Shown here: positions 1 to 64,000 of the stretch, one piece after another
Layout of the letters: every line of letters starts with the position of its first letter
How positions within the stretch are numbered: the first letter of the stretch is position 1
Assembly (NCBI GenBank): GCA_050246315.1
Contig: JBFWWG010000009.1
Location: 32,001-96,000 of the forward strand
Source: Nitrospiraceae bacterium
Lineage (GTDB): Bacteria > Nitrospirota > Nitrospiria > Nitrospirales > Nitrospiraceae
DNA length: 64,000 bases
Direction of reading: 5' to 3'
Translations under genes and position numbers: made by a program
Notes under the pieces: model-generated
What the model saw: the letters and a program-made list of their open reading frames with translations, nothing else
The model's database searches: none
What the model was told of the DNA's origin: nothing

Positions 1-127
1 TGACACGATGGGCCAGGACGGCGGCCTTGCCGATGTAGAGGATGTCCCCCTTGGCATTCTTGAACAGATAGACGCCGGGCTGAGCCGGCAGGTGGTCAAG
101 TTTGGATTGCAGGACATCGGTCGTCAT
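1..127 (-). CDS. uvrC: Excinuclease ABC subunit C, 5' end only (runs off window)
   Basis: Manual translation from ATG at 127: MTTDVLQSKLDHLPAQPGVYLFKNAKGDILYIGKA, the GIY-YIG N-terminus typical of UvrC. Confidence 0.9.
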   Translation of the reverse strand, partial: MTTDVLQSKLDHLPAQPGVYLFKNAKGDILYIGKAAVLAHRV

Positions 128-216
128 CTGTCAACCGTCATTGGTCAACCGTAAGAATAACAGGAACAGGGCGTCGATTGCTTCGGTTGACGTCTGACGA
201 ATGACGGTTGACGACG
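121..216. repeat. Period-7 GTCAnnn / nnnTGAC inverted-repeat hairpin
   Basis: gtcaaccgtcattggtca (130-147) pairs 17/18 with tgacgaatgacggttgac (195-212); fills the dapF-stop to uvrC-start gap. Confidence 0.85.
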
Positions 217-219
217 GCG

Positions 220-1089
220 CTATTTGAGCCCGCGCACGAACGAGGGGCTGAGCGTTCCCCGCGCCACTTCCGCCACGGGGCCCTTCATCGTGAGGGCAAA
301 ATCCTTGTCCACGTCGATGCGCAGGGTGCCTCCCGGCATGTTCACGGTCACAGGACTTTGAACAAGCCCGAGCTTCACCGCGGCGCTGGCTGCGGCACAG
401 GAGGACGAGCCGGAGGCTTGCGTCTCGCCGGCGCCTCGTTCCCAGATCAGAATGAAGATCTCGCGCGGACCGGTGGGCACCGCGAGCTGCACGTTGGTCC
501 GTCGCGGAAACAATGTGTGGTTCTCCAGCGCCGGTCCCAGCGCCAACAGTTCCGCTCGGCTCCATGGTGATCCTGCCGGCTTGAAAACCACGCAGTGGGG
601 GTTCCCGACGCTGACACCGGTGAAGACGAGACGTTGCCCGGCCGCCTCGATCGGCTGATTCACCAGCTCACTCACGGCTAGAGTGCAAGGCAGGGAGGCA
701 GGTGAGAAGGTCGCCCGGCCCATCTCGACGGTGACGGAGGTGGCATCGCCTTGTCGATCCACATGCAGGGTACAGGTCACCAGGCCGCCGATGGTGTCGA
801 CTGTGAATTGGGTCTTGCGCGTCTTCTTCGTGGCGTGGAGGTACCGGGCGAAAATGCGGAGGCCGTTGCCGGACTTTTCCGCTTCGCTGCCGTCGGGATT
901 GAAAATTCTCAGGCCGAAATCGGCTTTCTTGGATGGGACCAGCGTCAGGATGCCATCGCTGCCGAGTCCCCAGTGCCGATCGCAGATGGCGCGGATGGCC
1001 TTTGAGGTCAGCTTAAAGCCAAGGTCTTTGGGGTCCATCACCAGATAGTCGTTGCCCAGCCCATGCCCGCGGAAAAACCCGTTCTTCAT
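220..1089 (-). CDS. dapF: Diaminopimelate epimerase family protein (Ser in both catalytic Cys positions)
   Basis: HGLGNDY, DGIL, NPDGSEAEKSGNG, SVGNPHCV, ERGAGETQASGS motifs; start taken at MKNGFF. Confidence 0.8.
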   Translation of the reverse strand: MKNGFFRGHGLGNDYLVMDPKDLGFKLTSKAIRAICDRHWGLGSDGILTLVPSKKADFGLRIFNPDGSEAEKSGNGLRIFARYLHATKKTRKTQFTVDTIGGLVTCTLHVDRQGDATSVTVEMGRATFSPASLPCTLAVSELVNQPIEAAGQRLVFTGVSVGNPHCVVFKPAGSPWSRAELLALGPALENHTLFPRRTNVQLAVPTGPREIFILIWERGAGETQASGSSSCAAASAAVKLGLVQSPVTVNMPGGTLRIDVDKDFALTMKGPVAEVARGTLSPSFVRGLK

Positions 1090-1101
1090 CTGCGCTCTCC
1101 T

Positions 1102-1250
1102 TGTCAAATAGCGTCAGTCGCCAAACGTCAACCGGGATGAAGAACCTACTTTGTCGATCTACGCAAGGTCAACGGGGAAGATAAGGTGTGGTGCCTCAAT
1201 GCGGGCATTGCGGGGAGTGCACTTGACGAGTGACGGATGACGCGTGACGA
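1102..1250. repeat. Period-7 GTCA/TGAC inverted repeat (degenerate left arm)
   Basis: ttgacgagtgacggatgacgcgtgacga at ~1223-1250 and scattered gtca units at ~1103-1131. Confidence 0.6.
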
Positions 1251-1254
1251 GGCT

Positions 1255-1653
1255 CTACACCAGCGCGACGCCCGGCGGCCGCTCGATCAGCTCGACTTCG
1301 TAGCCGTCCGGCGCATTGATGAAGATGAAGCGGCTTCCGGAGGAGGTGCGTGTCGGTCCGTCGGTGATGGGGATGCCCATGGAATTGAGTGTGGCGATCG
1401 TGTCGTCCAGATTCTCGACCTGGAAGGCGAGATGGACCAAATCCTCCTGCACGGTCACGGGTCCGCTTGGAGGGAAACTACAGAGTTCGATCAATTCTTC
1501 GCTGTTGGGAACTTTCAAGAACGCCAGGTGAGACCCGCGCGGCGAGACCTTGCGCTCCGACACCTCAAGGCCAAGGACCTTGGTATAGAACGAAATGGTT
1601 TCGTCCATGTCGCTCACTCGCATCCGGGTGTGGAGTAGTTTGGTGACCTTCAT
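1255..1653 (-). CDS. VOC/glyoxalase I (lactoylglutathione lyase-like) protein
   Basis: LLHTRMRVSD..FYTKVLG, HLAF, APDGYEVELIE. Confidence 0.85.
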   Translation of the reverse strand: MKVTKLLHTRMRVSDMDETISFYTKVLGLEVSERKVSPRGSHLAFLKVPNSEELIELCSFPPSGPVTVQEDLVHLAFQVENLDDTIATLNSMGIPITDGPTRTSSGSRFIFINAPDGYEVELIERPPGVALV

Positions 1654-1668
1654 CGGACCCCCTTCATG

Positions 1669-1856
1669 AGTCACTAGTCAACGGTCATTGGTCATTCGCA
1701 TGGCAGAGGGTCGTCGGTCATGAGTCATCGCTGAAGAGTCCTCCTCCCCAACCAATGGGCGTTCACCAGTAACCAATGACATCCTCTGCTCCATTGACCA
1801 ATGACCAGTGACGAATGACCTGTTGTTGCCACCAATGACGGTTGACGCCTGACGAG
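1669..1856. repeat. Period-7 GTCA/TGAC inverted-repeat hairpin
   Basis: gtcacta-gtcaacg-gtcattg-gtcattc left arm; tgaccaa-tgaccag-tgacgaa-tgacctg and tgacggt-tgacgcc-tgacgag right arms. Confidence 0.85.
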
Positions 1857-2348
1857 CTATCTCACTCTGGCCGGTCCCACCGTCTTGCGCACCAGGATTT
1901 CAGCGCTGCCGGGGATGAGGAAATCTTTGATGGCGCCGACCTCCTGGTAGCCGTGCTTCTTGTAGAACTGCCGCGCGCTCAGGTTGAAGTCCGACACGCA
2001 GGCGAACAGATTCGTGCCACGCGAAAAGGTCACCGACTCCAGATGGGTGAGGAGCTGGCTGCCGAGCTGCTGCCCGCGCGCCCAGCCGGCGACGCCGAAC
2101 AGTTCGAGATAGTCGCCGAACAGAAATCGGGGCCGCAGCACGGCGAACCCCGCCACCCTTCCGTCGAGCTCCAGCACATAGCCCTCTCGGCCGTGGGTCA
2201 GGGCGGAGAAATAGGTGTCCCAATCCGCTGCTTCGTAACCCAGGCGCTTCCACGGATCGGAGGACAGGAGGATGTCAAGCACGGCCTGCCGGTCTTGCTC
2301 GGCAAACGGCCGGACGCGGGATCGATCTATCGAGTTGGGTTGTGACAT
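1857..2348 (-). CDS. GNAT family N-acetyltransferase
   Basis: V..ARGQQLG acetyl-CoA motif, N..ARQFYKKHGY. Confidence 0.85.
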   Translation of the reverse strand: MSQPNSIDRSRVRPFAEQDRQAVLDILLSSDPWKRLGYEAADWDTYFSALTHGREGYVLELDGRVAGFAVLRPRFLFGDYLELFGVAGWARGQQLGSQLLTHLESVTFSRGTNLFACVSDFNLSARQFYKKHGYQEVGAIKDFLIPGSAEILVRKTVGPARVR

Positions 2349-3052
2349 GCCAGCAGGTCCGTGACGGTCACGGGACGCAATTGCGCGTGGGACAGCACGG
2401 TCTCGTCCAAGGCTTGGATGACTTCGCGGGTGTGCTTGCCCTTGCCATTGGCATGGAACACGACGATGCTGCCCGGGCGAAGTCGCCGCACCACGCGGTC
2501 GAGGATGGCGTTGGCGGTGAGCGTGGGATCAGGATCGCCCGAGACAAGGTTCCACAGGATGAACTGGAGTCCCAGCGATTTGACCACCTGCACCGTGACG
2601 TCGTCGTATTCTCCGTATGGAGGCCTGAATAACCCGGCGGAGAGGTGATAGCGAGAGCGCATCAAGGAGACTGCCCGGAAGATTTCCGCTCGCTGGCCCG
2701 ATTCATCCAACAGCGGGAGATGGGCATGGTCCTCGCCATGCGTACCGATCTCGAAGAACGGTACGGCCTGCAGCGCGCGCACATCGTCCTGATGCTGTTC
2801 CGCCCAACGGCCGGACACGAAGAAGGTCGCCGGAATCTCGCGAGCCTGGAGGTAGTCGATCAGGGCCGCATCGAAACCGGGCTTGGCGCGCACCGGACAG
2901 AGGTCGAACGTCAGCGCGATGTTCCGGCAGGCGGAGGGACCGGCCGTGATCACGTCTGCGTGGCCCGCGTGGATTGGACGTACCGCTGGGGGCGCGCCGA
3001 TGAGGATGAGGAGGACGAAGAGACCAAGACGAGCCCAGGTGGCGGATCGCAT
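2327..3052 (-). CDS. Polysaccharide deacetylase (NodB/CE4), exported
   Basis: IALTFD, H.EDH, FRPPYG, IVVFH motifs; N-terminal signal. Confidence 0.85.
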   Translation of the reverse strand: MRSATWARLGLFVLLILIGAPPAVRPIHAGHADVITAGPSACRNIALTFDLCPVRAKPGFDAALIDYLQAREIPATFFVSGRWAEQHQDDVRALQAVPFFEIGTHGEDHAHLPLLDESGQRAEIFRAVSLMRSRYHLSAGLFRPPYGEYDDVTVQVVKSLGLQFILWNLVSGDPDPTLTANAILDRVVRRLRPGSIVVFHANGKGKHTREVIQALDETVLSHAQLRPVTVTDLLACHNPTR

Positions 3053-3201
3053 CAGGCGCAGTATACCTGAAGGTCAGTCCTGCCACACCTGCGGAATCGA
3101 ATCTCGCGGCAATGTCCGATCGGTTGACTGGTCCTTTCGACGCCTGCTAGGTTGATAAGAACGGCCGGTCTCCGGCGGTTCGCAACGGGAGAACAGGACA
3201 G

Positions 3202-4404
3202 ATGTTTCATTTCACGAGCAGGCAGGGTTGGCAGATCGGCCGGATCTTAGGTATCCCCATCGTCATCCACGTGTCCTGGCTGTTGGTCTTTGCGTTCGTG
3301 ACCTGGACATTGGCCACCACGTACCTGCCCGCGGCGCTTCCCGGCCAATCGATCCCTCGCTATTGGGCCATGGGAGGCATGGCCGCTCTGTTACTGTTCC
3401 TCTCGGTCCTGCTGCATGAGTTGGGACACTGTTGGGTCGCGCTGCGTTACCACGTACCGATCGGCCAGATTACGCTCTTCGTGTTCGGCGGCGTCGCGCA
3501 TATGAAGAAGGAACCGCCGACCCCGAAGGCGGAGTTCCTCATCGCTATTGCCGGCCCGATCGTGAGCTTCGGCTTGGGCGCGGCCTGCCTGGGGTTCGGT
3601 ATCGTGAACGATCTTGCCGTCCTTCGTCCAGATCTGCATGGCCTCACGGTTCTGGGGTGGCTCCTCGGCACCGTCAATCTGCAAATCGGATTATTCAACC
3701 TTATTCCCGGCTTCCCGTTGGATGGGGGGCGAGCCCTGCGGGCCGGGCTCTGGGCCTGGTCCAAGGACTTTTACGCCGCGACTCGTCGATCGGCCGTGGC
3801 GGGCCTCGCCTTCGGGGTGCTGCTCAGTTGTCTGGGTGGGTCGCTGATGATCGGCGCGGGGTTGCACCTGTTGGAAGCGTCCTTGATCACGACCGGCATG
3901 TGGGTGGCGATGATCGGGTTGTTTTTGTTTGCCACCGCGAAGGGTACGCGCCAACAGGCCGTGTTCCGCGAAACCCTTGCCCACGTTACCGTGTCTGAGC
4001 TGGTCACGCAGTCGGTGATTTCGGTGCCGGCGACCCTGACGATCGAATCGGCGGTCAAGGGCTATTTCCTCCCGCACGGCTTCTCAGGGTTTCCGGTCGT
4101 CGAACAAGATCAGTTGGTCGGTCTGGTGACTGTGCAAGATCTGCAACGCGTTCCTCAAGGGCTCTGGCCCTGGCGAGAGGTTCGGGAGGTGATGCGGCCT
4201 TGGTCGGCGGAGATGGAGATTTCGTCTGGTGCGACCGTCCTACACGCGCTGGAGCAGATGGGGATCGCGAACCTTGATCGGCTGATCGTCAGACAGGAGG
4301 GACGGATCGTCGGTGTGCTCACCCGTTCGGCCGTGTGGCGCTATCTGAACTTGCGATCGCAAGGCCGTGCTTCGTCCAAGGTTGACCCACCGCAAGCCGC
4401 GTAG
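3202..4404 (+). CDS. Site-2 protease (M50) with tandem CBS domains
   Basis: HELGH, NLIPGFPLDGG, C-terminal CBS pair. Confidence 0.9.
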   Translation: MFHFTSRQGWQIGRILGIPIVIHVSWLLVFAFVTWTLATTYLPAALPGQSIPRYWAMGGMAALLLFLSVLLHELGHCWVALRYHVPIGQITLFVFGGVAHMKKEPPTPKAEFLIAIAGPIVSFGLGAACLGFGIVNDLAVLRPDLHGLTVLGWLLGTVNLQIGLFNLIPGFPLDGGRALRAGLWAWSKDFYAATRRSAVAGLAFGVLLSCLGGSLMIGAGLHLLEASLITTGMWVAMIGLFLFATAKGTRQQAVFRETLAHVTVSELVTQSVISVPATLTIESAVKGYFLPHGFSGFPVVEQDQLVGLVTVQDLQRVPQGLWPWREVREVMRPWSAEMEISSGATVLHALEQMGIANLDRLIVRQEGRIVGVLTRSAVWRYLNLRSQGRASSKVDPPQAA

Positions 4405-4467
4405 CGGGGTGTCGAAAAAACCTATCAGTCTGTACTCCCGAGTGGATGGTCGTTGCCTGCCAAATTG

Positions 4468-4556
4468 CCGTCAAGCGTCATGCGTCAAGCGTGTGGGAAG
4501 AGAAAGGTCCGTGGAAGATGTTGCGCATCTTCCCGATTGACGAGTGACGGATCACG
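4468..4556. repeat. Period-7 GTCA/TGAC inverted repeat between convergent genes
   Basis: cgtcaag-cgtcatg-cgtcaag left arm; ttgacga-gtgacgg-atcacga right arm. Confidence 0.7.
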
Positions 4557-4569
4557 ATCGGCCTTGTTG

Positions 4570-6003
4570 CTAGGCGGCGCTGGCCCGCCGCTTTCCCCGC
4601 CTGGATGCCTGGCCTCGTTCGTCCGCCATGGTCACGAAAAGTATCGCTAGGTTCTGTGCGATGCTGACTCGGATGAGTGTCAAACAGAGGATCGCGCCGT
4701 AGATGACGCAAAAGAAGTTGAACGCCACAGTCGAATATTCGGCCAGGATCAGCGGCATGAACAGCACGAAGATCGAGCTGGCGATCAGGAGGCCGAACAA
4801 CAAGCGTTGGCAGAAATGAAACGCCGGCTGTTCATGGATCGGCGACAGGTCGGCCCGGTACCGGGCGGCGCGGGTTTCCCTCGCCGCCCGGATCGATTCG
4901 TCCGCAGGACCCTTCGCGCGGGTATAGAGGTAGCCGGCCAGCATGACCGCCCAGGGAGCCGACCATAGGGGCCAGTACTCGCGCCCCAGATAGGTCTCGG
5001 AGGAAACCAGCACGGCAAAGGACGGTGCATAGAAGAGCGCCAGCACCAACGGCGCCACGCGATTGTCCTTCGGCGGTCCCTCTTCGTCCTGCCCGAGAAC
5101 CAGTTCCTGTTCGAACAGGGGGTAGCCCCGCTTGACGAGAACTAAGGCGACGGCGGCGCTGACCACCTTGTCGGGAATGTAGAGCAGACAGGTCTGGAGC
5201 CAAGCGAGCACCCCTTCGCCCCAGCGCAGATCCCCCGCGCTTTCGACCAGCGAGTCGAACCGATTCGCGAGGGCGTCTCCCCAGAGGGCCACGCCTTCCT
5301 GAAGCGTGCTGAGCAACATGGCGTTGAGCGTCACGCCGGAGGACTGATCGACCACGGACTGGACGATGGCACCGGGGACGCTCATCACGCAGGCCCCCAA
5401 GACGCCGAACGTCAACAGGAATTGCAGATGGGACAGGACCGACGCATGACCGGTCCGCAGGTACGTCCGGAACTGGTCGGTGCGGGCCAAGGATCCCCAC
5501 ACGAAGGCGCCGGTCATGTTTACCAGCGACCAGGGAAAAATCAGAAGATCGGGATCGTCGTGAGGATACAGCAGCCAGTTGACCAGCGAGTTGGTGAGCA
5601 ACGCCACTCCGGCGCCCCACCAGGGACCAAGCAGGATGGCCGCGAACGCGGTGCCCACCATGTCGAAGAACAGGATGCTTTCCAGTCTCAAGCTGAGAAG
5701 CATCCCCACATAGTTCAAGAGAATCCCCGCGCCGAAGATGAACGCCAATTCTGACGGCACGAGATAGACGGGGGCCGGTCCCAACCAGGTAGGCCACCGG
5801 ATCGTCCAGAACCGGTCGGTGGGGTCCTCCTCCTCCGGTGTGATGGAAGACCGAGGGTCTGCTTTGTCGCCGGCTCGTTCGGCGGCCCTGGCTTTGGCTG
5901 CGGCAGCTCGCTCGGTCCAGCCGATCACTCGCTCGATGATGGTCAGTACCGCGGCGATGAGCCCTGCGAGGGCTCCAGCCATGGCGATCGTTTCTCGTTC
6001 CAT
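4570..6003 (-). CDS. Polytopic membrane protein with ECF S-component-like segment
   Basis: 477-aa ORF with many TM segments; FFDMVGTAFAAILLGPWWGAGVALLTN resembles ECF S components. Confidence 0.6.
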   Translation of the reverse strand: MERETIAMAGALAGLIAAVLTIIERVIGWTERAAAAKARAAERAGDKADPRSSITPEEEDPTDRFWTIRWPTWLGPAPVYLVPSELAFIFGAGILLNYVGMLLSLRLESILFFDMVGTAFAAILLGPWWGAGVALLTNSLVNWLLYPHDDPDLLIFPWSLVNMTGAFVWGSLARTDQFRTYLRTGHASVLSHLQFLLTFGVLGACVMSVPGAIVQSVVDQSSGVTLNAMLLSTLQEGVALWGDALANRFDSLVESAGDLRWGEGVLAWLQTCLLYIPDKVVSAAVALVLVKRGYPLFEQELVLGQDEEGPPKDNRVAPLVLALFYAPSFAVLVSSETYLGREYWPLWSAPWAVMLAGYLYTRAKGPADESIRAARETRAARYRADLSPIHEQPAFHFCQRLLFGLLIASSIFVLFMPLILAEYSTVAFNFFCVIYGAILCLTLIRVSIAQNLAILFVTMADERGQASRRGKRRASAA

Positions 6004-6136
6004 GTTGGGTCAGAGGTTCCAGCGACGAGGCTGTCTGGAAAGGCGGAGCCATTCTATCGTGGGATCGAAAGCCCGCCTAGGGAATCGCCAAAACCTGCGC
6101 AGCCGTTCGCCGCACGAAAAGGACGCCCTGAGGAAA

Positions 6137-7612
6137 CTAAGGAAGCGGGAGCAAGGAAGAGGTCGTGAGGGAGATCAAGGGACCGGGGAACAGGCCGAAG
6201 ACAATGACCCCGACGATCGCGCTGACCAAGACGATGGTGAGCGCCGGGGACGGTGCCAGCATGGAAACAGCCGCAATCTGTGGGTCCGATTCGCGCATGT
6301 ACATCACCATGACGACCCGGAGGTAATAATAGGCCGAGATGGCCGCAAAGATCACAGCGGCCACCGCAAGCCACGTCAGTCCGCTATGGACTGCCGCCAT
6401 GAAGAGATAGAATTTGCCGATGAACCCGGCAGTGGGCGGAATTCCGGCGAGGGAGATCATGAACACCAACATGAGCAATGCCGCCGCCGGTTGGCGTTTG
6501 GCCAATCCGGTGAAAGATTCGATCTCCTCGCTTTCCAGTCCATTCCTGCGGAGCAGCGCGACGACCGCAAACGCGCCGATCGTCATGAAGGCATACACCG
6601 CCATATAGAACATCACGCTGGAAAGCCCCTGCGCAGCCTCGGAAGCCCGGCTGGAGCCGGCCGCCACCACGCCGATCAAGGCATAGCCCGCATGGGCGAT
6701 GCTGGAATAGGCCAGCATACGCTTCATGTTCGTTTGAACGATCGCGACCAGATTGCCGATCAGCAGAGTGGCGAGGCAAACCGCGATCAGGAGGCCCGAC
6801 CAGTCGCCCTTGAGGCCTTGAAGTCCTTCCAGAAAAACGCGCAAGAACGCCGCGAAGCTCGCCGCCTTGGAGGCCACCGCCATAAAGGCCGTGACGCTCG
6901 TCGGCGAACCTTCATACACATCGGGCGTCCACATGTGGAACGGCACGACGGCGAGCTTGAAACCGAATCCGACAACGAGGAGCACCATTGCGAACAACGA
7001 CATGGGATTGTCGAGCCCGGTTTGGCCGATCCCGGAGGCGATCGCGTTCAACTTGGTGCTGCCGGTCACGCCGAAGAGCAGAGAGATGCCATAGAGAAGA
7101 ATGCCGGACGAGAAGGCGCCCAGGACAAAATATTTCGCGGCGGCCTCGAGCGAGCGGGTTTCGTATCGCTTGATTCCGGCCAGAATGTACAGGGAGAGCG
7201 ACATCAGTTCCGTGCCCAGATAAATGGTCAGGAGGTCGTTGGCCGAGACCATGACCATCATGCCGAACAGCGAGAGCAAGAGAAAGCCGTAGTATTCGCC
7301 CAGGACCAGACGCTCCTCCTTCATATAAGCGAGGGAGAGCAGGATCGTCAGGCCTGTGACCACATAGAGCAACAGCTTCCAAAACCCTCCATAGGCGTCG
7401 ATGATGACCAGGTCGCTGAACAGGAGTGTTCGTCCTTCCAGGTGGGCCGCCGTGATGCCGCAGCAGATGGCGAGGGCCGCGAGGCTCAGCCAGGCCAAGG
7501 TGTCTTTGCGCGCAGGGGCGGTGATCGGGTCCAGCACTAAAACCAGACAGGCTGCTGCCACGACGATCAATTCAGGAAGCACGCCGAGCAGATCTGCCAT
7601 CGACGGCATCAT
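6137..7612 (-). CDS. nuoN: NADH-quinone oxidoreductase subunit N
   Basis: EAAAKYF, FKLAVVPFHMWTPDVYEG, KRMLAYSSIAH; last gene of operon. Confidence 0.95.
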   Translation of the reverse strand: MMPSMADLLGVLPELIVVAAACLVLVLDPITAPARKDTLAWLSLAALAICCGITAAHLEGRTLLFSDLVIIDAYGGFWKLLLYVVTGLTILLSLAYMKEERLVLGEYYGFLLLSLFGMMVMVSANDLLTIYLGTELMSLSLYILAGIKRYETRSLEAAAKYFVLGAFSSGILLYGISLLFGVTGSTKLNAIASGIGQTGLDNPMSLFAMVLLVVGFGFKLAVVPFHMWTPDVYEGSPTSVTAFMAVASKAASFAAFLRVFLEGLQGLKGDWSGLLIAVCLATLLIGNLVAIVQTNMKRMLAYSSIAHAGYALIGVVAAGSSRASEAAQGLSSVMFYMAVYAFMTIGAFAVVALLRRNGLESEEIESFTGLAKRQPAAALLMLVFMISLAGIPPTAGFIGKFYLFMAAVHSGLTWLAVAAVIFAAISAYYYLRVVMVMYMRESDPQIAAVSMLAPSPALTIVLVSAIVGVIVFGLFPGPLISLTTSSLLPLP

Positions 7613-9192
7613 GGGGTGTCATCCTCTGCCAGGGAAGCAAGTTGCCCGGCCGTCTTATCCTCCGCGCCGTCCAAACCGCGGTCCGAACTGCGTCCCGGCC
7701 GGTCCGCGTGGGCCGGCGGCGCGTCGGTCTCGCCCGAAGTGTCGCCGCCGAATTCCAGGAGATGGTTAACGGAACTGTGCATCGGGCTCAAGAGGACGTT
7801 CGGAAAGAAGCCGAGCCAAAACACGAAGACGATCAACGGCACGAAGGTCGCCATCTCGCGCAGGCTCAGGTCGGACAGGTGGCCGTGTCCCGGAGGGGTT
7901 CCGAATACCACCCGCTGCACCATCCAGAGGAGGTAGGCGGCGGCGAGAATCACTCCGAGTGCGGCGATCGCCGTGATGATCTTGCTGACCAGAAAGGTCC
8001 CGACCAGCACCAGAAACTCGCCCACGAAACTGTTGGTGCCGGGCAATCCCAACGAGGATAGAGCGAAGATCACCAGAAAGGTCGCGTAGCGGGGCATCGG
8101 GCCGGCGAGGCCTGTGTTGTCGGCGATCATCCGGCTGTGTGTCCGTTCGTAGATGGCGCCGACGCAGAGAAAGAGTCCGCCGGTGGTGATGCCGTGATTC
8201 ACCATCTGCATGACGGCTCCTTCGATCCCTTGCTGGGTAAACGTGAAGATGCCCAACGTGACGAAGCCCATATGGCTCACGCTGGAATAGGCGATCAATT
8301 TTTTCAAGTCGGCCTGGGCCAGGGCCATGTAGGCGCCATAGATGATGGCGATCACGGACAGGAGAATCATGGCCGGCGCAAACCGTTCGCTGGCGTCCGG
8401 CAGGATCGGCAGGCTCAACCGCAGGAACCCGTAGGTGCCCATTTTCAGCAGAATGCTGGCCAAAATGACGCTTCCGGCCGTCGGTGCCTCCACGTGCGCG
8501 TCGGGCAACCAGGTGTGGAACGGGAACATTGGCACCTTCACCGCGAAGGCGGCGAAGAAGGCCAAGAACAACCAGGTCTGCATGGTCGGGCTCAGGTGCA
8601 GCCGTGTGAGGGCGAGGATGTCGAAGGTTTGCCCTCCCTGGAAATACAACACCAGAATCGCAATCAGCAGCAGGAAGCTCCCGGCCAGGGTGTAGAGAAA
8701 GAACTTGATCGCCGCGTAGAGTCGGTTCGGTCCTCCCCAGACGCCGATCAGGAGGTACATGGGAATCAGCATGGCCTCCCAAAACACGTAGAAGAGGACG
8801 AAATCCAACGCGAGAAACACGCCAACCGTGGCCGCCTCCATGAGCAGCAGCGTGATCATGAAGCTCTTCAGCCGCGTCTGGATCGCATGCCAAGAAATGA
8901 GCACGCAGAAGGGCATGAGAAATGTCGTCATCAGGACCAACGGAAGACTGATGCCGTCGATGCCAAGCCGGTAGACGATCGGCGGTGACGGGATCCAGAC
9001 CGCTTCCTCGACGAACTGCATGCCGGTTGTCATGTGATCGAAACCGAACCAGACGGGGAGCGAGAACACAAACTCCAAAATCGTCACGACGAGCGCGGTG
9101 ATCCTCAAAGACTGCTCGCGCGAGAAGGCGAGTGCGAGCGCCCCTGCGACGGGGAAAAAAATCAAGAGGGTGAGCCAGGGAATGCTCGTCAT
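7609..9192 (-). CDS. nuoM: NADH-quinone oxidoreductase subunit M
   Basis: KVPMFPFHTWLPDAHVEAP, LKMGTYG, YSSVSHMG. Confidence 0.95.
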   Translation of the reverse strand: MTSIPWLTLLIFFPVAGALALAFSREQSLRITALVVTILEFVFSLPVWFGFDHMTTGMQFVEEAVWIPSPPIVYRLGIDGISLPLVLMTTFLMPFCVLISWHAIQTRLKSFMITLLLMEAATVGVFLALDFVLFYVFWEAMLIPMYLLIGVWGGPNRLYAAIKFFLYTLAGSFLLLIAILVLYFQGGQTFDILALTRLHLSPTMQTWLFLAFFAAFAVKVPMFPFHTWLPDAHVEAPTAGSVILASILLKMGTYGFLRLSLPILPDASERFAPAMILLSVIAIIYGAYMALAQADLKKLIAYSSVSHMGFVTLGIFTFTQQGIEGAVMQMVNHGITTGGLFLCVGAIYERTHSRMIADNTGLAGPMPRYATFLVIFALSSLGLPGTNSFVGEFLVLVGTFLVSKIITAIAALGVILAAAYLLWMVQRVVFGTPPGHGHLSDLSLREMATFVPLIVFVFWLGFFPNVLLSPMHSSVNHLLEFGGDTSGETDAPPAHADRPGRSSDRGLDGAEDKTAGQLASLAEDDTP

Positions 9193-9294
9193 GCTAGCTC
9201 CAACCGGATGCTGAAAGGGTCCGCCCGCCGGGCACCCGCCCGGCGGGTGAGAATGGTGACCTTGTGGCGCATCCTCCGATGAACCCTCAACTCC

Positions 9295-11190
9295 TTACCA
9301 CCATAAATACAGGGCGGCGATGATCGCCGTGCCCAACGTCATGCCCAAGGCATAATGCTGCGTTTGCCCGCTTTGAATCAGCCGCAGGACGGCGCTAGCC
9401 GCCCCGATCGTCCGGGCGACGCCGTTAACGGCGCCGTCGATCACCGCCACATCGACCCGGCGCCAGAGGGAATCGGCGGCCTCAAACGTCGGACCGACCA
9501 CGGTCCGGTCGTAAATCTCATCCACAAACCATTTGTTCAACGACAGGCGGTAGAGCGTGCGCCATCGCTGCGCCAGACGATCCGGCAACCCGGGCGCCTG
9601 GACGTAGAGGTAGTAGGCCGCAGCGATTCCGATCAGCCCAAGCAGACTCGCAGTCGCCATGATGCCGACCGCTGCGGGCCCGTGATGGGGTGCTGCGGCT
9701 GTCTGCGCAAAGACCGGCGCCAGAAATTCCGGAATGCCGAGATAGCCGGCAGCGATACTGAGAATTGCCAGGACCACGAGTGGAATCGTCATCGTGCCGT
9801 CCGGTTCATGGACGTGTCCGGCGTGATGCGGATCCACATGACTCGATCCCCAAAATGTCACAAAGACCAGACGGAAACTGTAAAAGGCCGTCATCATTGC
9901 GGTCAGAAGGCCGAGGACGGTCAGGAATTGCCCGAGCGGCCCCGAGGCCCAGGCCCCGACCAACAGCTCATCCTTGCTGAAAAATCCCGCGGTCAGCGGA
10001 AAACCCGCGAGCGCCAGCGAGCCGATCACAAAGGTCCAGTAGGTGACCGGCAGCTTGTCGCGCAGGCCGCCCATGCGTCGCATGTCCTGTTCGTGGTGCA
10101 GGGCGATGATGACGGACCCGCACCCGAGGAACAGCAGCGCCTTGAACGCGCCGTGGGTCAGTAGGTGATAGATGCCCGCGCCGAAGGCGCCGAGTCCGCA
10201 GGCCATGATCATGTAGCCCAGTTGACTCATGGTCGAATAGGCCACGACTCGTTTGATGTCGGTCTGAGTCAGCGCGATCGTGGCCCCCATGACCATCGTG
10301 GCGGCCCCGACAAGCGCGACCACCTCCATCGCGGCGGGCGACAGCACGTACAAAGGGGCGAGCCTGGCCACCATGAATACCCCGGCCGTCACCATCGTGG
10401 CGGCATGGATCAGGGCGGAGATCGGCGTCGGACCCTCCATGGCGTCGGGCAGCCAGACGTGCAGCGGCACCTGAGCGGACTTGCCGATCGCGCCGACGAA
10501 GAGAAGCAGGCAGATCAAGGTCATCACCGAGATGTCCCATGTGCCGCCGAAGGGTCCGAGCAGGTTGATCATCTCCGATGCCTTGCTTCCGGCTTCCATC
10601 AGGACCGGTTGATAAGCCATCGTCCCGAAGGTGTACCAGACGAGCAGAACGCCGAGGATGAACCCGAAGTCTCCGATCCGATTGACGATAAAGGCCTTGG
10701 TAGCCGCCGAGCAGGCGGAAGGCCGTTCGTACCAATGGCCGATGAGCAGATAGGAGCAGAGGCCGACGGCTTCCCAGAAGATGAAGAGTTGCAGAAAATT
10801 GTTCGAGAGGACGAGCATCAGCATCGAGAACGTGAAGAGCGCAATGTACGCGAAGAAGCGCGCATAGCCCTTTTCGCCCTTCATGTAGCCGATCGTATAG
10901 ATGTGCACGAGCGAACTGACGATCGTGACCAGCAGCAACATGGCGACCGTCAATCGGTCGAAGTACAGACCCAATTCCACAGTGAGACTGCCGGAGGTCA
11001 TCCAGTTGTACAGCGGGATCTCGATGTTCCGGCCTCCCGCCACCTCGCCGAGGACGAGAAACGAGAGCAGGCAGGACGTCAGGACCGCCGGCACCGCCAC
11101 CAGGTGCGCCCGGTCCTTGAGCCAATGGCCGAAGAGCCCGACCACGAGGAAGGCCAGAAACGGCAGCAGCGGGATCAGGACCAGATACAC
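9295..11190 (-). CDS. nuoL: NADH-quinone oxidoreductase subunit L
   Basis: NRIGD, GKSAQVPLHVWLPDAMEGPTP, HGAFKALLF. Confidence 0.95.
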   Translation of the reverse strand: MYLVLIPLLPFLAFLVVGLFGHWLKDRAHLVAVPAVLTSCLLSFLVLGEVAGGRNIEIPLYNWMTSGSLTVELGLYFDRLTVAMLLLVTIVSSLVHIYTIGYMKGEKGYARFFAYIALFTFSMLMLVLSNNFLQLFIFWEAVGLCSYLLIGHWYERPSACSAATKAFIVNRIGDFGFILGVLLVWYTFGTMAYQPVLMEAGSKASEMINLLGPFGGTWDISVMTLICLLLFVGAIGKSAQVPLHVWLPDAMEGPTPISALIHAATMVTAGVFMVARLAPLYVLSPAAMEVVALVGAATMVMGATIALTQTDIKRVVAYSTMSQLGYMIMACGLGAFGAGIYHLLTHGAFKALLFLGCGSVIIALHHEQDMRRMGGLRDKLPVTYWTFVIGSLALAGFPLTAGFFSKDELLVGAWASGPLGQFLTVLGLLTAMMTAFYSFRLVFVTFWGSSHVDPHHAGHVHEPDGTMTIPLVVLAILSIAAGYLGIPEFLAPVFAQTAAAPHHGPAAVGIMATASLLGLIGIAAAYYLYVQAPGLPDRLAQRWRTLYRLSLNKWFVDEIYDRTVVGPTFEAADSLWRRVDVAVIDGAVNGVARTIGAASAVLRLIQSGQTQHYALGMTLGTAIIAALYLWW

Positions 11191-11194
11191 GAGG

Positions 11195-11497
11195 TCAGCC
11201 TTTCAAGAGGTTGAATTCATCCACGTTGATCGTGGATTTTGCGCGGTAGAGCGCGATGATGATGGCGAGTCCTACCGCCACTTCCGCGGCCGCGACGGTC
11301 AGCGCGAAGAACACGAACACCTGCCCGGCCATGTTGTGGAGGTAATGGGAGAAGGCCACGAAATTGATATTTGTCGCGTTCAGCATCAGCTCGACCGAGA
11401 GCAAAATGATGATGATATTCCGGCGGATCAGGACACCGACCAGCCCGGTCACGAAGACGATCGCGCTCAGCGCGACATAGTAGGAGAGCGGAATCAT
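11195..11497 (-). CDS. nuoK: NADH-quinone oxidoreductase subunit K
   Basis: [22 protein letters not shown]. Confidence 0.95.
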
Positions 11498-12030
11498 CTC
11501 GGCAGCGACTCCTGCTGAGACCGGTCCGGCGGCGCAACGATCAGATCCCGTTTCGCCAGGATGATGGCGCCGACCATCGCGACCAGCAGCAACAACGAGG
11601 CAATTTCGAACGGATAGAGGTACTGGGTGAACAGCAGTTCTCCCACCGCTTCGGTATTGCCTTCCGTTTGGGACGCCAGGGCGGACGCATCGACGCCGGC
11701 GAAGCGCGGTGCGGCGATGATCAGCAACGCTTCGGTGGCCAGCATCAAGCCAAGAAACGCCGCCAGGGGTCCCTGCGAGTGATATCGCTCCTCCCGTTTC
11801 ACGTTCAAGAGCATGACGACGAAGAGATACAGGACGAGAATGGCCCCTGCGTAGACGATCACCTGCACGGCCGCGAGAAACTCAGCGTGGAGCGTGACAT
11901 AGAGACCGGCGACATGGAAGAACAGGATCAACAGCGACAGCGCGCTATAGACAGGGTTCTTCAGCAGCACGACCAGCACGGACGTCACGACGATGACGCC
12001 CGCGAGATAAAAGAAGACAAACTGGCTCAT
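11494..12030 (-). CDS. nuoL-preceding nuoJ: NADH-quinone oxidoreductase subunit J
   Basis: [30 protein letters not shown]. Confidence 0.95.
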
Positions 12031-12189
12031 TTCGGCACGGTCCTTCCCACGATCATGCCGCTCGTGGCGGCCCTCGACCCCATGTACGCAGGATGCCCCG
12101 GCGACCGGGGCGCGTCCTGCTCGATGCTCTCCGGTCTGACCTCGGTCGCCGTCTGTCTGGAGTCCACGAGGCGAGGAGGCGCGGACGGA

Positions 12190-12765
12190 TCAACTCGGCT
12201 TCTGCGGAAGACCCTTGAACGACACGTTGAAGAACGCCACGTTCCGGTGTTGCAGCTCCAACCGCTTCTCGCGGACCGGGAACGAACGGTCGCCGATTGC
12301 GAGGAGCTGTTGCTTGTTCAACTGCAAATCGCGCTTGTCGTAGACGGCCCATTCGAACTCGCGGGTCATCCCCAGGGCGTCCACCGGACAAGCGTCTACG
12401 CAGAGGCCGCAAAAAAGGCAGCGCGTCATGTCCATGTAATATTCTTTCGAATACCGTTTGGTCGGCTCCCCGGGCACTTCCGCGCTGACCACTCGGATCA
12501 CCCGAGACGGGCAGGCGGCCTCGCACAGGTCGCAGCCCACGCATTTTTCCGTGCCGTCGTCGTACCGCAGCAGCGCCAACATGCCTCGGTAGCTGTCCGG
12601 CAGCGTCCGCTTTTCGTGCGGATACTGGAGCGTGATCGGGCGATAGCGCAGGAGGTGCGACATCGTCGCCTTCATGCCGACCAGCAGCTCATAGAAGGTG
12701 ATGGTCTTGACCCAACTCTTCAGCCGGTCGAGCGAAGAAGGCGCTGTAGAGCCGGTCGGCTGCAT
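12190..12765 (-). CDS. nuoI: NADH-quinone oxidoreductase subunit I (2x[4Fe-4S])
   Basis: CVGCDLCEAACP and CLFCGLCVDACP; C-terminal part of the 512-aa track ORF, start taken at ATG 12765. Confidence 0.93.
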   Translation of the reverse strand: MQPTGSTAPSSLDRLKSWVKTITFYELLVGMKATMSHLLRYRPITLQYPHEKRTLPDSYRGMLALLRYDDGTEKCVGCDLCEAACPSRVIRVVSAEVPGEPTKRYSKEYYMDMTRCLFCGLCVDACPVDALGMTREFEWAVYDKRDLQLNKQQLLAIGDRSFPVREKRLELQHRNVAFFNVSFKGLPQKPS

Positions 12766-12773
12766 GGGTCTCC

Positions 12774-13841
12774 TTACGACTTCACACCCGGAAAGAAATA
12801 GGCGGCCAGAGAGGTCACCACGATATTGCCCAGCGCGATTGGCAACATGACCTTCCAGCCGAAGCGCATGAGCTGGTCGTACCGGAGCCTCGGCAGCGTC
12901 GCGCGGAGCCAAAAAAACAGAAACAGGAAGAAATAGACCTTCACCGTAAACCAGGCGATGTTTTCGATCCAGCCGATGTTGGCGGGGAGGATCGTGCCGG
13001 GATAGGGCGCGTTCCAACCGCCAAGAAATAGAATGGCCGCAATGCAGGACACCAGAATCATGTTGGCATATTCGGCAAGGAAGTAGAATGCGAACCGCAT
13101 CCCGCTGTATTCGGTGAAGAAGCCCGCCACCAATTCGCTCTCGGCCTCCGGGAGGTCGAAGGGCACCCGGTTGGTCTCGGCGACCGAGGAGATGACGTAG
13201 ACGACAAAGGCGAAGACCTGCGGAAAGGGCGCCGCCAGCACAAACCAGTTCCAGAACCAGCCGCTCTGCGCCTCCGTGATCTTGACCAGGCTGAGCGAGC
13301 CGGCCAGCAAGACGACGCCGACGATCGCCAATCCGACGTTCAGCTCGTAACTGATGATCTGAGCGGCCGATCGCAAGCCTCCCAACAGCGAATATTTGCT
13401 GTTGGAAGCCCAGCCTCCCAGGATGATCCCGTAGGCGCCGATTGAGGCGAAGGCCAGGATGTAGAGAATGCCGATGTTGATGTCGCTGATGACGAACGGC
13501 TTGAACTGATGGCCGAACAATTCCACCGTCTGGGACGGTCCGAAGGGGATCACCGCGAATCCGATCAGCGCGGGCACCAAGGCAAGGATCGGCGCCATGC
13601 TGAACATCAGCTTGTTGGCGCCGGCCGGCACGATGTCTTCCTTGAAGAAAAGCTTCAGGCCGTCTGCGATCGGTTGCAGCACCCCGTAGGGACCGACTTC
13701 CATGGGTCCCATACGATCCTGCATCCACCCAAGCACTTTCCGCTCAGCCAGGGTCAGAAACATCACGGTCAGCAAGACGACTCCCAGCACGACCGCGATT
13801 TGCCCAAGCGCAAACGCGACTTTCACACCAAGTTCGGTCAC
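12774..13841 (-). CDS. nuoH: NADH-quinone oxidoreductase subunit H
   Basis: [36 protein letters not shown]. Confidence 0.96.
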
Positions 13842-13845
13842 GACG

Positions 13846-16512
13846 TTACTCCTTTACGACCTCCACGGTCGCGCAATGGAACGACGGCACCTTTGTGACG
13901 GGATCGAGGGTACAGTCCAACAGTCCGATCATTTCTTGAGCAAAATGATCCGGGAACCAAGCCGTTCCTTGCGGGATACGCTCCGACAGGTGCACGGTGG
14001 TTCTCGCCTCCCCCCGCTCGTTTCGCACGAGTACCCGGTCACCTTCGGCAAGCGATCGACCGACCGCATCGGTCGGATTGAGCGACAGGGCGCCGGCCGG
14101 TTGAACTTGCAGCAGACCTTTGGAACGAGTCGAGAGTTTCCCGGAATGGAACAAGCTTTGTCCCAGCAGCAGCCGTAGATGCGGCTTGGGCGGTGCGGGC
14201 GATACTGCCGGTGTGTAACGGCTTGACAGATTGGACCGGAATCCCTCCTTCAGGTATTGCTCGACGACGCCGGGGACCGGCTTCGGCGGAATCGGAGTCG
14301 GGCCCAGCAGTCCGTGTCCTGGGATCACCGTGCGGAGTTCCTTGGAGATCTCCTGCGCGTCGTCATATTCGAGCGGATAACCCATCAACGTCGCGATGCC
14401 GCACAGGATTTCCCAGTCGGGCCTACTGTCGCCGACAGGGTTGATGGCTCGGCGGACCTTCTGCACATAGCCTTCCGTATTGGTGAACGATCCGTTCTTC
14501 TCGGCATAGGAGCAGGCGGGAAGCACCACATGGGCCAGCTTGGCCGTTTCGGTCAGGAACAGTTCCTGACAAACCAGCAGATCCAGCCCTTCCAGGGCTT
14601 CGCGGACCTTGACGCTTGGGGGGAGCGTGCCGACAGGATTCTCCCCCACGATAAACATCACTTTGACCGCTCCTTGGCGGGCCTGATCGAGCAACTCCAT
14701 CATCGTGAACGCCTGTCCCTGGGTCAGGTCATCCTTCCAATGGTTGGTCACCGAATCGCGGGCGTTGCGATCTTGAACGGGGAGACTGCCGGGCAAGTAG
14801 CCGGCCACGGCGCCCACGTCGATCGCTCCCTGTTCGTTGTTCTCTTCTGCTAGCGGCGCGAGGCCGCACCCTGGCTGGTCATGCCGTCCGAGGAGAATCA
14901 GCAGATCCAGCAAGGCGAGCGAGGCCGTATGGCCGGAAGGAGAACGGAGGAGGGCTTGTCCGACAAGGATCACGGTCCGCTTGCCCCTGGCGAGCGCCGC
15001 CGCCATGTCTTGCATCGCCTTGGCTCCGGTGCCTGAGGCCGTTTCGAGTGCCGGCCACGTCAGGTTCGCCGTCAATTCGGCGATGGCACGCACATAATCG
15101 GGAGCCTTCTGAGCCAGATTTGCATCGACAGCTCCCTGTTCGATGACCGCCTTGATCAGCCCGAGGATCACGGCTTGGAACTGATCCGGACGCGCGGTGA
15201 TATGAAGGTGGGCCAAGTTGGTAATGTTGCTGATCTTCTCGACGGCCGGTTGGACGGGTTCCACGGTCAACAAGGTGGCGCGACGCTTCTTCACCGCCTC
15301 CTTCACGCGCAACCCGGTGACCGGGTTGGTCTCGGTGATGTTCGTGCCGACAAGCAGCAGTATGTCCGCGGCGACCACGTCTTCCATCGCAACCGTCCAC
15401 CGAGTGACGCCGAGCACCAATCTCAGTGCACGAATCGCGTTGATGTAGCCGTACCGGACGCTACTGTCGAGCTTGTTGGTGCCGATGGCCAGACGCATGA
15501 ATTTTTGGAAAAGATAGAGATCTTCGTTGGTGCAGCGCGTGCCGATCAGGCCGGCGAAAGCATCCGCCCCATGCGAGAGCTTGAGTCGGACCGACGTTTC
15601 CGCCACATATCCCAACGCTTCCTCCCAGGTGGCCGGGACCAGCCGCCCCTCCTGCCGGATCAACGGGGTGGTGAGCCGGTCCGGGTGGGTGGTGACATGG
15701 TAGCCGAAGAACCCGCGTGCGCAGAGATCGCCGTTGTTGCGGCCGGCGCCGTAGGCGGAATTCACTTCGATCGGCTCGTTATTTTTGGCTTGGATCGTGA
15801 TTTGGCAGCCATCGCCGCAGAAGGTGCAGATCGTATCGGCTCGCTTCAGCATCCAAGGGCGGTATTCGTACATGGAGAGTCGGCTCGTGATGGCACCGAC
15901 CGGGCAGATCTGGACGCAGCCACCGCAAAATTCGCAATCGAGCTGATGGGAGGTGAAGTGCTTGATTTCCGTCATCGTGCCGCGCCCGCTGGGGGCCAGG
16001 GCCTTCACGTCCATCACCTCATCGCAGTACCGAACACACCGGAGGCACTGAACGCAGCGGTTCATCTGGGTTTCAATGAGCGGGCTGAAATAGTCTTTCT
16101 GGAAGAGACGCTTGACCTCGATGAACCGGCTGGTCGTGGGGGTGTATTCGTGCGAAAAGTCCTGGAGGTCGCACCGACCGCCCTGGTCGCAGACGGGACA
16201 GTCGAGCGGATGGTTCGCGAGGATGAATTCCAACACGGATTTGTGGGCATTGTTGACGACGGTCGTGGCGGTCCGGACCGTCATGCCCTCGGTCACCGGC
16301 GTGCTGCACGAGGTCTGGAGTTTCGGCATTTTCTCGATCTCGACCAGGCACATCCGGCAATTGGCGTCCGGCTTCAGCTTGGGGTGATAGCAAAAATGCG
16401 GAATCATCACCCCGACACGACGCGCGGCTTCGATCACCAAGGTGCCCTTGGGTACCGTGACGGGGATGCCGTCGATCGTCAGGTGAACCAGCTCGGTTGC
16501 CGTATTGGTCAT
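13846..16512 (-). CDS. nuoG: NADH-quinone oxidoreductase subunit G (long form)
   Basis: [44 protein letters not shown], plus CTFCGDGC...C (N7-type) motif; operon position. Confidence 0.93.
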
Positions 16513-16610
16513 GGGTCAATAGTCATCGGTCAATGGGTAGAGAGCGTTCGCAACGGGCAACGGCTGCATGAATGCATCGTCGGCTCGAATGACGAATGAC
16601 CATTGACGAT
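16505..16610. repeat. Period-7 GTCA/TGAC hairpin between nuoF stop and nuoG start
   Basis: ggtcatg-ggtcaat-agtcatc-ggtcaat left arm; atgacga-atgacca-ttgacga right arm; the nuoG ATG lies inside the last unit. Confidence 0.85.
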
Positions 16611-16613
16611 CTC

Positions 16614-17930
16614 TTAATGTCTCGCCGCCGGCATGACCAATTCGGGGATGCCGGAAAGCCCCAGCGATTTCGCCTCCCGGATCAGGTCCTCATACTCCTG
16701 CCGCCAGTACTTCAACGTGCTCAGGATGGGAGACACCTCCGCGTCGCCGAACGCGCAGACTGTTCGCCCGGCGATGTTCTTGCACAGATCCGCCAGGGTT
16801 TCAAGGTCCTCCAGGCGCCCCCGCTTGTCCAGGATGCGGCGCAGGGTCTGGGTGAGCCAGGAGCTGCCCTCTCGACAGGGCGTACACTTGCCGCAGGACT
16901 CGTGATAGAAAAATTCCATCAATCGCAAGGCCGCCCACACCATGCTCGTTCCCTCTTCCATGACCGTGACGCCGCCGGACCCCAGCATCGATCCGGCCTG
17001 GGCGACCGATTCAAAATCCATCTTCACGTCCAGGTGATCAGGGGTCAAAAAGGGCGCCGAGGCCCCGCCGGGGATGAAGGCCTTGAGCGGCTTGTCCGAT
17101 CGCATCCCGCCGGCCTGCCCATAGATCAACTCGCGAAACGTGATGCCCATCGGCACTTCATAGTTGCCTGGCCGCTGGACGTGCCCGCTCACACAGAAAA
17201 TCCTGGTACCGGTGCTTTTGGGCGGAGAACCGATGGAGGCAAACCATTCGGGCCCTCGGGTGATGATATGCGGAAGGTTCGCCAGCGTCTCCACGTTATT
17301 GACCACCGTCGGCTTGCCATAGAGGCCGTGTGTGGCAGGAAAGGGAGGTTTGACGCGGGGCAAGCCGCGCTTGCCTTCCAGGGATTCGAGCAGAGCCGTC
17401 TCCTCCCCGCAGATATAGGCGCCGGCGCCGCGGTGGACGTAGATCTCGATGGTGATGCCGCTCCCCCAGATATTCTTTCCCAGATAACCGGCCGCCCTGG
17501 CTGCTGCGATCGCGCGCTCCAGGATCGAGGCACCCAACGCGAATTCTCCGCGGATATAGATGTAGGAGGTTTCCGATCCGATCGCGTAACTGGCGATGGC
17601 GATGCCTTCCAGAACCTGATGGGGATCTCGCTCCATCAACTGCCGGTCCTTGAAGGTGCCCGGCTCGCTTTCGTCGGCGTTGCAGCAGAGGTAGCGAGGC
17701 CCTTGGTAATCCTTGGGTAGGAACCCCCATTTGATGCCCGTGGGAAACCCGGCGCCGCCCCGTCCCCGCAGGCCGGACTTCGTCACGATCGCCGCGACTT
17801 CGGCTGGGGCGACCTTGCCCAGGACCTGGCGCAGGGCTTGATAGCCTCCGGTCCGCTCGTAGTCCGTTAGGGAGCCGCTATAGCCCGGCTGCATCATGTT
17901 CTTGAGGAGGATCGGTTCGTGTGTATGCAT
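16614..17930 (-). CDS. nuoF: NADH-quinone oxidoreductase subunit F
   Basis: GLRGRGGAGFPTG, NADESEPG, GAGAYICGEET, ESCGKCTPCREG; start taken at MHTHEP. Confidence 0.96.
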   Translation of the reverse strand: MHTHEPILLKNMMQPGYSGSLTDYERTGGYQALRQVLGKVAPAEVAAIVTKSGLRGRGGAGFPTGIKWGFLPKDYQGPRYLCCNADESEPGTFKDRQLMERDPHQVLEGIAIASYAIGSETSYIYIRGEFALGASILERAIAAARAAGYLGKNIWGSGITIEIYVHRGAGAYICGEETALLESLEGKRGLPRVKPPFPATHGLYGKPTVVNNVETLANLPHIITRGPEWFASIGSPPKSTGTRIFCVSGHVQRPGNYEVPMGITFRELIYGQAGGMRSDKPLKAFIPGGASAPFLTPDHLDVKMDFESVAQAGSMLGSGGVTVMEEGTSMVWAALRLMEFFYHESCGKCTPCREGSSWLTQTLRRILDKRGRLEDLETLADLCKNIAGRTVCAFGDAEVSPILSTLKYWRQEYEDLIREAKSLGLSGIPELVMPAARH

Positions 17931-17933
17931 GCT

Positions 17934-18025
17934 CGTCGTTTCGTCAAACGTCAACGGTCATTCGTCAATCGGAGGCGAGGACGACTTCCCACCATGATCT
18001 TCCGAATGACAAGTGACGATTGACG
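17934..18025. repeat. Period-7 GTCA/TGAC hairpin between nuoE stop and nuoF start
   Basis: cgtcaacggtcattcgtcaatcgga pairs 20/25 with tccgaatgacaagtgacgattgacg. Confidence 0.85.
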
Positions 18026-18027
18026 GG

Positions 18028-18558
18028 TTACGTCTCCTGCTTCGCCGGTTCAGGCCACATGAACGGCCCGCTCTTCAAGGGCGATGTGCCGGCCCGTTTG
18101 AGATCGGCCAGAACCTGATCAAGCTTCTGCTCTGTGAGGTGCTCATAGTAGTCGTCGTTGATCTGCATCATGGGACCGGTACCACAAGCGGCCAGGCATT
18201 CCACCGCGCTCACGGTGAAGAGTTTGTCCGGCGTTGTCTCCCCGGGGCCGATCCCCAGTTTTGCCTTGAGCCAGCCCAGGACGGTGTCCGAGCCCACCAG
18301 GGCGCACATGAGGGATTTGCACACCTGAATGTGAAACTTGCCGACCGGCTTTAAGTTCAACATCGTGTAGAAGGTCACCACCTCGTAGACCTGAGGAGGC
18401 GTCAGGCGTAACAATCCTGCGATCTCGATCATGGCCTGCTCGCTGATGTAGCCCTCTTCTTGCTGCGCCAGGTAGAGCAACGGAATCAGTGCCGAACGTC
18501 GTTCCGGATACCGTCCCAGAATCTCGTCGATCTCTTTTCCGTACTGTTCTCTTAACAT
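18028..18558 (-). CDS. nuoE: NADH-quinone oxidoreductase subunit E
   Basis: VVTFYTM, QVCKSLMC, ECLAACGTGP; start taken at MLREQY. Confidence 0.95.
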   Translation of the reverse strand: MLREQYGKEIDEILGRYPERRSALIPLLYLAQQEEGYISEQAMIEIAGLLRLTPPQVYEVVTFYTMLNLKPVGKFHIQVCKSLMCALVGSDTVLGWLKAKLGIGPGETTPDKLFTVSAVECLAACGTGPMMQINDDYYEHLTEQKLDQVLADLKRAGTSPLKSGPFMWPEPAKQET

Positions 18559-18642
18559 GCAGTCTACTCTTCGATCGAGGCTGTCGAGATCTCCCCAAGT
18601 GCGCGCCTTCTTGTATTCACCCTGGCCCCAGCCACTCGCAGC

Positions 18643-18773
18643 GTGAGGTGCAGATGTGTTAGGCCAATTGCGGCCGTCACGACCCGTTGCGCTAAGGAGG
18701 GCGCAACGGGTCCCCCGGCACATTCTGATTGTGCGCGCTCCGGGAGCACAGGGCTAACACATCTGCGCCTCAC
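18643..18773. repeat. Structured intergenic element with 20-bp outer inverted repeat and 12-bp inner hairpin
   Basis: 18643-18662 vs 18754-18773 match 19/20; gacccgttgcgc-TAAGGAGG-gcgcaacgggtc at 18681-18712. Confidence 0.85.
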
Positions 18774-20521
18774 CGATCACATTCCCCCATGACGATATCG
18801 TACGTGCCGAAAATCGTGATGATGTCCGAGATCAGATAGCCGCGAGCCATATGGTCGAACGCCCCCATGTGGATGAAGGAAGGGGCGCGAATTTTCATTC
18901 GGTACGGGCGTGGGCTCCCGTCGCTGATCAGAAAGAATCCCAGTTCGCCCTTGGGCGCCTCGGTGGCGCAGTAGGTTTCGCCCTTGGGCGGCTTGAATCC
19001 CTGGGTAAAGATAATGAAGTGGTGGATCAGACTTTCCATGTCCCGCATGACCTTTTCCTTGGGCGGAGGAATCACGGTCGGGCTGTCGGCCATGATCGGC
19101 CCTTGAGGCATCTGGTCCAGACATTGGCGGATGATCCGGCAGCTCTGGTGCATCTCCTCCATCCGGATCCAATAGCGGTCGTAGGTATCGCCGTTCTTGC
19201 CGACCGGCACCTCCCAATCCACCTTGTCGTAAGCGCCGTACGGTTCGTACTTGCGGACGTCGTAATCCACGCCTGATCCGCGCAACGTCGGTCCGGTGAG
19301 GCCGAAACTGATCGCGTCCTCTGCCGAAATGACGGCGACCCCCTTCGTGCGGCCGAGCCAGATCCGATTATTCATGATCAAGCTGTCGTATTCGCGGATA
19401 TGCTCGGGAAACGTCTCGAGAAAGGCCTTGAGGCGCGCGATGAGGTCCGGGGTGAGATCGGCGTCCACTCCGCCGATCCGGTAATAGTTCAGCGTCAGGC
19501 GCGCCCCGCAGAGCTTTTCGAACATGTCGAGCAGCACCTCACGCTCCCGGAAGGTCCAGAAAAAAACGGTCATAGCACCGATGTCCAACGCCTGCGTGCC
19601 CAGCCAGAATAGATGACCGATGATGCGCTGCATCTCGGCCACGATCGTGCGGACGTACTCGGCCCGCTCCGGCACGGTGATCCCGACCAGCTTTTCCACC
19701 GCTCGAACATAGGCGTAGTTGTTGGTCATCGAGCAGACGTAGTCCAGCCGGTCGGTATGCGGGATGACCTGCATATAATGGAGACCTTCGGCCAACTTTT
19801 CGACGCCACGATGCAGGTACCCCAGGTCCGGCGTGGCCTTTACGATCCGCTCCCCGTCCAGTTCGAGCACGACGCGCAAGACTCCGTGGGTGCTGGGGTG
19901 CTGAGGGCCCATGTTCAACAGCAGCTCTTCGGTCCGTTGCGAGGAGGCCGGCGGGCCTCCATTCGCAAGAAAAGCCTGCTTGTCCGCGACAGAGATCTCT
20001 CCGGCCAGTTCGGCCGGCGGTTCGTCCAGGCGTGGAATGAACGGGAATGACCCGCGCCATCCACGGCCCTCCGCCGGAAAGTCCTTTCGGAGCGGATAGC
20101 CCTCGTCGTAATCCTCCGGCATGAGGATGCGGCGCAAATCCGGATGTTGTTCGAAGACGATGCCCATGAGGTCGTAGACCTCCCGCTCCATGAACTCGGC
20201 TCCGCGCCAGATCCCTGTCACCGAGGGCAGCGAAGGACGGTCCTCTGTCAGCCGGGCCTTGATGCGGATCCGGTGCCGGTGCGGCAGTGAAAGGAAATGG
20301 TAGATCACCTCGAATCGTTCGGGCGCGTCCGGATAATCCGCGGAGCAGATGTCGGTGATATGATCGAACGACAACGCCGGCTCGTCGTGGAGAAAGTGGC
20401 CGATGTCCAGAAGCCGATCGGCCCGCACGTGCGCCGAGAGATCTCCACGAGACAGATCCTCGTGGAGCTCCAGCACCGTGTCGGGAAACTTGGCCTTGAG
20501 TCGTTCGAGCACCGGATGCAT
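18770..20521 (-). CDS. nuoCD: Fused NADH-quinone oxidoreductase subunit C/D
   Basis: EREVYDLMGI..HPDLRRI (C) and NMGPQHPSTHGVLR, GYLHRGVEK, DIVMGECDR (D); start taken at MHPVLE. Confidence 0.95.
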   Translation of the reverse strand: MHPVLERLKAKFPDTVLELHEDLSRGDLSAHVRADRLLDIGHFLHDEPALSFDHITDICSADYPDAPERFEVIYHFLSLPHRHRIRIKARLTEDRPSLPSVTGIWRGAEFMEREVYDLMGIVFEQHPDLRRILMPEDYDEGYPLRKDFPAEGRGWRGSFPFIPRLDEPPAELAGEISVADKQAFLANGGPPASSQRTEELLLNMGPQHPSTHGVLRVVLELDGERIVKATPDLGYLHRGVEKLAEGLHYMQVIPHTDRLDYVCSMTNNYAYVRAVEKLVGITVPERAEYVRTIVAEMQRIIGHLFWLGTQALDIGAMTVFFWTFREREVLLDMFEKLCGARLTLNYYRIGGVDADLTPDLIARLKAFLETFPEHIREYDSLIMNNRIWLGRTKGVAVISAEDAISFGLTGPTLRGSGVDYDVRKYEPYGAYDKVDWEVPVGKNGDTYDRYWIRMEEMHQSCRIIRQCLDQMPQGPIMADSPTVIPPPKEKVMRDMESLIHHFIIFTQGFKPPKGETYCATEAPKGELGFFLISDGSPRPYRMKIRAPSFIHMGAFDHMARGYLISDIITIFGTYDIVMGECDR

Positions 20522-20608
20522 CGTCGTCCATGCGTCAACCGTCATGGGTCAAGCGTCATGGGAATCCACGATCCCCTCGATTGACGAATGACCATTGACG
20601 AATGACCA
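20521..20608. repeat. Period-7 GTCA/TGAC hairpin between nuoB stop and nuoCD start
   Basis: cgtcaac-cgtcatg-ggtcaag-cgtcatg left arm; ttgacga-atgacca-ttgacga-atgacca right arm. Confidence 0.85.
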
Positions 20609-20609
20609 C

Positions 20610-21089
20610 CTATTTCACGAACACCTTCTCGCGCTGGATTTTCTCCTGCAATTTCATCAGCCCGTCCAGCAGGGCCTCGGGCCGCGGCGGACAACCGGGG
20701 ATATAGACATCCACCGGCACGATTTGATCCACCCCCTGCACCACACTGTAACTGTTGTAATGGTTGCCTGAGGTGGCGCAGGATCCCATGGAGATCACGT
20801 AGCGCGGCTCGGGCATCTGGTCGTAAATCCGGCGGATGACCGGAGCCATCTTGCGCGTCACCGTGCCCGCGACGATCATGAGGTCGGATTGACGCGGAGA
20901 AGCGCGGAAGACGCCGGCGCCGAACCGGTCGATGTCGTAACGCGACGAGACGGCCGCAATCATTTCGATCGCGCAGCAGGCCAACCCGAACGTCATCGGC
21001 CAGAGCGCGGACTTGCGGGCCCACCCGACCAACGCATCCAGGTTCGTGGTGATGATGTTCGGCTCGAATTGCCGCTCGAGAACGCTCAC
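20610..21089 (-). CDS. nuoB: NADH-quinone oxidoreductase subunit B
   Basis: [31 protein letters not shown]. Confidence 0.96.
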
Positions 21090-21134
21090 GTCATTCGCTC
21101 CAGTGCTGAGTGCTGACCTATTGGAATCATCCTG

Positions 21135-21506
21135 CTAATCCCACTCCAGGGCGCCCTTTTTCCACGCATACCATAAGCCCACGACCAGGATGGCGATGAA
21201 CAGCATCATTTCAAGCAGCCCGACCAGTCCGATCTTCTGAAAGACCACGGCCCAGGGAAACAGAAACACGACTTCGATATCGAAAATCACGAAGAGCATC
21301 GCGATGACGTAATACCGCATCGGGAACTGCACCCGCGCATCCTGAAACAGCGGGCTTCCGCTCTCGTAGGGGACCAGTTTGGCCTTGTAGGGCCGATGTG
21401 GACGTACGATCTTACCGGCTACCAGCGACACCAGCCCGAACGCCAGCGCGATGCCGATGAACAGCAGGATCGGAATATAATTGAGGGGCGTTGCCTCGGT
21501 AGCCAT
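21135..21506 (-). CDS. nuoA: NADH-quinone oxidoreductase subunit A
   Basis: PYESG, YYVIAMLFVIFDIE, KKGALEW. Confidence 0.95.
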   Translation of the reverse strand: MATEATPLNYIPILLFIGIALAFGLVSLVAGKIVRPHRPYKAKLVPYESGSPLFQDARVQFPMRYYVIAMLFVIFDIEVVFLFPWAVVFQKIGLVGLLEMMLFIAILVVGLWYAWKKGALEWD

Positions 21507-21510
21507 CGCG

Positions 21511-22764
21511 CTATTGCACCTCGAACCCGGTGGACGGTTGAAGGATGGAGCCGAAGAAGGGCTGGTGGTTCAACCCTTCCAACCCCTGCCCGCTCGTCGC
21601 CGCCAAGCCCTTTTGCTGGATCAGGAGCTTGAAGGTCCGCCCCATGCCTTCTGGCCGCAACAATTGGACGATTGCCTGAAATTCCGGCGAGCCAGGCTCC
21701 AGCGATTCGAGAAACGATTCCACGCCCAAACTGATGAGGAAGCTCATCTGGTTGGTGAAGCCCGTCAGGTCCAGCCCGACTTCCCGACCAACCTGGGCCA
21801 GGGTCGTGAAATCCACGTGGCTGGTCAAGTCCTGTTCACCGACCCGGATCAACGGATTCTCCGCGATCATGTGCCGGTAGTATCCCAGCAATGTGCCTTG
21901 CCGACGATCCGGTCCATAGAGGTCATGGGCGGCATGGCCGTAGTCGATCGTGATCACGTAACCTCGAGCAAGGGTGCGGGCGATCTCCCGCATCCAACCC
22001 ACGGCGGCGAGATTCACCTCGGCGCAGGCGTCTTCCGGCAGTGTGATGCCCGCGCGGGAAAAATAGTCGGACAGGGCCGGTGTGGATAGAGGCCCCGGAG
22101 TTTCTTGAAATTGGTCTTGCGAGAGGCTCACGTAGAGTTCCTCCAGCCGGCCCTGCCTCATCCGGACTCGATGGACTGGAAAGGCATCCACCAATTCATT
22201 GGACAGCAGCACCCCGGTGACGCTCTCCTCGCCCAACGAGGTCAAGTCCTCCGCCCACACCACCTTTCCCGGAATCGAGACCCACTCGGCCAGGTTCTCC
22301 TGTTGGACGCGCCGATGCACCGGACTCCGGTCCACCAACACGTAGCTCCCCCGGGCAAACAGATCTTTGTATCGCTCGGACCAACAGGTCAGGATGTCCC
22401 TAGCCAAGAGGCCCTTCCCGGCCCCCATTTCGACGACGGTGAACGGCGACGGATGGCCAAGGACTTCATCCATTTGAGCCAGTTGCTTGGCGAGCGCCCA
22501 TCCGATGGCTCCATGCACGTCTGAACTGGTGTAGTAGTCTCCGTTCCATCCGATACGCTCGCCGATGTCTCCATGATCCGGGTCGGAAGGTAACCGGGTG
22601 TAGTATCCGTACGTTGGATGATACAGCGCCAAGTCCATGAAATGAGCAAAGGTGATCGGACCGGCCTGCTCGATTTCATCACGGATCAGACAGAGCAACT
22701 CTGGCACACCCTCGCTTGGAGACTCTCGTTTTGTCGAGTGAGTATCAGTCGATGCCAGCTTCAA
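21511..22764 (-). CDS. SAM-dependent methyltransferase, NDUFAF7/MidA (DUF185) family; start uncertain
   Basis: ITFAHFM..ALYHP.YGYY, GDYYTS, VEMGAGKG, SNELVDAFP, IDYG, QDLTSHVDF. Confidence 0.88.
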   Translation of the reverse strand: MKLASTDTHSTKRESPSEGVPELLCLIRDEIEQAGPITFAHFMDLALYHPTYGYYTRLPSDPDHGDIGERIGWNGDYYTSSDVHGAIGWALAKQLAQMDEVLGHPSPFTVVEMGAGKGLLARDILTCWSERYKDLFARGSYVLVDRSPVHRRVQQENLAEWVSIPGKVVWAEDLTSLGEESVTGVLLSNELVDAFPVHRVRMRQGRLEELYVSLSQDQFQETPGPLSTPALSDYFSRAGITLPEDACAEVNLAAVGWMREIARTLARGYVITIDYGHAAHDLYGPDRRQGTLLGYYRHMIAENPLIRVGEQDLTSHVDFTTLAQVGREVGLDLTGFTNQMSFLISLGVESFLESLEPGSPEFQAIVQLLRPEGMGRTFKLLIQQKGLAATSGQGLEGLNHQPFFGSILQPSTGFEVQ

Positions 22765-22810
22765 GAGACACCAAGAGCCCCGAGACTTTTGTCCGGAAAA
22801 AGAGGGGCTT

Positions 22811-22840
22811 AGGGTAGCGGTTCGGCGCGCGCAAAGTCAA
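22811..22840 (-). promoter_or_regulatory. Putative sigma70 promoter of the methyltransferase-nuo operon
   Basis: Minus strand TTGACT-N18-TACCCT. Confidence 0.45.
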
Positions 22841-23048
22841 TCGCGAGAGAGGAAGAAGGAAAACCGAAGAAGGACCTTCTGCGAGGTGTAGCAGCCAGTC
22901 ATAGCTTCCGTGCAGAGGATCTCGTGTAGTAGAGTCCGAAACGTCGCCCAATGATGAGTCTGGCCACCAGAGTGAGTCGAGCGTCGCTTTCGTGGTGATC
23001 GGACCGAGTCGGCCAATGTCCGAAAAATGAAATCCTGAGTATGACACG

Positions 23049-24578
23049 ATGTTCCCACCTCGCTGTAGGCGGTCACGCGCACCGGCTGTGGCCTTGATCG
23101 CCGTTTTAACGTTGAACGGTTGCGGCGGTGGAGACAGCACCGGTACGCCGCCGGTGATACAAGCCCCAACCGGATTATCGTATCCAACGCCTCCGACCTA
23201 TTTTGTGGGGGCGGCGATCGATACGCTGACGCCGACTGTCACGGGCATGCCCACAGCATACAGCGTGTCGCCGGCGCTCCCGCTCGGGCTGACCTTGAAT
23301 CCGACTCACGGCTGGATCACCGGCACGCCAGCCGTGCCGATACCGGCGGCAAGCTATGTCATCCGGGCGGAGAATGCGGGTGGCGCGGCGAGTACATCCC
23401 TTCTCATCACCGTTGATCCGCCCGCTCCGGTGCTCCGACTGGAACCGATCAGCGGGACGACCATCGGCATCGGGCAAGCCCTGGACCTCCACGTGGCCTA
23501 TAGGAGCCTGAGCACGGACCCCTATCCGGCCTATGTCGACAAAGATCAGGTCGCGTGGAATTCCTCGCAGCCTGCGATTGCGACCGTCGGACCAGATGGA
23601 GTGGTGTCTGGGGTGAGTCAGGGGACGACCATGATCACGGCATCGTACCGATCCCTCTCGAAGCAAGTTCCGATTGGAGTCGGTGGCACCTATCTCAACA
23701 GAGAGGTGACCGTACCCGGTCAAGGAAGCCGACGGTACGCCATACTGTCTCCCTCCGGGGTGGCTGCCGGCAAGCCGCTACCGGTGCTGGTGACCATGCA
23801 TGGCGGTGGTGGAACGGCTCGCATCCAAGCATCCACGTCTCTGCTCAGCGCGCTCGCCCAAACGCGGAAGGTACTGGTGGTCTACCTCGAAGGCAGCGGA
23901 GTCATCCAGACGTTTAACGCCGGAAGCTGCTGTGGATATGCCCAAACCAACCAGGTTGACGATGTGACCTACGTGCGTGCCGTGTTGGACGATCTTGCGG
24001 TGCGTGACGTGATCGATCCCGCCCGTATCTATGCTACAGGGTTTTCAAACGGCGGCATGATGGCGCATCGTCTTGCCTGCGCGCTGGCCGATCGACTGGC
24101 GGGCATTGCGGCGATCGCAGGGGCGTCGGGACAGTTTGACAAGGATCTTAACCAGTTCTATGCCTGCAATCCCGCACGTCCCATCCCCGTTCTCCACGTG
24201 CACGCCACGAACGATCGCAATTACCCGTTCACCGGAGGCGTGGGAAGCGGGATCTCCAGTACAAATTTCTATCCCGTCGCCTCGACGGTCTCCGATTGGA
24301 TTGTCCGCAACAATGTTACGGCACAGGCCGTGACAGAATTCCTCGCACCGACCACGATCTGTGTGCGATATGCCAGTCCGGCGGATGCGGCGAAGCCGAG
24401 TGCCCCCGTAACCCTGTGCACCGTCGATCCGCCGGATGTGTACGACCCTACGACCGAAGTCGTATTCGGAGGCGGGCATTCCTGGCCAGGCGGGAACCGC
24501 TCGCCCTCTCCTTCCAGCGATGTGCCGGTGACGGATTTCAGCGCCAATGACTACATGTGGCGCTACTTCGGCAACTGA
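23049..24578 (+). CDS. Lipoprotein with Ig-like domains and a PHB-depolymerase/LpqC-like esterase domain
   Basis: Lipobox LNGC; putative-Ig repeat (LPLGLTLNP..G.ITGTP); Big_2-like (WNSSQPAIATV); MHGGGG, FNAGSCC, DDV, GFSNGG, GGHSWPG. Confidence 0.8.
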   Translation: MFPPRCRRSRAPAVALIAVLTLNGCGGGDSTGTPPVIQAPTGLSYPTPPTYFVGAAIDTLTPTVTGMPTAYSVSPALPLGLTLNPTHGWITGTPAVPIPAASYVIRAENAGGAASTSLLITVDPPAPVLRLEPISGTTIGIGQALDLHVAYRSLSTDPYPAYVDKDQVAWNSSQPAIATVGPDGVVSGVSQGTTMITASYRSLSKQVPIGVGGTYLNREVTVPGQGSRRYAILSPSGVAAGKPLPVLVTMHGGGGTARIQASTSLLSALAQTRKVLVVYLEGSGVIQTFNAGSCCGYAQTNQVDDVTYVRAVLDDLAVRDVIDPARIYATGFSNGGMMAHRLACALADRLAGIAAIAGASGQFDKDLNQFYACNPARPIPVLHVHATNDRNYPFTGGVGSGISSTNFYPVASTVSDWIVRNNVTAQAVTEFLAPTTICVRYASPADAAKPSAPVTLCTVDPPDVYDPTTEVVFGGGHSWPGGNRSPSPSSDVPVTDFSANDYMWRYFGN

Positions 24579-24663
24579 GATGGCGTCGGGAAGGTGGCGC
24601 CGCGCCTGCCCAGTGCCGGCTCTCGTCATGCATGCGGAACGTTTTTCTCAGGGATCGAGGTGG

Positions 24664-24737
24664 GGGCGTGCTCTCATCGCGGCCGCCGAGCGAGAGACTT
24701 CTTAAGCGCGGGCTCCGGGAGCACCAGAGTCACGCCC
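24664..24737. repeat. Structured element just downstream of secA, related to the nuoCD-nuoE insert
   Basis: gggcgtg/cacgccc closing stem; shares gcggccg and gctccgggagcac with 18670-18749. Confidence 0.55.
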
Positions 24738-24757
24738 AACCCAGGTCCCCCTCCCCA

Positions 24758-27460
<2,703 letters not shown>

Positions 27461-27587
27461 AGTGGCTCTGTCATCTCGTCGGGGAATTCATCCTGTTTGC
27501 CTCAGGCGGGAGACCAGGCGTAATGGCCGGAGTATACAGCAAACGAAAGAACGAATCATACCAAGAAAGACGATCGGACTGCCAGAC

Positions 27588-27617
27588 TTGACAGGAGGCC
27601 GCCGAAATTCTTAGCAT
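27588..27617 (+). promoter_or_regulatory. Putative sigma70 promoter
   Basis: TTGACA-N18-TAGCAT, 8 nt before ATG 27626. Confidence 0.55.
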
Positions 27618-27625
27618 CAGGGCGG

Positions 27626-27982
27626 ATGTTTACGTACCTCTCGTCGAGATCCATTGCGATGGCCGCCAGCCGGTCGATCACCGGTGCGCGCCCTGTGGTT
27701 GCGCTCGTTCTCGTCGTCCTGCTGATCGGGCTCTCCGCAATGCTCTACCCGGCCAGCGTGCCCCATCTGATGCACCACGCGCAGCACCAGACGGGCACGC
27801 ACGGGACGGCTCTCTGTTCCTGGGAGTGTGCCGCGGGGCAGGTGGCGGACCACGGCGCCCTCAATCTGCCTTTTGTATCGCTCGCCTCAGAGCGCGCGTT
27901 TCTCTTGCAGGGCCGCGTCTCCCCCTCTCTGCTTGCGGTCGAAGGATCTTCCCGTTCCCCGCCATCCGTTCATACCGCCTAG
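27626..27982 (+). CDS. DUF2946-like leader protein (TM, His-rich, CxxxC, C-terminal RSPP)
   Basis: Hydrophobic segment, HLMHHAQH..H, CSWEC, SSRSPP. Confidence 0.65.
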   Translation: MFTYLSSRSIAMAASRSITGARPVVALVLVVLLIGLSAMLYPASVPHLMHHAQHQTGTHGTALCSWECAAGQVADHGALNLPFVSLASERAFLLQGRVSPSLLAVEGSSRSPPSVHTA

Positions 27983-28099
27983 CTCTCCAAACCTGACATC
28001 CGTCGTTACGTTTCACGCGTAGACATGAAGGATGGTGAGGCGTCCCGCGCCGCCCGAGTGGGCGGGGGAAGGACCCATCCGTAAAGAAGGGAAAGGCAC

Positions 28100-29377
28100 A
28101 TGCGATCCGTCTCGATCGCCCGTTGCGCATTCGCATTATTGGTTGGCGCCATCGGCTCGTTCTTGGAAGCCGGGGCGGTGGATGGGGCGCCGACCCTGGA
28201 TGCGCTGATTCTTGATTCGCCGAAAACGCTGGTGGAAACCCCCGGGCAACTGTCGCCGCCGGCGCTCCAATTCAACCAGGAGGGCCATCTCTACGTGGCG
28301 TGGTTTGAAAAACAGGAGGGGGGAGCGAACGTTAAGGTGGCGCGGGTCGAGGGCGAAGCGGTCTCCAGAGCGATTCAGGTCAACCGCGACGGGGAGGGGC
28401 CTGGCGCCGTGCATCAATCCCCCGGTGTGGCGGTCGGAGCCGGCGGTAGCCTGTACGTGACGTGGTCGTCGGCCAATCAGACGCCGGGAGCGATGTTCGC
28501 GTCGGACCTGCGGCTCGCCCGATCAAGCGACGGCGGCCGCACCTTCGCATCTCCAGTTCCGGTCAATGACGATGGCCTGCCGATCTCGCACTCCTTTGAA
28601 GATATCACGGTCGTTCCCGAAGGAGATGTCTACCTGGCTTGGTTGGACGGACGAAACAAGGAACGGAGCGGAGCGGGAATTCTCTTTGCCCGATCCACGG
28701 ATCATGGCCGCTCGATCGAGCGCAATCTCCAGATCGACGGCATGGCCTGTCCCTGCTGCCGTCCCATGCTGGCGAAGGCCCCGGACGGCCACCTCTGGGT
28801 CGCGTGGCGAAAGGTGTTGGACGGGAACGTGCGCGACATTGTCATTGCCAAATCCGCCGATCGCGGCCGTTCCTTTGATCCCCCGAGGCTTGTGCGGAAG
28901 GACAACTGGGTCTTCACAGCCTGTCCGCACCGAGGGCCCTCGCTGGCGTTCGATCGGTTCGGGCGGATGTATGTCGGATGGTATACGGAAGGGACGGATG
29001 AGCAGCCGCGTCTCTTTGTGGCCACGTCCGACGACCAAGGAAACACGTTTACGGAGCCTGTTCCTCTGCATGTCTCCACGACGTCCGTGCCCGATCAGTT
29101 GCGGATGGCCGTGCATCCCGACGGAGCAATCGTTGCCGTGTGGGAAGAGCTGACCGGGGTCCGAAAGGAAACCGTGATGCGCCTCTCCATGGATCGAGGC
29201 CGATCATTCGGTCCGGTCAAGAAGCTGAGCGCCGCCGCCAAGGCCGAACACCCGACTGTGGCCATCGATCGGAGCGGTCGTGTCGCGCTCAGTTGGTCGG
29301 AACATACATTCCCGATGAACCGACTGTTGGTGCAACAGGGACAACTTGATTTGAACGAGATCACCGGAAAGCCATGA
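28100..29377 (+). CDS. Exported BNR/Asp-box (sialidase-like) beta-propeller protein
   Basis: Repeated SxDxGxTF boxes; CPCC and CPH motifs. Confidence 0.8.
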   Translation: MRSVSIARCAFALLVGAIGSFLEAGAVDGAPTLDALILDSPKTLVETPGQLSPPALQFNQEGHLYVAWFEKQEGGANVKVARVEGEAVSRAIQVNRDGEGPGAVHQSPGVAVGAGGSLYVTWSSANQTPGAMFASDLRLARSSDGGRTFASPVPVNDDGLPISHSFEDITVVPEGDVYLAWLDGRNKERSGAGILFARSTDHGRSIERNLQIDGMACPCCRPMLAKAPDGHLWVAWRKVLDGNVRDIVIAKSADRGRSFDPPRLVRKDNWVFTACPHRGPSLAFDRFGRMYVGWYTEGTDEQPRLFVATSDDQGNTFTEPVPLHVSTTSVPDQLRMAVHPDGAIVAVWEELTGVRKETVMRLSMDRGRSFGPVKKLSAAAKAEHPTVAIDRSGRVALSWSEHTFPMNRLLVQQGQLDLNEITGKP

Positions 29378-30648
29378 CTCAAACGGGTGTGCTCATGACC
29401 TATGATGTTCGATGCCGGATATCGGGATGGGTAGCGTCCTCGGTGCTCCATTTGTGCGCCGTCGGCCTGGCCGTCATACTTGTCGAGGAAATGAAGCCTC
29501 CGGCCGATCCCTCTCCCTTTCAGTGGGAGGTCGCGCTGATTGAAGCCGTCAACAGGTCCGATTCTCCGCAAGCGGCGGCATCGCCAGCCGACCCGGCGCC
29601 CTCGCCTCCTAAGGTTGATCAGAGCGTTCCTCCAACACCCACAGTGGTGACCAGGCAGGTCCATACGAGGGTTGAGACAAGGGTGGCGCAGGGCCGGCCA
29701 GATCGAATCGATCGCCAGGTCCAGCCGGTTAAACAGCGAGAAGAAGCCGTTCAGGAACCGACGACGCAGGCCGTCCAACCCGTGATAGAAACCGCGATGG
29801 CCGACGAGCAGCAGCCCATCCAGGAGCGAGCTGCGATCCTGTCGGCGAATGCCGCGAAGACTGCCGTGGAATCCGTTCCGGTGGAGTCGCCTACGACGAT
29901 CGATCGAATCGAATCGACACCGGCCGTCGTCTCGACGGCAACGACTGACGTGGCTCGTACGGTCGCGGCCAATCACGCCGAGGAGTCTGTGAGTGCGCCT
30001 GTCGTTGAGCGCGGCGCACCGGTCGAGAGCGCCGCGCCTATCGTCGAGTCGAGGCAACCGCTGGTCGCCCAGGCCGTGACGAGCGGGGCGGAATCGGTCG
30101 TGCCGAAGGAGGAGCGCACCGCGGTCGTGACGGCACAGGAGATTTACGAGACGCCCGTACCGGCCACCGTGACGCAACAGGTGGCGGCCCTGCCTCCCGC
30201 GGCTGAGGCCGGATCGGTCAAGACGGCGCCGGAATCTCCACCGTCGGATGCGGCGCCGGAGGCCGTTCGGTCGCCCATTAGTGAGCAGAAGGAAGCGGTT
30301 GGACGCGAGACAGATCAGGTCGTTGCCAAATCGTCGAGACAGACACCCGGGACGAAGGCGGATTACCGTTGGTTGGCTGAATCGCTCTACCACCGCATTG
30401 CGGAGTTGAAGCGCTATCCGAGCGCTGCACGGCTGAACGGATGGGAAGGGAAGGTCGTGCTTCGCGCCGTGATCAAAGCCGATGGCAATCTGGCCGATCT
30501 GCGGGTTCAGAAGAGTTCCGGGTTCGATGCCTTGGATCAGGCCGCGCTCGACACGGTCCGCCAAGCCTGTCCGCTGCATCTGAAGCATGAGCTGGGCCGA
30601 CCCGAGGTGGTGGTGAGTTTGCCGATCGTCTACAGCTTGTCGAACTGA
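29374..30648 (+). CDS. Energy transducer TonB family protein
   Basis: N-terminal SVLH anchor, long P/E/V/A linker, C-terminal YPSAARLNGWEGKV..SSG..LDQAA. Confidence 0.85.
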   Translation: MTQTGVLMTYDVRCRISGWVASSVLHLCAVGLAVILVEEMKPPADPSPFQWEVALIEAVNRSDSPQAAASPADPAPSPPKVDQSVPPTPTVVTRQVHTRVETRVAQGRPDRIDRQVQPVKQREEAVQEPTTQAVQPVIETAMADEQQPIQERAAILSANAAKTAVESVPVESPTTIDRIESTPAVVSTATTDVARTVAANHAEESVSAPVVERGAPVESAAPIVESRQPLVAQAVTSGAESVVPKEERTAVVTAQEIYETPVPATVTQQVAALPPAAEAGSVKTAPESPPSDAAPEAVRSPISEQKEAVGRETDQVVAKSSRQTPGTKADYRWLAESLYHRIAELKRYPSAARLNGWEGKVVLRAVIKADGNLADLRVQKSSGFDALDQAALDTVRQACPLHLKHELGRPEVVVSLPIVYSLSN

Positions 30649-30664
30649 TGCAACGCGAGGGCTT

Positions 30665-31237
30665 GTGATGCGCGCGAACAGACTGAGCGGCGGAAGGATC
30701 AGAGCCCGGACCCTGTGGGGGCTGTGCCTGGCCGGTCTCATCCTCTGGATGCCGGGATGGCCGGCGCACGCGGATGATCCGATGACGGCCATGAAAATGG
30801 CGCGCGTCCCTCCGGGGACGACCGCGGTGTCATTCGAGCTGCCTTCCTTGGACGGTGGCAGGATGCGGTTGCAAGACTTTGCGGGGAAGGTCGTGCTGCT
30901 CAACTTCTGGGCCACCTGGTGCGGGCCATGCAGGGACGAAATGCCGTCGCTGGGACGATTGCGGGAGCGGCTCGATCCGAAGTCATTTGCGGTCGTCACG
31001 ATGACGACCGATGTGCAGAAGGAAGGGATTCGACAGTTCTTGGCGCAACTTCGAGTGATGTTGCCCGTCCTCTTCGACGAGCAGCAGGACGTGTCGCGCG
31101 CGTTCATGGTGCGTGGGCTGCCGACGACGGTGCTGATCGGGGCGGACGGCGCGCTGCTCGCTCGTGCCGTCGGACCGAGAGAATGGGACAGCGCGCCGGC
31201 CTTGGCAGTCATGCGACAGGCCTTAGCCCGGGAATAA
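30665..31237 (+). CDS. TlpA-like thiol:disulfide oxidoreductase
   Basis: LNFWATWCGPCRDEMP, GLPTT, GPREWD. Confidence 0.9.
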   Translation: MMRANRLSGGRIRARTLWGLCLAGLILWMPGWPAHADDPMTAMKMARVPPGTTAVSFELPSLDGGRMRLQDFAGKVVLLNFWATWCGPCRDEMPSLGRLRERLDPKSFAVVTMTTDVQKEGIRQFLAQLRVMLPVLFDEQQDVSRAFMVRGLPTTVLIGADGALLARAVGPREWDSAPALAVMRQALARE

Positions 31238-31294
31238 AGAGGGAACGGTGATCCGGGAGTGGAGCAGGCTCTCGCGAAGCCGCGCCATAGGTGG

Positions 31295-31431
31295 ATGGAC
31301 GCTATGCACAAGGTTCTCGAGCGCGTCAACGAGGCTGCGGAGGTGTTGAGCGTCAGCCGCTGGACGGTTTCCGGTGGCTGGAAGAAGGGAACCTGAGGGG
31401 AAGCAATCGACAGGGGAAGTCGCGGGTATAG
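31295..31431 (+). pseudogene. Frameshifted excisionase-like HTH (HTH_17) remnant
   Basis: VNEAAEVLSVSRWTV in one frame continues as RWLEEGNLRG after a 1-nt shift near 31370. Confidence 0.6.
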
Positions 31432-31492
31432 GCATCCGTCGGTCGGCCACCAGGGATGAAGGCGGACACCGCATCGGGCTGACAACACCTCC

Positions 31493-31813
31493 ATGGCACA
31501 GCGCACCTTCCGAATCCACATCTGGACGGCCGGTTACCTGGCGGCGACCTATGCTGTCCTGTTGCTGCTCGTGGCGGTCTGTTCCGCCGAGCCGCATCCG
31601 GCCTTCACCCATGCACACCACGGCCCGCAAGCCGTGCATTCGCTCCTCTGCGTTTGGGCCTGCCAAGCGGCCTCTGGGGAACAGATCGGCGCCGCCGAAG
31701 CGGTCGTGGCATACCAGCCCTTGATCTTCCTCGTCGCTCCATCTCACCTGACCTCTCTCCCTTCAATCGATCCAACCGGCTGTTCCAGCCGGGCTCCGCC
31801 ACAATCCGCGTAA
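31493..31813 (+). CDS. DUF2946-like leader protein (TM, His-rich, CxxxC, C-terminal RAPP)
   Basis: Hydrophobic segment, HAHHG..VHS, CVWAC, SSRAPP; paralog-like to 27626-27982. Confidence 0.65.
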   Translation: MAQRTFRIHIWTAGYLAATYAVLLLLVAVCSAEPHPAFTHAHHGPQAVHSLLCVWACQAASGEQIGAAEAVVAYQPLIFLVAPSHLTSLPSIDPTGCSSRAPPQSA

Positions 31814-32088
31814 CAAGCTCGGCGTATCCGGCGTTCGGGGAGTGCCGCATCCTGTCTCTGAAGCAGGCGCCTGGCCATCAACCCGTTGTCATCAGTCGCT
31901 ATTCAACATCCTGGTTTGCCGTGAAGGGCCATTCTGGCGCGTGTGCGTGGCGTCAGTGACAGGGGAACGATTGAGAGTGGGTCCGAGACGCCGGGCTGCC
32001 TCCTTGGCCTGGACTGACACAGGGAAGCGACGCTCATTCCCAAGGGTCCCTTCCTCCCCTCTCCCTTGGGGCGAGATGGAGATGGTTC

Positions 32089-32526
32089 ATGAAGCCTGAC
32101 TTTCAGATCGACCTCGCGCGGATCGTATTGGCGACGGCGGTACGATGGGTCGCCGACCCTGCGACAGGGACGCTTTCACATCCCTATCTTCAGTGCGGTC
32201 TCCGAATGTGTGACGGCAAACGGCGGCGGGCAGCTTGTCGTCCAGATCGTGGGTCGGGTGTGCCACGACCAGCGGCATCACATCAAGGCGACCTAGTGAC
32301 GGTGCACGTAGAGACCGCGAAAGATTTTCGTCTAGCCGTACAGGCGGAGGCGGATGAAATCGCCCACCTGCCCGGCTGGATCGTGAGCAACGCGGAGGAT
32401 GGCGCCCTTCCCGGCAATCCGCTCGACGACTTCGAGGCCGTGCAGGCGATCCGCCTTCGAGTCAAGCAAGGCCGCCTGGTCCACGACTCAAACCGGCTCA
32501 AACCTGATGAAAGGATGCGTGGATGA
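32089..32526 (+). pseudogene. Probable amidohydrolase remnant
   Basis: HVETAKDF..A..ADEIAHLPG directly joined to GNPLDDFEAVQAIRLRVKQGRLV (amidohydrolase C-terminus); most of the barrel is missing. Confidence 0.45.
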
Positions 32527-34793
32527 TGAACGGGACATGGAGTCGAAGGTGTCGATGGCTGTTGTTCGCTGTCGCCGTCATCGCTGCGTGGGCGCCGCTC
32601 TCGCCCGAGGCGTGGAGCGCGGACGAAGAGACCGATGAGGAAACGCCGTTGATCGAGGTTGCGCCCGTGGAGGTGAGGGGGCAACGGATCGAAAACGTCA
32701 ACGACGTGAAGAAGGAGTTTGCGCGACGGCCGGCCAGCAATATCCTGATCGAAGAAAAGCAGATTACGGAGACTCGCGCGTTGAATCTGCAGGATGTCCT
32801 GCAATTCGCCCCGGGGGTGCGGTTTCAGTCCCGGTTCGGCGCGGATGAGGGCCAGTTTCAAATACGCGGCACCTCGCTTCGGAACAATTTTCACCATCGA
32901 GGGGTCAACATCCTGATCAACGGGATTTACTTCGGCGACGCGGACGGATTTTCGGATTTCGAGTCGATCGATCTGTTGGCGTACGAACGCATTGAAGTCT
33001 ACAAGGGTGCCAATGCCCTGCGGTACGGAGCCAATGCGATCGGCGGCGCGATCAATTTCGTGCCGCGGACCGGATACAGCGCCTCGCTGTTGCAAATGCG
33101 GTTGATCGGCGGCAGTTTCGGCATGGTGAGCGGGCAGGTCTCCAGCGGTAAGGTCACGCAACCTTTCAAAGTGGGGCACATGGACGCGACGATGGATTAC
33201 TACGTCAGCGTGAGCGCCAACCGCCAAGACGGGTTTCAGAGCAACAGCCAGCAGTCGCGGGAGCGTGTCAACGCCAATATCGGTCTGCAATTGGGATCTC
33301 ATCAGGAAATCCGGGCCTATTTTCTTCAGACGAACGTGGCCGAACGGATTCCCGGGGCTCTCACCACGGCTCAAATGTTCGCCGATCGACGACAAGCCGG
33401 AGGACAAACTCCCCCGCCGCTTCCGCCGCCCTTCTTCGCCTGTGTCCAGAACAACCAAACCTGCAACTATGGACGCTACTACAACTTGCAGCGGATCGGG
33501 CTGGCCTATCGGAATGAATTTTCGACGAACCAGTTCTTGGAAATCATTCCCTACTACTCCTACCAGTATCTCGACCATCCGATCTTTCAGACGATCAAAC
33601 AGGACAATAACAACGTCGGCGGCGAGATCCGCTACCGGAACGCGAACCACCTATTCGGCCGGCCGAACGTCTTCGTGGCAGGCGTTCAACCGCGCTACGG
33701 CGCTCAAGCACAATCGCGGTTCGTGAATATCAACGGCAACAACGGCGCGATGACCCAAAACGCGCATCTCAAAACGACCTACTTCGGGGCGTATGCCGAA
33801 GATCAGTTCGATGCTACGGAGGCGCTGACCCTGGTCGCGGGCGGCCGGTGGGACTACAGTGGGCGGCAGGGCACGATCCAGAACTTTGGGCCGGCGGGCA
33901 ATCCGTTCAATCCCAACACCCCGTCCGTCCCCACCACCCTGCAACAGCCACTTCACGATTTTGACGCCCTCAGCCCCAAGCTCGGGTTCGTGTACCGGAC
34001 GTCGCCGCATGCCCAACTCTATTTCAACGCCAGCCGGGCCTATGAGGCGCCGATCAATGTGGAGCTGACATCGGCCTTCAATCCGGACGGCAGCCCTAAC
34101 ACCGGCTTCCTAAACCTGGACGCCCAACGGGCCTGGCAGTTCGAAATCGGACATCGCGGCAAGGCCGCCGATGGACGGTACTTCTGGGACCTCACGGTCT
34201 ACGATCTCGAAATGCAGAAAGAGATCATCACCAACGTGATCAACAACACCAATACGTTCCGTAACGCCAATGCGACGAGACACACGGGAGTGGAAGTCGG
34301 CGGTGCCATCGTGGTGGCGAAGGGGCTGTGGGAAAAGGGACCCGGGCAGGAGGCGGATCAGGTCACCATGCGGGCGGCCTATACCTGGTCGCTGTTCCAA
34401 TTTACCGACGACGTATTTGGAGCGATGACGACCGGAGGGCCCAATGTCCTCATCGCCAAGAGCGGAAATCGCATTGCCGGGGCGCCGGAGCACAATTTGG
34501 CCTACGAGGTCCGCTACGATCATCCGAGGGGCTGGTGGGTGGCACCCAGCTTCGAGTGGGTTCCGAGCGGGTTCTACGTGGACTATCTGAACACGGTGAA
34601 GAATCCCTCCTACTTCGTGCTTCATCTGAGGTCGGGCTGGAACCTGACCCAGCACCTGACCTTCTATGCGGAGGCACGAAATCTGACGGATAAAACCTAT
34701 GCCGGCGCCGTAGTCGTCAACGATCCGTTGTTCCGCTATGCCAACGTGGCGCAAGGGATCAGCGGCTATGCGGGGCTCGAATATAAGTTCTAG
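32523..34793 (+). CDS. TonB-dependent receptor
   Basis: Signal peptide, plug (IRG, ERIEVYKGANALRYG..AIGGAINF), NLTDK.Y, terminal Phe. Confidence 0.93.
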   Translation: MMNGTWSRRCRWLLFAVAVIAAWAPLSPEAWSADEETDEETPLIEVAPVEVRGQRIENVNDVKKEFARRPASNILIEEKQITETRALNLQDVLQFAPGVRFQSRFGADEGQFQIRGTSLRNNFHHRGVNILINGIYFGDADGFSDFESIDLLAYERIEVYKGANALRYGANAIGGAINFVPRTGYSASLLQMRLIGGSFGMVSGQVSSGKVTQPFKVGHMDATMDYYVSVSANRQDGFQSNSQQSRERVNANIGLQLGSHQEIRAYFLQTNVAERIPGALTTAQMFADRRQAGGQTPPPLPPPFFACVQNNQTCNYGRYYNLQRIGLAYRNEFSTNQFLEIIPYYSYQYLDHPIFQTIKQDNNNVGGEIRYRNANHLFGRPNVFVAGVQPRYGAQAQSRFVNINGNNGAMTQNAHLKTTYFGAYAEDQFDATEALTLVAGGRWDYSGRQGTIQNFGPAGNPFNPNTPSVPTTLQQPLHDFDALSPKLGFVYRTSPHAQLYFNASRAYEAPINVELTSAFNPDGSPNTGFLNLDAQRAWQFEIGHRGKAADGRYFWDLTVYDLEMQKEIITNVINNTNTFRNANATRHTGVEVGGAIVVAKGLWEKGPGQEADQVTMRAAYTWSLFQFTDDVFGAMTTGGPNVLIAKSGNRIAGAPEHNLAYEVRYDHPRGWWVAPSFEWVPSGFYVDYLNTVKNPSYFVLHLRSGWNLTQHLTFYAEARNLTDKTYAGAVVVNDPLFRYANVAQGISGYAGLEYKF

Positions 34794-34959
34794 CCGAATA
34801 GCCCACCGAAGAGCCGGGCGGACGGCCACATCACCACTGGCTCGTGCGTGAATCGTGCACGGAGCGTGTCATCTGGAGACAGACGCGCGGCCCTTGCGCG
34901 TCGCTCATTGATTTCGCGGTACCCCGCCATTATAGTCAGCCGATCATGCGGGGACGGCT

Positions 34960-36069
34960 GTGATCAACCGGTGGTCGGGGGAAGAGGTCCGTGCGGACAT
35001 TCGAGCCGTGGCCGTTCCGCCGGTCAAGAGAGTACGGGGCCGGCTGATGGCGGGACTCCTGCCGGCGATCCTCGTCGCGCTTTCAGCGACTGCCGAAGCC
35101 GTTCCATCCGAGAGCGCGACTCGTCAATATGAGCGCGGCCTTCAATTGGTGAAGGAGCGGCAGATCGACGGGGCGATCGAAGCCTTCACCCGGGCGACCG
35201 AAGCGGACCCTCGATTCGCAGAGGCCCACTATCAGTTGGGACTCGCGTTGCTGACGGGCAAGAAACAGCGGCAGGAGGCGGCGGATGCGTTTCGCCGGGC
35301 GCTGTCCGCCTCTCCCAAACATGTCGAGGCGCGATATGAGTTGTCGATCTTGGCGCTGCAGGACGGACAGACGCGGGAGGCCGAGCAGGGTTTCCTCCGC
35401 GTGATCGAGCTGGCCCCCCAACATGAGCAGGCCTATCTGGAACTCGGTCAACTCTACGAACGCCGACCCGCACCGGAGTTGGCGATCAAGACATATCGAG
35501 CCTTGCTCACGGTCGATCGGGATCACCCGGAGGCGCTCTATCGGCTGGCCGGTCTTGCGGACGCCTCGGGAGACGCCGCCGGGGCCACGCGCTATCTGGA
35601 CCGGCTGTTGAAAGCGCGCCCGAGGCATGCCGACGGCTGGTATCTCAAAGGCCGCATCGCCGAAAGGCACAACGATCTGGTGGAAGCGGCCTACGCCTAT
35701 CGCCAGGCCATTCAAGCCAAACCGGGATTCATCGACGCACGCTACAACCTGGCCTTTATTCTCCGGAGTCAGGGGCAGACAGCGGAGGCCGCCGAACAAT
35801 TATCGGATATCATCCGACTGAAGCCGGAGCATGCCGATGCCCATATGAATCTCGGGTTGGTCTATACAAGTCTCAACCGCCTCGATGATGCCGAGCGAGA
35901 GTACGAAGCGGCGGTCACCTTCAACCCGGACCTCGCCGAAGCTCATTACAATTTCGGCGTGTTTTTGGAACTGCATCGCAAGGACATGGTTCGCGCCCTC
36001 GCGCAATATCGGAAGTATCACGAACTGGGAGGGCGGGATGATCGGGTCGAGCGCATCCTCGGCCCCTAA
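34960..36069 (+). CDS. Exported tetratricopeptide repeat protein (start uncertain)
   Basis: Multiple P..AEAHYxLG TPR units. Confidence 0.85.
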   Translation: MINRWSGEEVRADIRAVAVPPVKRVRGRLMAGLLPAILVALSATAEAVPSESATRQYERGLQLVKERQIDGAIEAFTRATEADPRFAEAHYQLGLALLTGKKQRQEAADAFRRALSASPKHVEARYELSILALQDGQTREAEQGFLRVIELAPQHEQAYLELGQLYERRPAPELAIKTYRALLTVDRDHPEALYRLAGLADASGDAAGATRYLDRLLKARPRHADGWYLKGRIAERHNDLVEAAYAYRQAIQAKPGFIDARYNLAFILRSQGQTAEAAEQLSDIIRLKPEHADAHMNLGLVYTSLNRLDDAEREYEAAVTFNPDLAEAHYNFGVFLELHRKDMVRALAQYRKYHELGGRDDRVERILGP

Positions 36070-36332
36070 CATGTGTGCCATCAGGCCGCCGTCTCACGCG
36101 CCCGACTCGGATGGCAAGACGCGCCGTTCCATGGTCGCGGCTGCAGTCAGCAGGACGTTGGATTTCCGGAACGTGTCATTCGTCAATCGTGCGGGATTGC
36201 CAGGCTCTGGCGACCTGTCTGCTTCCGCGTTGGTCGAGTGCCTGGTGATATTTGACGCATGACGGTCCAGCCAATCGGCGAGAACAAGGTTGGCGCGCGG
36301 TTTCAAGCGGTTTCATTTGCGGCCAGCAGCCG

Positions 36333-36872
36333 CTACCACCACCAGGGATAGCGGCCATAGGGTCCCCAGAAATTATAATAGCCCGGGTAGACCGGCTGAT
36401 TGAGGTAACGGACCTCCGTCGGCGGGCTCCAGACGCGGATCTGGCGGATGGTGAGGAGGGGATAGACATACTCGATCTCATCGAGCGGGAGCGTGGTGCT
36501 GCCGCTGGCTTCTCCCACGACCGTGACGCGGGTCCCCGGTGGCAAGGCGGCCGGGTCCACCGGCTTGGTCTCCAGAGCAAAAAAGCGGCCTTGCGTCGCC
36601 ATGCGATCCGGTGAAGGTTCATAACGGTCGCCCAGTGGGAGTTGCAGGACTTCGACTCTGGTTCCTGTCTTGAGGCGTTTGGCGGAAAGCACTTCTCCTC
36701 CAAACATGACGACATGCCCACGATAACTGTCGGGCATCTCAATGAGCTGTGGAAAGGTGATGGTCCGGTCGATCTCTTCAGCTTGAGTGATCTCTGCGGT
36801 CCAGGGAGATTTCGTACAGCCCGCGGCGACGAGGCACAGAGGCAGGACGGTGATCGGCATCCATCGGATCAT
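36333..36872 (-). CDS. Slp family outer-membrane lipoprotein
   Basis: Lipobox AAGC, V.FGG.V, EVLQLPL, QGRF, VTVVG, YVYP. Confidence 0.85.
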   Translation of the reverse strand: MIRWMPITVLPLCLVAAGCTKSPWTAEITQAEEIDRTITFPQLIEMPDSYRGHVVMFGGEVLSAKRLKTGTRVEVLQLPLGDRYEPSPDRMATQGRFFALETKPVDPAALPPGTRVTVVGEASGSTTLPLDEIEYVYPLLTIRQIRVWSPPTEVRYLNQPVYPGYYNFWGPYGRYPWWW

Positions 36873-36962
36873 AGCCGGAGTAGAGCAAGCGCATGTTCGT
36901 GGTTCATGGACTATAATGAATCAGCCGTCCGGGAACGGGTGGAGAAAAGAAAGGAGCGTCCG

Positions 36963-37622
36963 GTGAATCGTGGTGGACAGATCTGGAGAGTGGTCGTGTT
37001 GGCGGTGGCGGCTGGTCTGTGGTCCGTGTCCAGCGGACTGTCGGCCGGTGCGGCGGGCAAAGGCGACAAGGTCGAATTGAAAGGCAAGTACGAATTGGTC
37101 AACGAGCCCTCGACCCACGTCAAAGGCAAAGTGAAGCTGGTTGAGTTTGCCGATTTTTACTGTCCGCATTGCCATCACTTCGAGGAGGCCGGGCTGCCGG
37201 TCCTGAAAAAGGAATTCGGCGATAAGCTGGACGCAACCATGGTGGGTTTCCCGGTCTTTCGGCAGATGTTGCCGACGCCGTTCGAAATGTATGAGCAGGC
37301 GAAGACCATGGGGAAGGGCGAAGAAATGAAAAAAGTCCTCTTCCGCACCATCCATACCGATAAGGTCAAGATCTTTGATAAATCGCTCCGCGCCGTTCTG
37401 ATCAAGGAGGTCGGCCTGGACCCCGTGGCCTTCGAGCAGGGATTGGAGAGCGGGAAGCCCATCAAAGCGCTCGAGGAAGGCAAGCGATGGGGCGAACGCA
37501 TCAATCTGCAGCAAACGCCCACCTTGTTGCTCGACGGGTACGTCAAAGTCACCGACATCAACCCTGATAACGTCAAAGTTGTCATCCAGAGCATCCTGGA
37601 TCAGGAGGCGAAGAAGCGGTAG
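36963..37622 (+). CDS. DsbA family thiol:disulfide protein
   Basis: [14 protein letters not shown] cis-Pro loop; GTG start after AAGGAG. Confidence 0.85.
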
Positions 37623-37657
37623 CGGTTCCGCTACCTATCCCTGGAGAGGAGACACCC

Positions 37658-40327
37658 GTGGCGTCCGATCCGATCTGTGGGATGACCGTCGAGCCTGTCA
37701 CGGCGGCAGGCCGTTACGACTACGAGGGCACGACCTACTATTTTTGCAGCCAGCATTGCCTGCATACCTTCCAGGCAAACCCTGTCCGTTACGCCAACGC
37801 GTCCTCCACCAGGTCCTCTGCAACCGCGACCTCGCCTCTGATGATGCCGAGTCTCTCCAAGAAGGGTCTTGTCATGGTCGAGCCTCCTTCTGCTCCGGCC
37901 GGTCCCACGGCCAAAGATCCGGTCTGTGGGATGACAGTCGTGCAGGCCTCGGCGGCCGCCACCCTCCTGCATGAAGGGACGACCTATTATTTTTGCTGTA
38001 CAGGCTGCCGCGACAGGTTCCAGGCCGATCCCGATCGTTATCTCCATCCGGAGCGGGCCAAGCCTGCCGCTCCGGCCACGGGTACCGTCCAGCGTTACGT
38101 GTGCCCGATGTGTCCGGAAGTCGAATCCAAAACACCGGCCCCCTGCCCGAAGTGCGGCATGGCGCTCGAACCGGCGACTGTGCAGCCCTTGACCGGTACG
38201 GAGTACGTCTGCCCGATGCATCCGGAAGTGCGGCAGGCCGAGCCGGGCTCCTGCCCGATCTGCGGGATGGCGCTGGAGGCCAGGACGGTCGCCAAACAGC
38301 AAGAGGACAACCCCGAGCTCAGCATGATGAGCCGGCGATTCTGGCTCTGCCTGCCGTTGGCGGCGGTGGTTCTGGTTACGGCGATGTCGGACATGATTCC
38401 CGGGCAACCCTTGCAGCAAATCGCCTCCCGAACGCAGCTCAACTGGCTGGAGTTCGTGCTCGCCACGCCGGTGGTCCTCTGGGGAGGCTGGCCGTTCTTC
38501 GAACGGGGTTGGCATTCGGTCACGTCGCGCCATTTCAACATGTTTACCTTGATCGCGATGGGGACGGGCGCCGCCTACGGCTATAGTGTCGTAGCGACGT
38601 TGTTTCCGGACTGGCTGCCGGCCTCGTTCAAACATGCCGGTGGCGCGGTCGCGGTCTATTTTGAGGCGGGAGCCGTGATCACCGTCCTCGTCCTTCTGGG
38701 GCAGGTGCTCGAGCTGCGCGCCCGGAGTCAAACCGGCAGCGCCATACGTTCGCTGTTGCAACTGGCTCCGTCCATCGCTCACCGTCTTCGGGGTCCCGGA
38801 CAGGAGGAAGAGGATATCTCGCTGGAACTGGTCCATCCCGGAGATCGGTTGCGCGTGAGGCCCGGCGAGCACGTTCCGGTGGACGGCCTCGTCATTGAGG
38901 GCAGCAGTGCGGTCGATGAATCGATGCTGACCGGTGAATCGCTGCCGGTGGAGAAGACGGATGGGTCACCTGTAACAGCCGGCACGCTCAACGGGACCGG
39001 TTCCTTCGTGATGCGGGCGGAAAAAGTCGGCGCGGAGACGCTGCTGGCCCGTATCGTGGCGATGGTCAGCGAGGCTCAACGAAGCCGGGCGCCGATTCAA
39101 CGATTGGCCGATGTCGTCTCGGGCTACTTCGTACCGGTCGTGGTGGCGGTCGCGCTGATGGCTGGCCTGGCCTGGTGGTGGTGGGGACCGGAACCTCGCA
39201 TGGCCTTTGCGCTGCTGAACGCGGTCGCGGTGTTGATCATCGCCTGTCCCTGCGCTCTGGGGTTGGCCACGCCGATGTCGATCATGGTGGGAACCGGTCG
39301 AGGAGCGACCGCAGGCGTGCTGGTCAAACATGCCGAGGCGTTGGAGAGGCTGGAGAAGGTCGATACTTTGATTTTCGACAAGACCGGCACCTTGACGGAA
39401 GGAAAGCCGACTTTGAAAAGTTTCCGGTTCGTCCCTCCTTGGGATCAGAACGAACTCCTGCGGTTGGTGGCCAGCCTGGAGCAGGCCAGCGAACACCCGT
39501 TGGCGTCAGCCATCGTGAGGGCGGCGGATCATCAGGGTGTGAAGCGTAGTGAGACGACGCATTTTCAGGCGGTCACCGGCAAGGGGGTCAGAGGGATCGT
39601 CGAGGGAAAGCAGGTGGCGGTCGGGTCGGTCGCATTTCTCAGGGATGAGCTACGAGTGCCGGCGCTGGAATTGCGGGCCTTGGCCGACGAGGGGGAACGA
39701 TTGCGACAGGACGGGCAAACCGTCGTGTTCGTCGCGGTGGAGGGGCATGCGGTGGGGCTGATCGGTGTGGCGGATCAGATCAAGGAGACCACGCCGGAAG
39801 CCGTCCGATTGCTCAGAGAGGACGGATTACGTTTGATCATCGTGACCGGCGACAATCGCACCACCGCCGAGTCCGTCGCCTCCAGGCTGGGAATCACGGA
39901 GGTGCGGGCCGAGGTGCTCCCCGATCACAAGGGGGCCATCGTCAAGCAGTTGCAGGCGGAAGGGCGGATCGTGGCGATGGCCGGAGATGGCGTCAACGAT
40001 GCCCCGGCGCTGGCTCAGGCCGATGTCGGCATCGCCATGGGCACCGGCACCGCCGTCGCCATGGAGAGCGCGGGTATGACCCTGCTCAAGGGGGACCTTC
40101 GCGGTCTCGTCCGAGCTCGGCGATTGAGTCGGGCCACCATGCGGAACATTCGCCAGAATCTGGTGTTCGCCTTCCTTTATAATGCGGTCGGCGTGCCGAT
40201 CGCGGCCGGTGTGCTCTATCCGGTTTGGGGACAGTTGCTAAGTCCGATGCTCGCCAGCGCGGCCATGACGTTCAGCTCGGTGTCGGTCATCGGTAATGCG
40301 CTCAGGTTGCGACGGGTTCTCCTGTAA
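37658..40327 (+). CDS. copA: Cu(I)/Ag(I)-type P1B ATPase with two YHS and two CPMxP metal-binding domains
   Basis: CPC, DKTGT, TGES, SEHP, GDGVND, YN and MxxSS motifs; DPxCGM..YYFC x2; CPMCP/CPMHP..CPxCGM. Confidence 0.92.
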
Positions 40328-40334
40328 AGAAGAC

Positions 40335-41759
40335 ATGCGAAACAGGATGCGACACCGGCTGCCCGTCCAACTCTGCCTCTGTTTCCTCGCCGCGTTGGGG
40401 GGGCAGGCTCCCTGGGCGTCGGGAGCTGATCGGAGCAATGGCCTCGCGTCCGCGATCGATCTGCAAACTCAGATCAAGACCACCGCCTCCAAGGTCACGC
40501 CCGCCGTGGTCAGCATCTCCGCTACCGTGTTTGTGCCCGATCAAGCGCTGAGCGACGAGAACCTGCCCTTTGGATTGTTTCGAGACCAGCCGCAGCTTCG
40601 TCGACAATATGGCCAGGGCTCGGGCGTCATTGTGTCCTCGGACGGGTATATCATCACGAACAACCATGTCGTGGCCGATGCGGTTGATGTGGAAGTCTTG
40701 TTGACCGACCGCCGCCAGTTCAAGGGACGGGTAGTGGCGACCGACCCGAGGACAGATGTGGCCGTTGTCAAGATTCAGGCGGCCACACTCCCGACGGTAC
40801 CATGGGGGGATTCGAGCAAGTTGTCGGTCGGGGATTTTGTGCTGGCGATCGGGAATCCCTTGGGGTTGAGCCGGACCGTGACCTTCGGCATCGTCAGCGC
40901 GGTGGGCCGAGCCGATGTCGGCGTGGCGGATTATGAGGACTTCATCCAGACGGATGCGCCGATTAACCCGGGCAATTCCGGCGGCGCGTTGGTGAATATC
41001 TGGGGCGAATTGGTGGGGATTAACACCGCCATTGCGAGCCCGACCGGTGGCAGCGTCGGCGTTGGGTTTGCCGTGCCGAGCAACATGGCGCGGACGGTGA
41101 TGCAAAGCTTGCTGAAGACGGGCCGGGTGGTACGAGGATTTCTGGGAGCGTCAACTCAAGACGTCACCCCGCTGCTCAGCAAGGTCTTCAAACTTCCGGA
41201 TGTGAAGGGCGCCATTATCACCGATTTGCAGGCCAAGGGGTCGGCCGAGCGGGCGGGCCTTCGCCGCGGCGACGTCGTTGTGCGATTCGACGGGCGTGAG
41301 ATCCCTGACGGGGGACATCTACGCAATGTGATCGCCGCCGCACCGATCGGCAGCCGGCACAAGGTGGAGATCGTGCGCGACGGACGCCTGTTCCAAGCGG
41401 ATTTGGCCGTCCAGGAGGCGCCGCGGGAACGTGCGAGAAAGGCCGAAGCACTCGATTTGGAAAGCCAGCGCACCCATCCGCTGGCGGGGCTGATGATTGA
41501 TGAACTGACCCCGATGATGGCCAAGCAAATGGGGGCGCCGAGTCACACCGGGATCGTCGTGACGGATCTCGAAGAGGGCAGTCTCGCCGAAGCGGCCGGC
41601 ATGCAGCCTGGCGATGTCATCCTCGAAGTCAATCGCCAGCCTGTGCCGAATTTGCTCGCCTACCAACAGGTAGTCGAGCCTATCAAGCCCACTGACCTGA
41701 CTCTCCTCCTCATCAATCGACAGGGAACGGTGCTCTACGTCCCGATCCAGAGCGAATAG
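40335..41759 (+). CDS. Do/DegP/HtrA serine protease with two PDZ domains
   Basis: TNNHVV, TDVAV, INPGNSGG triad. Confidence 0.93.
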   Translation: MRNRMRHRLPVQLCLCFLAALGGQAPWASGADRSNGLASAIDLQTQIKTTASKVTPAVVSISATVFVPDQALSDENLPFGLFRDQPQLRRQYGQGSGVIVSSDGYIITNNHVVADAVDVEVLLTDRRQFKGRVVATDPRTDVAVVKIQAATLPTVPWGDSSKLSVGDFVLAIGNPLGLSRTVTFGIVSAVGRADVGVADYEDFIQTDAPINPGNSGGALVNIWGELVGINTAIASPTGGSVGVGFAVPSNMARTVMQSLLKTGRVVRGFLGASTQDVTPLLSKVFKLPDVKGAIITDLQAKGSAERAGLRRGDVVVRFDGREIPDGGHLRNVIAAAPIGSRHKVEIVRDGRLFQADLAVQEAPRERARKAEALDLESQRTHPLAGLMIDELTPMMAKQMGAPSHTGIVVTDLEEGSLAEAAGMQPGDVILEVNRQPVPNLLAYQQVVEPIKPTDLTLLLINRQGTVLYVPIQSE

Positions 41760-41866
41760 GAGCTGTGACCGCCCTCCTCTCGCTCGTATCCGATTCGATA
41801 CCGATCTGTATCTCTTCGGATACGGCACGAGTGCTTGCCAGACGCTCGGCGTTCAGTAGGGACTCT

Positions 41867-42110
41867 AACCCGTGCGATTCATGAACGATTCTACGGCAAT
41901 GACGGATTCGCTGCTGCGACGAACCGGGACAGTCGAAGGTGTTTTTCCGGCGGCGTATCAAACAGTGAGGGAGGAACACGCCCGTAGGGTGCTTCTCCGC
42001 AGGCGCTGTTACGGAAATACGATGAATAGCCGACGGTTCAAGCGAAGGTTGGTAGAGAGAGGCTTCGCCTGACAAGCTGCCGGTTCACACGAAGTGTGGT
42101 ATGGCGGGCG
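41867..42110 (+). ncRNA. Candidate structured RNA, copy A (unnamed)
   Basis: 33-nt and 21-nt blocks identical to the 62.9-63.0 kb element; two CGGTTC-stem-GAA-stem modules with compensatory changes. Confidence 0.5.
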
Positions 42111-42365
42111 GGCTCGCCGCTCAGTCTCTCAACATGCTGTTTCACTTATGCTTCGGGCTATTCACGTCTCCGGGCGTCCGTCTCACGACGTGATTCCATC
42201 ATTTCGTCACGAATCATCATGAATCATGCGGGTTCGGCCACCATACCCACGAGTCGGCTGCTAGGCTGAAGCAGTTGCAGGACCTAGCCGGTACCCAACT
42301 TGCCTCCTTTGTGATCTGAACGGGCACCTGGCTCGCGCTGAGATCCTTGCGGAAGGAGACGGCTC

Positions 42366-42938
42366 ATGAATAAACGACTGGTCACGGGACTTGGAGTTCT
42401 GGGCATGATGATCTGGCTGGCTTTGTTTTCCGCCGGTCTGCTTCTGGATTCGGCGCCCTATCGGAAGGCGATTGCGGCGGCGATGAAGGCCAATCAGTCT
42501 GTACTCCTGGAAGATGTGATCCTGGCTTCGCTGCTTTTTACTCCGACGAACGTGGCCTTCCTCAGCGTCCTGGCCGGATTTCTGGGCGGGTGCACCAGTG
42601 TCCTGAACGATCGCCATCTCTTGCAGGAGGAGATCCATCGGGCGCAGGAGGTGGGGGACCAGGGGCGGGTTTCACGACTGGAGCGCCGGATCAGATTCAT
42701 GGGAGAGTCCCCCATTGTGTCGATGATGCGGGGGTTCGTGGTCTATCTGGCCATCATCTCGGGCATCTTTCTCGTGATCTCCAATCCATTTGATAATCCA
42801 AGCATGGATCAATTCATCCGATTGGCCGGCTTGTTCTCGGTCGTGGCCTTCATGATGGGGTATGATCCGACCCGGTTCGAGGACCTGTTGGAAAAAGTGT
42901 CTTCGCTCAGCCAGAAGCCACCACCGCGCAATCCGTGA
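42366..42938 (+). CDS. Hypothetical 4-TM membrane protein
   Basis: 190-aa ORF after AAGGAG; four hydrophobic segments. Confidence 0.65.
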   Translation: MNKRLVTGLGVLGMMIWLALFSAGLLLDSAPYRKAIAAAMKANQSVLLEDVILASLLFTPTNVAFLSVLAGFLGGCTSVLNDRHLLQEEIHRAQEVGDQGRVSRLERRIRFMGESPIVSMMRGFVVYLAIISGIFLVISNPFDNPSMDQFIRLAGLFSVVAFMMGYDPTRFEDLLEKVSSLSQKPPPRNP

Positions 42939-42972
42939 CGGTCTCTGGAGGCGGGGAGAGGCTCTCGGGCGA

Positions 42973-43665
42973 CTACGTCCGGCGGGAGAAGAAGCGTGAA
43001 AGCCGGGTGAAGAACGAGGCGAGACTGAAAATCAATCCAGCCACGCTTGGGTACAGGCGGGAAGGGGTCGTTCCCACCGTTTCGTTGAAGGGTGAAAACG
43101 TGATCAGCAACAGGCAGCCGTCGTCGGTGGACGTTTCGCGGTGCAGACTGCCCGCTGCCGACCGGTGGTAATCGCCGGGGAAGAGAGCTTGTCCTTCGCA
43201 GACGCACCCGCCCTCCAACACGAACAACTCCTCCACCGCCGCATGCCGATGCGGGGTATGCCGAGTGCCGGGAGCGAATCGGACCAGCGCCGTCGTCCGC
43301 TGCGTGACCGGATCGTTGTAGAGCACCTTCATCTTCGTGCCGGCCGAGACGTCCAACCAGGTCCCTTCCGAGGCCCTGATGTAGGTGAACTCACGGCCGG
43401 CGGAAGCCTCCCGCTGCGGTTCAGCCTGAATGCGGGTCATGAGTTTGGCTCTGAGATCGGTCGGCGGCGGGACGGGGTCGATCAACGTCGCCAAGCGGGC
43501 GGCCGTCTGCCGGAACTCCGCCACTTCCGCCCTGGCCGTTTGCGCGTCGGCGCCTTCATCCTCGATGAGCCGTTCGAACTCACTCAGCTCCTGTCCGTCA
43601 AGGGCGTTCAGCGCAAGTAACGGAGCTTGGTCCTGTCGATCATCCGGTCGTGCCGGCGTCATCAT
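42973..43665 (-). CDS. Anti-sigma factor with ChrR-like cupin domain
   Basis: ALNALD..E..EFE..PVPPP.DLRAKLM anti-sigma N-terminus; PHRH..VEELFVLEG..PGDYH..GSLH cupin; overlaps the sigma stop. Confidence 0.8.
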   Translation of the reverse strand: MMTPARPDDRQDQAPLLALNALDGQELSEFERLIEDEGADAQTARAEVAEFRQTAARLATLIDPVPPPTDLRAKLMTRIQAEPQREASAGREFTYIRASEGTWLDVSAGTKMKVLYNDPVTQRTTALVRFAPGTRHTPHRHAAVEELFVLEGGCVCEGQALFPGDYHRSAAGSLHRETSTDDGCLLLITFSPFNETVGTTPSRLYPSVAGLIFSLASFFTRLSRFFSRRT

Positions 43666-44255
43666 ACGAGTCCTTTTCCATAGGGAGCGAGAAGATCGCG
43701 CAATTTGATCATGCCCAATCGCATGCGCGTTTTGATGGTTCCCAGAGGAATGCCGAGCCGTTCCGCGATTTCACTCTGACTGTACCCGCCGAAGTACGCC
43801 ATCAGAATCGGCTGCCGCTGTTCCGATGATAGAGCCTTCAGCGCCTGCTGCACGATCCGCCGTTGTTGCTCTTCGGCGGACTGAGCCTCGGGCGTTGCTT
43901 GATTCGATGGAAGCCACTCCGCCTCTTCCATCCGCGTAAATGTGGCCCGTTCGGTGCGCCCGGCCCTGATACGGTCGATGGCGCGGGTGCGGGCGAGGGT
44001 CATGAGCCAGCCTCCGGCGGTGCCCCGTTGTCGATCGTAGGTATGGGCCTGCTTCCAGACTTGCGTGAAGACGTCCAGCATGACCTCCTCAGCCGTATGA
44101 GTATTCCCCACGAGACGGAGGATCAGTCCATAGACTTGCGGGCTGGATTGATCATACAGCACGCCAAAGGCGGTTTGATCGCCCTGTGCCGTCTTGGCGA
44201 TGAGGCCGATCCATTCCTGCTCTTTCGCCGATTGCTCAGCCAGCACGCCAACCAT
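43662..44255 (-). CDS. ECF RNA polymerase sigma factor (SigK/RpoE-like)
   Basis: GDQTAF..LYD, AEEV..DVF..VW, AYFGGYSQSEIA..LGIPLGTIKTR. Confidence 0.93.
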   Translation of the reverse strand: MVGVLAEQSAKEQEWIGLIAKTAQGDQTAFGVLYDQSSPQVYGLILRLVGNTHTAEEVMLDVFTQVWKQAHTYDRQRGTAGGWLMTLARTRAIDRIRAGRTERATFTRMEEAEWLPSNQATPEAQSAEEQQRRIVQQALKALSSEQRQPILMAYFGGYSQSEIAERLGIPLGTIKTRMRLGMIKLRDLLAPYGKGLV

Positions 44256-44274
44256 CCGTTCGGTCTCCTCACAT

Positions 44275-44305
44275 CTCTACGAGATGAGCGGAGGTATTGG
44301 ATTCA
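44275..44305 (-). promoter_or_regulatory. Putative ECF promoter (autoregulatory)
   Basis: Minus strand TGAATCC-N17-CGTAGAG, 20 nt before the sigma ATG. Confidence 0.65.
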
Positions 44306-44438
44306 TGGCGATCCATGGTCTGTCCGGACAAAAGATCCGGTAAGGTGGGACCCAAAGGATAGCACTCGGCAATCGGTCGTTCAACCACCCGTCCCAATCG
44401 TCCGAAATTGTAAATGTGAATAATGAAAGTCGAAATCT

Positions 44439-44469
44439 GAAATCCAAACGCTCCGCCGCTCCCGTAGAG
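44439..44469 (+). promoter_or_regulatory. Putative ECF promoter for the globin-DUF4331 cluster
   Basis: GAAATCC-N17-CGTAGAG, mirror of the motif at 44275-44305. Confidence 0.65.
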
Positions 44470-44548
44470 GCAAACAGGAATTCATGCAACGGAGTTGAGA
44501 AAGAGGAGCACTTCAAGGTCGGTACTCATTTGACAGGAGGGAGCAACG

Positions 44549-45058
44549 ATGAAGATAGGGAAGGCAGGATGGACCTCGTGGATGGTGATCGGGTTGCTGG
44601 CGATCGCGATCCCGGGCTGCAACATGATGGAGTCATCGTCGGGTGGGAGGACGGCGGATCGGTCGCTCTATGAACGGTTGGGAGGCAAGCCGGCGATCAC
44701 CGCGGTGGTGGACGATTTCGTGGCTCGGGTGGCGGCCGACAACCGGATCAACGGGAAATTCGCCAATGCCGACATCCCTCGACTCAAGATGATGTTGGTC
44801 GATCAAGTTTGTGAAGCGTCCGGGGGACCGTGCAAGTACACGGGGCGCGACATGAAGGCGACCCATGCCGGGATGCAGATCACCGGCGGTGAATTCGATG
44901 CCTTGGTCGAGGATCTGGTGGCCACACTACAGAAGTATAAGGTCGGCGATCGCGAGAAGAAGGAGTTGCTCGGCGCGCTTGGCCCGATGAAGGGGGACAT
45001 TGTCTCCTCCCCCGCCGCCATGGGGCCAAAAGAGGACGACCTGAGGCAATCCAATTGA
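44549..45058 (+). CDS. Group 1 truncated hemoglobin with lipoprotein signal
   Basis: SLYERLGG, VDDF, SGGPCKYTGRDM..H; IAIPGC lipobox. Confidence 0.88.
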   Translation: MKIGKAGWTSWMVIGLLAIAIPGCNMMESSSGGRTADRSLYERLGGKPAITAVVDDFVARVAADNRINGKFANADIPRLKMMLVDQVCEASGGPCKYTGRDMKATHAGMQITGGEFDALVEDLVATLQKYKVGDREKKELLGALGPMKGDIVSSPAAMGPKEDDLRQSN

Positions 45059-45162
45059 TGAGCAGTTCTGAATCCAAAGAGTATTTCCATCAACGGTCGG
45101 CCATGTAGCCGGCTGGCGCTTCTATCACTAGTGGCGCTTACTCCAACAAGGAGAGACAGACC

Positions 45163-46710
45163 ATGACACAACCAGCCATCGTGCGAAGACCCACGAGGAT
45201 GAAACGGAGACTCCGGACGACGGTCCGGCTGGCGACGCTCGCCGTCGGCGCTATCGGCGCAATCGGCGCAATCGGATTGACGGCTGGGGCGGTGATGGCG
45301 TCCAGCCACCGCGAGGCCCCGTTCATCACGGAATTGCCCAAGGTGGATGGCACGGATTTCTACATGTTCCGGAGCTATGAGCCTGGCCGACAGGATTATG
45401 TGACCATCATTGCCAACTATCTGCCTCTGCAGGCGCCATACGGAGGGCCCAATTACTTTCAATTGGACCCCGAGGCCATCTATGAGATTCACATCGACAA
45501 CAACGGAGACGCGAGGGAAGACTTGACCTTCCAATTCCGGTTCAGGAACAGCCTGCAAGATCTGACTGTGCCGGTCGGACCGAGCGGCCAAACGAAAGAT
45601 ATCTCGATACCGTTGATCAATATCGGCCCGATTTCGTCGGGGAATGTGCAGGCCCAGAACATCATCGAGACCTACACGCTCGATGTTGTGAGGGGGCATC
45701 GCCGGACCGGGAACCGGCAACCGGTTGTCAATGCCGGCAACGGCTCGACGACCTTCAGCAAGCCGCTCGATAACATCGGCAGCAAGTCCATTCCGAACTA
45801 CGAGCAGTACGCGGACAGTTTCATCCACACCATTGCCATCCCCGGCTGCGGGTCGCCCGGTAAGGTGTTCGTCGGACAGCGCACCGAACCCTTTGTCGTG
45901 AATCTCGGCGAGGTGTTCGACCTGATCAACCTGAATCCCCTCGGACCGCCGGATGGCCGGCGCAACATCCTCGACGACGCGAACATCACCTCGTTGATCC
46001 TGGAAGTGCCGATCGCTTGTCTCACATCCGGCACCGAGAAGGTCATTGGCGGATGGACCACGGCGAGCTTGCGGCAGGCGCGCCTGTTGCGGACCAGCGC
46101 CACCTTCGATCGTCCGGCGTTGGAGGGCGGAGCCTGGACACAGGTCTCGCGTCTCGCCATGCCGCTTGTCAACGAACTCGTGATCGGATTGAAGGACAAG
46201 AACCTGTTCAATGGTTCCAAGCCGGAGCATGACGGGCAATTTGCGGATTACGTCACGAACCCTTCGTTTCCATTCTTGATCCAAGCCCTGTTCCCAAGCG
46301 CGCCGGCGCCGACTCTCTTCCCGAGGGCGGATCTGGTCGCGGCGTTTCTTACCGGGATCAACACATCGGTGACCGGCAATCTCAATCAGCCGGCCAACGT
46401 GGTGGCATCCGAAATGATGCGGCTCAATACCGGCATTGCCCCCACCCCGAAGGTGGCTCAGAACAATCTTGGTGTGGCCGGGGGGGACCTGGCGGGATAT
46501 CCGAACGGGCGTCGTCCCGGCGACGATGTGGTCGATATCACCTTGCGCGTGGCCATGGGGAAGCTCATTTCCGCGGGGTTATTCGGCAACCCGAGCCAGG
46601 CGCCGGCCGGCGAAGCGCCCCTCACCGACGGGGCTCTGGTGAACGCCTCCTTCTTCGACGAGGCGTTTCCTTATCTGAAGACGCCCATTCCCGGCGCGCC
46701 GATTCAGTGA
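45163..46710 (+). CDS. DUF4331 family exported protein
   Basis: ASSHREAP, D.TDFYMFRS, QVSRLAMPLVNE, GYPNGRRPGDDVVD. Confidence 0.88.
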   Translation: MTQPAIVRRPTRMKRRLRTTVRLATLAVGAIGAIGAIGLTAGAVMASSHREAPFITELPKVDGTDFYMFRSYEPGRQDYVTIIANYLPLQAPYGGPNYFQLDPEAIYEIHIDNNGDAREDLTFQFRFRNSLQDLTVPVGPSGQTKDISIPLINIGPISSGNVQAQNIIETYTLDVVRGHRRTGNRQPVVNAGNGSTTFSKPLDNIGSKSIPNYEQYADSFIHTIAIPGCGSPGKVFVGQRTEPFVVNLGEVFDLINLNPLGPPDGRRNILDDANITSLILEVPIACLTSGTEKVIGGWTTASLRQARLLRTSATFDRPALEGGAWTQVSRLAMPLVNELVIGLKDKNLFNGSKPEHDGQFADYVTNPSFPFLIQALFPSAPAPTLFPRADLVAAFLTGINTSVTGNLNQPANVVASEMMRLNTGIAPTPKVAQNNLGVAGGDLAGYPNGRRPGDDVVDITLRVAMGKLISAGLFGNPSQAPAGEAPLTDGALVNASFFDEAFPYLKTPIPGAPIQ

Positions 46711-46740
46711 GTTGGCGTGCAGAATCACAAGGGGGACAAC

Positions 46741-46977
46741 ATGATTCGACTCTCATTCAGAGCATTGGCCATCGGTTGCCTCTTGGCGCTGGCCGGCTGC
46801 GGCGGTGATGACGGGGGAGGGCCGGATGGCCAAGCTGGCGGAAGCGGTGGGTCCGCCGACTCGTTCACGACGATGGTGTCTCAGATCGCCTCCACATCGC
46901 TTGAAGATGTCGAGCCGGCCGACGTGGATCGGCTTGCACCTTCTCAACCGGAGGCGACCGAACCGGCCGCACTGTGA
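46741..46977 (+). CDS. Small acidic lipoprotein
   Basis: LAGC lipobox; ATG after GGGGGA. Confidence 0.65.
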   Translation: MIRLSFRALAIGCLLALAGCGGDDGGGPDGQAGGSGGSADSFTTMVSQIASTSLEDVEPADVDRLAPSQPEATEPAAL

Positions 46978-47040
46978 GACGAACGGACGGGCGGGGAGGG
47001 ACAGGCCTCTCCGCACCCCAACCGGACAGGATGGTGAGAG

Positions 47041-48231
47041 ATGCATGGGTATGAGTTGAGGATGACGGTCTTGGCCGCCGCGCTGCTTCTGATCCCCCTG
47101 GCCCCATGGGTCGGCGCTGCCGCCCCGTTCGTTCCCTCGGACGACAAGCAAGCGCTGGAGCGGGTCAGGGAGCGGCCCCTTGATCCCACCTGGCAAGAAC
47201 TGCGACGGCTCCGGGAGGCGGTGAAGCGAAATCCGGGCGACGTGCAGCCGGCCGTGCGATTGGCCGCGCGCTATGTCGAACGGAGCCGGAGCGAGGCCGA
47301 TCCCCGGTATCTTGGGTATGCAGAGGCTGTCCTTGCGCCATGGTTGGCACGAGAGCAGCCTCCGGCGGAAGCGTTACTACTGAGGGCGACGATCCGGCAG
47401 AGCCTGCATCAGTTCGACGAGGCGTTGGCTGATCTTCAGACTGTACTGAAACGACGTCCTGACTCGGCACAGGGCTGGCTGACGGCGGCGTTGATCCATC
47501 AAGTCCAAGGCGACTATGACCAGGCTCGACGCCACTGTGCGCCGCTGATTCGATTGGCCGGAGAATTTGTCGCGGGAGCTTGTCTCGCCTCGGTCGGAAG
47601 CCTCACCGGTCAAGCGGCGGTCAGCTACGATCTGCTTGATCGGGTCTCTCGACGCGGGGCAACCGTGAGTCCTGGAGAACGCCAATGGGTGGCGACGTTG
47701 TTGGCCGAAATGGCGGAGCGACGCGGAGCTGCGGCGGAGGCGGAAGGCCATTATCGAGCGGCCCTGCGGATTGGCCTCCATGATCCCTACCTGTTGGCGG
47801 CCTATGGAGATTTTCTGCTCGATCAGGGCCGCGCCGAGGAGGTGATCGGACTGCTCCAGCAGGACCGTAAGGCGGATGCGCTGCTTCTCAGGCTGGCTCT
47901 CGCAGAGCGGGCGGCGAATCACCCCAACGCGGCGGCGGATCGGGAGATCCTGCGGGCACGGTTCGAGGCGGCCCGGCGCCGAGGGGATCGCACCCATCTC
48001 CGAGAAGAAGCAAGATATGCGCAGCATATGTTGGAGAATGCCGGCCAAGCGTTGCGCCTGGCCCGAGAGAATTGGGCCATCCAGAAGGAGCCGGCCGACG
48101 CCAGAATCTTGTTGGAAGCAGCTACGGCGGCTCAGGACCCCGCGGCAGCCCGTCTCGCCACAGATTGGATCGAGGCGAACCATCTTGAGGACGTGCGTCT
48201 GAACGGGCTCGTCACCCGGAGCAAGGAGTAA
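47041..48231 (+). CDS. Exported TPR-like protein
   Basis: Signal peptide and Ala/Leu-rich helical repeats; in DUF4331 cluster. Confidence 0.75.
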   Translation: MHGYELRMTVLAAALLLIPLAPWVGAAAPFVPSDDKQALERVRERPLDPTWQELRRLREAVKRNPGDVQPAVRLAARYVERSRSEADPRYLGYAEAVLAPWLAREQPPAEALLLRATIRQSLHQFDEALADLQTVLKRRPDSAQGWLTAALIHQVQGDYDQARRHCAPLIRLAGEFVAGACLASVGSLTGQAAVSYDLLDRVSRRGATVSPGERQWVATLLAEMAERRGAAAEAEGHYRAALRIGLHDPYLLAAYGDFLLDQGRAEEVIGLLQQDRKADALLLRLALAERAANHPNAAADREILRARFEAARRRGDRTHLREEARYAQHMLENAGQALRLARENWAIQKEPADARILLEAATAAQDPAAARLATDWIEANHLEDVRLNGLVTRSKE

Positions 48232-48234
48232 GGT

Positions 48235-49374
48235 ATGGCGCGCGTCGCCACCCATCTCGGTGCACTGATGTTGTGGATCATCATGCCGACTCTGCCGGCT
48301 TTCGCGCACAAACTCAGCGATAGTTACCTCACCCTGTCGGTCGAGACGAATCGGATCGACGGACGATGGGATATCGCCCTGCGCGACCTGGACTATGCCA
48401 TCGGTTTGGATGCCGACGATGACGGACAGTTGACTTGGGGGGAGGTCCGGTCGCGCCTGCCGGCGATTCACGACTATGTGTTCTCTCGGCTCGCCGTGAG
48501 CATGGGCGAGGCGACCTGTGCCGGCCGTCCGACGGCCGACCTCCTGGATCACCACACGGACGGCACCTATGCCGTGCTGAAGTTCTCCCTCGATTGCCCG
48601 CACCCGACGCTTCGAATGGACATAAACTACAACCTCTTGTTCGATGTGGATCCTCAGCATCGCGGGTTGGCTCAGATCGTGAGCGGGGAAGGCGTTACCG
48701 GCGTCATATTTTCACCCGAGCACGCGCAACAGTCCGTGAGGGTCGGCGCGAGCCGTCCGTGGGGCACGTTGCTGTCGTACGCACATGAAGGTGTGCATCA
48801 CATCTGGAGCGGGATCGATCATCTGCTGTTTCTGATGGCGCTGCTCCTCCCGTCCGTGTTGCGTCGTCGCGACGGGGTCTGGGAGGCGGTGCCGGCCTTT
48901 CGCCCGGCACTGATTCAAACGGCGGCCGTCGTCACGGCCTTCACGGTGGCCCATTCCATCACGCTCACGCTTGCCGCGCTGGACCTGGTCCGGCTCCCTG
49001 CTCGTCTCGTCGAGTCTGCGATCGCCGCCTCGGTCGTGCTGGCTGCGCTCAATAATATGGTGCCCTTGGTGTCCGAGCGACGGTGGGTCGTGGCCTTAGG
49101 GTTCGGCCTGCTGCACGGGTTCGGATTTGCCGGCGCGCTGGCCGATCTGGGGCTTCCACCGAACGCCACCGTGGCAGCGCTCGCCGGGTTCAATCTCGGC
49201 GTCGAGGCGGGACAACTGTTGATCGTCGCCCTGTTCCTCCCGATCGCCTACGGTTTCCGCCGCATGCGGATCTATCAGCGCGGAGTGGTCGCCGCCGGCT
49301 CCTGTTCCATCGCGGCCTTGGCCCTCTGTTGGCTGATCGAGCGCGCCTTTGATGTCAGCCTCTTCCCGTCCTGA
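48235..49374 (+). CDS. HupE/UreJ family membrane protein with N-terminal periplasmic domain
   Basis: GVHHIWSGIDHLLF, TAFTVAHSITL, FGLLHGFGFA, FNLGVEAGQ. Confidence 0.88.
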   Translation: MARVATHLGALMLWIIMPTLPAFAHKLSDSYLTLSVETNRIDGRWDIALRDLDYAIGLDADDDGQLTWGEVRSRLPAIHDYVFSRLAVSMGEATCAGRPTADLLDHHTDGTYAVLKFSLDCPHPTLRMDINYNLLFDVDPQHRGLAQIVSGEGVTGVIFSPEHAQQSVRVGASRPWGTLLSYAHEGVHHIWSGIDHLLFLMALLLPSVLRRRDGVWEAVPAFRPALIQTAAVVTAFTVAHSITLTLAALDLVRLPARLVESAIAASVVLAALNNMVPLVSERRWVVALGFGLLHGFGFAGALADLGLPPNATVAALAGFNLGVEAGQLLIVALFLPIAYGFRRMRIYQRGVVAAGSCSIAALALCWLIERAFDVSLFPS

Positions 49375-49443
49375 GAACAGGGCCGGTGCTGAGTCGAGAC
49401 GGCGACGACGGAGATTGACGACGCAAGAGCAAGGTGATACATA

Positions 49444-49470
49444 GTCACACGAATTACAAATTCGTAATAC
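49444..49470. promoter_or_regulatory. Putative NikR operator
   Basis: GTCACACGAATT-ACA-AATTCGTAATAC imperfect palindrome just downstream of TTGACG-N17-TACATA and upstream of nikR; resembles the GTATGA-N16-TCATAC type site. Confidence 0.6.
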
Positions 49471-49487
49471 TGGTACGGGAGTGTGCT

Positions 49488-49904
49488 ATGAAAAAACTTG
49501 TCCGGTTCGGCGTGTCGCTGGATCATCACCTGCTCGACGACTTCGATGACCTGATCAGCAGGAAGAACTACGCCACCCGCTCCGAAGCGCTTCGCGATTT
49601 GATCCGTGCCAATCTGGTCGAGCAGGAGTGGACGAACGATCAGGAAACGGTGGGGACCGTCACCATGGTCTATGACCACCACGTCCATGAGCTGACCGAC
49701 CGCCTGACAGACCTCCAGCATCGCTATCATCGGCTGATCCTGTCCGGCCTCCACGTGCACCTGGATCACGACCACTGCCTGGAGGTCCTGGTCATGCGCG
49801 GTAGGGGCAGTGAGATCAAGAAGGTCGCGGATCTGCTGATCGGGACGAAAGGGGTGAAGCACGGGAAATTGACGATGACCACGACGGGAAAGGGGGTGAG
49901 CTGA
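49488..49904 (+). CDS. nikR: Nickel-responsive regulator NikR
   Basis: RFGVSL ribbon-helix-helix, [25 protein letters not shown]. Confidence 0.95.
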
Positions 49905-49906
49905 CC

Positions 49907-50332
49907 GTGCGCGTCTGTGTCGTCGATGGACAAGGCGGAGGCCTCGGACGTTGTCTGGTGGAGCGATTGCGTCCGCTGACCTTCGACGGGCACGAGGTCG
50001 TGGGAGTCGGGATCAATGCCGCCGCAGCCCGCACGATGCTGGCCGCTGGAGTCGGGCGGGTGGTCGCGGGCGAAGCCGCCATGCGGCAGGTGCTTCCTCA
50101 GGCCGACCTCATTCTCGGTCCGCTGAGCATTGTCTTCCCCGGCTCGATGTCGGGGGACGTGACGTCGGGAATGGCGTCGCTCGTCTTACGCGCGCGGGCG
50201 AAGAAGGTGCTCTTGCCGCTGAATCCGTATGAAGTGGAAGTGGTAGGAGTGGAGGGACGAACCCTCGATACCTTGATCGCCGGGGCCGTCCGGAGGGTCC
50301 GCTCGGTTCTTGAGACGATGCCGGCTCTCTGA
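49907..50332 (+). CDS. DUF3842 family protein
   Basis: VVDGQGGGLG, G.N..A...ML.AG, GE.A, K.LLPLN. Confidence 0.75.
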   Translation: MRVCVVDGQGGGLGRCLVERLRPLTFDGHEVVGVGINAAAARTMLAAGVGRVVAGEAAMRQVLPQADLILGPLSIVFPGSMSGDVTSGMASLVLRARAKKVLLPLNPYEVEVVGVEGRTLDTLIAGAVRRVRSVLETMPAL

Positions 50333-50463
50333 TCGACGAGCTTCTCCTCACATTGTCATGCCGGGCCACGAAGGTCTGGAAGGCTGCGTCGCAGCCGACA
50401 CTGGGTCTTCGTGGGCGTCGTCTGTCGCGCCCATGGATTCCCGGTGATGGGAGTCCAGGCGCG

Positions 50464-52518
50464 ATGACATATCGGCTGACCATTCTCATGGTCGGGCTGT
50501 TCCTCCCGGCCCTTCTGGCTCCGTGCCATGAGAGCCATGCCCATGACCCCGACGCTCCGGAGGTGGAAGCGCCCGAGGTCGCGGTTCTGGCGGACCGTCC
50601 TGTCGCCGCCTCCTCGCAGCAATTTATTCCCGACAAGGAGTACCTCCTTCAGCCTCAAGGTCGGCCTGCCCAGGTGTTGCGCCTGATTCCCGGCTTCATT
50701 GCGGTAGAGCATTCCGGCGGAGCGGGCAAGGCCGACCAATATTTTGTACGCGGATTCGATGCCGACCACGGCACCGACGTCGCGTTCTTTACCGACGGCA
50801 TGCCGATCAACTTTCGCTCGCATGCTCATGGCCAGGGCTACACGGATCTCAACTTCATCATTCCGGAGACGATCGGGGGTGTCGAGGCCACCAAAGGGGC
50901 CTATCTGCCGGAGTACGGTGACTTCAACACGGCTGCGGCGGTCAACTTTCGGACCCGCGAGGTCGTCGAGGAAGGAATCGTTCAGGCGGCTGGCGGACAG
51001 TTCGACACGCAGCGGTACCTTTTGATGTTCTCTCCGACGAAGGATAAGGTCCGCACGTTATTTGCCGGAGAGGCCTACTACACGAACGGACCCTTTCTCA
51101 ACGACAATCGGTACTTCCGGGCCAATTTGCTCGGAAAAATGACGACGAATTTTACCAGCCGCGATGAATTTGCGCTGACCGGCAGCTTTCAGAAAGGCCA
51201 ATGGAATGCATCAGGGGAAATTCCCCAGCGAGCCGTCAACGACGGCTCGCTGGACCGATTCGGCGCCATCGATCCTTCCGAGGGAGGAAACACTACGCGG
51301 GCGACACTCCGTATGAATTATCACTACGACACGCCGTTCGACGGGACATTTTTCGCGAACGCCTACGGACAGTACTACAAGTTCGATCTGTTCACGAACT
51401 TCACGTTCTTTTTGAATGACCCCATCAACGGAGACGGCATTCAGCAATCGGACCGACGAGGCATCTATGGGGGCGACCTTGGATACAAGCAGCGGGCGGA
51501 GCTATTCGGCATTCCCAGCTTGGGGACAATCGGATTTCAAACCCGTGTCGATGACATCCATGGGAGATTGGGAACCCAAACCACACGCGTGCCGACCGGC
51601 ATCACGACGGACAGCAATATCTTCGAAGCCTCGTACGAACCTTATGTCAAAGCCGAAATGCAGCCGGCATCCTGGATGAGATTGTCGGGGGGACTTCGTG
51701 CGCCGATCTTCACGTTTGATGTGAACAATCGATGCAGCACCTGTGTCGAACAGCCGGTCGGACGGAAATCATCCACGATGGTCCTGCCCAAGGCCAATCT
51801 CGTGTTGGGCCCTTGGTTCAAGACGGAGTTCTTTGCCAACTACGGCCAAGGGTACCACAGCAACGATGCGCGGTCGGCTGTGGCGATAGACTCGGTCCCG
51901 CTCGCTCGCGCGCAAACCTATGAGGTCGGTCTGCGCGCCCAACCCTGGGGACCGGACGGACTGATGCTGACCGCTTCCCTTTGGGCGATTGATCTCCAAT
52001 CGGAATTGGTGTTCGTCGGTGACGAGGGCACGACGGAAATGCGAGGCCCTACCAGACGCCGCGGTGTCGAGGTGGCCACGCGGGGCCAGGTATGGGGACC
52101 GCTCTATTTCAACGGGCATCTCGCCTATACCAAGGCGGAGTTCACCAACGGCGACGCCATTCCGCTCGCGCCGGAGCTTACCGCCTACGGTGCCTTGCTG
52201 TTGAAATGGCCCGAGGGACTCACCTCGCAATTGCAGGCCACCTACTTGGGTGTACGCCCGCTGACCGAGGACCGGAGCGTGAACGCCCCGTCCTGGGTCG
52301 ACTTTGATCTGACCGAACGGTATCAATTGCCGTTCAAGCTGTCCCACGGCCGCCTGGAAGCCTTTCTCTTCATCCAGAACATTTTCAACACGAAATGGGA
52401 ACAAGCCATCTTCTTCTTCGAGTCCCGGCTCCGCCAAGAAATCGCCGGGGTGAACGACATTCACTTTGTGCCGGGGAATCCGAGATTTGTGATGGGCGGC
52501 CTCGCGTGGTATTTCTAG
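50464..52518 (+). CDS. TonB-dependent receptor, probably metal (Ni/Co) uptake
   Basis: HSGGAGKADQYFVRGFDADHGTD plug, HAHGQGY, terminal WYF; downstream of nikR. Confidence 0.9.
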   Translation: MTYRLTILMVGLFLPALLAPCHESHAHDPDAPEVEAPEVAVLADRPVAASSQQFIPDKEYLLQPQGRPAQVLRLIPGFIAVEHSGGAGKADQYFVRGFDADHGTDVAFFTDGMPINFRSHAHGQGYTDLNFIIPETIGGVEATKGAYLPEYGDFNTAAAVNFRTREVVEEGIVQAAGGQFDTQRYLLMFSPTKDKVRTLFAGEAYYTNGPFLNDNRYFRANLLGKMTTNFTSRDEFALTGSFQKGQWNASGEIPQRAVNDGSLDRFGAIDPSEGGNTTRATLRMNYHYDTPFDGTFFANAYGQYYKFDLFTNFTFFLNDPINGDGIQQSDRRGIYGGDLGYKQRAELFGIPSLGTIGFQTRVDDIHGRLGTQTTRVPTGITTDSNIFEASYEPYVKAEMQPASWMRLSGGLRAPIFTFDVNNRCSTCVEQPVGRKSSTMVLPKANLVLGPWFKTEFFANYGQGYHSNDARSAVAIDSVPLARAQTYEVGLRAQPWGPDGLMLTASLWAIDLQSELVFVGDEGTTEMRGPTRRRGVEVATRGQVWGPLYFNGHLAYTKAEFTNGDAIPLAPELTAYGALLLKWPEGLTSQLQATYLGVRPLTEDRSVNAPSWVDFDLTERYQLPFKLSHGRLEAFLFIQNIFNTKWEQAIFFFESRLRQEIAGVNDIHFVPGNPRFVMGGLAWYF

Positions 52519-52653
52519 CAGGCTGCGGAAAGGCTTGATTTGTGTGCTTCGACTGGCTCATCACGATCGGAAATCACCAGTATATTCAATGACTGCTCCC
52601 TTCGTCCTGAGGCTCTCGAAGGATGAACGGAGGGTTTTCCCTCACCCTGCTAG
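52515..52653. mobile_element. MITE/REP-like palindromic element
   Basis: Ends ctagcagg...cctgctag; internal cttcgactggctca / tgaggctctcgaag arms; left end overlaps the receptor stop codon. Confidence 0.55.
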
Positions 52654-52706
52654 AGATCGGGATGTCTAGGGAGTCTTCAGAACCCAGGTTGCCAATCGAC
52701 GCGCCC

Positions 52707-53297
52707 ATGGCGAGAACCGTCTTGAGCCAAGAGTACTTCGCCCGGCCGACCTTGAAGGTGGCTCGCGACCTGATCGGCAAGTATCTCGTCCGGCAAAGCG
52801 GAACGGAGGTGCTGGCTGGGCGAATTATCGAAGTGGAGGCGTATGTCGGACCGCGGGATCGAGCCTGTCATGCTTCGAAAGGACGAACAGCGCGAACGGA
52901 GGTCATGTTCGGGCCGGCCGGCGTGGCGTATGTGTATCTGATCTACGGAATGTATCACTGCCTGAATGTCGTGACGGAGGATGTTGAGTATCCGGCTGCG
53001 GTCTTGCTGCGAGCGGTCGAGGTAGGGGGGGGACTGATCGATGGGCCGGGCCGGCTCACGCGCTTGTTCTCGATCGACCGCTCCCTCAACCGTTGGGATC
53101 TGACCAAAGGAGAGGCGCTGTGGTTTGAAGATCGGGCGGAGGTGATCCGGCGGACCTCGATCAAAACCTTCCCTCGGATCGGTGTGGACTATGCCGGAAC
53201 GTGGGCGCACAAGCCCTGGCGCTTTCGGCTCGTTGGCCATGGAGCCGGCAATGGCACTGTGCGGATCGAGAAGGACAAGAGAGGAGGAACGCGATAG
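52707..53297 (+). CDS. 3-methyladenine DNA glycosylase (MPG/AAG family)
   Basis: GRIIEVEAY, YVYLIYGMYHCLNVV, AVLLRA, GPGRL, RIGV. Confidence 0.92.
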   Translation: MARTVLSQEYFARPTLKVARDLIGKYLVRQSGTEVLAGRIIEVEAYVGPRDRACHASKGRTARTEVMFGPAGVAYVYLIYGMYHCLNVVTEDVEYPAAVLLRAVEVGGGLIDGPGRLTRLFSIDRSLNRWDLTKGEALWFEDRAEVIRRTSIKTFPRIGVDYAGTWAHKPWRFRLVGHGAGNGTVRIEKDKRGGTR

Positions 53298-53535
53298 GGC
53301 CCACTCTGCCTTGAGTTGGGAATAGGAACCAAGCGGCCGCTAAGCGTGCCGAACTACAGCATGGGCGATTCCGATGACGGGGCTACAGAGTGCGGGGCGG
53401 AGTGCGATTTCTTGGCGGAGGGTGCGTTCATCCTCAGAGGATACACTTCGACCTTTCTAGCGGTCGGCCCGGCCAACGAGGCCTTGGCGGAACTTCTCTA
53501 TTCGCGAAGCGGGCTTTGTCGCGGGACGCTCAGAC

Positions 53536-53582
53536 AAAAGAAAAGGGGGACCGACCTTTCGGCCGATCCCCCTTTTTCTTTC
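53536..53582. terminator. Bidirectional intrinsic terminator
   Basis: aaaagaaaa-ggggga..tccccc-tttttcttt between convergent genes. Confidence 0.85.
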
Positions 53583-53598
53583 TCGAATCGTCGTAGGC

Positions 53599-53964
53599 TT
53601 ACTTGGCGCCCAGGCTGGCATCGGCCTTGGTCGCGGAGGTCACAGGCGGCTCCACCTTGATCTGCGGACCCTGGACCTGCGGGAGCCGACCGGCTCCTTC
53701 CTTCTTCGTAATGCGGCCGTTATTCGCATCCATGAGTTTCTGCTCGGCGTGCTTGACGGATTCGGACGACTGGAGGATTGCAGCGTCTCCATGACCATCA
53801 TGCTGTCCCGGATCGTTGGCCGTCGGTTGGCCGGTGACCGGGCTCCCGTCGTTCTTCATCGGGTAGCCGGGGTGTTTGGGCAGCAATGCGGGGTTCGCCA
53901 TTGCCGTTGAAAGGGCAAACAGTACGCCTGAAACCATGGCACCGACCGCGAGTAGGATTTTCAT
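53599..53964 (-). CDS. Small secreted hypothetical protein
   Basis: Signal peptide ending AMA, AAGGAG SD, own promoter and terminator. Confidence 0.8.
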   Translation of the reverse strand: MKILLAVGAMVSGVLFALSTAMANPALLPKHPGYPMKNDGSPVTGQPTANDPGQHDGHGDAAILQSSESVKHAEQKLMDANNGRITKKEGAGRLPQVQGPQIKVEPPVTSATKADASLGAK

Positions 53965-54041
53965 GGCCTCAACTCCTTTGAAATAATGAATGATTGAAGA
54001 AACCTGATCGAGTTCGTAGGAAGTCGCGACAAAGCGGCGGA

Positions 54042-54070
54042 ATCATAACGGGCCGAAGGAGGCCTGTCAA
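54042..54070 (-). promoter_or_regulatory. Near-consensus sigma70 promoter
   Basis: Minus strand TTGACA-N17-TATGAT. Confidence 0.7.
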
Positions 54071-54143
54071 GAGCTGAAAGGTGAGGCGGCGAGGAGCCAG
54101 CGGTGGATCGCAATATGGTGAATTCCGCCATTTGAACAAGGGG

Positions 54144-55955
54144 TTAGTGTCGTGGATTCCGCCGGCCTCGCCCGCGATGGCGGAACGGTGGTCGCCGCAC
54201 CATGGCGGGCAGGCGAATGGTCGTGGTCGTCCCTTGCCCCTCGCTGCTCGCGAGGCTGATGTGCCCGCCATGCTCCTCGACGATCTTTTTGACGCTGGCG
54301 AGGCCCAGCCCGGTTCCGCTTCGTTTGGTACTGAAAAAGGGCTCGAAGACCTTGCTCAGATGTTCCGGCGGAATCGGCGCCCCGTCGTTCTTGATTACCA
54401 CCTGCACTTCCTGATGACGGCCAGCCCGGTGCGGACTGAGTCCGATATGGAGCTGGCCGCCTGGGGACATGGCTTCAATTGAGTTCTTAAAAATGCTGAG
54501 GAGCACCTGTTGCATCTTGGCTTCGTCGCAACGAACCGGAGCCAGATGGGCGGCGTAGTCCTTGGTGACCTGAATGCGGGTCACCTCCAACTCGGTCGAC
54601 ACGACGGCCAGGGCATTCTCGATAATCTCCGGTACGCGGCAGAGTCGGCGGTTGAGTTCCAGCGGCTTCGCAAAGTCGAGAATCTCGTTCAGCAGCGCTT
54701 CGATCCGGATCAGATCGCGCATGGCCTTTTCGACGCGCGTTTGTGGATCAAAATCGAGTATGCCTTCGCCCGTGACCTCTTCGAGCTGGGCGCGGATGGA
54801 GGCGAGCGGCTCGCGCAGTTCGGTGGCCAGAAAGGCGCTGAACTCCCCGATGGCGGCTTGGCGTTCCTGCTTGCGGATCGCCGGCTCCAGCGATTCCGCG
54901 GGCTGCACACGGGTCGGTTCCGAGGAGCCCGACTCGGCAGCGGCAGGCAGCGTGGCCGGATTCAAGGGCTTTTGGAATAGATCCACCAGCTTCAGGATGA
55001 TCGGCTCCACGGCCGTCGCATCGGTTGGACCGTACCGAGTGGCCTCCTTTGCGGCGAGCGTCAGAGTTCCTCCTACCTGGCCGCGTACGAAGAACGGCAG
55101 GACGAAGGCCGAGAGGAACCGATCTTTATAGAGGTGCTTGTGGTCGGCGAATCGTCCCTGGGTCGATGCCAGATCATGGTCCACTCGCGGCTTGCGATGG
55201 CGGACCGCCCATCCCGATGCCGAGGCTTCGAGCGCCAGGCGCAACCCCGCCTTGAGGTCCCGCTTTCCGTCGCTTCTTGATTCGCCGGCGACCGCAATGA
55301 CTTCGACTGATCCTGCCAGCGGGTCATAATGGGCAACCCAAGCTCGGTCAAAGGGGAGCACCTGCGCGCATTCTGACAGGATCGCCAGGGCCTGGTCCTG
55401 AATCTCGGGTGTGACGTAGGAGGGGGAACTACTCAGGGTTTCGAGCGCATCACGCTGAGCCGAAATCGGCTCGAGGGAGACCAGCGGGCGGGTCATGATC
55501 ACGGAACCGTCGAAGAGTTGTTCCTTTTCGAGTGTCTTGGTGATGCCTTCGCAGGCGTTCTCGATCAGGGCCCGTTCCTTCCGTTGGAGCGGGGCCTGAT
55601 CCCGTCGTCCCAAAACCAGCGCGCCATAGGTGCGTTGGCGATACCGCAGTGGAACCGCCAGCAGGTTGCGCGAGGAGGGCGTGACCAACTTGAGGCGCGC
55701 GCCGACCCCGCCTTCCTGTTCTTGGGACGAGTTCGCGGCGAGCGTCCGCAGGGTGCTCGACAGGGTGCGAAGAATCGTATGGACTTCCCGCGGCGTCAGC
55801 CCTTTCGACCCGTGTGCGGTCAAGGGGCCGCTCTCTCGGTGAAAGATGGCCGCCAGGGCTGCGTCCACGTTGAGATCGTTCAGAGCGGTGGTGAGCACCC
55901 GCTGCAGCTGAGTCTGTTTGGCGGTGAGGGCGGCTTCGACGGCGGGCGTCGTCAT
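54144..55955 (-). CDS. GAF-GAF sensor histidine-kinase-like protein lacking the H-box His
   Basis: [10 protein letters not shown]-box, KNSIEAM N-box, [20 protein letters not shown]. Confidence 0.85.
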
Positions 55956-56038
55956 CAGGGGCTCTTGGGACTGGGTGTCAGCATAGTTCACGCGCAGCGA
56001 TGCAAAGTGGGCAATCTTAGCAGCGCGGCCATGAGAAT

Positions 56039-56440
56039 TCAATTGATGTGACGAGGCGGGCGGCGCTCGTGCGGATCCTCCACCCGTACGGCCCGGATCT
56101 GCGTTGAGGTCACGGCGGTGAGGATCGTGGTGACAATGCTGATGACAAGTGCCCCGAGTATGGCGGGCCAGAGCCCGGTCACGATGAAGCCTTTCACCAG
56201 GTAGGCCACGAGTTCCAACAGCACAGCGTTAATGAGGACCATGAACAGGCCGAAGGACAAAAGAATGAGCGGGAGCGACATGACGTAGAGAAGCGGCCGC
56301 ACGAGCGCGTTCAGGATCGTCAAGACCAAGACCGCCGCCAGGCCGGCCGACCAGGACTGCACCTCGATCCCGGGCACGATGCTGATCGCAAGAAAGACGG
56401 CGATGCCCGTCACGAGAATTCGGGTGAGCAATCCGGTCAT
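56039..56440 (-). CDS. 4-TMS 'phage holin family' (YvlD-like) membrane protein
   Basis: NALVRPLL..SLPL..LSFGLF..LINA. Confidence 0.8.
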   Translation of the reverse strand: MTGLLTRILVTGIAVFLAISIVPGIEVQSWSAGLAAVLVLTILNALVRPLLYVMSLPLILLSFGLFMVLINAVLLELVAYLVKGFIVTGLWPAILGALVISIVTTILTAVTSTQIRAVRVEDPHERRPPRHIN

Positions 56441-56489
56441 GGGGTCCTCTGCAGAATCACCTGCGGCACGCCCAACGGTATCGGTGGCG

Positions 56490-56816
56490 CTACTTGGCCT
56501 GAGCCGGTTTGTTGGAGAAGAGCACCTCGGTGGCGAGCAGACGGTCTCCTTGCTTTGTGGTTTCCACCACAACCCGATCTCCGATTTTTGGAAGCGGTCC
56601 GGTGGTGCCGGCTCCGCGCGGGCGGAATTGGGTCTTCTCGTTCAACAGGATCGAGTGTTTCTCGCCCTTTTGCGTGGTCACGTCAAGCTGTGTGCCGGTG
56701 ATACCGGTGACAGTTCCGAGCACATGTTGACCGGACCCGTGGGCTGCGAGATCCGGGACGTGAGCTACGAGCAGATACGCCACGAGCAGCACCGATGCAT
56801 ATTGACGAAATAACAT
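56490..56816 (-). CDS. Small exported beta-rich protein
   Basis: Signal peptide, AHG..QHVLGTVT, KIGDRVVV. Confidence 0.65.
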   Translation of the reverse strand: MLFRQYASVLLVAYLLVAHVPDLAAHGSGQHVLGTVTGITGTQLDVTTQKGEKHSILLNEKTQFRPRGAGTTGPLPKIGDRVVVETTKQGDRLLATEVLFSNKPAQAK

Positions 56817-56847
56817 CACAGGCGTACTCCTTGGTTGTGTGGTTGTG

Positions 56848-57486
56848 CTAATGGCGATGTGAGGGTTGGCTGGCAGCCTCATGGCCATGAAGAAACTGGT
56901 CGAACTCCGCCTCCTCCTCGATCTGGTGCTTGCTTTTGGGATTGAGCTGCTTCATCTCGTCGAGTTCCTCCGGCGTAATCTGAGGCAGGTGGCGGATGAA
57001 GTGCACGAGCTGCCAACTGTCCAGATCCTTTCGGGGATCGCCTTCGCCCCAGCCCGGCATCGCCGTGAACCGCACACCGTAATGGATGGTGTAGAAGAGG
57101 ACACCGTCCGACATGTCCTGGGTGTCGGGCAGGCGGAGATCCGGTGCGGGCGGGTAGACGTTCTTTCCGAGCTTGGTTTGGCCGCTGCCGTCGTTGGCGT
57201 GACAACTCGCGCAATGGTCGGCGAAATGCGCCCGCGCCTCGCCCAACGCGGCGGGCGAAAGCGGAACGGGATTCTGGGCTTCACGCCATTCCTTGGGGAT
57301 CGCCCAGTATCGTGCGGTGCGCGCCGCCCAGATTTCAATCGCGCTGGGTTGCCCCTTGGCGCTGAAGCCGCTGGAAAAGTGGTCGTAAGCCATCCACCCT
57401 GCGCTGGCCAGCCCCACGGCCAGTACGATCAAGAGGAGATACCAGAGCGTCTTGATGGGGTTCAGAATGAAACCTGGCATACGCAT
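56848..57486 (-). CDS. Membrane-anchored monoheme cytochrome c
   Basis: CASCH, PPAPDL, GVRFTAMP axial Met; His-rich tail. Confidence 0.88.
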   Translation of the reverse strand: MRMPGFILNPIKTLWYLLLIVLAVGLASAGWMAYDHFSSGFSAKGQPSAIEIWAARTARYWAIPKEWREAQNPVPLSPAALGEARAHFADHCASCHANDGSGQTKLGKNVYPPAPDLRLPDTQDMSDGVLFYTIHYGVRFTAMPGWGEGDPRKDLDSWQLVHFIRHLPQITPEELDEMKQLNPKSKHQIEEEAEFDQFLHGHEAASQPSHRH

Positions 57487-57601
57487 CGAGCGTGTCCTGA
57501 GAGCGGCACCGATCAGATGGATCGAATATCTGGATCTAGTATAACGGGACGGGACGGGAGCCCGCCACTTTCCGCCTGATCGTGAGACCGTGTTTCCGCC
57601 G

Positions 57602-58480
57602 TCACGTCGCCGTTTGATTATGACGAAACCGCACCACCAACCGGCCGAACAGGCGGAGCAGGGCCACGGTTGTGATCGGAGTATAAAGCAACAGGCCCAT
57701 CAACCCCAAGAGCGATTCGCCGATCCAGAACGTCACGCTCAGGTTAAACAAGAGCACGCCGTAGTACAAGCCGCAACCCAGCAGCACTCTGAGTGTCGTC
57801 GATCTCGATGGTGCCGCCTCGCGATCATCCGGCAGGTTCCGATCGATCACGCGGTAGATGCCGAGCGCGATGACGCCCACGACCACCCATCCGAAAAAGT
57901 TAGCGAGCGGAACGCCGAAATAGACTCCGGCTTCCGGGTAGAAATAAATCTTACCGAGAAACCACCGATCCCCCCGCAGCGCCGCCGGGTCGATGACGAC
58001 GTCGATCAAGGCGAATAGCAAGCAGCTGAGCCCGAGCACCGGCCAGGAGCAGCGCGTGGCTGGCTCGAAACTCAGGGCCGGCAGGAGTGTGCGCGGCTGG
58101 TCCAGTGGCGCTTTATGCTGGATAGACCGAGTCGGCAGGAGGAACCACAGGGCCAGGCAGTAGCTGGCGAACAGCAGAAACGGAAACGAGAGCGAGTCCA
58201 TGAATGGCACATCCCAGAGATACAGTTCTTGTCCCACCGTCGAGCCGGTGTAGAAGTACCATCCGAATGGGATGCCGGTCCTGGTGGACGACAGTTCGCA
58301 CAGCAGGGCCGTGAGCCAGGTATTGATGAAGAAAAATCCGGTGCGCAGCCAGCCGAGCAGGCGGGAGGCCGCGAACAGAAACGCCGCCAGGAACAGGAAG
58401 ACGTAGGGGCGGAGAAGAACTGTCCTGCCGAGTAAGACTAACGTATCCACGATGTCGAAGTGCCCAGCGTCAAGCGGCAT
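57602..58480 (-). CDS. CruF/DUF422-like (carotenoid biosynthesis family) membrane protein
   Basis: E..S..TGIPFG.Y.Y, D.VIDP, YFGVPLANFFGW. Confidence 0.8.
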   Translation of the reverse strand: MPLDAGHFDIVDTLVLLGRTVLLRPYVFLFLAAFLFAASRLLGWLRTGFFFINTWLTALLCELSSTRTGIPFGWYFYTGSTVGQELYLWDVPFMDSLSFPFLLFASYCLALWFLLPTRSIQHKAPLDQPRTLLPALSFEPATRCSWPVLGLSCLLFALIDVVIDPAALRGDRWFLGKIYFYPEAGVYFGVPLANFFGWVVVGVIALGIYRVIDRNLPDDREAAPSRSTTLRVLLGCGLYYGVLLFNLSVTFWIGESLLGLMGLLLYTPITTVALLRLFGRLVVRFRHNQTAT

Positions 58481-58552
58481 TCGTCAATCGCGGAAAATCC
58501 TTGCCCCTACCTGTGCCTGACACGATTGACAGTTGACCATTGACGAATGACC
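58481..58552. repeat. Period-7 GTCA/TGAC repeat between hpnA stop and next start
   Basis: ttgacag-ttgacca-ttgacga-atgacct right arm; tcgtcaatcg left arm. Confidence 0.75.
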
Positions 58553-58559
58553 TCTCTGC

Positions 58560-59546
58560 TTATGCATACCCATGATCTCGGAACCAGCGCACGGCCTTCT
58601 CCAGCGCGATCTCTACCGGAGGCTGCGACAGCCCGAGTTCGCGTACAGCCTTGGAACAATCATAATGCATTTTGTACTTGGCCATCTTCACCCCCTCCAG
58701 CGGAATGCGCGGTGGGCGGCGGGTGACGTAGTCGGCCAACCAGCGATTCAGGTGGGCCAAGGGAAGAATCAGTCCTCGCGGGAGCTTCACGCGCGGCACG
58801 GGCACGCCGGTGAGCCGGCTCAAGATCTCGAAGATCTCCTTCAGACTCAAATTTCTATTACCCAGGATATACCGTTCGCCGATTCGACCTCGGTCCATCG
58901 CGGCCAGGTGGCCGGTCGCCACATCGTCCACGTCGATCAAATTCATGCCGGTTTCGATGTAGGCGAACATCCGGCCCTTCATGTAATCGACGATCATCTG
59001 TCCGGTCGGTGTGGGCTTCACGTCCCCGGCACCGATGGGGGCACTGGGGTTGACGATGACGACGGGAAACCCGGCCTGCGCGAGCTTGAGCACTTCCTGC
59101 TCGGCCAGATACTTTGAGCGCTTGTAGTCCCCGGCCATCTGGGACAGTGAAACCGGGGTCTCTTCCGAGCCGACGCCCCCATTCGGCGGCAGGCCGATTG
59201 CGCCGATCGTGCTCGTGTAGACCATTCGTTCGATCCCGGCCTCTCGGGCCGCTTCCATGAGGTTGACAGTCCCCTGCACGTTGATGTCGTAAAACAACGA
59301 AGGGTCTCTGGCCCACAGGGCGTAGTGGGCAGCGACGTGGTAGACCCGCCGGCACCCCGTCAGGGCCTGGCGCAAAGAGGGACGGTCACGCAAATCGCCG
59401 ATGGCGCGCGAAACGGAAAGACCCTGAAGGTTGCGAAGGTCGCTGGCGGGCCTGGCAAGCACACGCACCTCGCGTCCGGCGGCAGCCAGGGCTCGGACCA
59501 CGGCCGCTCCGACGAAGCCGGTGGCGCCTGTGACCAAGGTCGTCAT
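58560..59546 (-). CDS. hpnA: Hopanoid-associated NAD-dependent epimerase/dehydratase
   Basis: VTGATGFVG, HVAAHY.LW, YKRSK, GDVKPTPTG. Confidence 0.85.
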   Translation of the reverse strand: MTTLVTGATGFVGAAVVRALAAAGREVRVLARPASDLRNLQGLSVSRAIGDLRDRPSLRQALTGCRRVYHVAAHYALWARDPSLFYDINVQGTVNLMEAAREAGIERMVYTSTIGAIGLPPNGGVGSEETPVSLSQMAGDYKRSKYLAEQEVLKLAQAGFPVVIVNPSAPIGAGDVKPTPTGQMIVDYMKGRMFAYIETGMNLIDVDDVATGHLAAMDRGRIGERYILGNRNLSLKEIFEILSRLTGVPVPRVKLPRGLILPLAHLNRWLADYVTRRPPRIPLEGVKMAKYKMHYDCSKAVRELGLSQPPVEIALEKAVRWFRDHGYA

Positions 59547-59550
59547 GGGG

Positions 59551-59723
59551 AGGGCTGAACGCTGAGGGCTGAGTGCGGGGTATCGAGGAAGGGCTGAGTG
59601 CTGGGTGCTGAGTGCTGAGGCGGAGAATGAGGAATCCTGCAATGGACAGACGGGTAAGAGCCGAAAATAAGAAGGACGGTGGCAATCAGCGTCGTCTTCA
59701 ACTCAGCACCCAGCACTCAGCAC
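59551..59723. repeat. Period-7 TGCTGAG/CTCAGCA inverted-repeat hairpin
   Basis: gctgagtgctgggtgctgagt (59593-59613) is the perfect reverse complement of 59701-59721. Confidence 0.9.
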
Positions 59724-60613
59724 TAATTCTTGCGGGCGACGATGTACCGGGCGAGTTCCCGCAGTGAATCGGCCGTCCTGCCGAACGAGGCCAGATGGTG
59801 GGTGGCTCGCTCGACGCACTCGTCCGCGAGCTTTCGCGCGCCGTCCACCCCGTAGAAGGTCGGGTAGGTTTTCTTTCCCCGTTGCGCGTCGGCGTTCGGG
59901 CTCTTGCCGAGTTCCTCCTGCGTGCCGGTCACGTCCAACACGTCGTCCGCGATCTGAAAGGCCAGCCCGATCTGTTCGGCATAGGCAGTGAAATTCGCCA
60001 GTTGGTCGGGCGGGGCGCCGGCGGCGATCGCGCCCATTCGGACAGCGGCACGGATCAACATGCCGGTCTTGTGCCGGTGGATGGTTTGCAGGGTGGGTAG
60101 GTCGATATCCTGATTCTCGGCTTGAATATCGAACACCTGCCCGCCGACCATGCCGAGGTGGCCGGCACCCACCGCAAGTTCGTAAATCAACTGGACTCGG
60201 CGAGGGGCGTCCAGTCCATTCCCGTCAGCCGGCCCGCTACAGAGTTCAAACGCCAGTGTCAGAAGCGCATCGCCTGCCAGGATCGCCATGGCCTCGCCGA
60301 ACACCTTATGGTTCGTCGGCTTGCTCCTGCGGAAGTCATCGTTGTCCATGGAAGGTAGGTCGTCATGGATCAAGGAATACGTATGAACGAGTTCCAGCGA
60401 TGCGGCAACCGGCAGCATAGCGGGGGCTTGGCATCCGAGCGCCTCCGCCGTGGCAAGGGTCAGGATCGGACGAATCCGTTTCCCCCCCGCGAACAGGCTA
60501 TAGCGCATGCTCTCGTGCAACGTGGTCGGTTGGGTCTGCGCGGAAGGGTGGACCGACTCCAGAAACCGATCGACGAGTTGGCGCTGCTGTTCAAGATATC
60601 GGCGTATGTCCAT
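59723..60613 (-). CDS. ispA: Farnesyl/geranylgeranyl diphosphate synthase
   Basis: GGKRIRP, SLIHDDLPSMDNDDFRR, GQ..D, KTG, FQIADDVLD. Confidence 0.9.
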   Translation of the reverse strand: MDIRRYLEQQRQLVDRFLESVHPSAQTQPTTLHESMRYSLFAGGKRIRPILTLATAEALGCQAPAMLPVAASLELVHTYSLIHDDLPSMDNDDFRRSKPTNHKVFGEAMAILAGDALLTLAFELCSGPADGNGLDAPRRVQLIYELAVGAGHLGMVGGQVFDIQAENQDIDLPTLQTIHRHKTGMLIRAAVRMGAIAAGAPPDQLANFTAYAEQIGLAFQIADDVLDVTGTQEELGKSPNADAQRGKKTYPTFYGVDGARKLADECVERATHHLASFGRTADSLRELARYIVARKN

Positions 60614-60787
60614 TGGTTGAATTGATCGATGCGTGCCGGCTGATCGTAGCCGTCCGTATAGGGTAGGTTGGTTCCAAAACGGGATTGATTGCTCAGAGCG
60701 GTCGTGACATGGTGATCTGCCGAGAACCAGCCGATTGGTTGTCGGGAAATCTGCTGTCAGTGCTCGTTCTGCCTTTAAACGCGCGCG

Positions 60788-60816
60788 AGGTTAACAGGGA
60801 GCCGCGCACCTGTCAA
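60788..60816 (-). promoter_or_regulatory. Putative sigma70 promoter for ispA-hpnA
   Basis: Minus strand TTGACA-N17-TAACCT. Confidence 0.55.
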
Positions 60817-60878
60817 ACGGATCAACGGGTGGCGACTCCGACCATGGCTCCATTGTGCGCTCGTTGGTCCCTCGGCAC

Positions 60879-60908
60879 TTGTCATTCAAAAGGGCGGTTG
60901 GCTATACT
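60879..60908 (+). promoter_or_regulatory. Putative sigma70 promoter (leaderless transcript)
   Basis: TTGTCA-N18-TATACT ending 7 nt before ATG 60916. Confidence 0.6.
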
Positions 60909-60915
60909 GCGCCCC

Positions 60916-61185
60916 ATGAGCATTCGAATGGCCGGCGGTGATTGGGAGCCGCTTCTGTTGAATATCGAGCCGCGCCGGTGTCCCATCTGCCAACAGGGTT
61001 TGTATCGCGACCAAACCCTTTTCCGCGGCGGCTGGTCCCGCTGTACGGTCTGTAATGAATTCGTCCATTACAGTTGCCTCGCCAGCGGAAGATTCAGGTT
61101 CCTGAAGCGGCGACCGAGAATCTGTAAGCGGTGCGCCTCCTCGGCGTCCCCCTCCGCTCCCAAATCCGGCAATCAGGCCGCGTGA
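60916..61185 (+). CDS. Small C4HC3 (PHD/RING-v-like) zinc-finger protein
   Basis: CPIC-x17-CTVC-x4-H-x2-C-x15-CKRC. Confidence 0.65.
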   Translation: MSIRMAGGDWEPLLLNIEPRRCPICQQGLYRDQTLFRGGWSRCTVCNEFVHYSCLASGRFRFLKRRPRICKRCASSASPSAPKSGNQAA

Positions 61186-61535
61186 GCCTCTCCATCCCGA
61201 TGTCGCCTGATGTGCCGGGCGGAGCCTCTGCATCGCAAGAGCGATTCGCGACGGTCGTTCGAATCCTACTGGCTCCCGTCATCTGTTGTTGGAGCGGCCT
61301 GTTTACCGCCGATTTTGTTCTGAGCGGGTATTACACGTGGCCGCGAACGAGCCGCGTGTTCGTTCTGACGATCACATTGGTCATCCTGGCCTACGAATTT
61401 GTGTACAAAGAACAGCGGACCCGCGAGGTTCCCGGGTCCGAGGCCCGGGCTCGCAGGGCGGTGCTGTACTCCTGTGTCATTCCGTATGCCGTCGGCGTTG
61501 GGCTGTTGCTTCTGCTGATTTCAGGTCGGTTCTAG
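61182..61535 (+). CDS. Small 3-TM membrane protein
   Basis: GTG overlaps the upstream TGA; three hydrophobic segments. Confidence 0.6.
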   Translation: MSLSIPMSPDVPGGASASQERFATVVRILLAPVICCWSGLFTADFVLSGYYTWPRTSRVFVLTITLVILAYEFVYKEQRTREVPGSEARARRAVLYSCVIPYAVGVGLLLLLISGRF

Positions 61536-61612
61536 TCGGTGTGCACCGGGCGGACAGGACCGTCGCCGAGAAACCCGCTGGCTCCTCTGTCGCGTGAGCC
61601 GATCTGCCCACT

Positions 61613-61987
61613 ATGGCACCTATCTATCAGAGCGGGGCGTTCATCCAGCAATGTTTCGCCGTGCATCCGCTCTGCCTCACGGTCAAACGGTTGGAACATG
61701 GCGAGCGCCTGTTGCTCGGCTGCACGTCCTGCCACCTCACGCATCGTATCGGCCTGCGGACGGTTGTAGCGCGTCTGTCCGCCGTGCCTACAGAGTCGGG
61801 CGAAGCGCCGCCCGTGGGGAGCGAACGGACGGCTGCGGCGGCGCTAGCGGATTGTGCGGCGCAACATGCCCCCGCGCTGTCGGTTCGCCGCTTGGAGACG
61901 GTAGAGGATCTGATGGGGCTACGGTGCAGCGAATGCCGCCGCGTCTACGAACTACACGTCCAAACATTCGAAACGCATCAACGGTGA
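61613..61987 (+). CDS. Hypothetical protein with duplicated C-x3-H...CxxC motif
   Basis: CFAVH...CTSC and CAAQH...CSEC repeats. Confidence 0.65.
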   Translation: MAPIYQSGAFIQQCFAVHPLCLTVKRLEHGERLLLGCTSCHLTHRIGLRTVVARLSAVPTESGEAPPVGSERTAAAALADCAAQHAPALSVRRLETVEDLMGLRCSECRRVYELHVQTFETHQR

Positions 61988-62082
61988 ACGAGAAGATGCC
62001 CCTTGGCGGAGGATTGCACCGGGCGGACGCCGAATCGCATAGCCGCCGGCATCGGTGGGTATGTCGGTGGGTATGATGGACC

Positions 62083-62724
62083 GTGTTGCCGAGTGACGGC
62101 CAGATGCAGGAGCCGCTCGGTTTCGAGCCGGCTGAAATCAGATTGCTGGCCGATCGCGCATTTTTCACGACCAAAGCCAGGATCAGCCGGAGGATCCGCT
62201 CGACGTTGGAACGCCTGCGCGCGCTCCTGCAGGATGAGGTATCACAGACCACATTGCTCGCCCCGCCGGGGTTCGAGCCGACCAAGTCTCAGTTTGTGAA
62301 GGGTGAGCATCTGGAAGCCTGCCCGTATCAGTACCTCGACTATCCCAAGCACTTTGCCGGAGATGAGACGTTCACCTTTCGGACGCTCGTGTGGTGGGGA
62401 CACCATGTCGCCTGTGCCTGGCTTCTCGGGGGCCGGCTGGTGCCAATGTACAAACAGCGCCTCATCGACCGGTATCAGGACTTGGCGGGGCAGAATCTTG
62501 AACTGTCGCTGGCGCCCACCTTATGGGAGTGGAAGCGAGGCGAGGGCTATACCCTGCCGCTCCTGCCCTCCAGCCGGGCTCAGGCCGCGGCGGTGCTGGA
62601 GCGGCGGACTTCGATCAAGATCGCCAAATTCGTACCGCTGGACGATGCGTCGTTGCAGGACGGCCGCCTGGCGGAAGCGGGCTGCGAGGCGTTCCGGCGC
62701 CTCCTGCCGCTCGTCCTGGAATGA
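62083..62724 (+). CDS. Conserved-looking hypothetical protein
   Basis: 213-aa ORF; KGEHLEACPYQYLDYP..F..TFRTLVWWG. Confidence 0.65.
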   Translation: MLPSDGQMQEPLGFEPAEIRLLADRAFFTTKARISRRIRSTLERLRALLQDEVSQTTLLAPPGFEPTKSQFVKGEHLEACPYQYLDYPKHFAGDETFTFRTLVWWGHHVACAWLLGGRLVPMYKQRLIDRYQDLAGQNLELSLAPTLWEWKRGEGYTLPLLPSSRAQAAAVLERRTSIKIAKFVPLDDASLQDGRLAEAGCEAFRRLLPLVLE

Positions 62725-62754
62725 GCCGAGAGTCCGGACGCTGCGGCTCCGGAT

Positions 62755-62783
62755 TTGTCTCGCTCCGCGAACTCCGCTAGACT
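62755..62783 (+). promoter_or_regulatory. Putative sigma70 promoter upstream of the repeated structured element
   Basis: TTGTCT-N17-TAGACT. Confidence 0.6.
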
Positions 62784-62799
62784 ACGCACCACTTTCTGC

Positions 62800-63168
62800 G
62801 CCGATCGTGCAAATTCATTCACGGCAATCAGGACGATCAACAGGTGGACGGTTCAACCGAGGTTGCTATGGCGAAGAAAGAGAAGAATCACTGGCGGGGT
62901 TCTCCGGCGGAGTATCAAACACTGAAGAAGGGATGCGCCCGTAGGGTGCTTCTCCGTCGGCCCAGTTACGAAAATACGATGAATAGCCGACGGTTCAAGC
63001 GAAGCTTGGTTTCAAAAAACGAAGAGAAGCGAATCACTGGAGGAATTTCTCCGCGGGCGTCGATGAAGAAGGCTGCGCCTGAGGAGCCCGCGGTTCAAGC
63101 GAAGCTTGGTATAGAAGGGCTTCGCCCGATGAGCCGCCGGTTCAACCGAAGGTTGGGATGGAGGGTGG
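62800..63168 (+). ncRNA. Candidate structured RNA / long leader, copy B (unnamed)
   Basis: Four CGGTTCAA hairpin modules, internal duplications, homology to 41.9-42.1 kb. Confidence 0.5.
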
Positions 63169-63169
63169 T

Positions 63170-63811
63170 ATGACTGGAGGAGTGGGGCACCGTGTGGGGC
63201 TGTGGGTGTTGACCGTGAGCATCGTTTGTCTTGGGGGATGCGCGGGCAAGGGTGAAGTGGTCAATCTGGACTTGACCATCAAGCCGATGGCGCAGGAAGT
63301 CGCGTCGGATGAGACGGTCAAGATCGTCGTGGAACCATTGCAGGACCAGCGTCCGGATCAGACTCGGTTGGGCATTCGCACGCACCTGACGGGAGGCGCC
63401 ACCTATTTCAGCGTGCCGGGAAACAAGACCGGCGAGGCGGTAGCGCGGACCTTGGCGGACTATTTGCGACATAAGGGGTGGCAGGTCGGGTTTCAGACCG
63501 CCGGGCTGGCCCCGACGGAGGGGAAGACCGACATTCTGATGAGCGGGACCATCCGGAATTTGTGGGCGACGGCCAAGAGCCGTTTCTTCTCGACCAAGAT
63601 GGAAGTGAAGAGCAGCATCGTCGTGCGAGCCCAGAACAACGTGGACGGGAGCGTGGAGAGCATCACACTCGATGGCGCCGCATCCGATACCGTGTGGTTC
63701 TTTACCCAAGCCAAACTGCAAGACCTGGTGAATGCCGTCCTCAAAGATAGCTATCACAAATTAATCATGGATACGCGCATCGAAAATCGCGCATGGCGAC
63801 CCCGGGAATAG
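63170..63811 (+). CDS. Lipoprotein (YajG-like)
   Basis: LGGC lipobox, D.RP...LG motif; GGAGGG SD. Confidence 0.7.
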   Translation: MTGGVGHRVGLWVLTVSIVCLGGCAGKGEVVNLDLTIKPMAQEVASDETVKIVVEPLQDQRPDQTRLGIRTHLTGGATYFSVPGNKTGEAVARTLADYLRHKGWQVGFQTAGLAPTEGKTDILMSGTIRNLWATAKSRFFSTKMEVKSSIVVRAQNNVDGSVESITLDGAASDTVWFFTQAKLQDLVNAVLKDSYHKLIMDTRIENRAWRPRE

Positions 63812-63840
63812 ACAGGTCGCGCCGGTGGAAGGTTGGGAGC

Positions 63841-64000
63841 ATGCGTGAACGACGATGGGAGTCGGCGGCCGGCCTTGCGTTCGACGAGATCCTTGGTCTC
63901 GGCGATCGGCTGGCGAAATTGGGCTTGAAGCCGGCGGTACCCACCAAAGACATCATCGGCTACATCGAAGACTGGACCGTTGCCAAGCCCGACGACTTCG
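63841..64000 (+). CDS. Hypothetical protein, 5' end (runs off window)
   Basis: Open frame MRERRWESAAGLAFDEILGLGDRLAKLG.. after GGGAG. Confidence 0.55.
   Translation, partial: MRERRWESAAGLAFDEILGLGDRLAKLGLKPAVPTKDIIGYIEDWTVAKPDDF

Follow-up and report, generated by a model that had tools for sequence, protein, structure and literature searches.

Two intergenic stretches of the window (the whole 64,000-nt piece of a Nitrospiraceae genome analysed here), copy A at 41.9 kb and copy B at 62.8 kb, look alike, and the question is whether they are the two copies of a dedicated structured RNA, as a preliminary description had proposed. Their likeness is confirmed: blocks of 21 nt (41979-41999 and 62936-62956) and 33 nt (42015-42047 and 62972-63004) are identical, two BLAST alignments join the copies, one of 111 nt (87% identity, E 2e-37) and one of 81 nt (80%), and the hairpin module CGGTTCANNCGAAGNNTGG occurs without mismatch at 42034, 42081, 62991, 63091 and 63138, five matches where 0.27 are expected and a number reached by none of 100 shuffles. 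By eye, a sixth module with a shortened loop can be recognised at 62849. The view that the element acts at the nucleic acid level rather than as coding sequence also stands. It is not, however, present only twice, since the genome that contains the window has 135 module matches. Both stretches belong to a repeat, here labelled U, that is abundant and modular, forms hairpins and is spread across Nitrospira-family genomes; they are not a dedicated two-copy regulatory RNA. Taken as a whole, the U family is best explained as a set of non-autonomous, modular, hairpin-forming interspersed repeats of the REP/BIME/MITE kind, a reading to which we assign a probability of roughly three in four. Within that kind of interspersed DNA it is a new repeat type, and it is co-transcribed with adjoining genes.

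Structure and abundance of the U unit

The long U unit measures about 90-100 nt, with an 8-bp outer helix (P1) around a small variable hairpin (P1a) and, two bases after P1, a 5-bp hairpin (P2) that has a conserved GAA loop and the tail GGTAT; the short unit, of 47 nt, consists of P1a and P2 only. RNAalifold recovers P1 and P2, with compensatory changes in 8 of the 11 predicted pairs. The compensatory stem variation described earlier exceeds that of shuffled alignments: among 60 non-redundant units, 89.7% of the cells in the three-helix structure are paired, against 76.9% after shuffling. The covariation score, 0.325, compares with 0.125 in shuffles and is reached by none of 500 of them; slid controls give at most 0.084. 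Folded singly, the sequences gain little stability over shuffles (z between -0.04 and -2.2). Conserved unpaired stretches accompany the covarying helices, and the alignment places a sequence able to pair with GGAGG just upstream of P1. The loops of the hairpins are GAA and TTC-like, their motifs and those of the linkers are conserved, and conservation of the P2 GAA reaches at least 90%, a hint that some factor recognises it. The earlier remark that the C-GAA-G loops fit single-stranded DNA mini-hairpins agrees with our reading.

Stem mismatches of the G-T and A-C types number 27 and 16 in P1 and 8 and 22 in P2; gene-start arrays have 18 and 16 and tRNA-trailer arrays 14 and 13 (Fisher p = 1). 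G·U-type mismatches do not track the transcribed strand, and the constraint is equal on both strands.

The 19-nt module matches the 4.39-Mb genome 135 times at no more than two mismatches (72 forward, 63 reverse), against 11 matches (5 and 6) for a reversed-pattern control. Covariance model R1 of the unit (about 100 nt) gives 128 hits, and nhmmer gives 152 unit hits that form 96 arrays. Units are solitary or stand in strictly head-to-tail arrays of at most six, with none of the 96 nhmmer arrays mixed in strand, and are spaced at 46-47 nt (12 cases) or 86-100 nt (27 cases). Overlap of more than 50% with gene calls, themselves crude, affects only eight arrays. Arrays occur in both orientations relative to adjoining genes: 20 stand between convergent genes and 13 between divergent ones, some are antisense to tRNA genes, and by manual count 83 of the 96 have at least one gene 3' end upstream. 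Orientation is weakly biased with respect to local GC skew (58 concordant, 38 discordant, p = 0.037), which does not establish a lagging-strand route through single-stranded DNA.

Intergenic, high-copy, mosaic-modular repeats with conserved loop and linker motifs and equal constraint on both strands might be expected if U, as has been suggested of BIMEs, bound a nucleoid protein, gyrase, an IHF-like protein or some other factor that organises the chromosome. We consider such a DNA-level host function highly improbable. The compensatory stem changes favour intrastrand folding rather than a duplex recognition site, we know of no binding protein for U arrays, and related genera range in copy number from background level to about 140, more variation than a core role in the chromosome would readily allow.

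Copy A and carriage by MITEs

About 40% of the arrays lie, in fixed place and orientation, inside two families of miniature transposable elements (MITEs) bounded by terminal inverted repeats (TIRs). The MITEs have carried these U copies along, copy A among them (Table 1).

Table 1. Features of copies A and B (window coordinates)
Feature	Position	Strand	Details
Copy A, whole	41868..42233	+	Diverged copy of the composite (about 365 nt) of MITE-1 backbone and U units
Half unit	41927..41965	+	P0-like hairpin region and P1 5' strand, without partner strand; read from sequence and composite alignment
Long U unit, type II variant	41966..42064	+	R1 56 bits, E 1.3e-12; CGCCC-GTA-GGGTG hairpin 41979-41991; P1 41997-42004 with 42029-42036 (two mismatches); P2 42039-42051 (one mismatch)
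Short 47-nt U unit	42053..42099	+	P1a hairpin, GACAAGC, then P2 (42086-42098, CACAC-GAA-GTGTG); module match 42081-42099
MITE-1 right arm ('c' family)	42100..42233	+	Ends in right TIR (42217-42233, three mismatches); BLAST, nhmmer, TIR statistics
Promoter-like TTGTCT-N17-TAGACT, upstream of copy B	62755..62784	+	Identical in G000-G003
Degenerate solo P2 module and TATGG	62849..62871	+	Shortened loop; read from sequence
Half unit	62880..62930	+	AATCACTGG..TTCTCC, then P1 5' strand; as in copy A
Long U unit, type II	62923..63021	+	R1 66.3 bits (G000:C9:94923-95021); hairpin 62936-62948; P1 62954-62961 with 62986-62993 (perfect); P2 62996-63008
Long U unit, type I	63020..63121	+	R1 102 bits, E 1.9e-24; P1 63051-63058 with 63086-63093; P1a 63071-63079; P2 63096-63108
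Short U unit	63110..63156	+	P1a 63117-63127; P2 63143-63155; module match 63138-63156
Array/gene junction	63157..63172	+	GATGGAGGG; Shine-Dalgarno box 63160-63165, then ATG at 63170

MITE-1, the backbone of copy A, has TIRs of about 17-20 nt and a typical length of 211 nt, with 240 TIR hits and 81 convergent pairs in the genome. Of these pairs, 73 span no more than 450 nt; TA stands next to the left end of 53, the right end of 49 and both ends of 36, where the background frequency of TA is 1.9%. Most often CTA precedes and TAG follows the element. With its TIRs and TA flanks it resembles the TA-duplicating IS630/Tc1-mariner-like MITEs of the 'Stowaway' type, and it is presumably IS630-like, an assignment made from the TA/CTAG flank rule only. 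No autonomous partner with MITE-1 TIRs was found in the genome, and the TIR is absent from its two DDE_3 loci. The right arm gives 65 BLAST and 151 nhmmer hits in the genome, its family alignment has a sharp 3' boundary, and in all 19 cases where it follows an array the orientation is the same.

A 369-nt composite is found at four dispersed loci (83-96% identity, sharp ends), and locus A aligns to it. Along its whole length copy A is collinear with two further composite copies of this genome (288 identities to C1:517095-517483 among 389 aligned positions), its U units occupy the place of the MITE-1 central hairpin, TA flanks it on the left (41866-41867), and its left TIR, read from the alignment, is degenerate. 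The half unit that precedes its type II unit does so in copy B and in the composite copies as well. The whole block is missing at the orthologous locus in two congeners, G001 and G003. In MITE-2, basic copies of 124 nt and U-bearing copies of 257-293 nt provide an empty/filled comparison, which resembles replacement, not clean insertion. Unlike TA-duplicating MITEs, U units have no TIRs and no demonstrable target-site duplication of their own, and they occur inside MITEs only as cargo.

Copy B and the junctions with genes and tRNAs

Copy B is an array of U units in the leader of a lipoprotein gene. The ATG is likely the lipoprotein start, judging by the encoded signal peptide ending LGGC, and the last module reaches the Shine-Dalgarno box of this gene, as had been noted; the duplicated AATCACTGG..TTCTCC unit is likewise present, at 62886 and 63032. 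As for the promoter proposed upstream, the sequence is there and is invariant in the four congeners G000-G003 although the flanks are 80-98% identical, but a consensus scanner calls no promoter. A weak R1 hit (17.5 bits) extends across 62784-62878. Variable module number in a modular structured element, another point of the preliminary description, is borne out by a range of one to five modules at locus B, with one in G001 (the solo P2 module), three in G003, and four to five in different order in G000 and G002; number and order differ even where flanks are 97-98% identical. The short unit is conserved in G000, G002 and G003, the terminal P2 module is kept in all four congeners, and the junction TATGGAGG followed by ATG is also found in G001-G003.

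U repeats sit beside tRNA ends and gene starts; they also occur inside small transposable elements. TA follows 85 of the 135 modules and TATGG follows 50. The arrays outside MITEs end at a fixed junction, which is either GGTAT followed by GGAGG and the start codon or the tRNA/tmRNA side, where on the opposite strand the CCA end is followed by TA and then the P2 hairpin. Antisense arrays lie at the 3' end of 14 of the 47 tRNA/tmRNA genes, eight with a module exactly 2 nt after CCA. The tRNA-CCA+TACCA junction is found in 38 of 81 family genomes (no control matches), on tRNAs that differ between genomes, and one tRNA-Gly junction carries different unit subtypes in G000 and G003. At gene starts, about 27 of the 96 arrays adjoin the start codon, and in about a quarter, copy B included, only 2-3 nt separate array and Shine-Dalgarno box, leaving a long structured 5' leader. 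The genes behind leader arrays include those for LeuA, FlgC, ribosomal protein L25, a response regulator and lipoproteins (N-termini judged by eye, without family search), and about half, again by eye, encode exported proteins or lipoproteins. At several loci, contigs from RNA libraries cover U units and continue into the genes downstream.

The exact CCA and Shine-Dalgarno junctions are kept across genera and, together with the kept terminal P2 at locus B, could reflect selection for function. U might then be a domesticated element of RNA stability, processing or termination, comparable to the REP stabilisers of E. coli, with hairpins foldable in either sense that serve as 3' trailers or terminators of tRNA, tmRNA and mRNA or as protective 5' stem-loops before ribosome-binding sites. 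The frequency of the CCA junction here and in the family, the 83 arrays downstream of a gene 3' end, the terminal module at locus B and the presence of U units in RNA libraries all agree with this. TRIT (Tuberculosis Rho-independent terminator motif) of Mycobacterium sets a precedent as well: this well-conserved hairpin is restricted to the genus and has 147 copies, tightly placed relative to gene ends (PMC3152330). TRIT, however, is a single palindrome at stop codons, whereas U is modular, arrayed, MITE-borne and equally frequent at gene starts and gene ends. We nevertheless regard domestication as unlikely. No T-run follows the hairpins, a terminator scan finds no site in either region, and other tRNA genes of the genome have canonical hairpin-plus-T-run terminators; the transcribed strand lacks G-U enrichment, some 40% of arrays are mere MITE cargo, 13 stand between divergent genes, and array size and order are free to vary between close relatives.

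The preliminary description favoured a dedicated cis-regulatory leader (tandem, riboswitch-like) or protein-sponging RNA, whose modules would bind a ligand or RNA-binding protein and define a regulon. Strong helix covariation with conserved unpaired stretches, the GGAGG-pairing sequence, the RNA-library contigs and the roughly 27 arrays that end 2-3 nt before a Shine-Dalgarno box, about half of them before genes for exported proteins or lipoproteins, would suit it. Leader position is, however, held by these arrays only, with 14-16 antisense to tRNA genes, about 40 in MITEs and 20 between convergent genes; the downstream genes have no common function, no Rfam family is matched (the preliminary description could likewise name no known class), and the loops are not the GGA carried by CsrA/RsmA sponges. 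Because U is dispersed (128 R1 hits, 96 arrays) in both orientations, copy A is a MITE copy absent from two congeners, copy B varies in unit number and order between close relatives and mismatches ignore the transcribed strand, a dedicated multi-domain RNA is not supported, and we judge it very unlikely.

Lineage range, known systems and proposed spread

Within the window's own family, R1 hits 15 of 18 genomes; in the rest of the phylum, sampled with 132 genomes from 21 families, it hits none. U was found only in its own family, which public records name Nitrospira or Nitrospiraceae. For the exact pattern in public genomes, 76 of 80 among the matches listed are Nitrospira, Nitrospiraceae or Nitrospirota records. 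Each of the four genomes of the genus has 102-146 modules and the relative G007 has 72, whereas counts are near control level in most of the other 36 relatives. Copy number follows lineage-restricted bursts, and units are gained, lost and reordered in arrays between close relatives.

The REP/BIME repeats of Proteobacteria share much with U: both are high-copy, extragenic and hairpin-forming with compensatory stem variation, both stand in mosaics with other motifs and are co-transcribed with flanking genes, and both are expanded in particular lineages. They differ in that REPs are single palindromes of 20-40 nt, alternate in orientation in BIMEs and go with RAYT Y1 transposases, whereas U is a three-helix module of about 95 nt, is arrayed head-to-tail, has no RAYT link that the search could find, and adjoins tRNA CCA ends and Shine-Dalgarno boxes at precise junctions. 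BOX of Streptococcus pneumoniae and MIRU of Mycobacterium tuberculosis are, like U, modular intergenic repeats with variable tandem module number; they are oriented with neighbouring genes and can sit right at start codons. U has no sequence relation to either, shows strong three-helix covariation and tRNA-end junctions, has unit lengths that are not a fixed multiple of three and gives no sign of small overlapping ORFs.

We suggest that each new unit would join the base of a hairpin already present, be it the acceptor end of a tRNA, the central hairpin of a MITE or the P2 of another unit, and that an enzyme acting in trans and recognising folded single-stranded DNA would make the addition. Recombination driven by microhomology at the G-rich TGG(A/C)GG junction might do the same, and arrays would later expand and contract through unequal recombination. 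The search for a mobilising enzyme found none: no modules flank the eight Y1_Tnp loci, the G007 genome (95% complete) has no Y1_Tnp match, and adjacent arrays have no transposase between them. The distribution of Y1 transposases does not follow that of the repeat. On our proposal, stem complementarity would be kept because folding is needed for propagation, not because each copy is a working RNA. Where the co-transcribed repeats form structured 5' leaders, they may alter mRNA stability or translation, as a side effect.

A dispersed, lineage-restricted repeat with constrained stems

The resemblance that first drew attention to two intergenic regions of the window, here called copy A and copy B, is genuine, and all the features listed for them can be found in the DNA: the regions share identical blocks of 21 nt and 33 nt, and align over 111 nt with 87% identity. 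Exact matches to the 19-nt module pattern CGGTTCANNCGAAGNNTGG number five in the window where 0.27 are expected, a count reached in 0 of 100 shuffles, and a sixth module, at 62849, has the shortened loop ascribed to it. The element is not, as had been thought, present twice, since the same genome holds 135 module matches (72 forward and 63 reverse) against 11 for a reversed-pattern control. These matches form 88 clusters; the commonest spacings are 46-47 nt, in 12 cases, and 86-100 nt, in 27. A profile search with the unit of about 95 nt returned 152 matches that fall into 96 head-to-tail arrays of one to six units each (61 singles, 21 doubles, nine triples, four with four units and one with six); none of the 96 mixes strands, and only eight overlap crude gene calls by more than half. 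We refer to this modular, hairpin-forming repeat as U. A covariance model of the unit (103 positions and 17 pairs, built from 60 units with pairwise identity below 90%) finds at least 128 matches in the genome at E values up to 0.001, a lower bound because scoring covered 150 of some 2,000 first-look candidates.

Module counts lie between 102 and 146 across the four genomes of the genus and reach 72 in a family member from another genus (G007), and most of the other 36 relatives, a tally that takes in the unpublished genome G009, have counts near the control. With 26 candidates scored per genome, the covariance model matches 15 of 18 genomes of the family; elsewhere in the phylum, in 132 genomes that represent 21 families, it has no match. 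Among the matches listed for public species-representative genomes, 76 of 80 are Nitrospira, Nitrospiraceae or Nitrospirota records. U is a dispersed, lineage-restricted and structurally constrained repeat.

Stacked copies show the order of the long unit: an A/G-rich linker, the P0 sequences (AATCACTGGAGG and TTTCTCC, able to pair as a small hairpin), P1 enclosing P1a, two bases, P2 and a tail, GGTAT. P1 is an 8-bp helix around conserved unpaired stretches and the small, variable-loop hairpin P1a; P2 is a 5-bp hairpin whose GAA loop is at least 90% conserved. The short unit, of 47 nt, contains P1a and P2 only. In a variant that we term type II the interior is replaced, and the CGCCC-GTA-GGGTG hairpin picked out in the preliminary description is part of it. 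The ends of the unit (AATCACTGG and GGTAT) are not inverted repeats, and no target-site duplication of U is found at array ends; a 5-bp TATGG duplication considered there is absent at the tRNA-adjacent arrays. Within arrays, P2 (GCGAAGC) is complementary to P1a of the next short unit (GCTTCGC), for example at window 63096-63127, and minimum-energy folds often pair the two as one helix of 9-10 bp instead of two hairpins. Such a helix is a possible alternative conformation in arrays.

The covariation claimed for the stems holds. RNAalifold, unaided, recovers P1 and part of P2 with compensatory changes in 8 of 11 predicted pairs, and the three-helix structure pairs in 89.7% of 978 cells as against 76.9% in shuffles. 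Its covariation score is 0.325 against 0.125 in shuffles, none of 500 of which scores as high, and slid controls give at most 0.084. Single-sequence folds are slightly more stable than shuffles (z between -0.04 and -2.2), modest values that we do not count as support. The element matches no Rfam family: the search gave no match over the whole window, and with permissive filters the best hit (c-di-GMP-II-GCG, minus strand, inside a MITE arm) reaches 17.7 bits against a threshold of 47.9, the remaining best hits being unrelated families at 14.5-16.1 bits.

A covarying structure is equally expected of repeats that fold as DNA, and the mismatches in the stems bear on this point. G-T mismatches outnumber A-C in P1 (27 vs 16) and are outnumbered in P2 (8 vs 22). 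For 36 units whose plus sense is transcribed with the downstream gene the counts are 18 and 16, and for 20 units whose minus sense is transcribed behind tRNA genes they are 14 and 13 (Fisher p = 1 between the classes). A tolerance of G-U limited to the transcribed strand is thus not seen in U stems, and each strand presents one C-GAA-G hairpin, formed by P2 on one strand and by the complement of P1a on the opposite strand. This symmetry is not expected of some 130 RNAs each working in one sense; it is expected from repeats decaying from well-paired source copies, or from constraint at the DNA level. A role of the units as DNA-binding sites would be in keeping with the latter, and we consider it less probable than the spread of a repeat discussed below. 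The preliminary description had also considered a protein-sponging sRNA. Sponges of the CsrA/RsmA type present repeated GGA motifs in hairpin loops, and the loops of U, GAA in P2 and variable, TTC-like in P1a, have no repeated GGA.

Copy A and the two MITE families

Both copies are intergenic by crude gene calls. Copy A has as neighbours the gene of an HtrA-like protease (Trypsin_2 and PDZ domains) and a 190-aa gene without Pfam match. Beyond its second module, the stretch 42100-42233 belongs to a repeat of its own, which a profile matches 151 times in the genome. A composite of 369 nt occurs at four dispersed loci with 83-96% identity and sharp ends; these ends are inverted repeats, and their 17-mer occurs 240 times (121 forward, 119 reverse). 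The family so defined, MITE-1, has 81 convergent pairs of terminal inverted repeats (TIRs, about 17-20 nt) in the genome and a modal size near 211 nt. Among the 73 pairs of 450 nt or less, TA stands at the left end in 53, at the right end in 49 and at both in 36, against a background frequency of 1.9%, the commonest form being CTA at the left junction and TAG at the right. MITE-1 thus combines TIRs, small size, many copies, the lack of an ORF and a TA target-site duplication, as a MITE does. Its TIR is found 69-158 times per genome in the genus (four genomes), and it is widespread in the family: 11 of 41 relatives searched have 31-158 matches, ten relatives having 31-144 each, with no control match in any of these genomes.

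The composite has one or two U units where the MITE has its central hairpin, and where an array is followed by the right arm of MITE-1 the orientation is the same in 19 of 19 cases. Aligned with the composite, copy A is collinear and identical at 288 of 389 positions; of its TIRs the right is recognisable and the left degenerate, and only the left TA is kept. By these sequence features copy A is a MITE copy. At the orthologous locus the whole block is missing in two congeners, G001 and G003, and in the third, G002, the contig breaks inside the repeat block; repeats of this type matter for assembly as well.

A second family, MITE-2, has 207 TIR matches and 47 pairs in the same genome. In its U-bearing variants, the unit stands in place of part of the central hairpin, namely its 5' half and its loop, and comparison of filled and empty copies shows replacement, with no target-site duplication for U. 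The flanks of MITE-2 are asymmetric, many copies are nested, and longer nested forms exist. Part of U, then, travels as cargo of two MITE families.

No autonomous partner of MITE-1 was found in the genome: none of the eight TIR pairs more than 450 nt apart encloses a matching transposase (one holds an ORF that is IS110-like by eye), and the two DDE_3 loci (IS630-type), considered as partners, have no MITE-1 TIR. An ORF between two MITE-1 TIR matches (G000:C10:34008-35446), read by eye as an IS110-family transposase, may have inserted itself into a copy of the MITE. The accessible parts of the full-text literature on Nitrospira repeats, hairpins, REPs and miniature inverted elements contain no description that we could find of U or of these MITEs; in the excerpts available, REP-candidate counts are tabulated for Nitrospira moscoviensis (PMC12306157), Nitrospirales are mentioned in a figure legend (PMC6006769), MITEs in other contigs are treated (PMC12542641) and TRIT is described (PMC3152330).

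Features and array contexts. G000 is the genome that holds the window, G001 and G002 are congeners, and C numbers are contigs; the 96 arrays of G000 were sorted by script, 33 rows left as 'other' were then classed by reading, and class sizes are approximate.
Feature	Location	Size or number	Remark
Copy B	window ~62849..63156 (+)		U array before the lipoprotein gene
MITE-1, examples	G000:C1:517107-517471; window 41868-42233		the second is copy A (+)
MITE-2, basic	G000:C4:51917-52040	124 nt	central 5-bp hairpin
MITE-2, U-bearing	G000:C4:20438-20706	269 nt	example of 257-293 nt variants
Island at tRNA-Gly	G002:C8:88766-97607 region	~6.4 kb	duplicated tRNA 3' fragment still joined to U array
Island at tRNA-Gly	G001, same tRNA as in G002	~32 kb	duplicated tRNA 3' fragment still joined to U array
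Island at tRNA-Ser	G000:C2:507736-515500	~7.7 kb	duplicated tRNA 3' fragment still joined to U array
Intact Y1_Tnp proteins	G000:C20:15809-16744; C4:264712-265620; C4:301843-302808; C1:568960-569901	~305-320 aa	N-terminal domain
Arrays, gene start		~27	junction GGTATGGAGG, then 4-8 nt, then start codon
Arrays, tRNA/tmRNA 3' end		~16	opposite strand; in tRNA sense CCA, TA, P2 hairpin
Arrays, inside MITE-1		~24	23 by script, rest by reading of flank after array
Arrays, inside MITE-2		~19	10 by script (9, and 1 also scored gene start), rest by reading
Arrays, other contexts		~10	
Arrays, co-directional neighbours		62	39 in sense of both neighbours, 23 antisense to both
Arrays, convergent neighbours		20	
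Arrays, divergent neighbours		13	
Arrays, contig edge		1	

Gene starts, tRNA ends and the variable leader at copy B

The genes that follow gene-start arrays, read by eye from their N-termini, are functionally mixed: they include LeuA, FlgC, ribosomal protein L25, a response regulator and LemA, and many encode exported proteins or lipoproteins. Copy B lies between two genes without Pfam match, the downstream one lipoprotein-like by eye. The promoter proposed for that gene, TTGTCT-N17-TAGACT (window 62755-62784), is invariant in the four congeners, with flanks 80-98% identical; a consensus scan makes no promoter call, there or elsewhere in the regions of copies A and B, and we regard the motif as the likely promoter of the lipoprotein gene although it falls below the threshold of the scanner.

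Downstream of this motif the number and the order of units differ among congeners, and the array therefore expands, contracts and rearranges quickly. In G001 a lone P2 module immediately precedes TATGGAGG and the start codon, and G003 adds a long and a short unit to a module of the G001 type. The window's genome and G002, which are 97-98% identical in the flanks, both have this module and then a type II unit, followed by a long then a short unit in the former and a short then a long unit in the latter. The locus holds one to five modules across the four genomes, and each added block is bounded by a GG-TA-TGG junction. Even close relatives thus show turnover of arrays.

RNA libraries contain the units. 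The copy B stretch is partly found in 18 runs from 10 studies, and contigs of four runs cover the array; these contigs carry no information on strand, end or level, DNA carry-over is possible, and uncovered bins were left uninterpreted. One contig of 252 nt bridges a unit and the lipoprotein gene, and several loose contig ends carry the same last module on into other genes. Since this module is common to many loci, its bin reaches a sum of about 1,100 in two runs.

Placement before a start codon suits the riboswitch-like leader that had been proposed, that is, a structure that binds a protein or a ligand. Neither position nor sense is constant, with arrays found in all intergenic configurations and copy A missing from two congeners, and we find a leader of this kind less probable than the repeat reading preferred below.

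Arrays adjoin 14 of 47 aragorn tRNA/tmRNA genes, eight of them with the exact pattern, 2 nt after CCA. Two further arrays lie, one beside a tRNA that stands where a contig ends, the other beside a 3' fragment of tRNA-Ser. The pattern of T-loop, 12 nt, CCA and TACCA is present in 38 of 81 genomes of the family (a tally that takes in the unpublished genome G070), up to 16 times per genome, and its reversed control has no match in any of them. Since TA follows CCA in about 2 of 30 unoccupied tRNA genes of the genome, counted by eye, the TA is mostly brought by the repeat. Different tRNAs bear the junction in different genera, and at tRNA-Gly the unit subtypes differ between G000 and G003. Where islands have integrated at tRNA-Gly (G002, G001) or tRNA-Ser (G000), an array is left beside the displaced tRNA 3' fragment. 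The junction is both old and dynamic. At a single place, the only such case seen (G000:C3:73763-73832), a U unit meets a tRNA-Ser gene of the same sense at its 5' end, GGTAT running directly into GGAGGGG, with which the tRNA begins.

The precise placement 2 nt after CCA might suggest a module domesticated for transcript stability or termination. Terminators stand at gene 3' ends, intrinsic ones as a hairpin with a T-run and TRIT in a narrow position at stop codons. Yet about 27 arrays stand at gene starts, the hairpins in the regions of copies A and B are followed by no T-run, and a terminator scan found no sites there. We rank this explanation, too, below the repeat reading.

Spread of the repeat

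Like the REP/BIME elements that are mobilised by RAYT proteins, U consists of high-copy extragenic imperfect palindromes. It differs from them in two respects. The palindromes of REP/BIME clusters alternate in orientation, and no U array does so. REP elements also flank and co-occur with a cognate Y1 gene; for U no such gene was found, and a RAYT link is rejected on flanks and on co-occurrence alike. The window's genome has eight Y1_Tnp loci, four of which encode intact proteins of about 310 aa, and all eight are without a U array within 1 kb. G007, with its 72 modules, has no Y1_Tnp match, and genomes with five to seven Y1_Tnp loci have background module counts. The Y1_Tnp genes are flanked by short direct repeats of the GGGGTCA/TGACCCC type, a repeat system different from U.

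An autonomous element between paired arrays was likewise considered and rejected: the ORFs there, read by eye, look ordinary (PilM-like, a repeat protein, an antiporter, a LuxR-type regulator and a PilZ-like protein) and include no transposase. In the window's genome, any replication-strand bias is weak: array orientation agrees with the local GC skew in 58 cases and disagrees in 38 (p = 0.037), and it has no tie to local gene strand. Along the complete genome of G001 it forms runs.

The reading that we prefer, and hold to be probable, is that U spreads as a repeat. New units would be added at the foot of an existing hairpin, and the constraint on the stems would serve propagation and not an RNA function of each copy. 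A more novel possibility, to which we give about one chance in five, is that U is a new kind of hairpin-homing repeat, copied to the feet of pre-existing hairpins by a trans-acting Nitrospiraceae enzyme other than RAYT/Y1 or by an RNA- or ssDNA-templated route. The targets would be the position exactly after CCA in tRNA and tmRNA genes, the hairpin at the centre of each of two unrelated MITEs, and the place beside P2 of U itself. In the other sense, insertion would leave a ready-made structured leader, adjacent to the Shine-Dalgarno sequence, for the downstream gene.

In wastewater treatment and soils, nitrite oxidation and complete ammonia oxidation (comammox) are mainly the work of Nitrospira. 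How the repeat spreads is a well-defined question, raised by the precision of the tRNA-CCA junction and by the absence of a RAYT partner. For annotation it matters that stretches of this kind can, as in the present case, be taken wrongly for riboswitches or sRNAs. These genomes hold a network of some 100-150 structured repeat units and two MITE families, in which U arrays trail one third of the tRNA genes and give rise to 5' leaders with differences of hundreds of bases from strain to strain.
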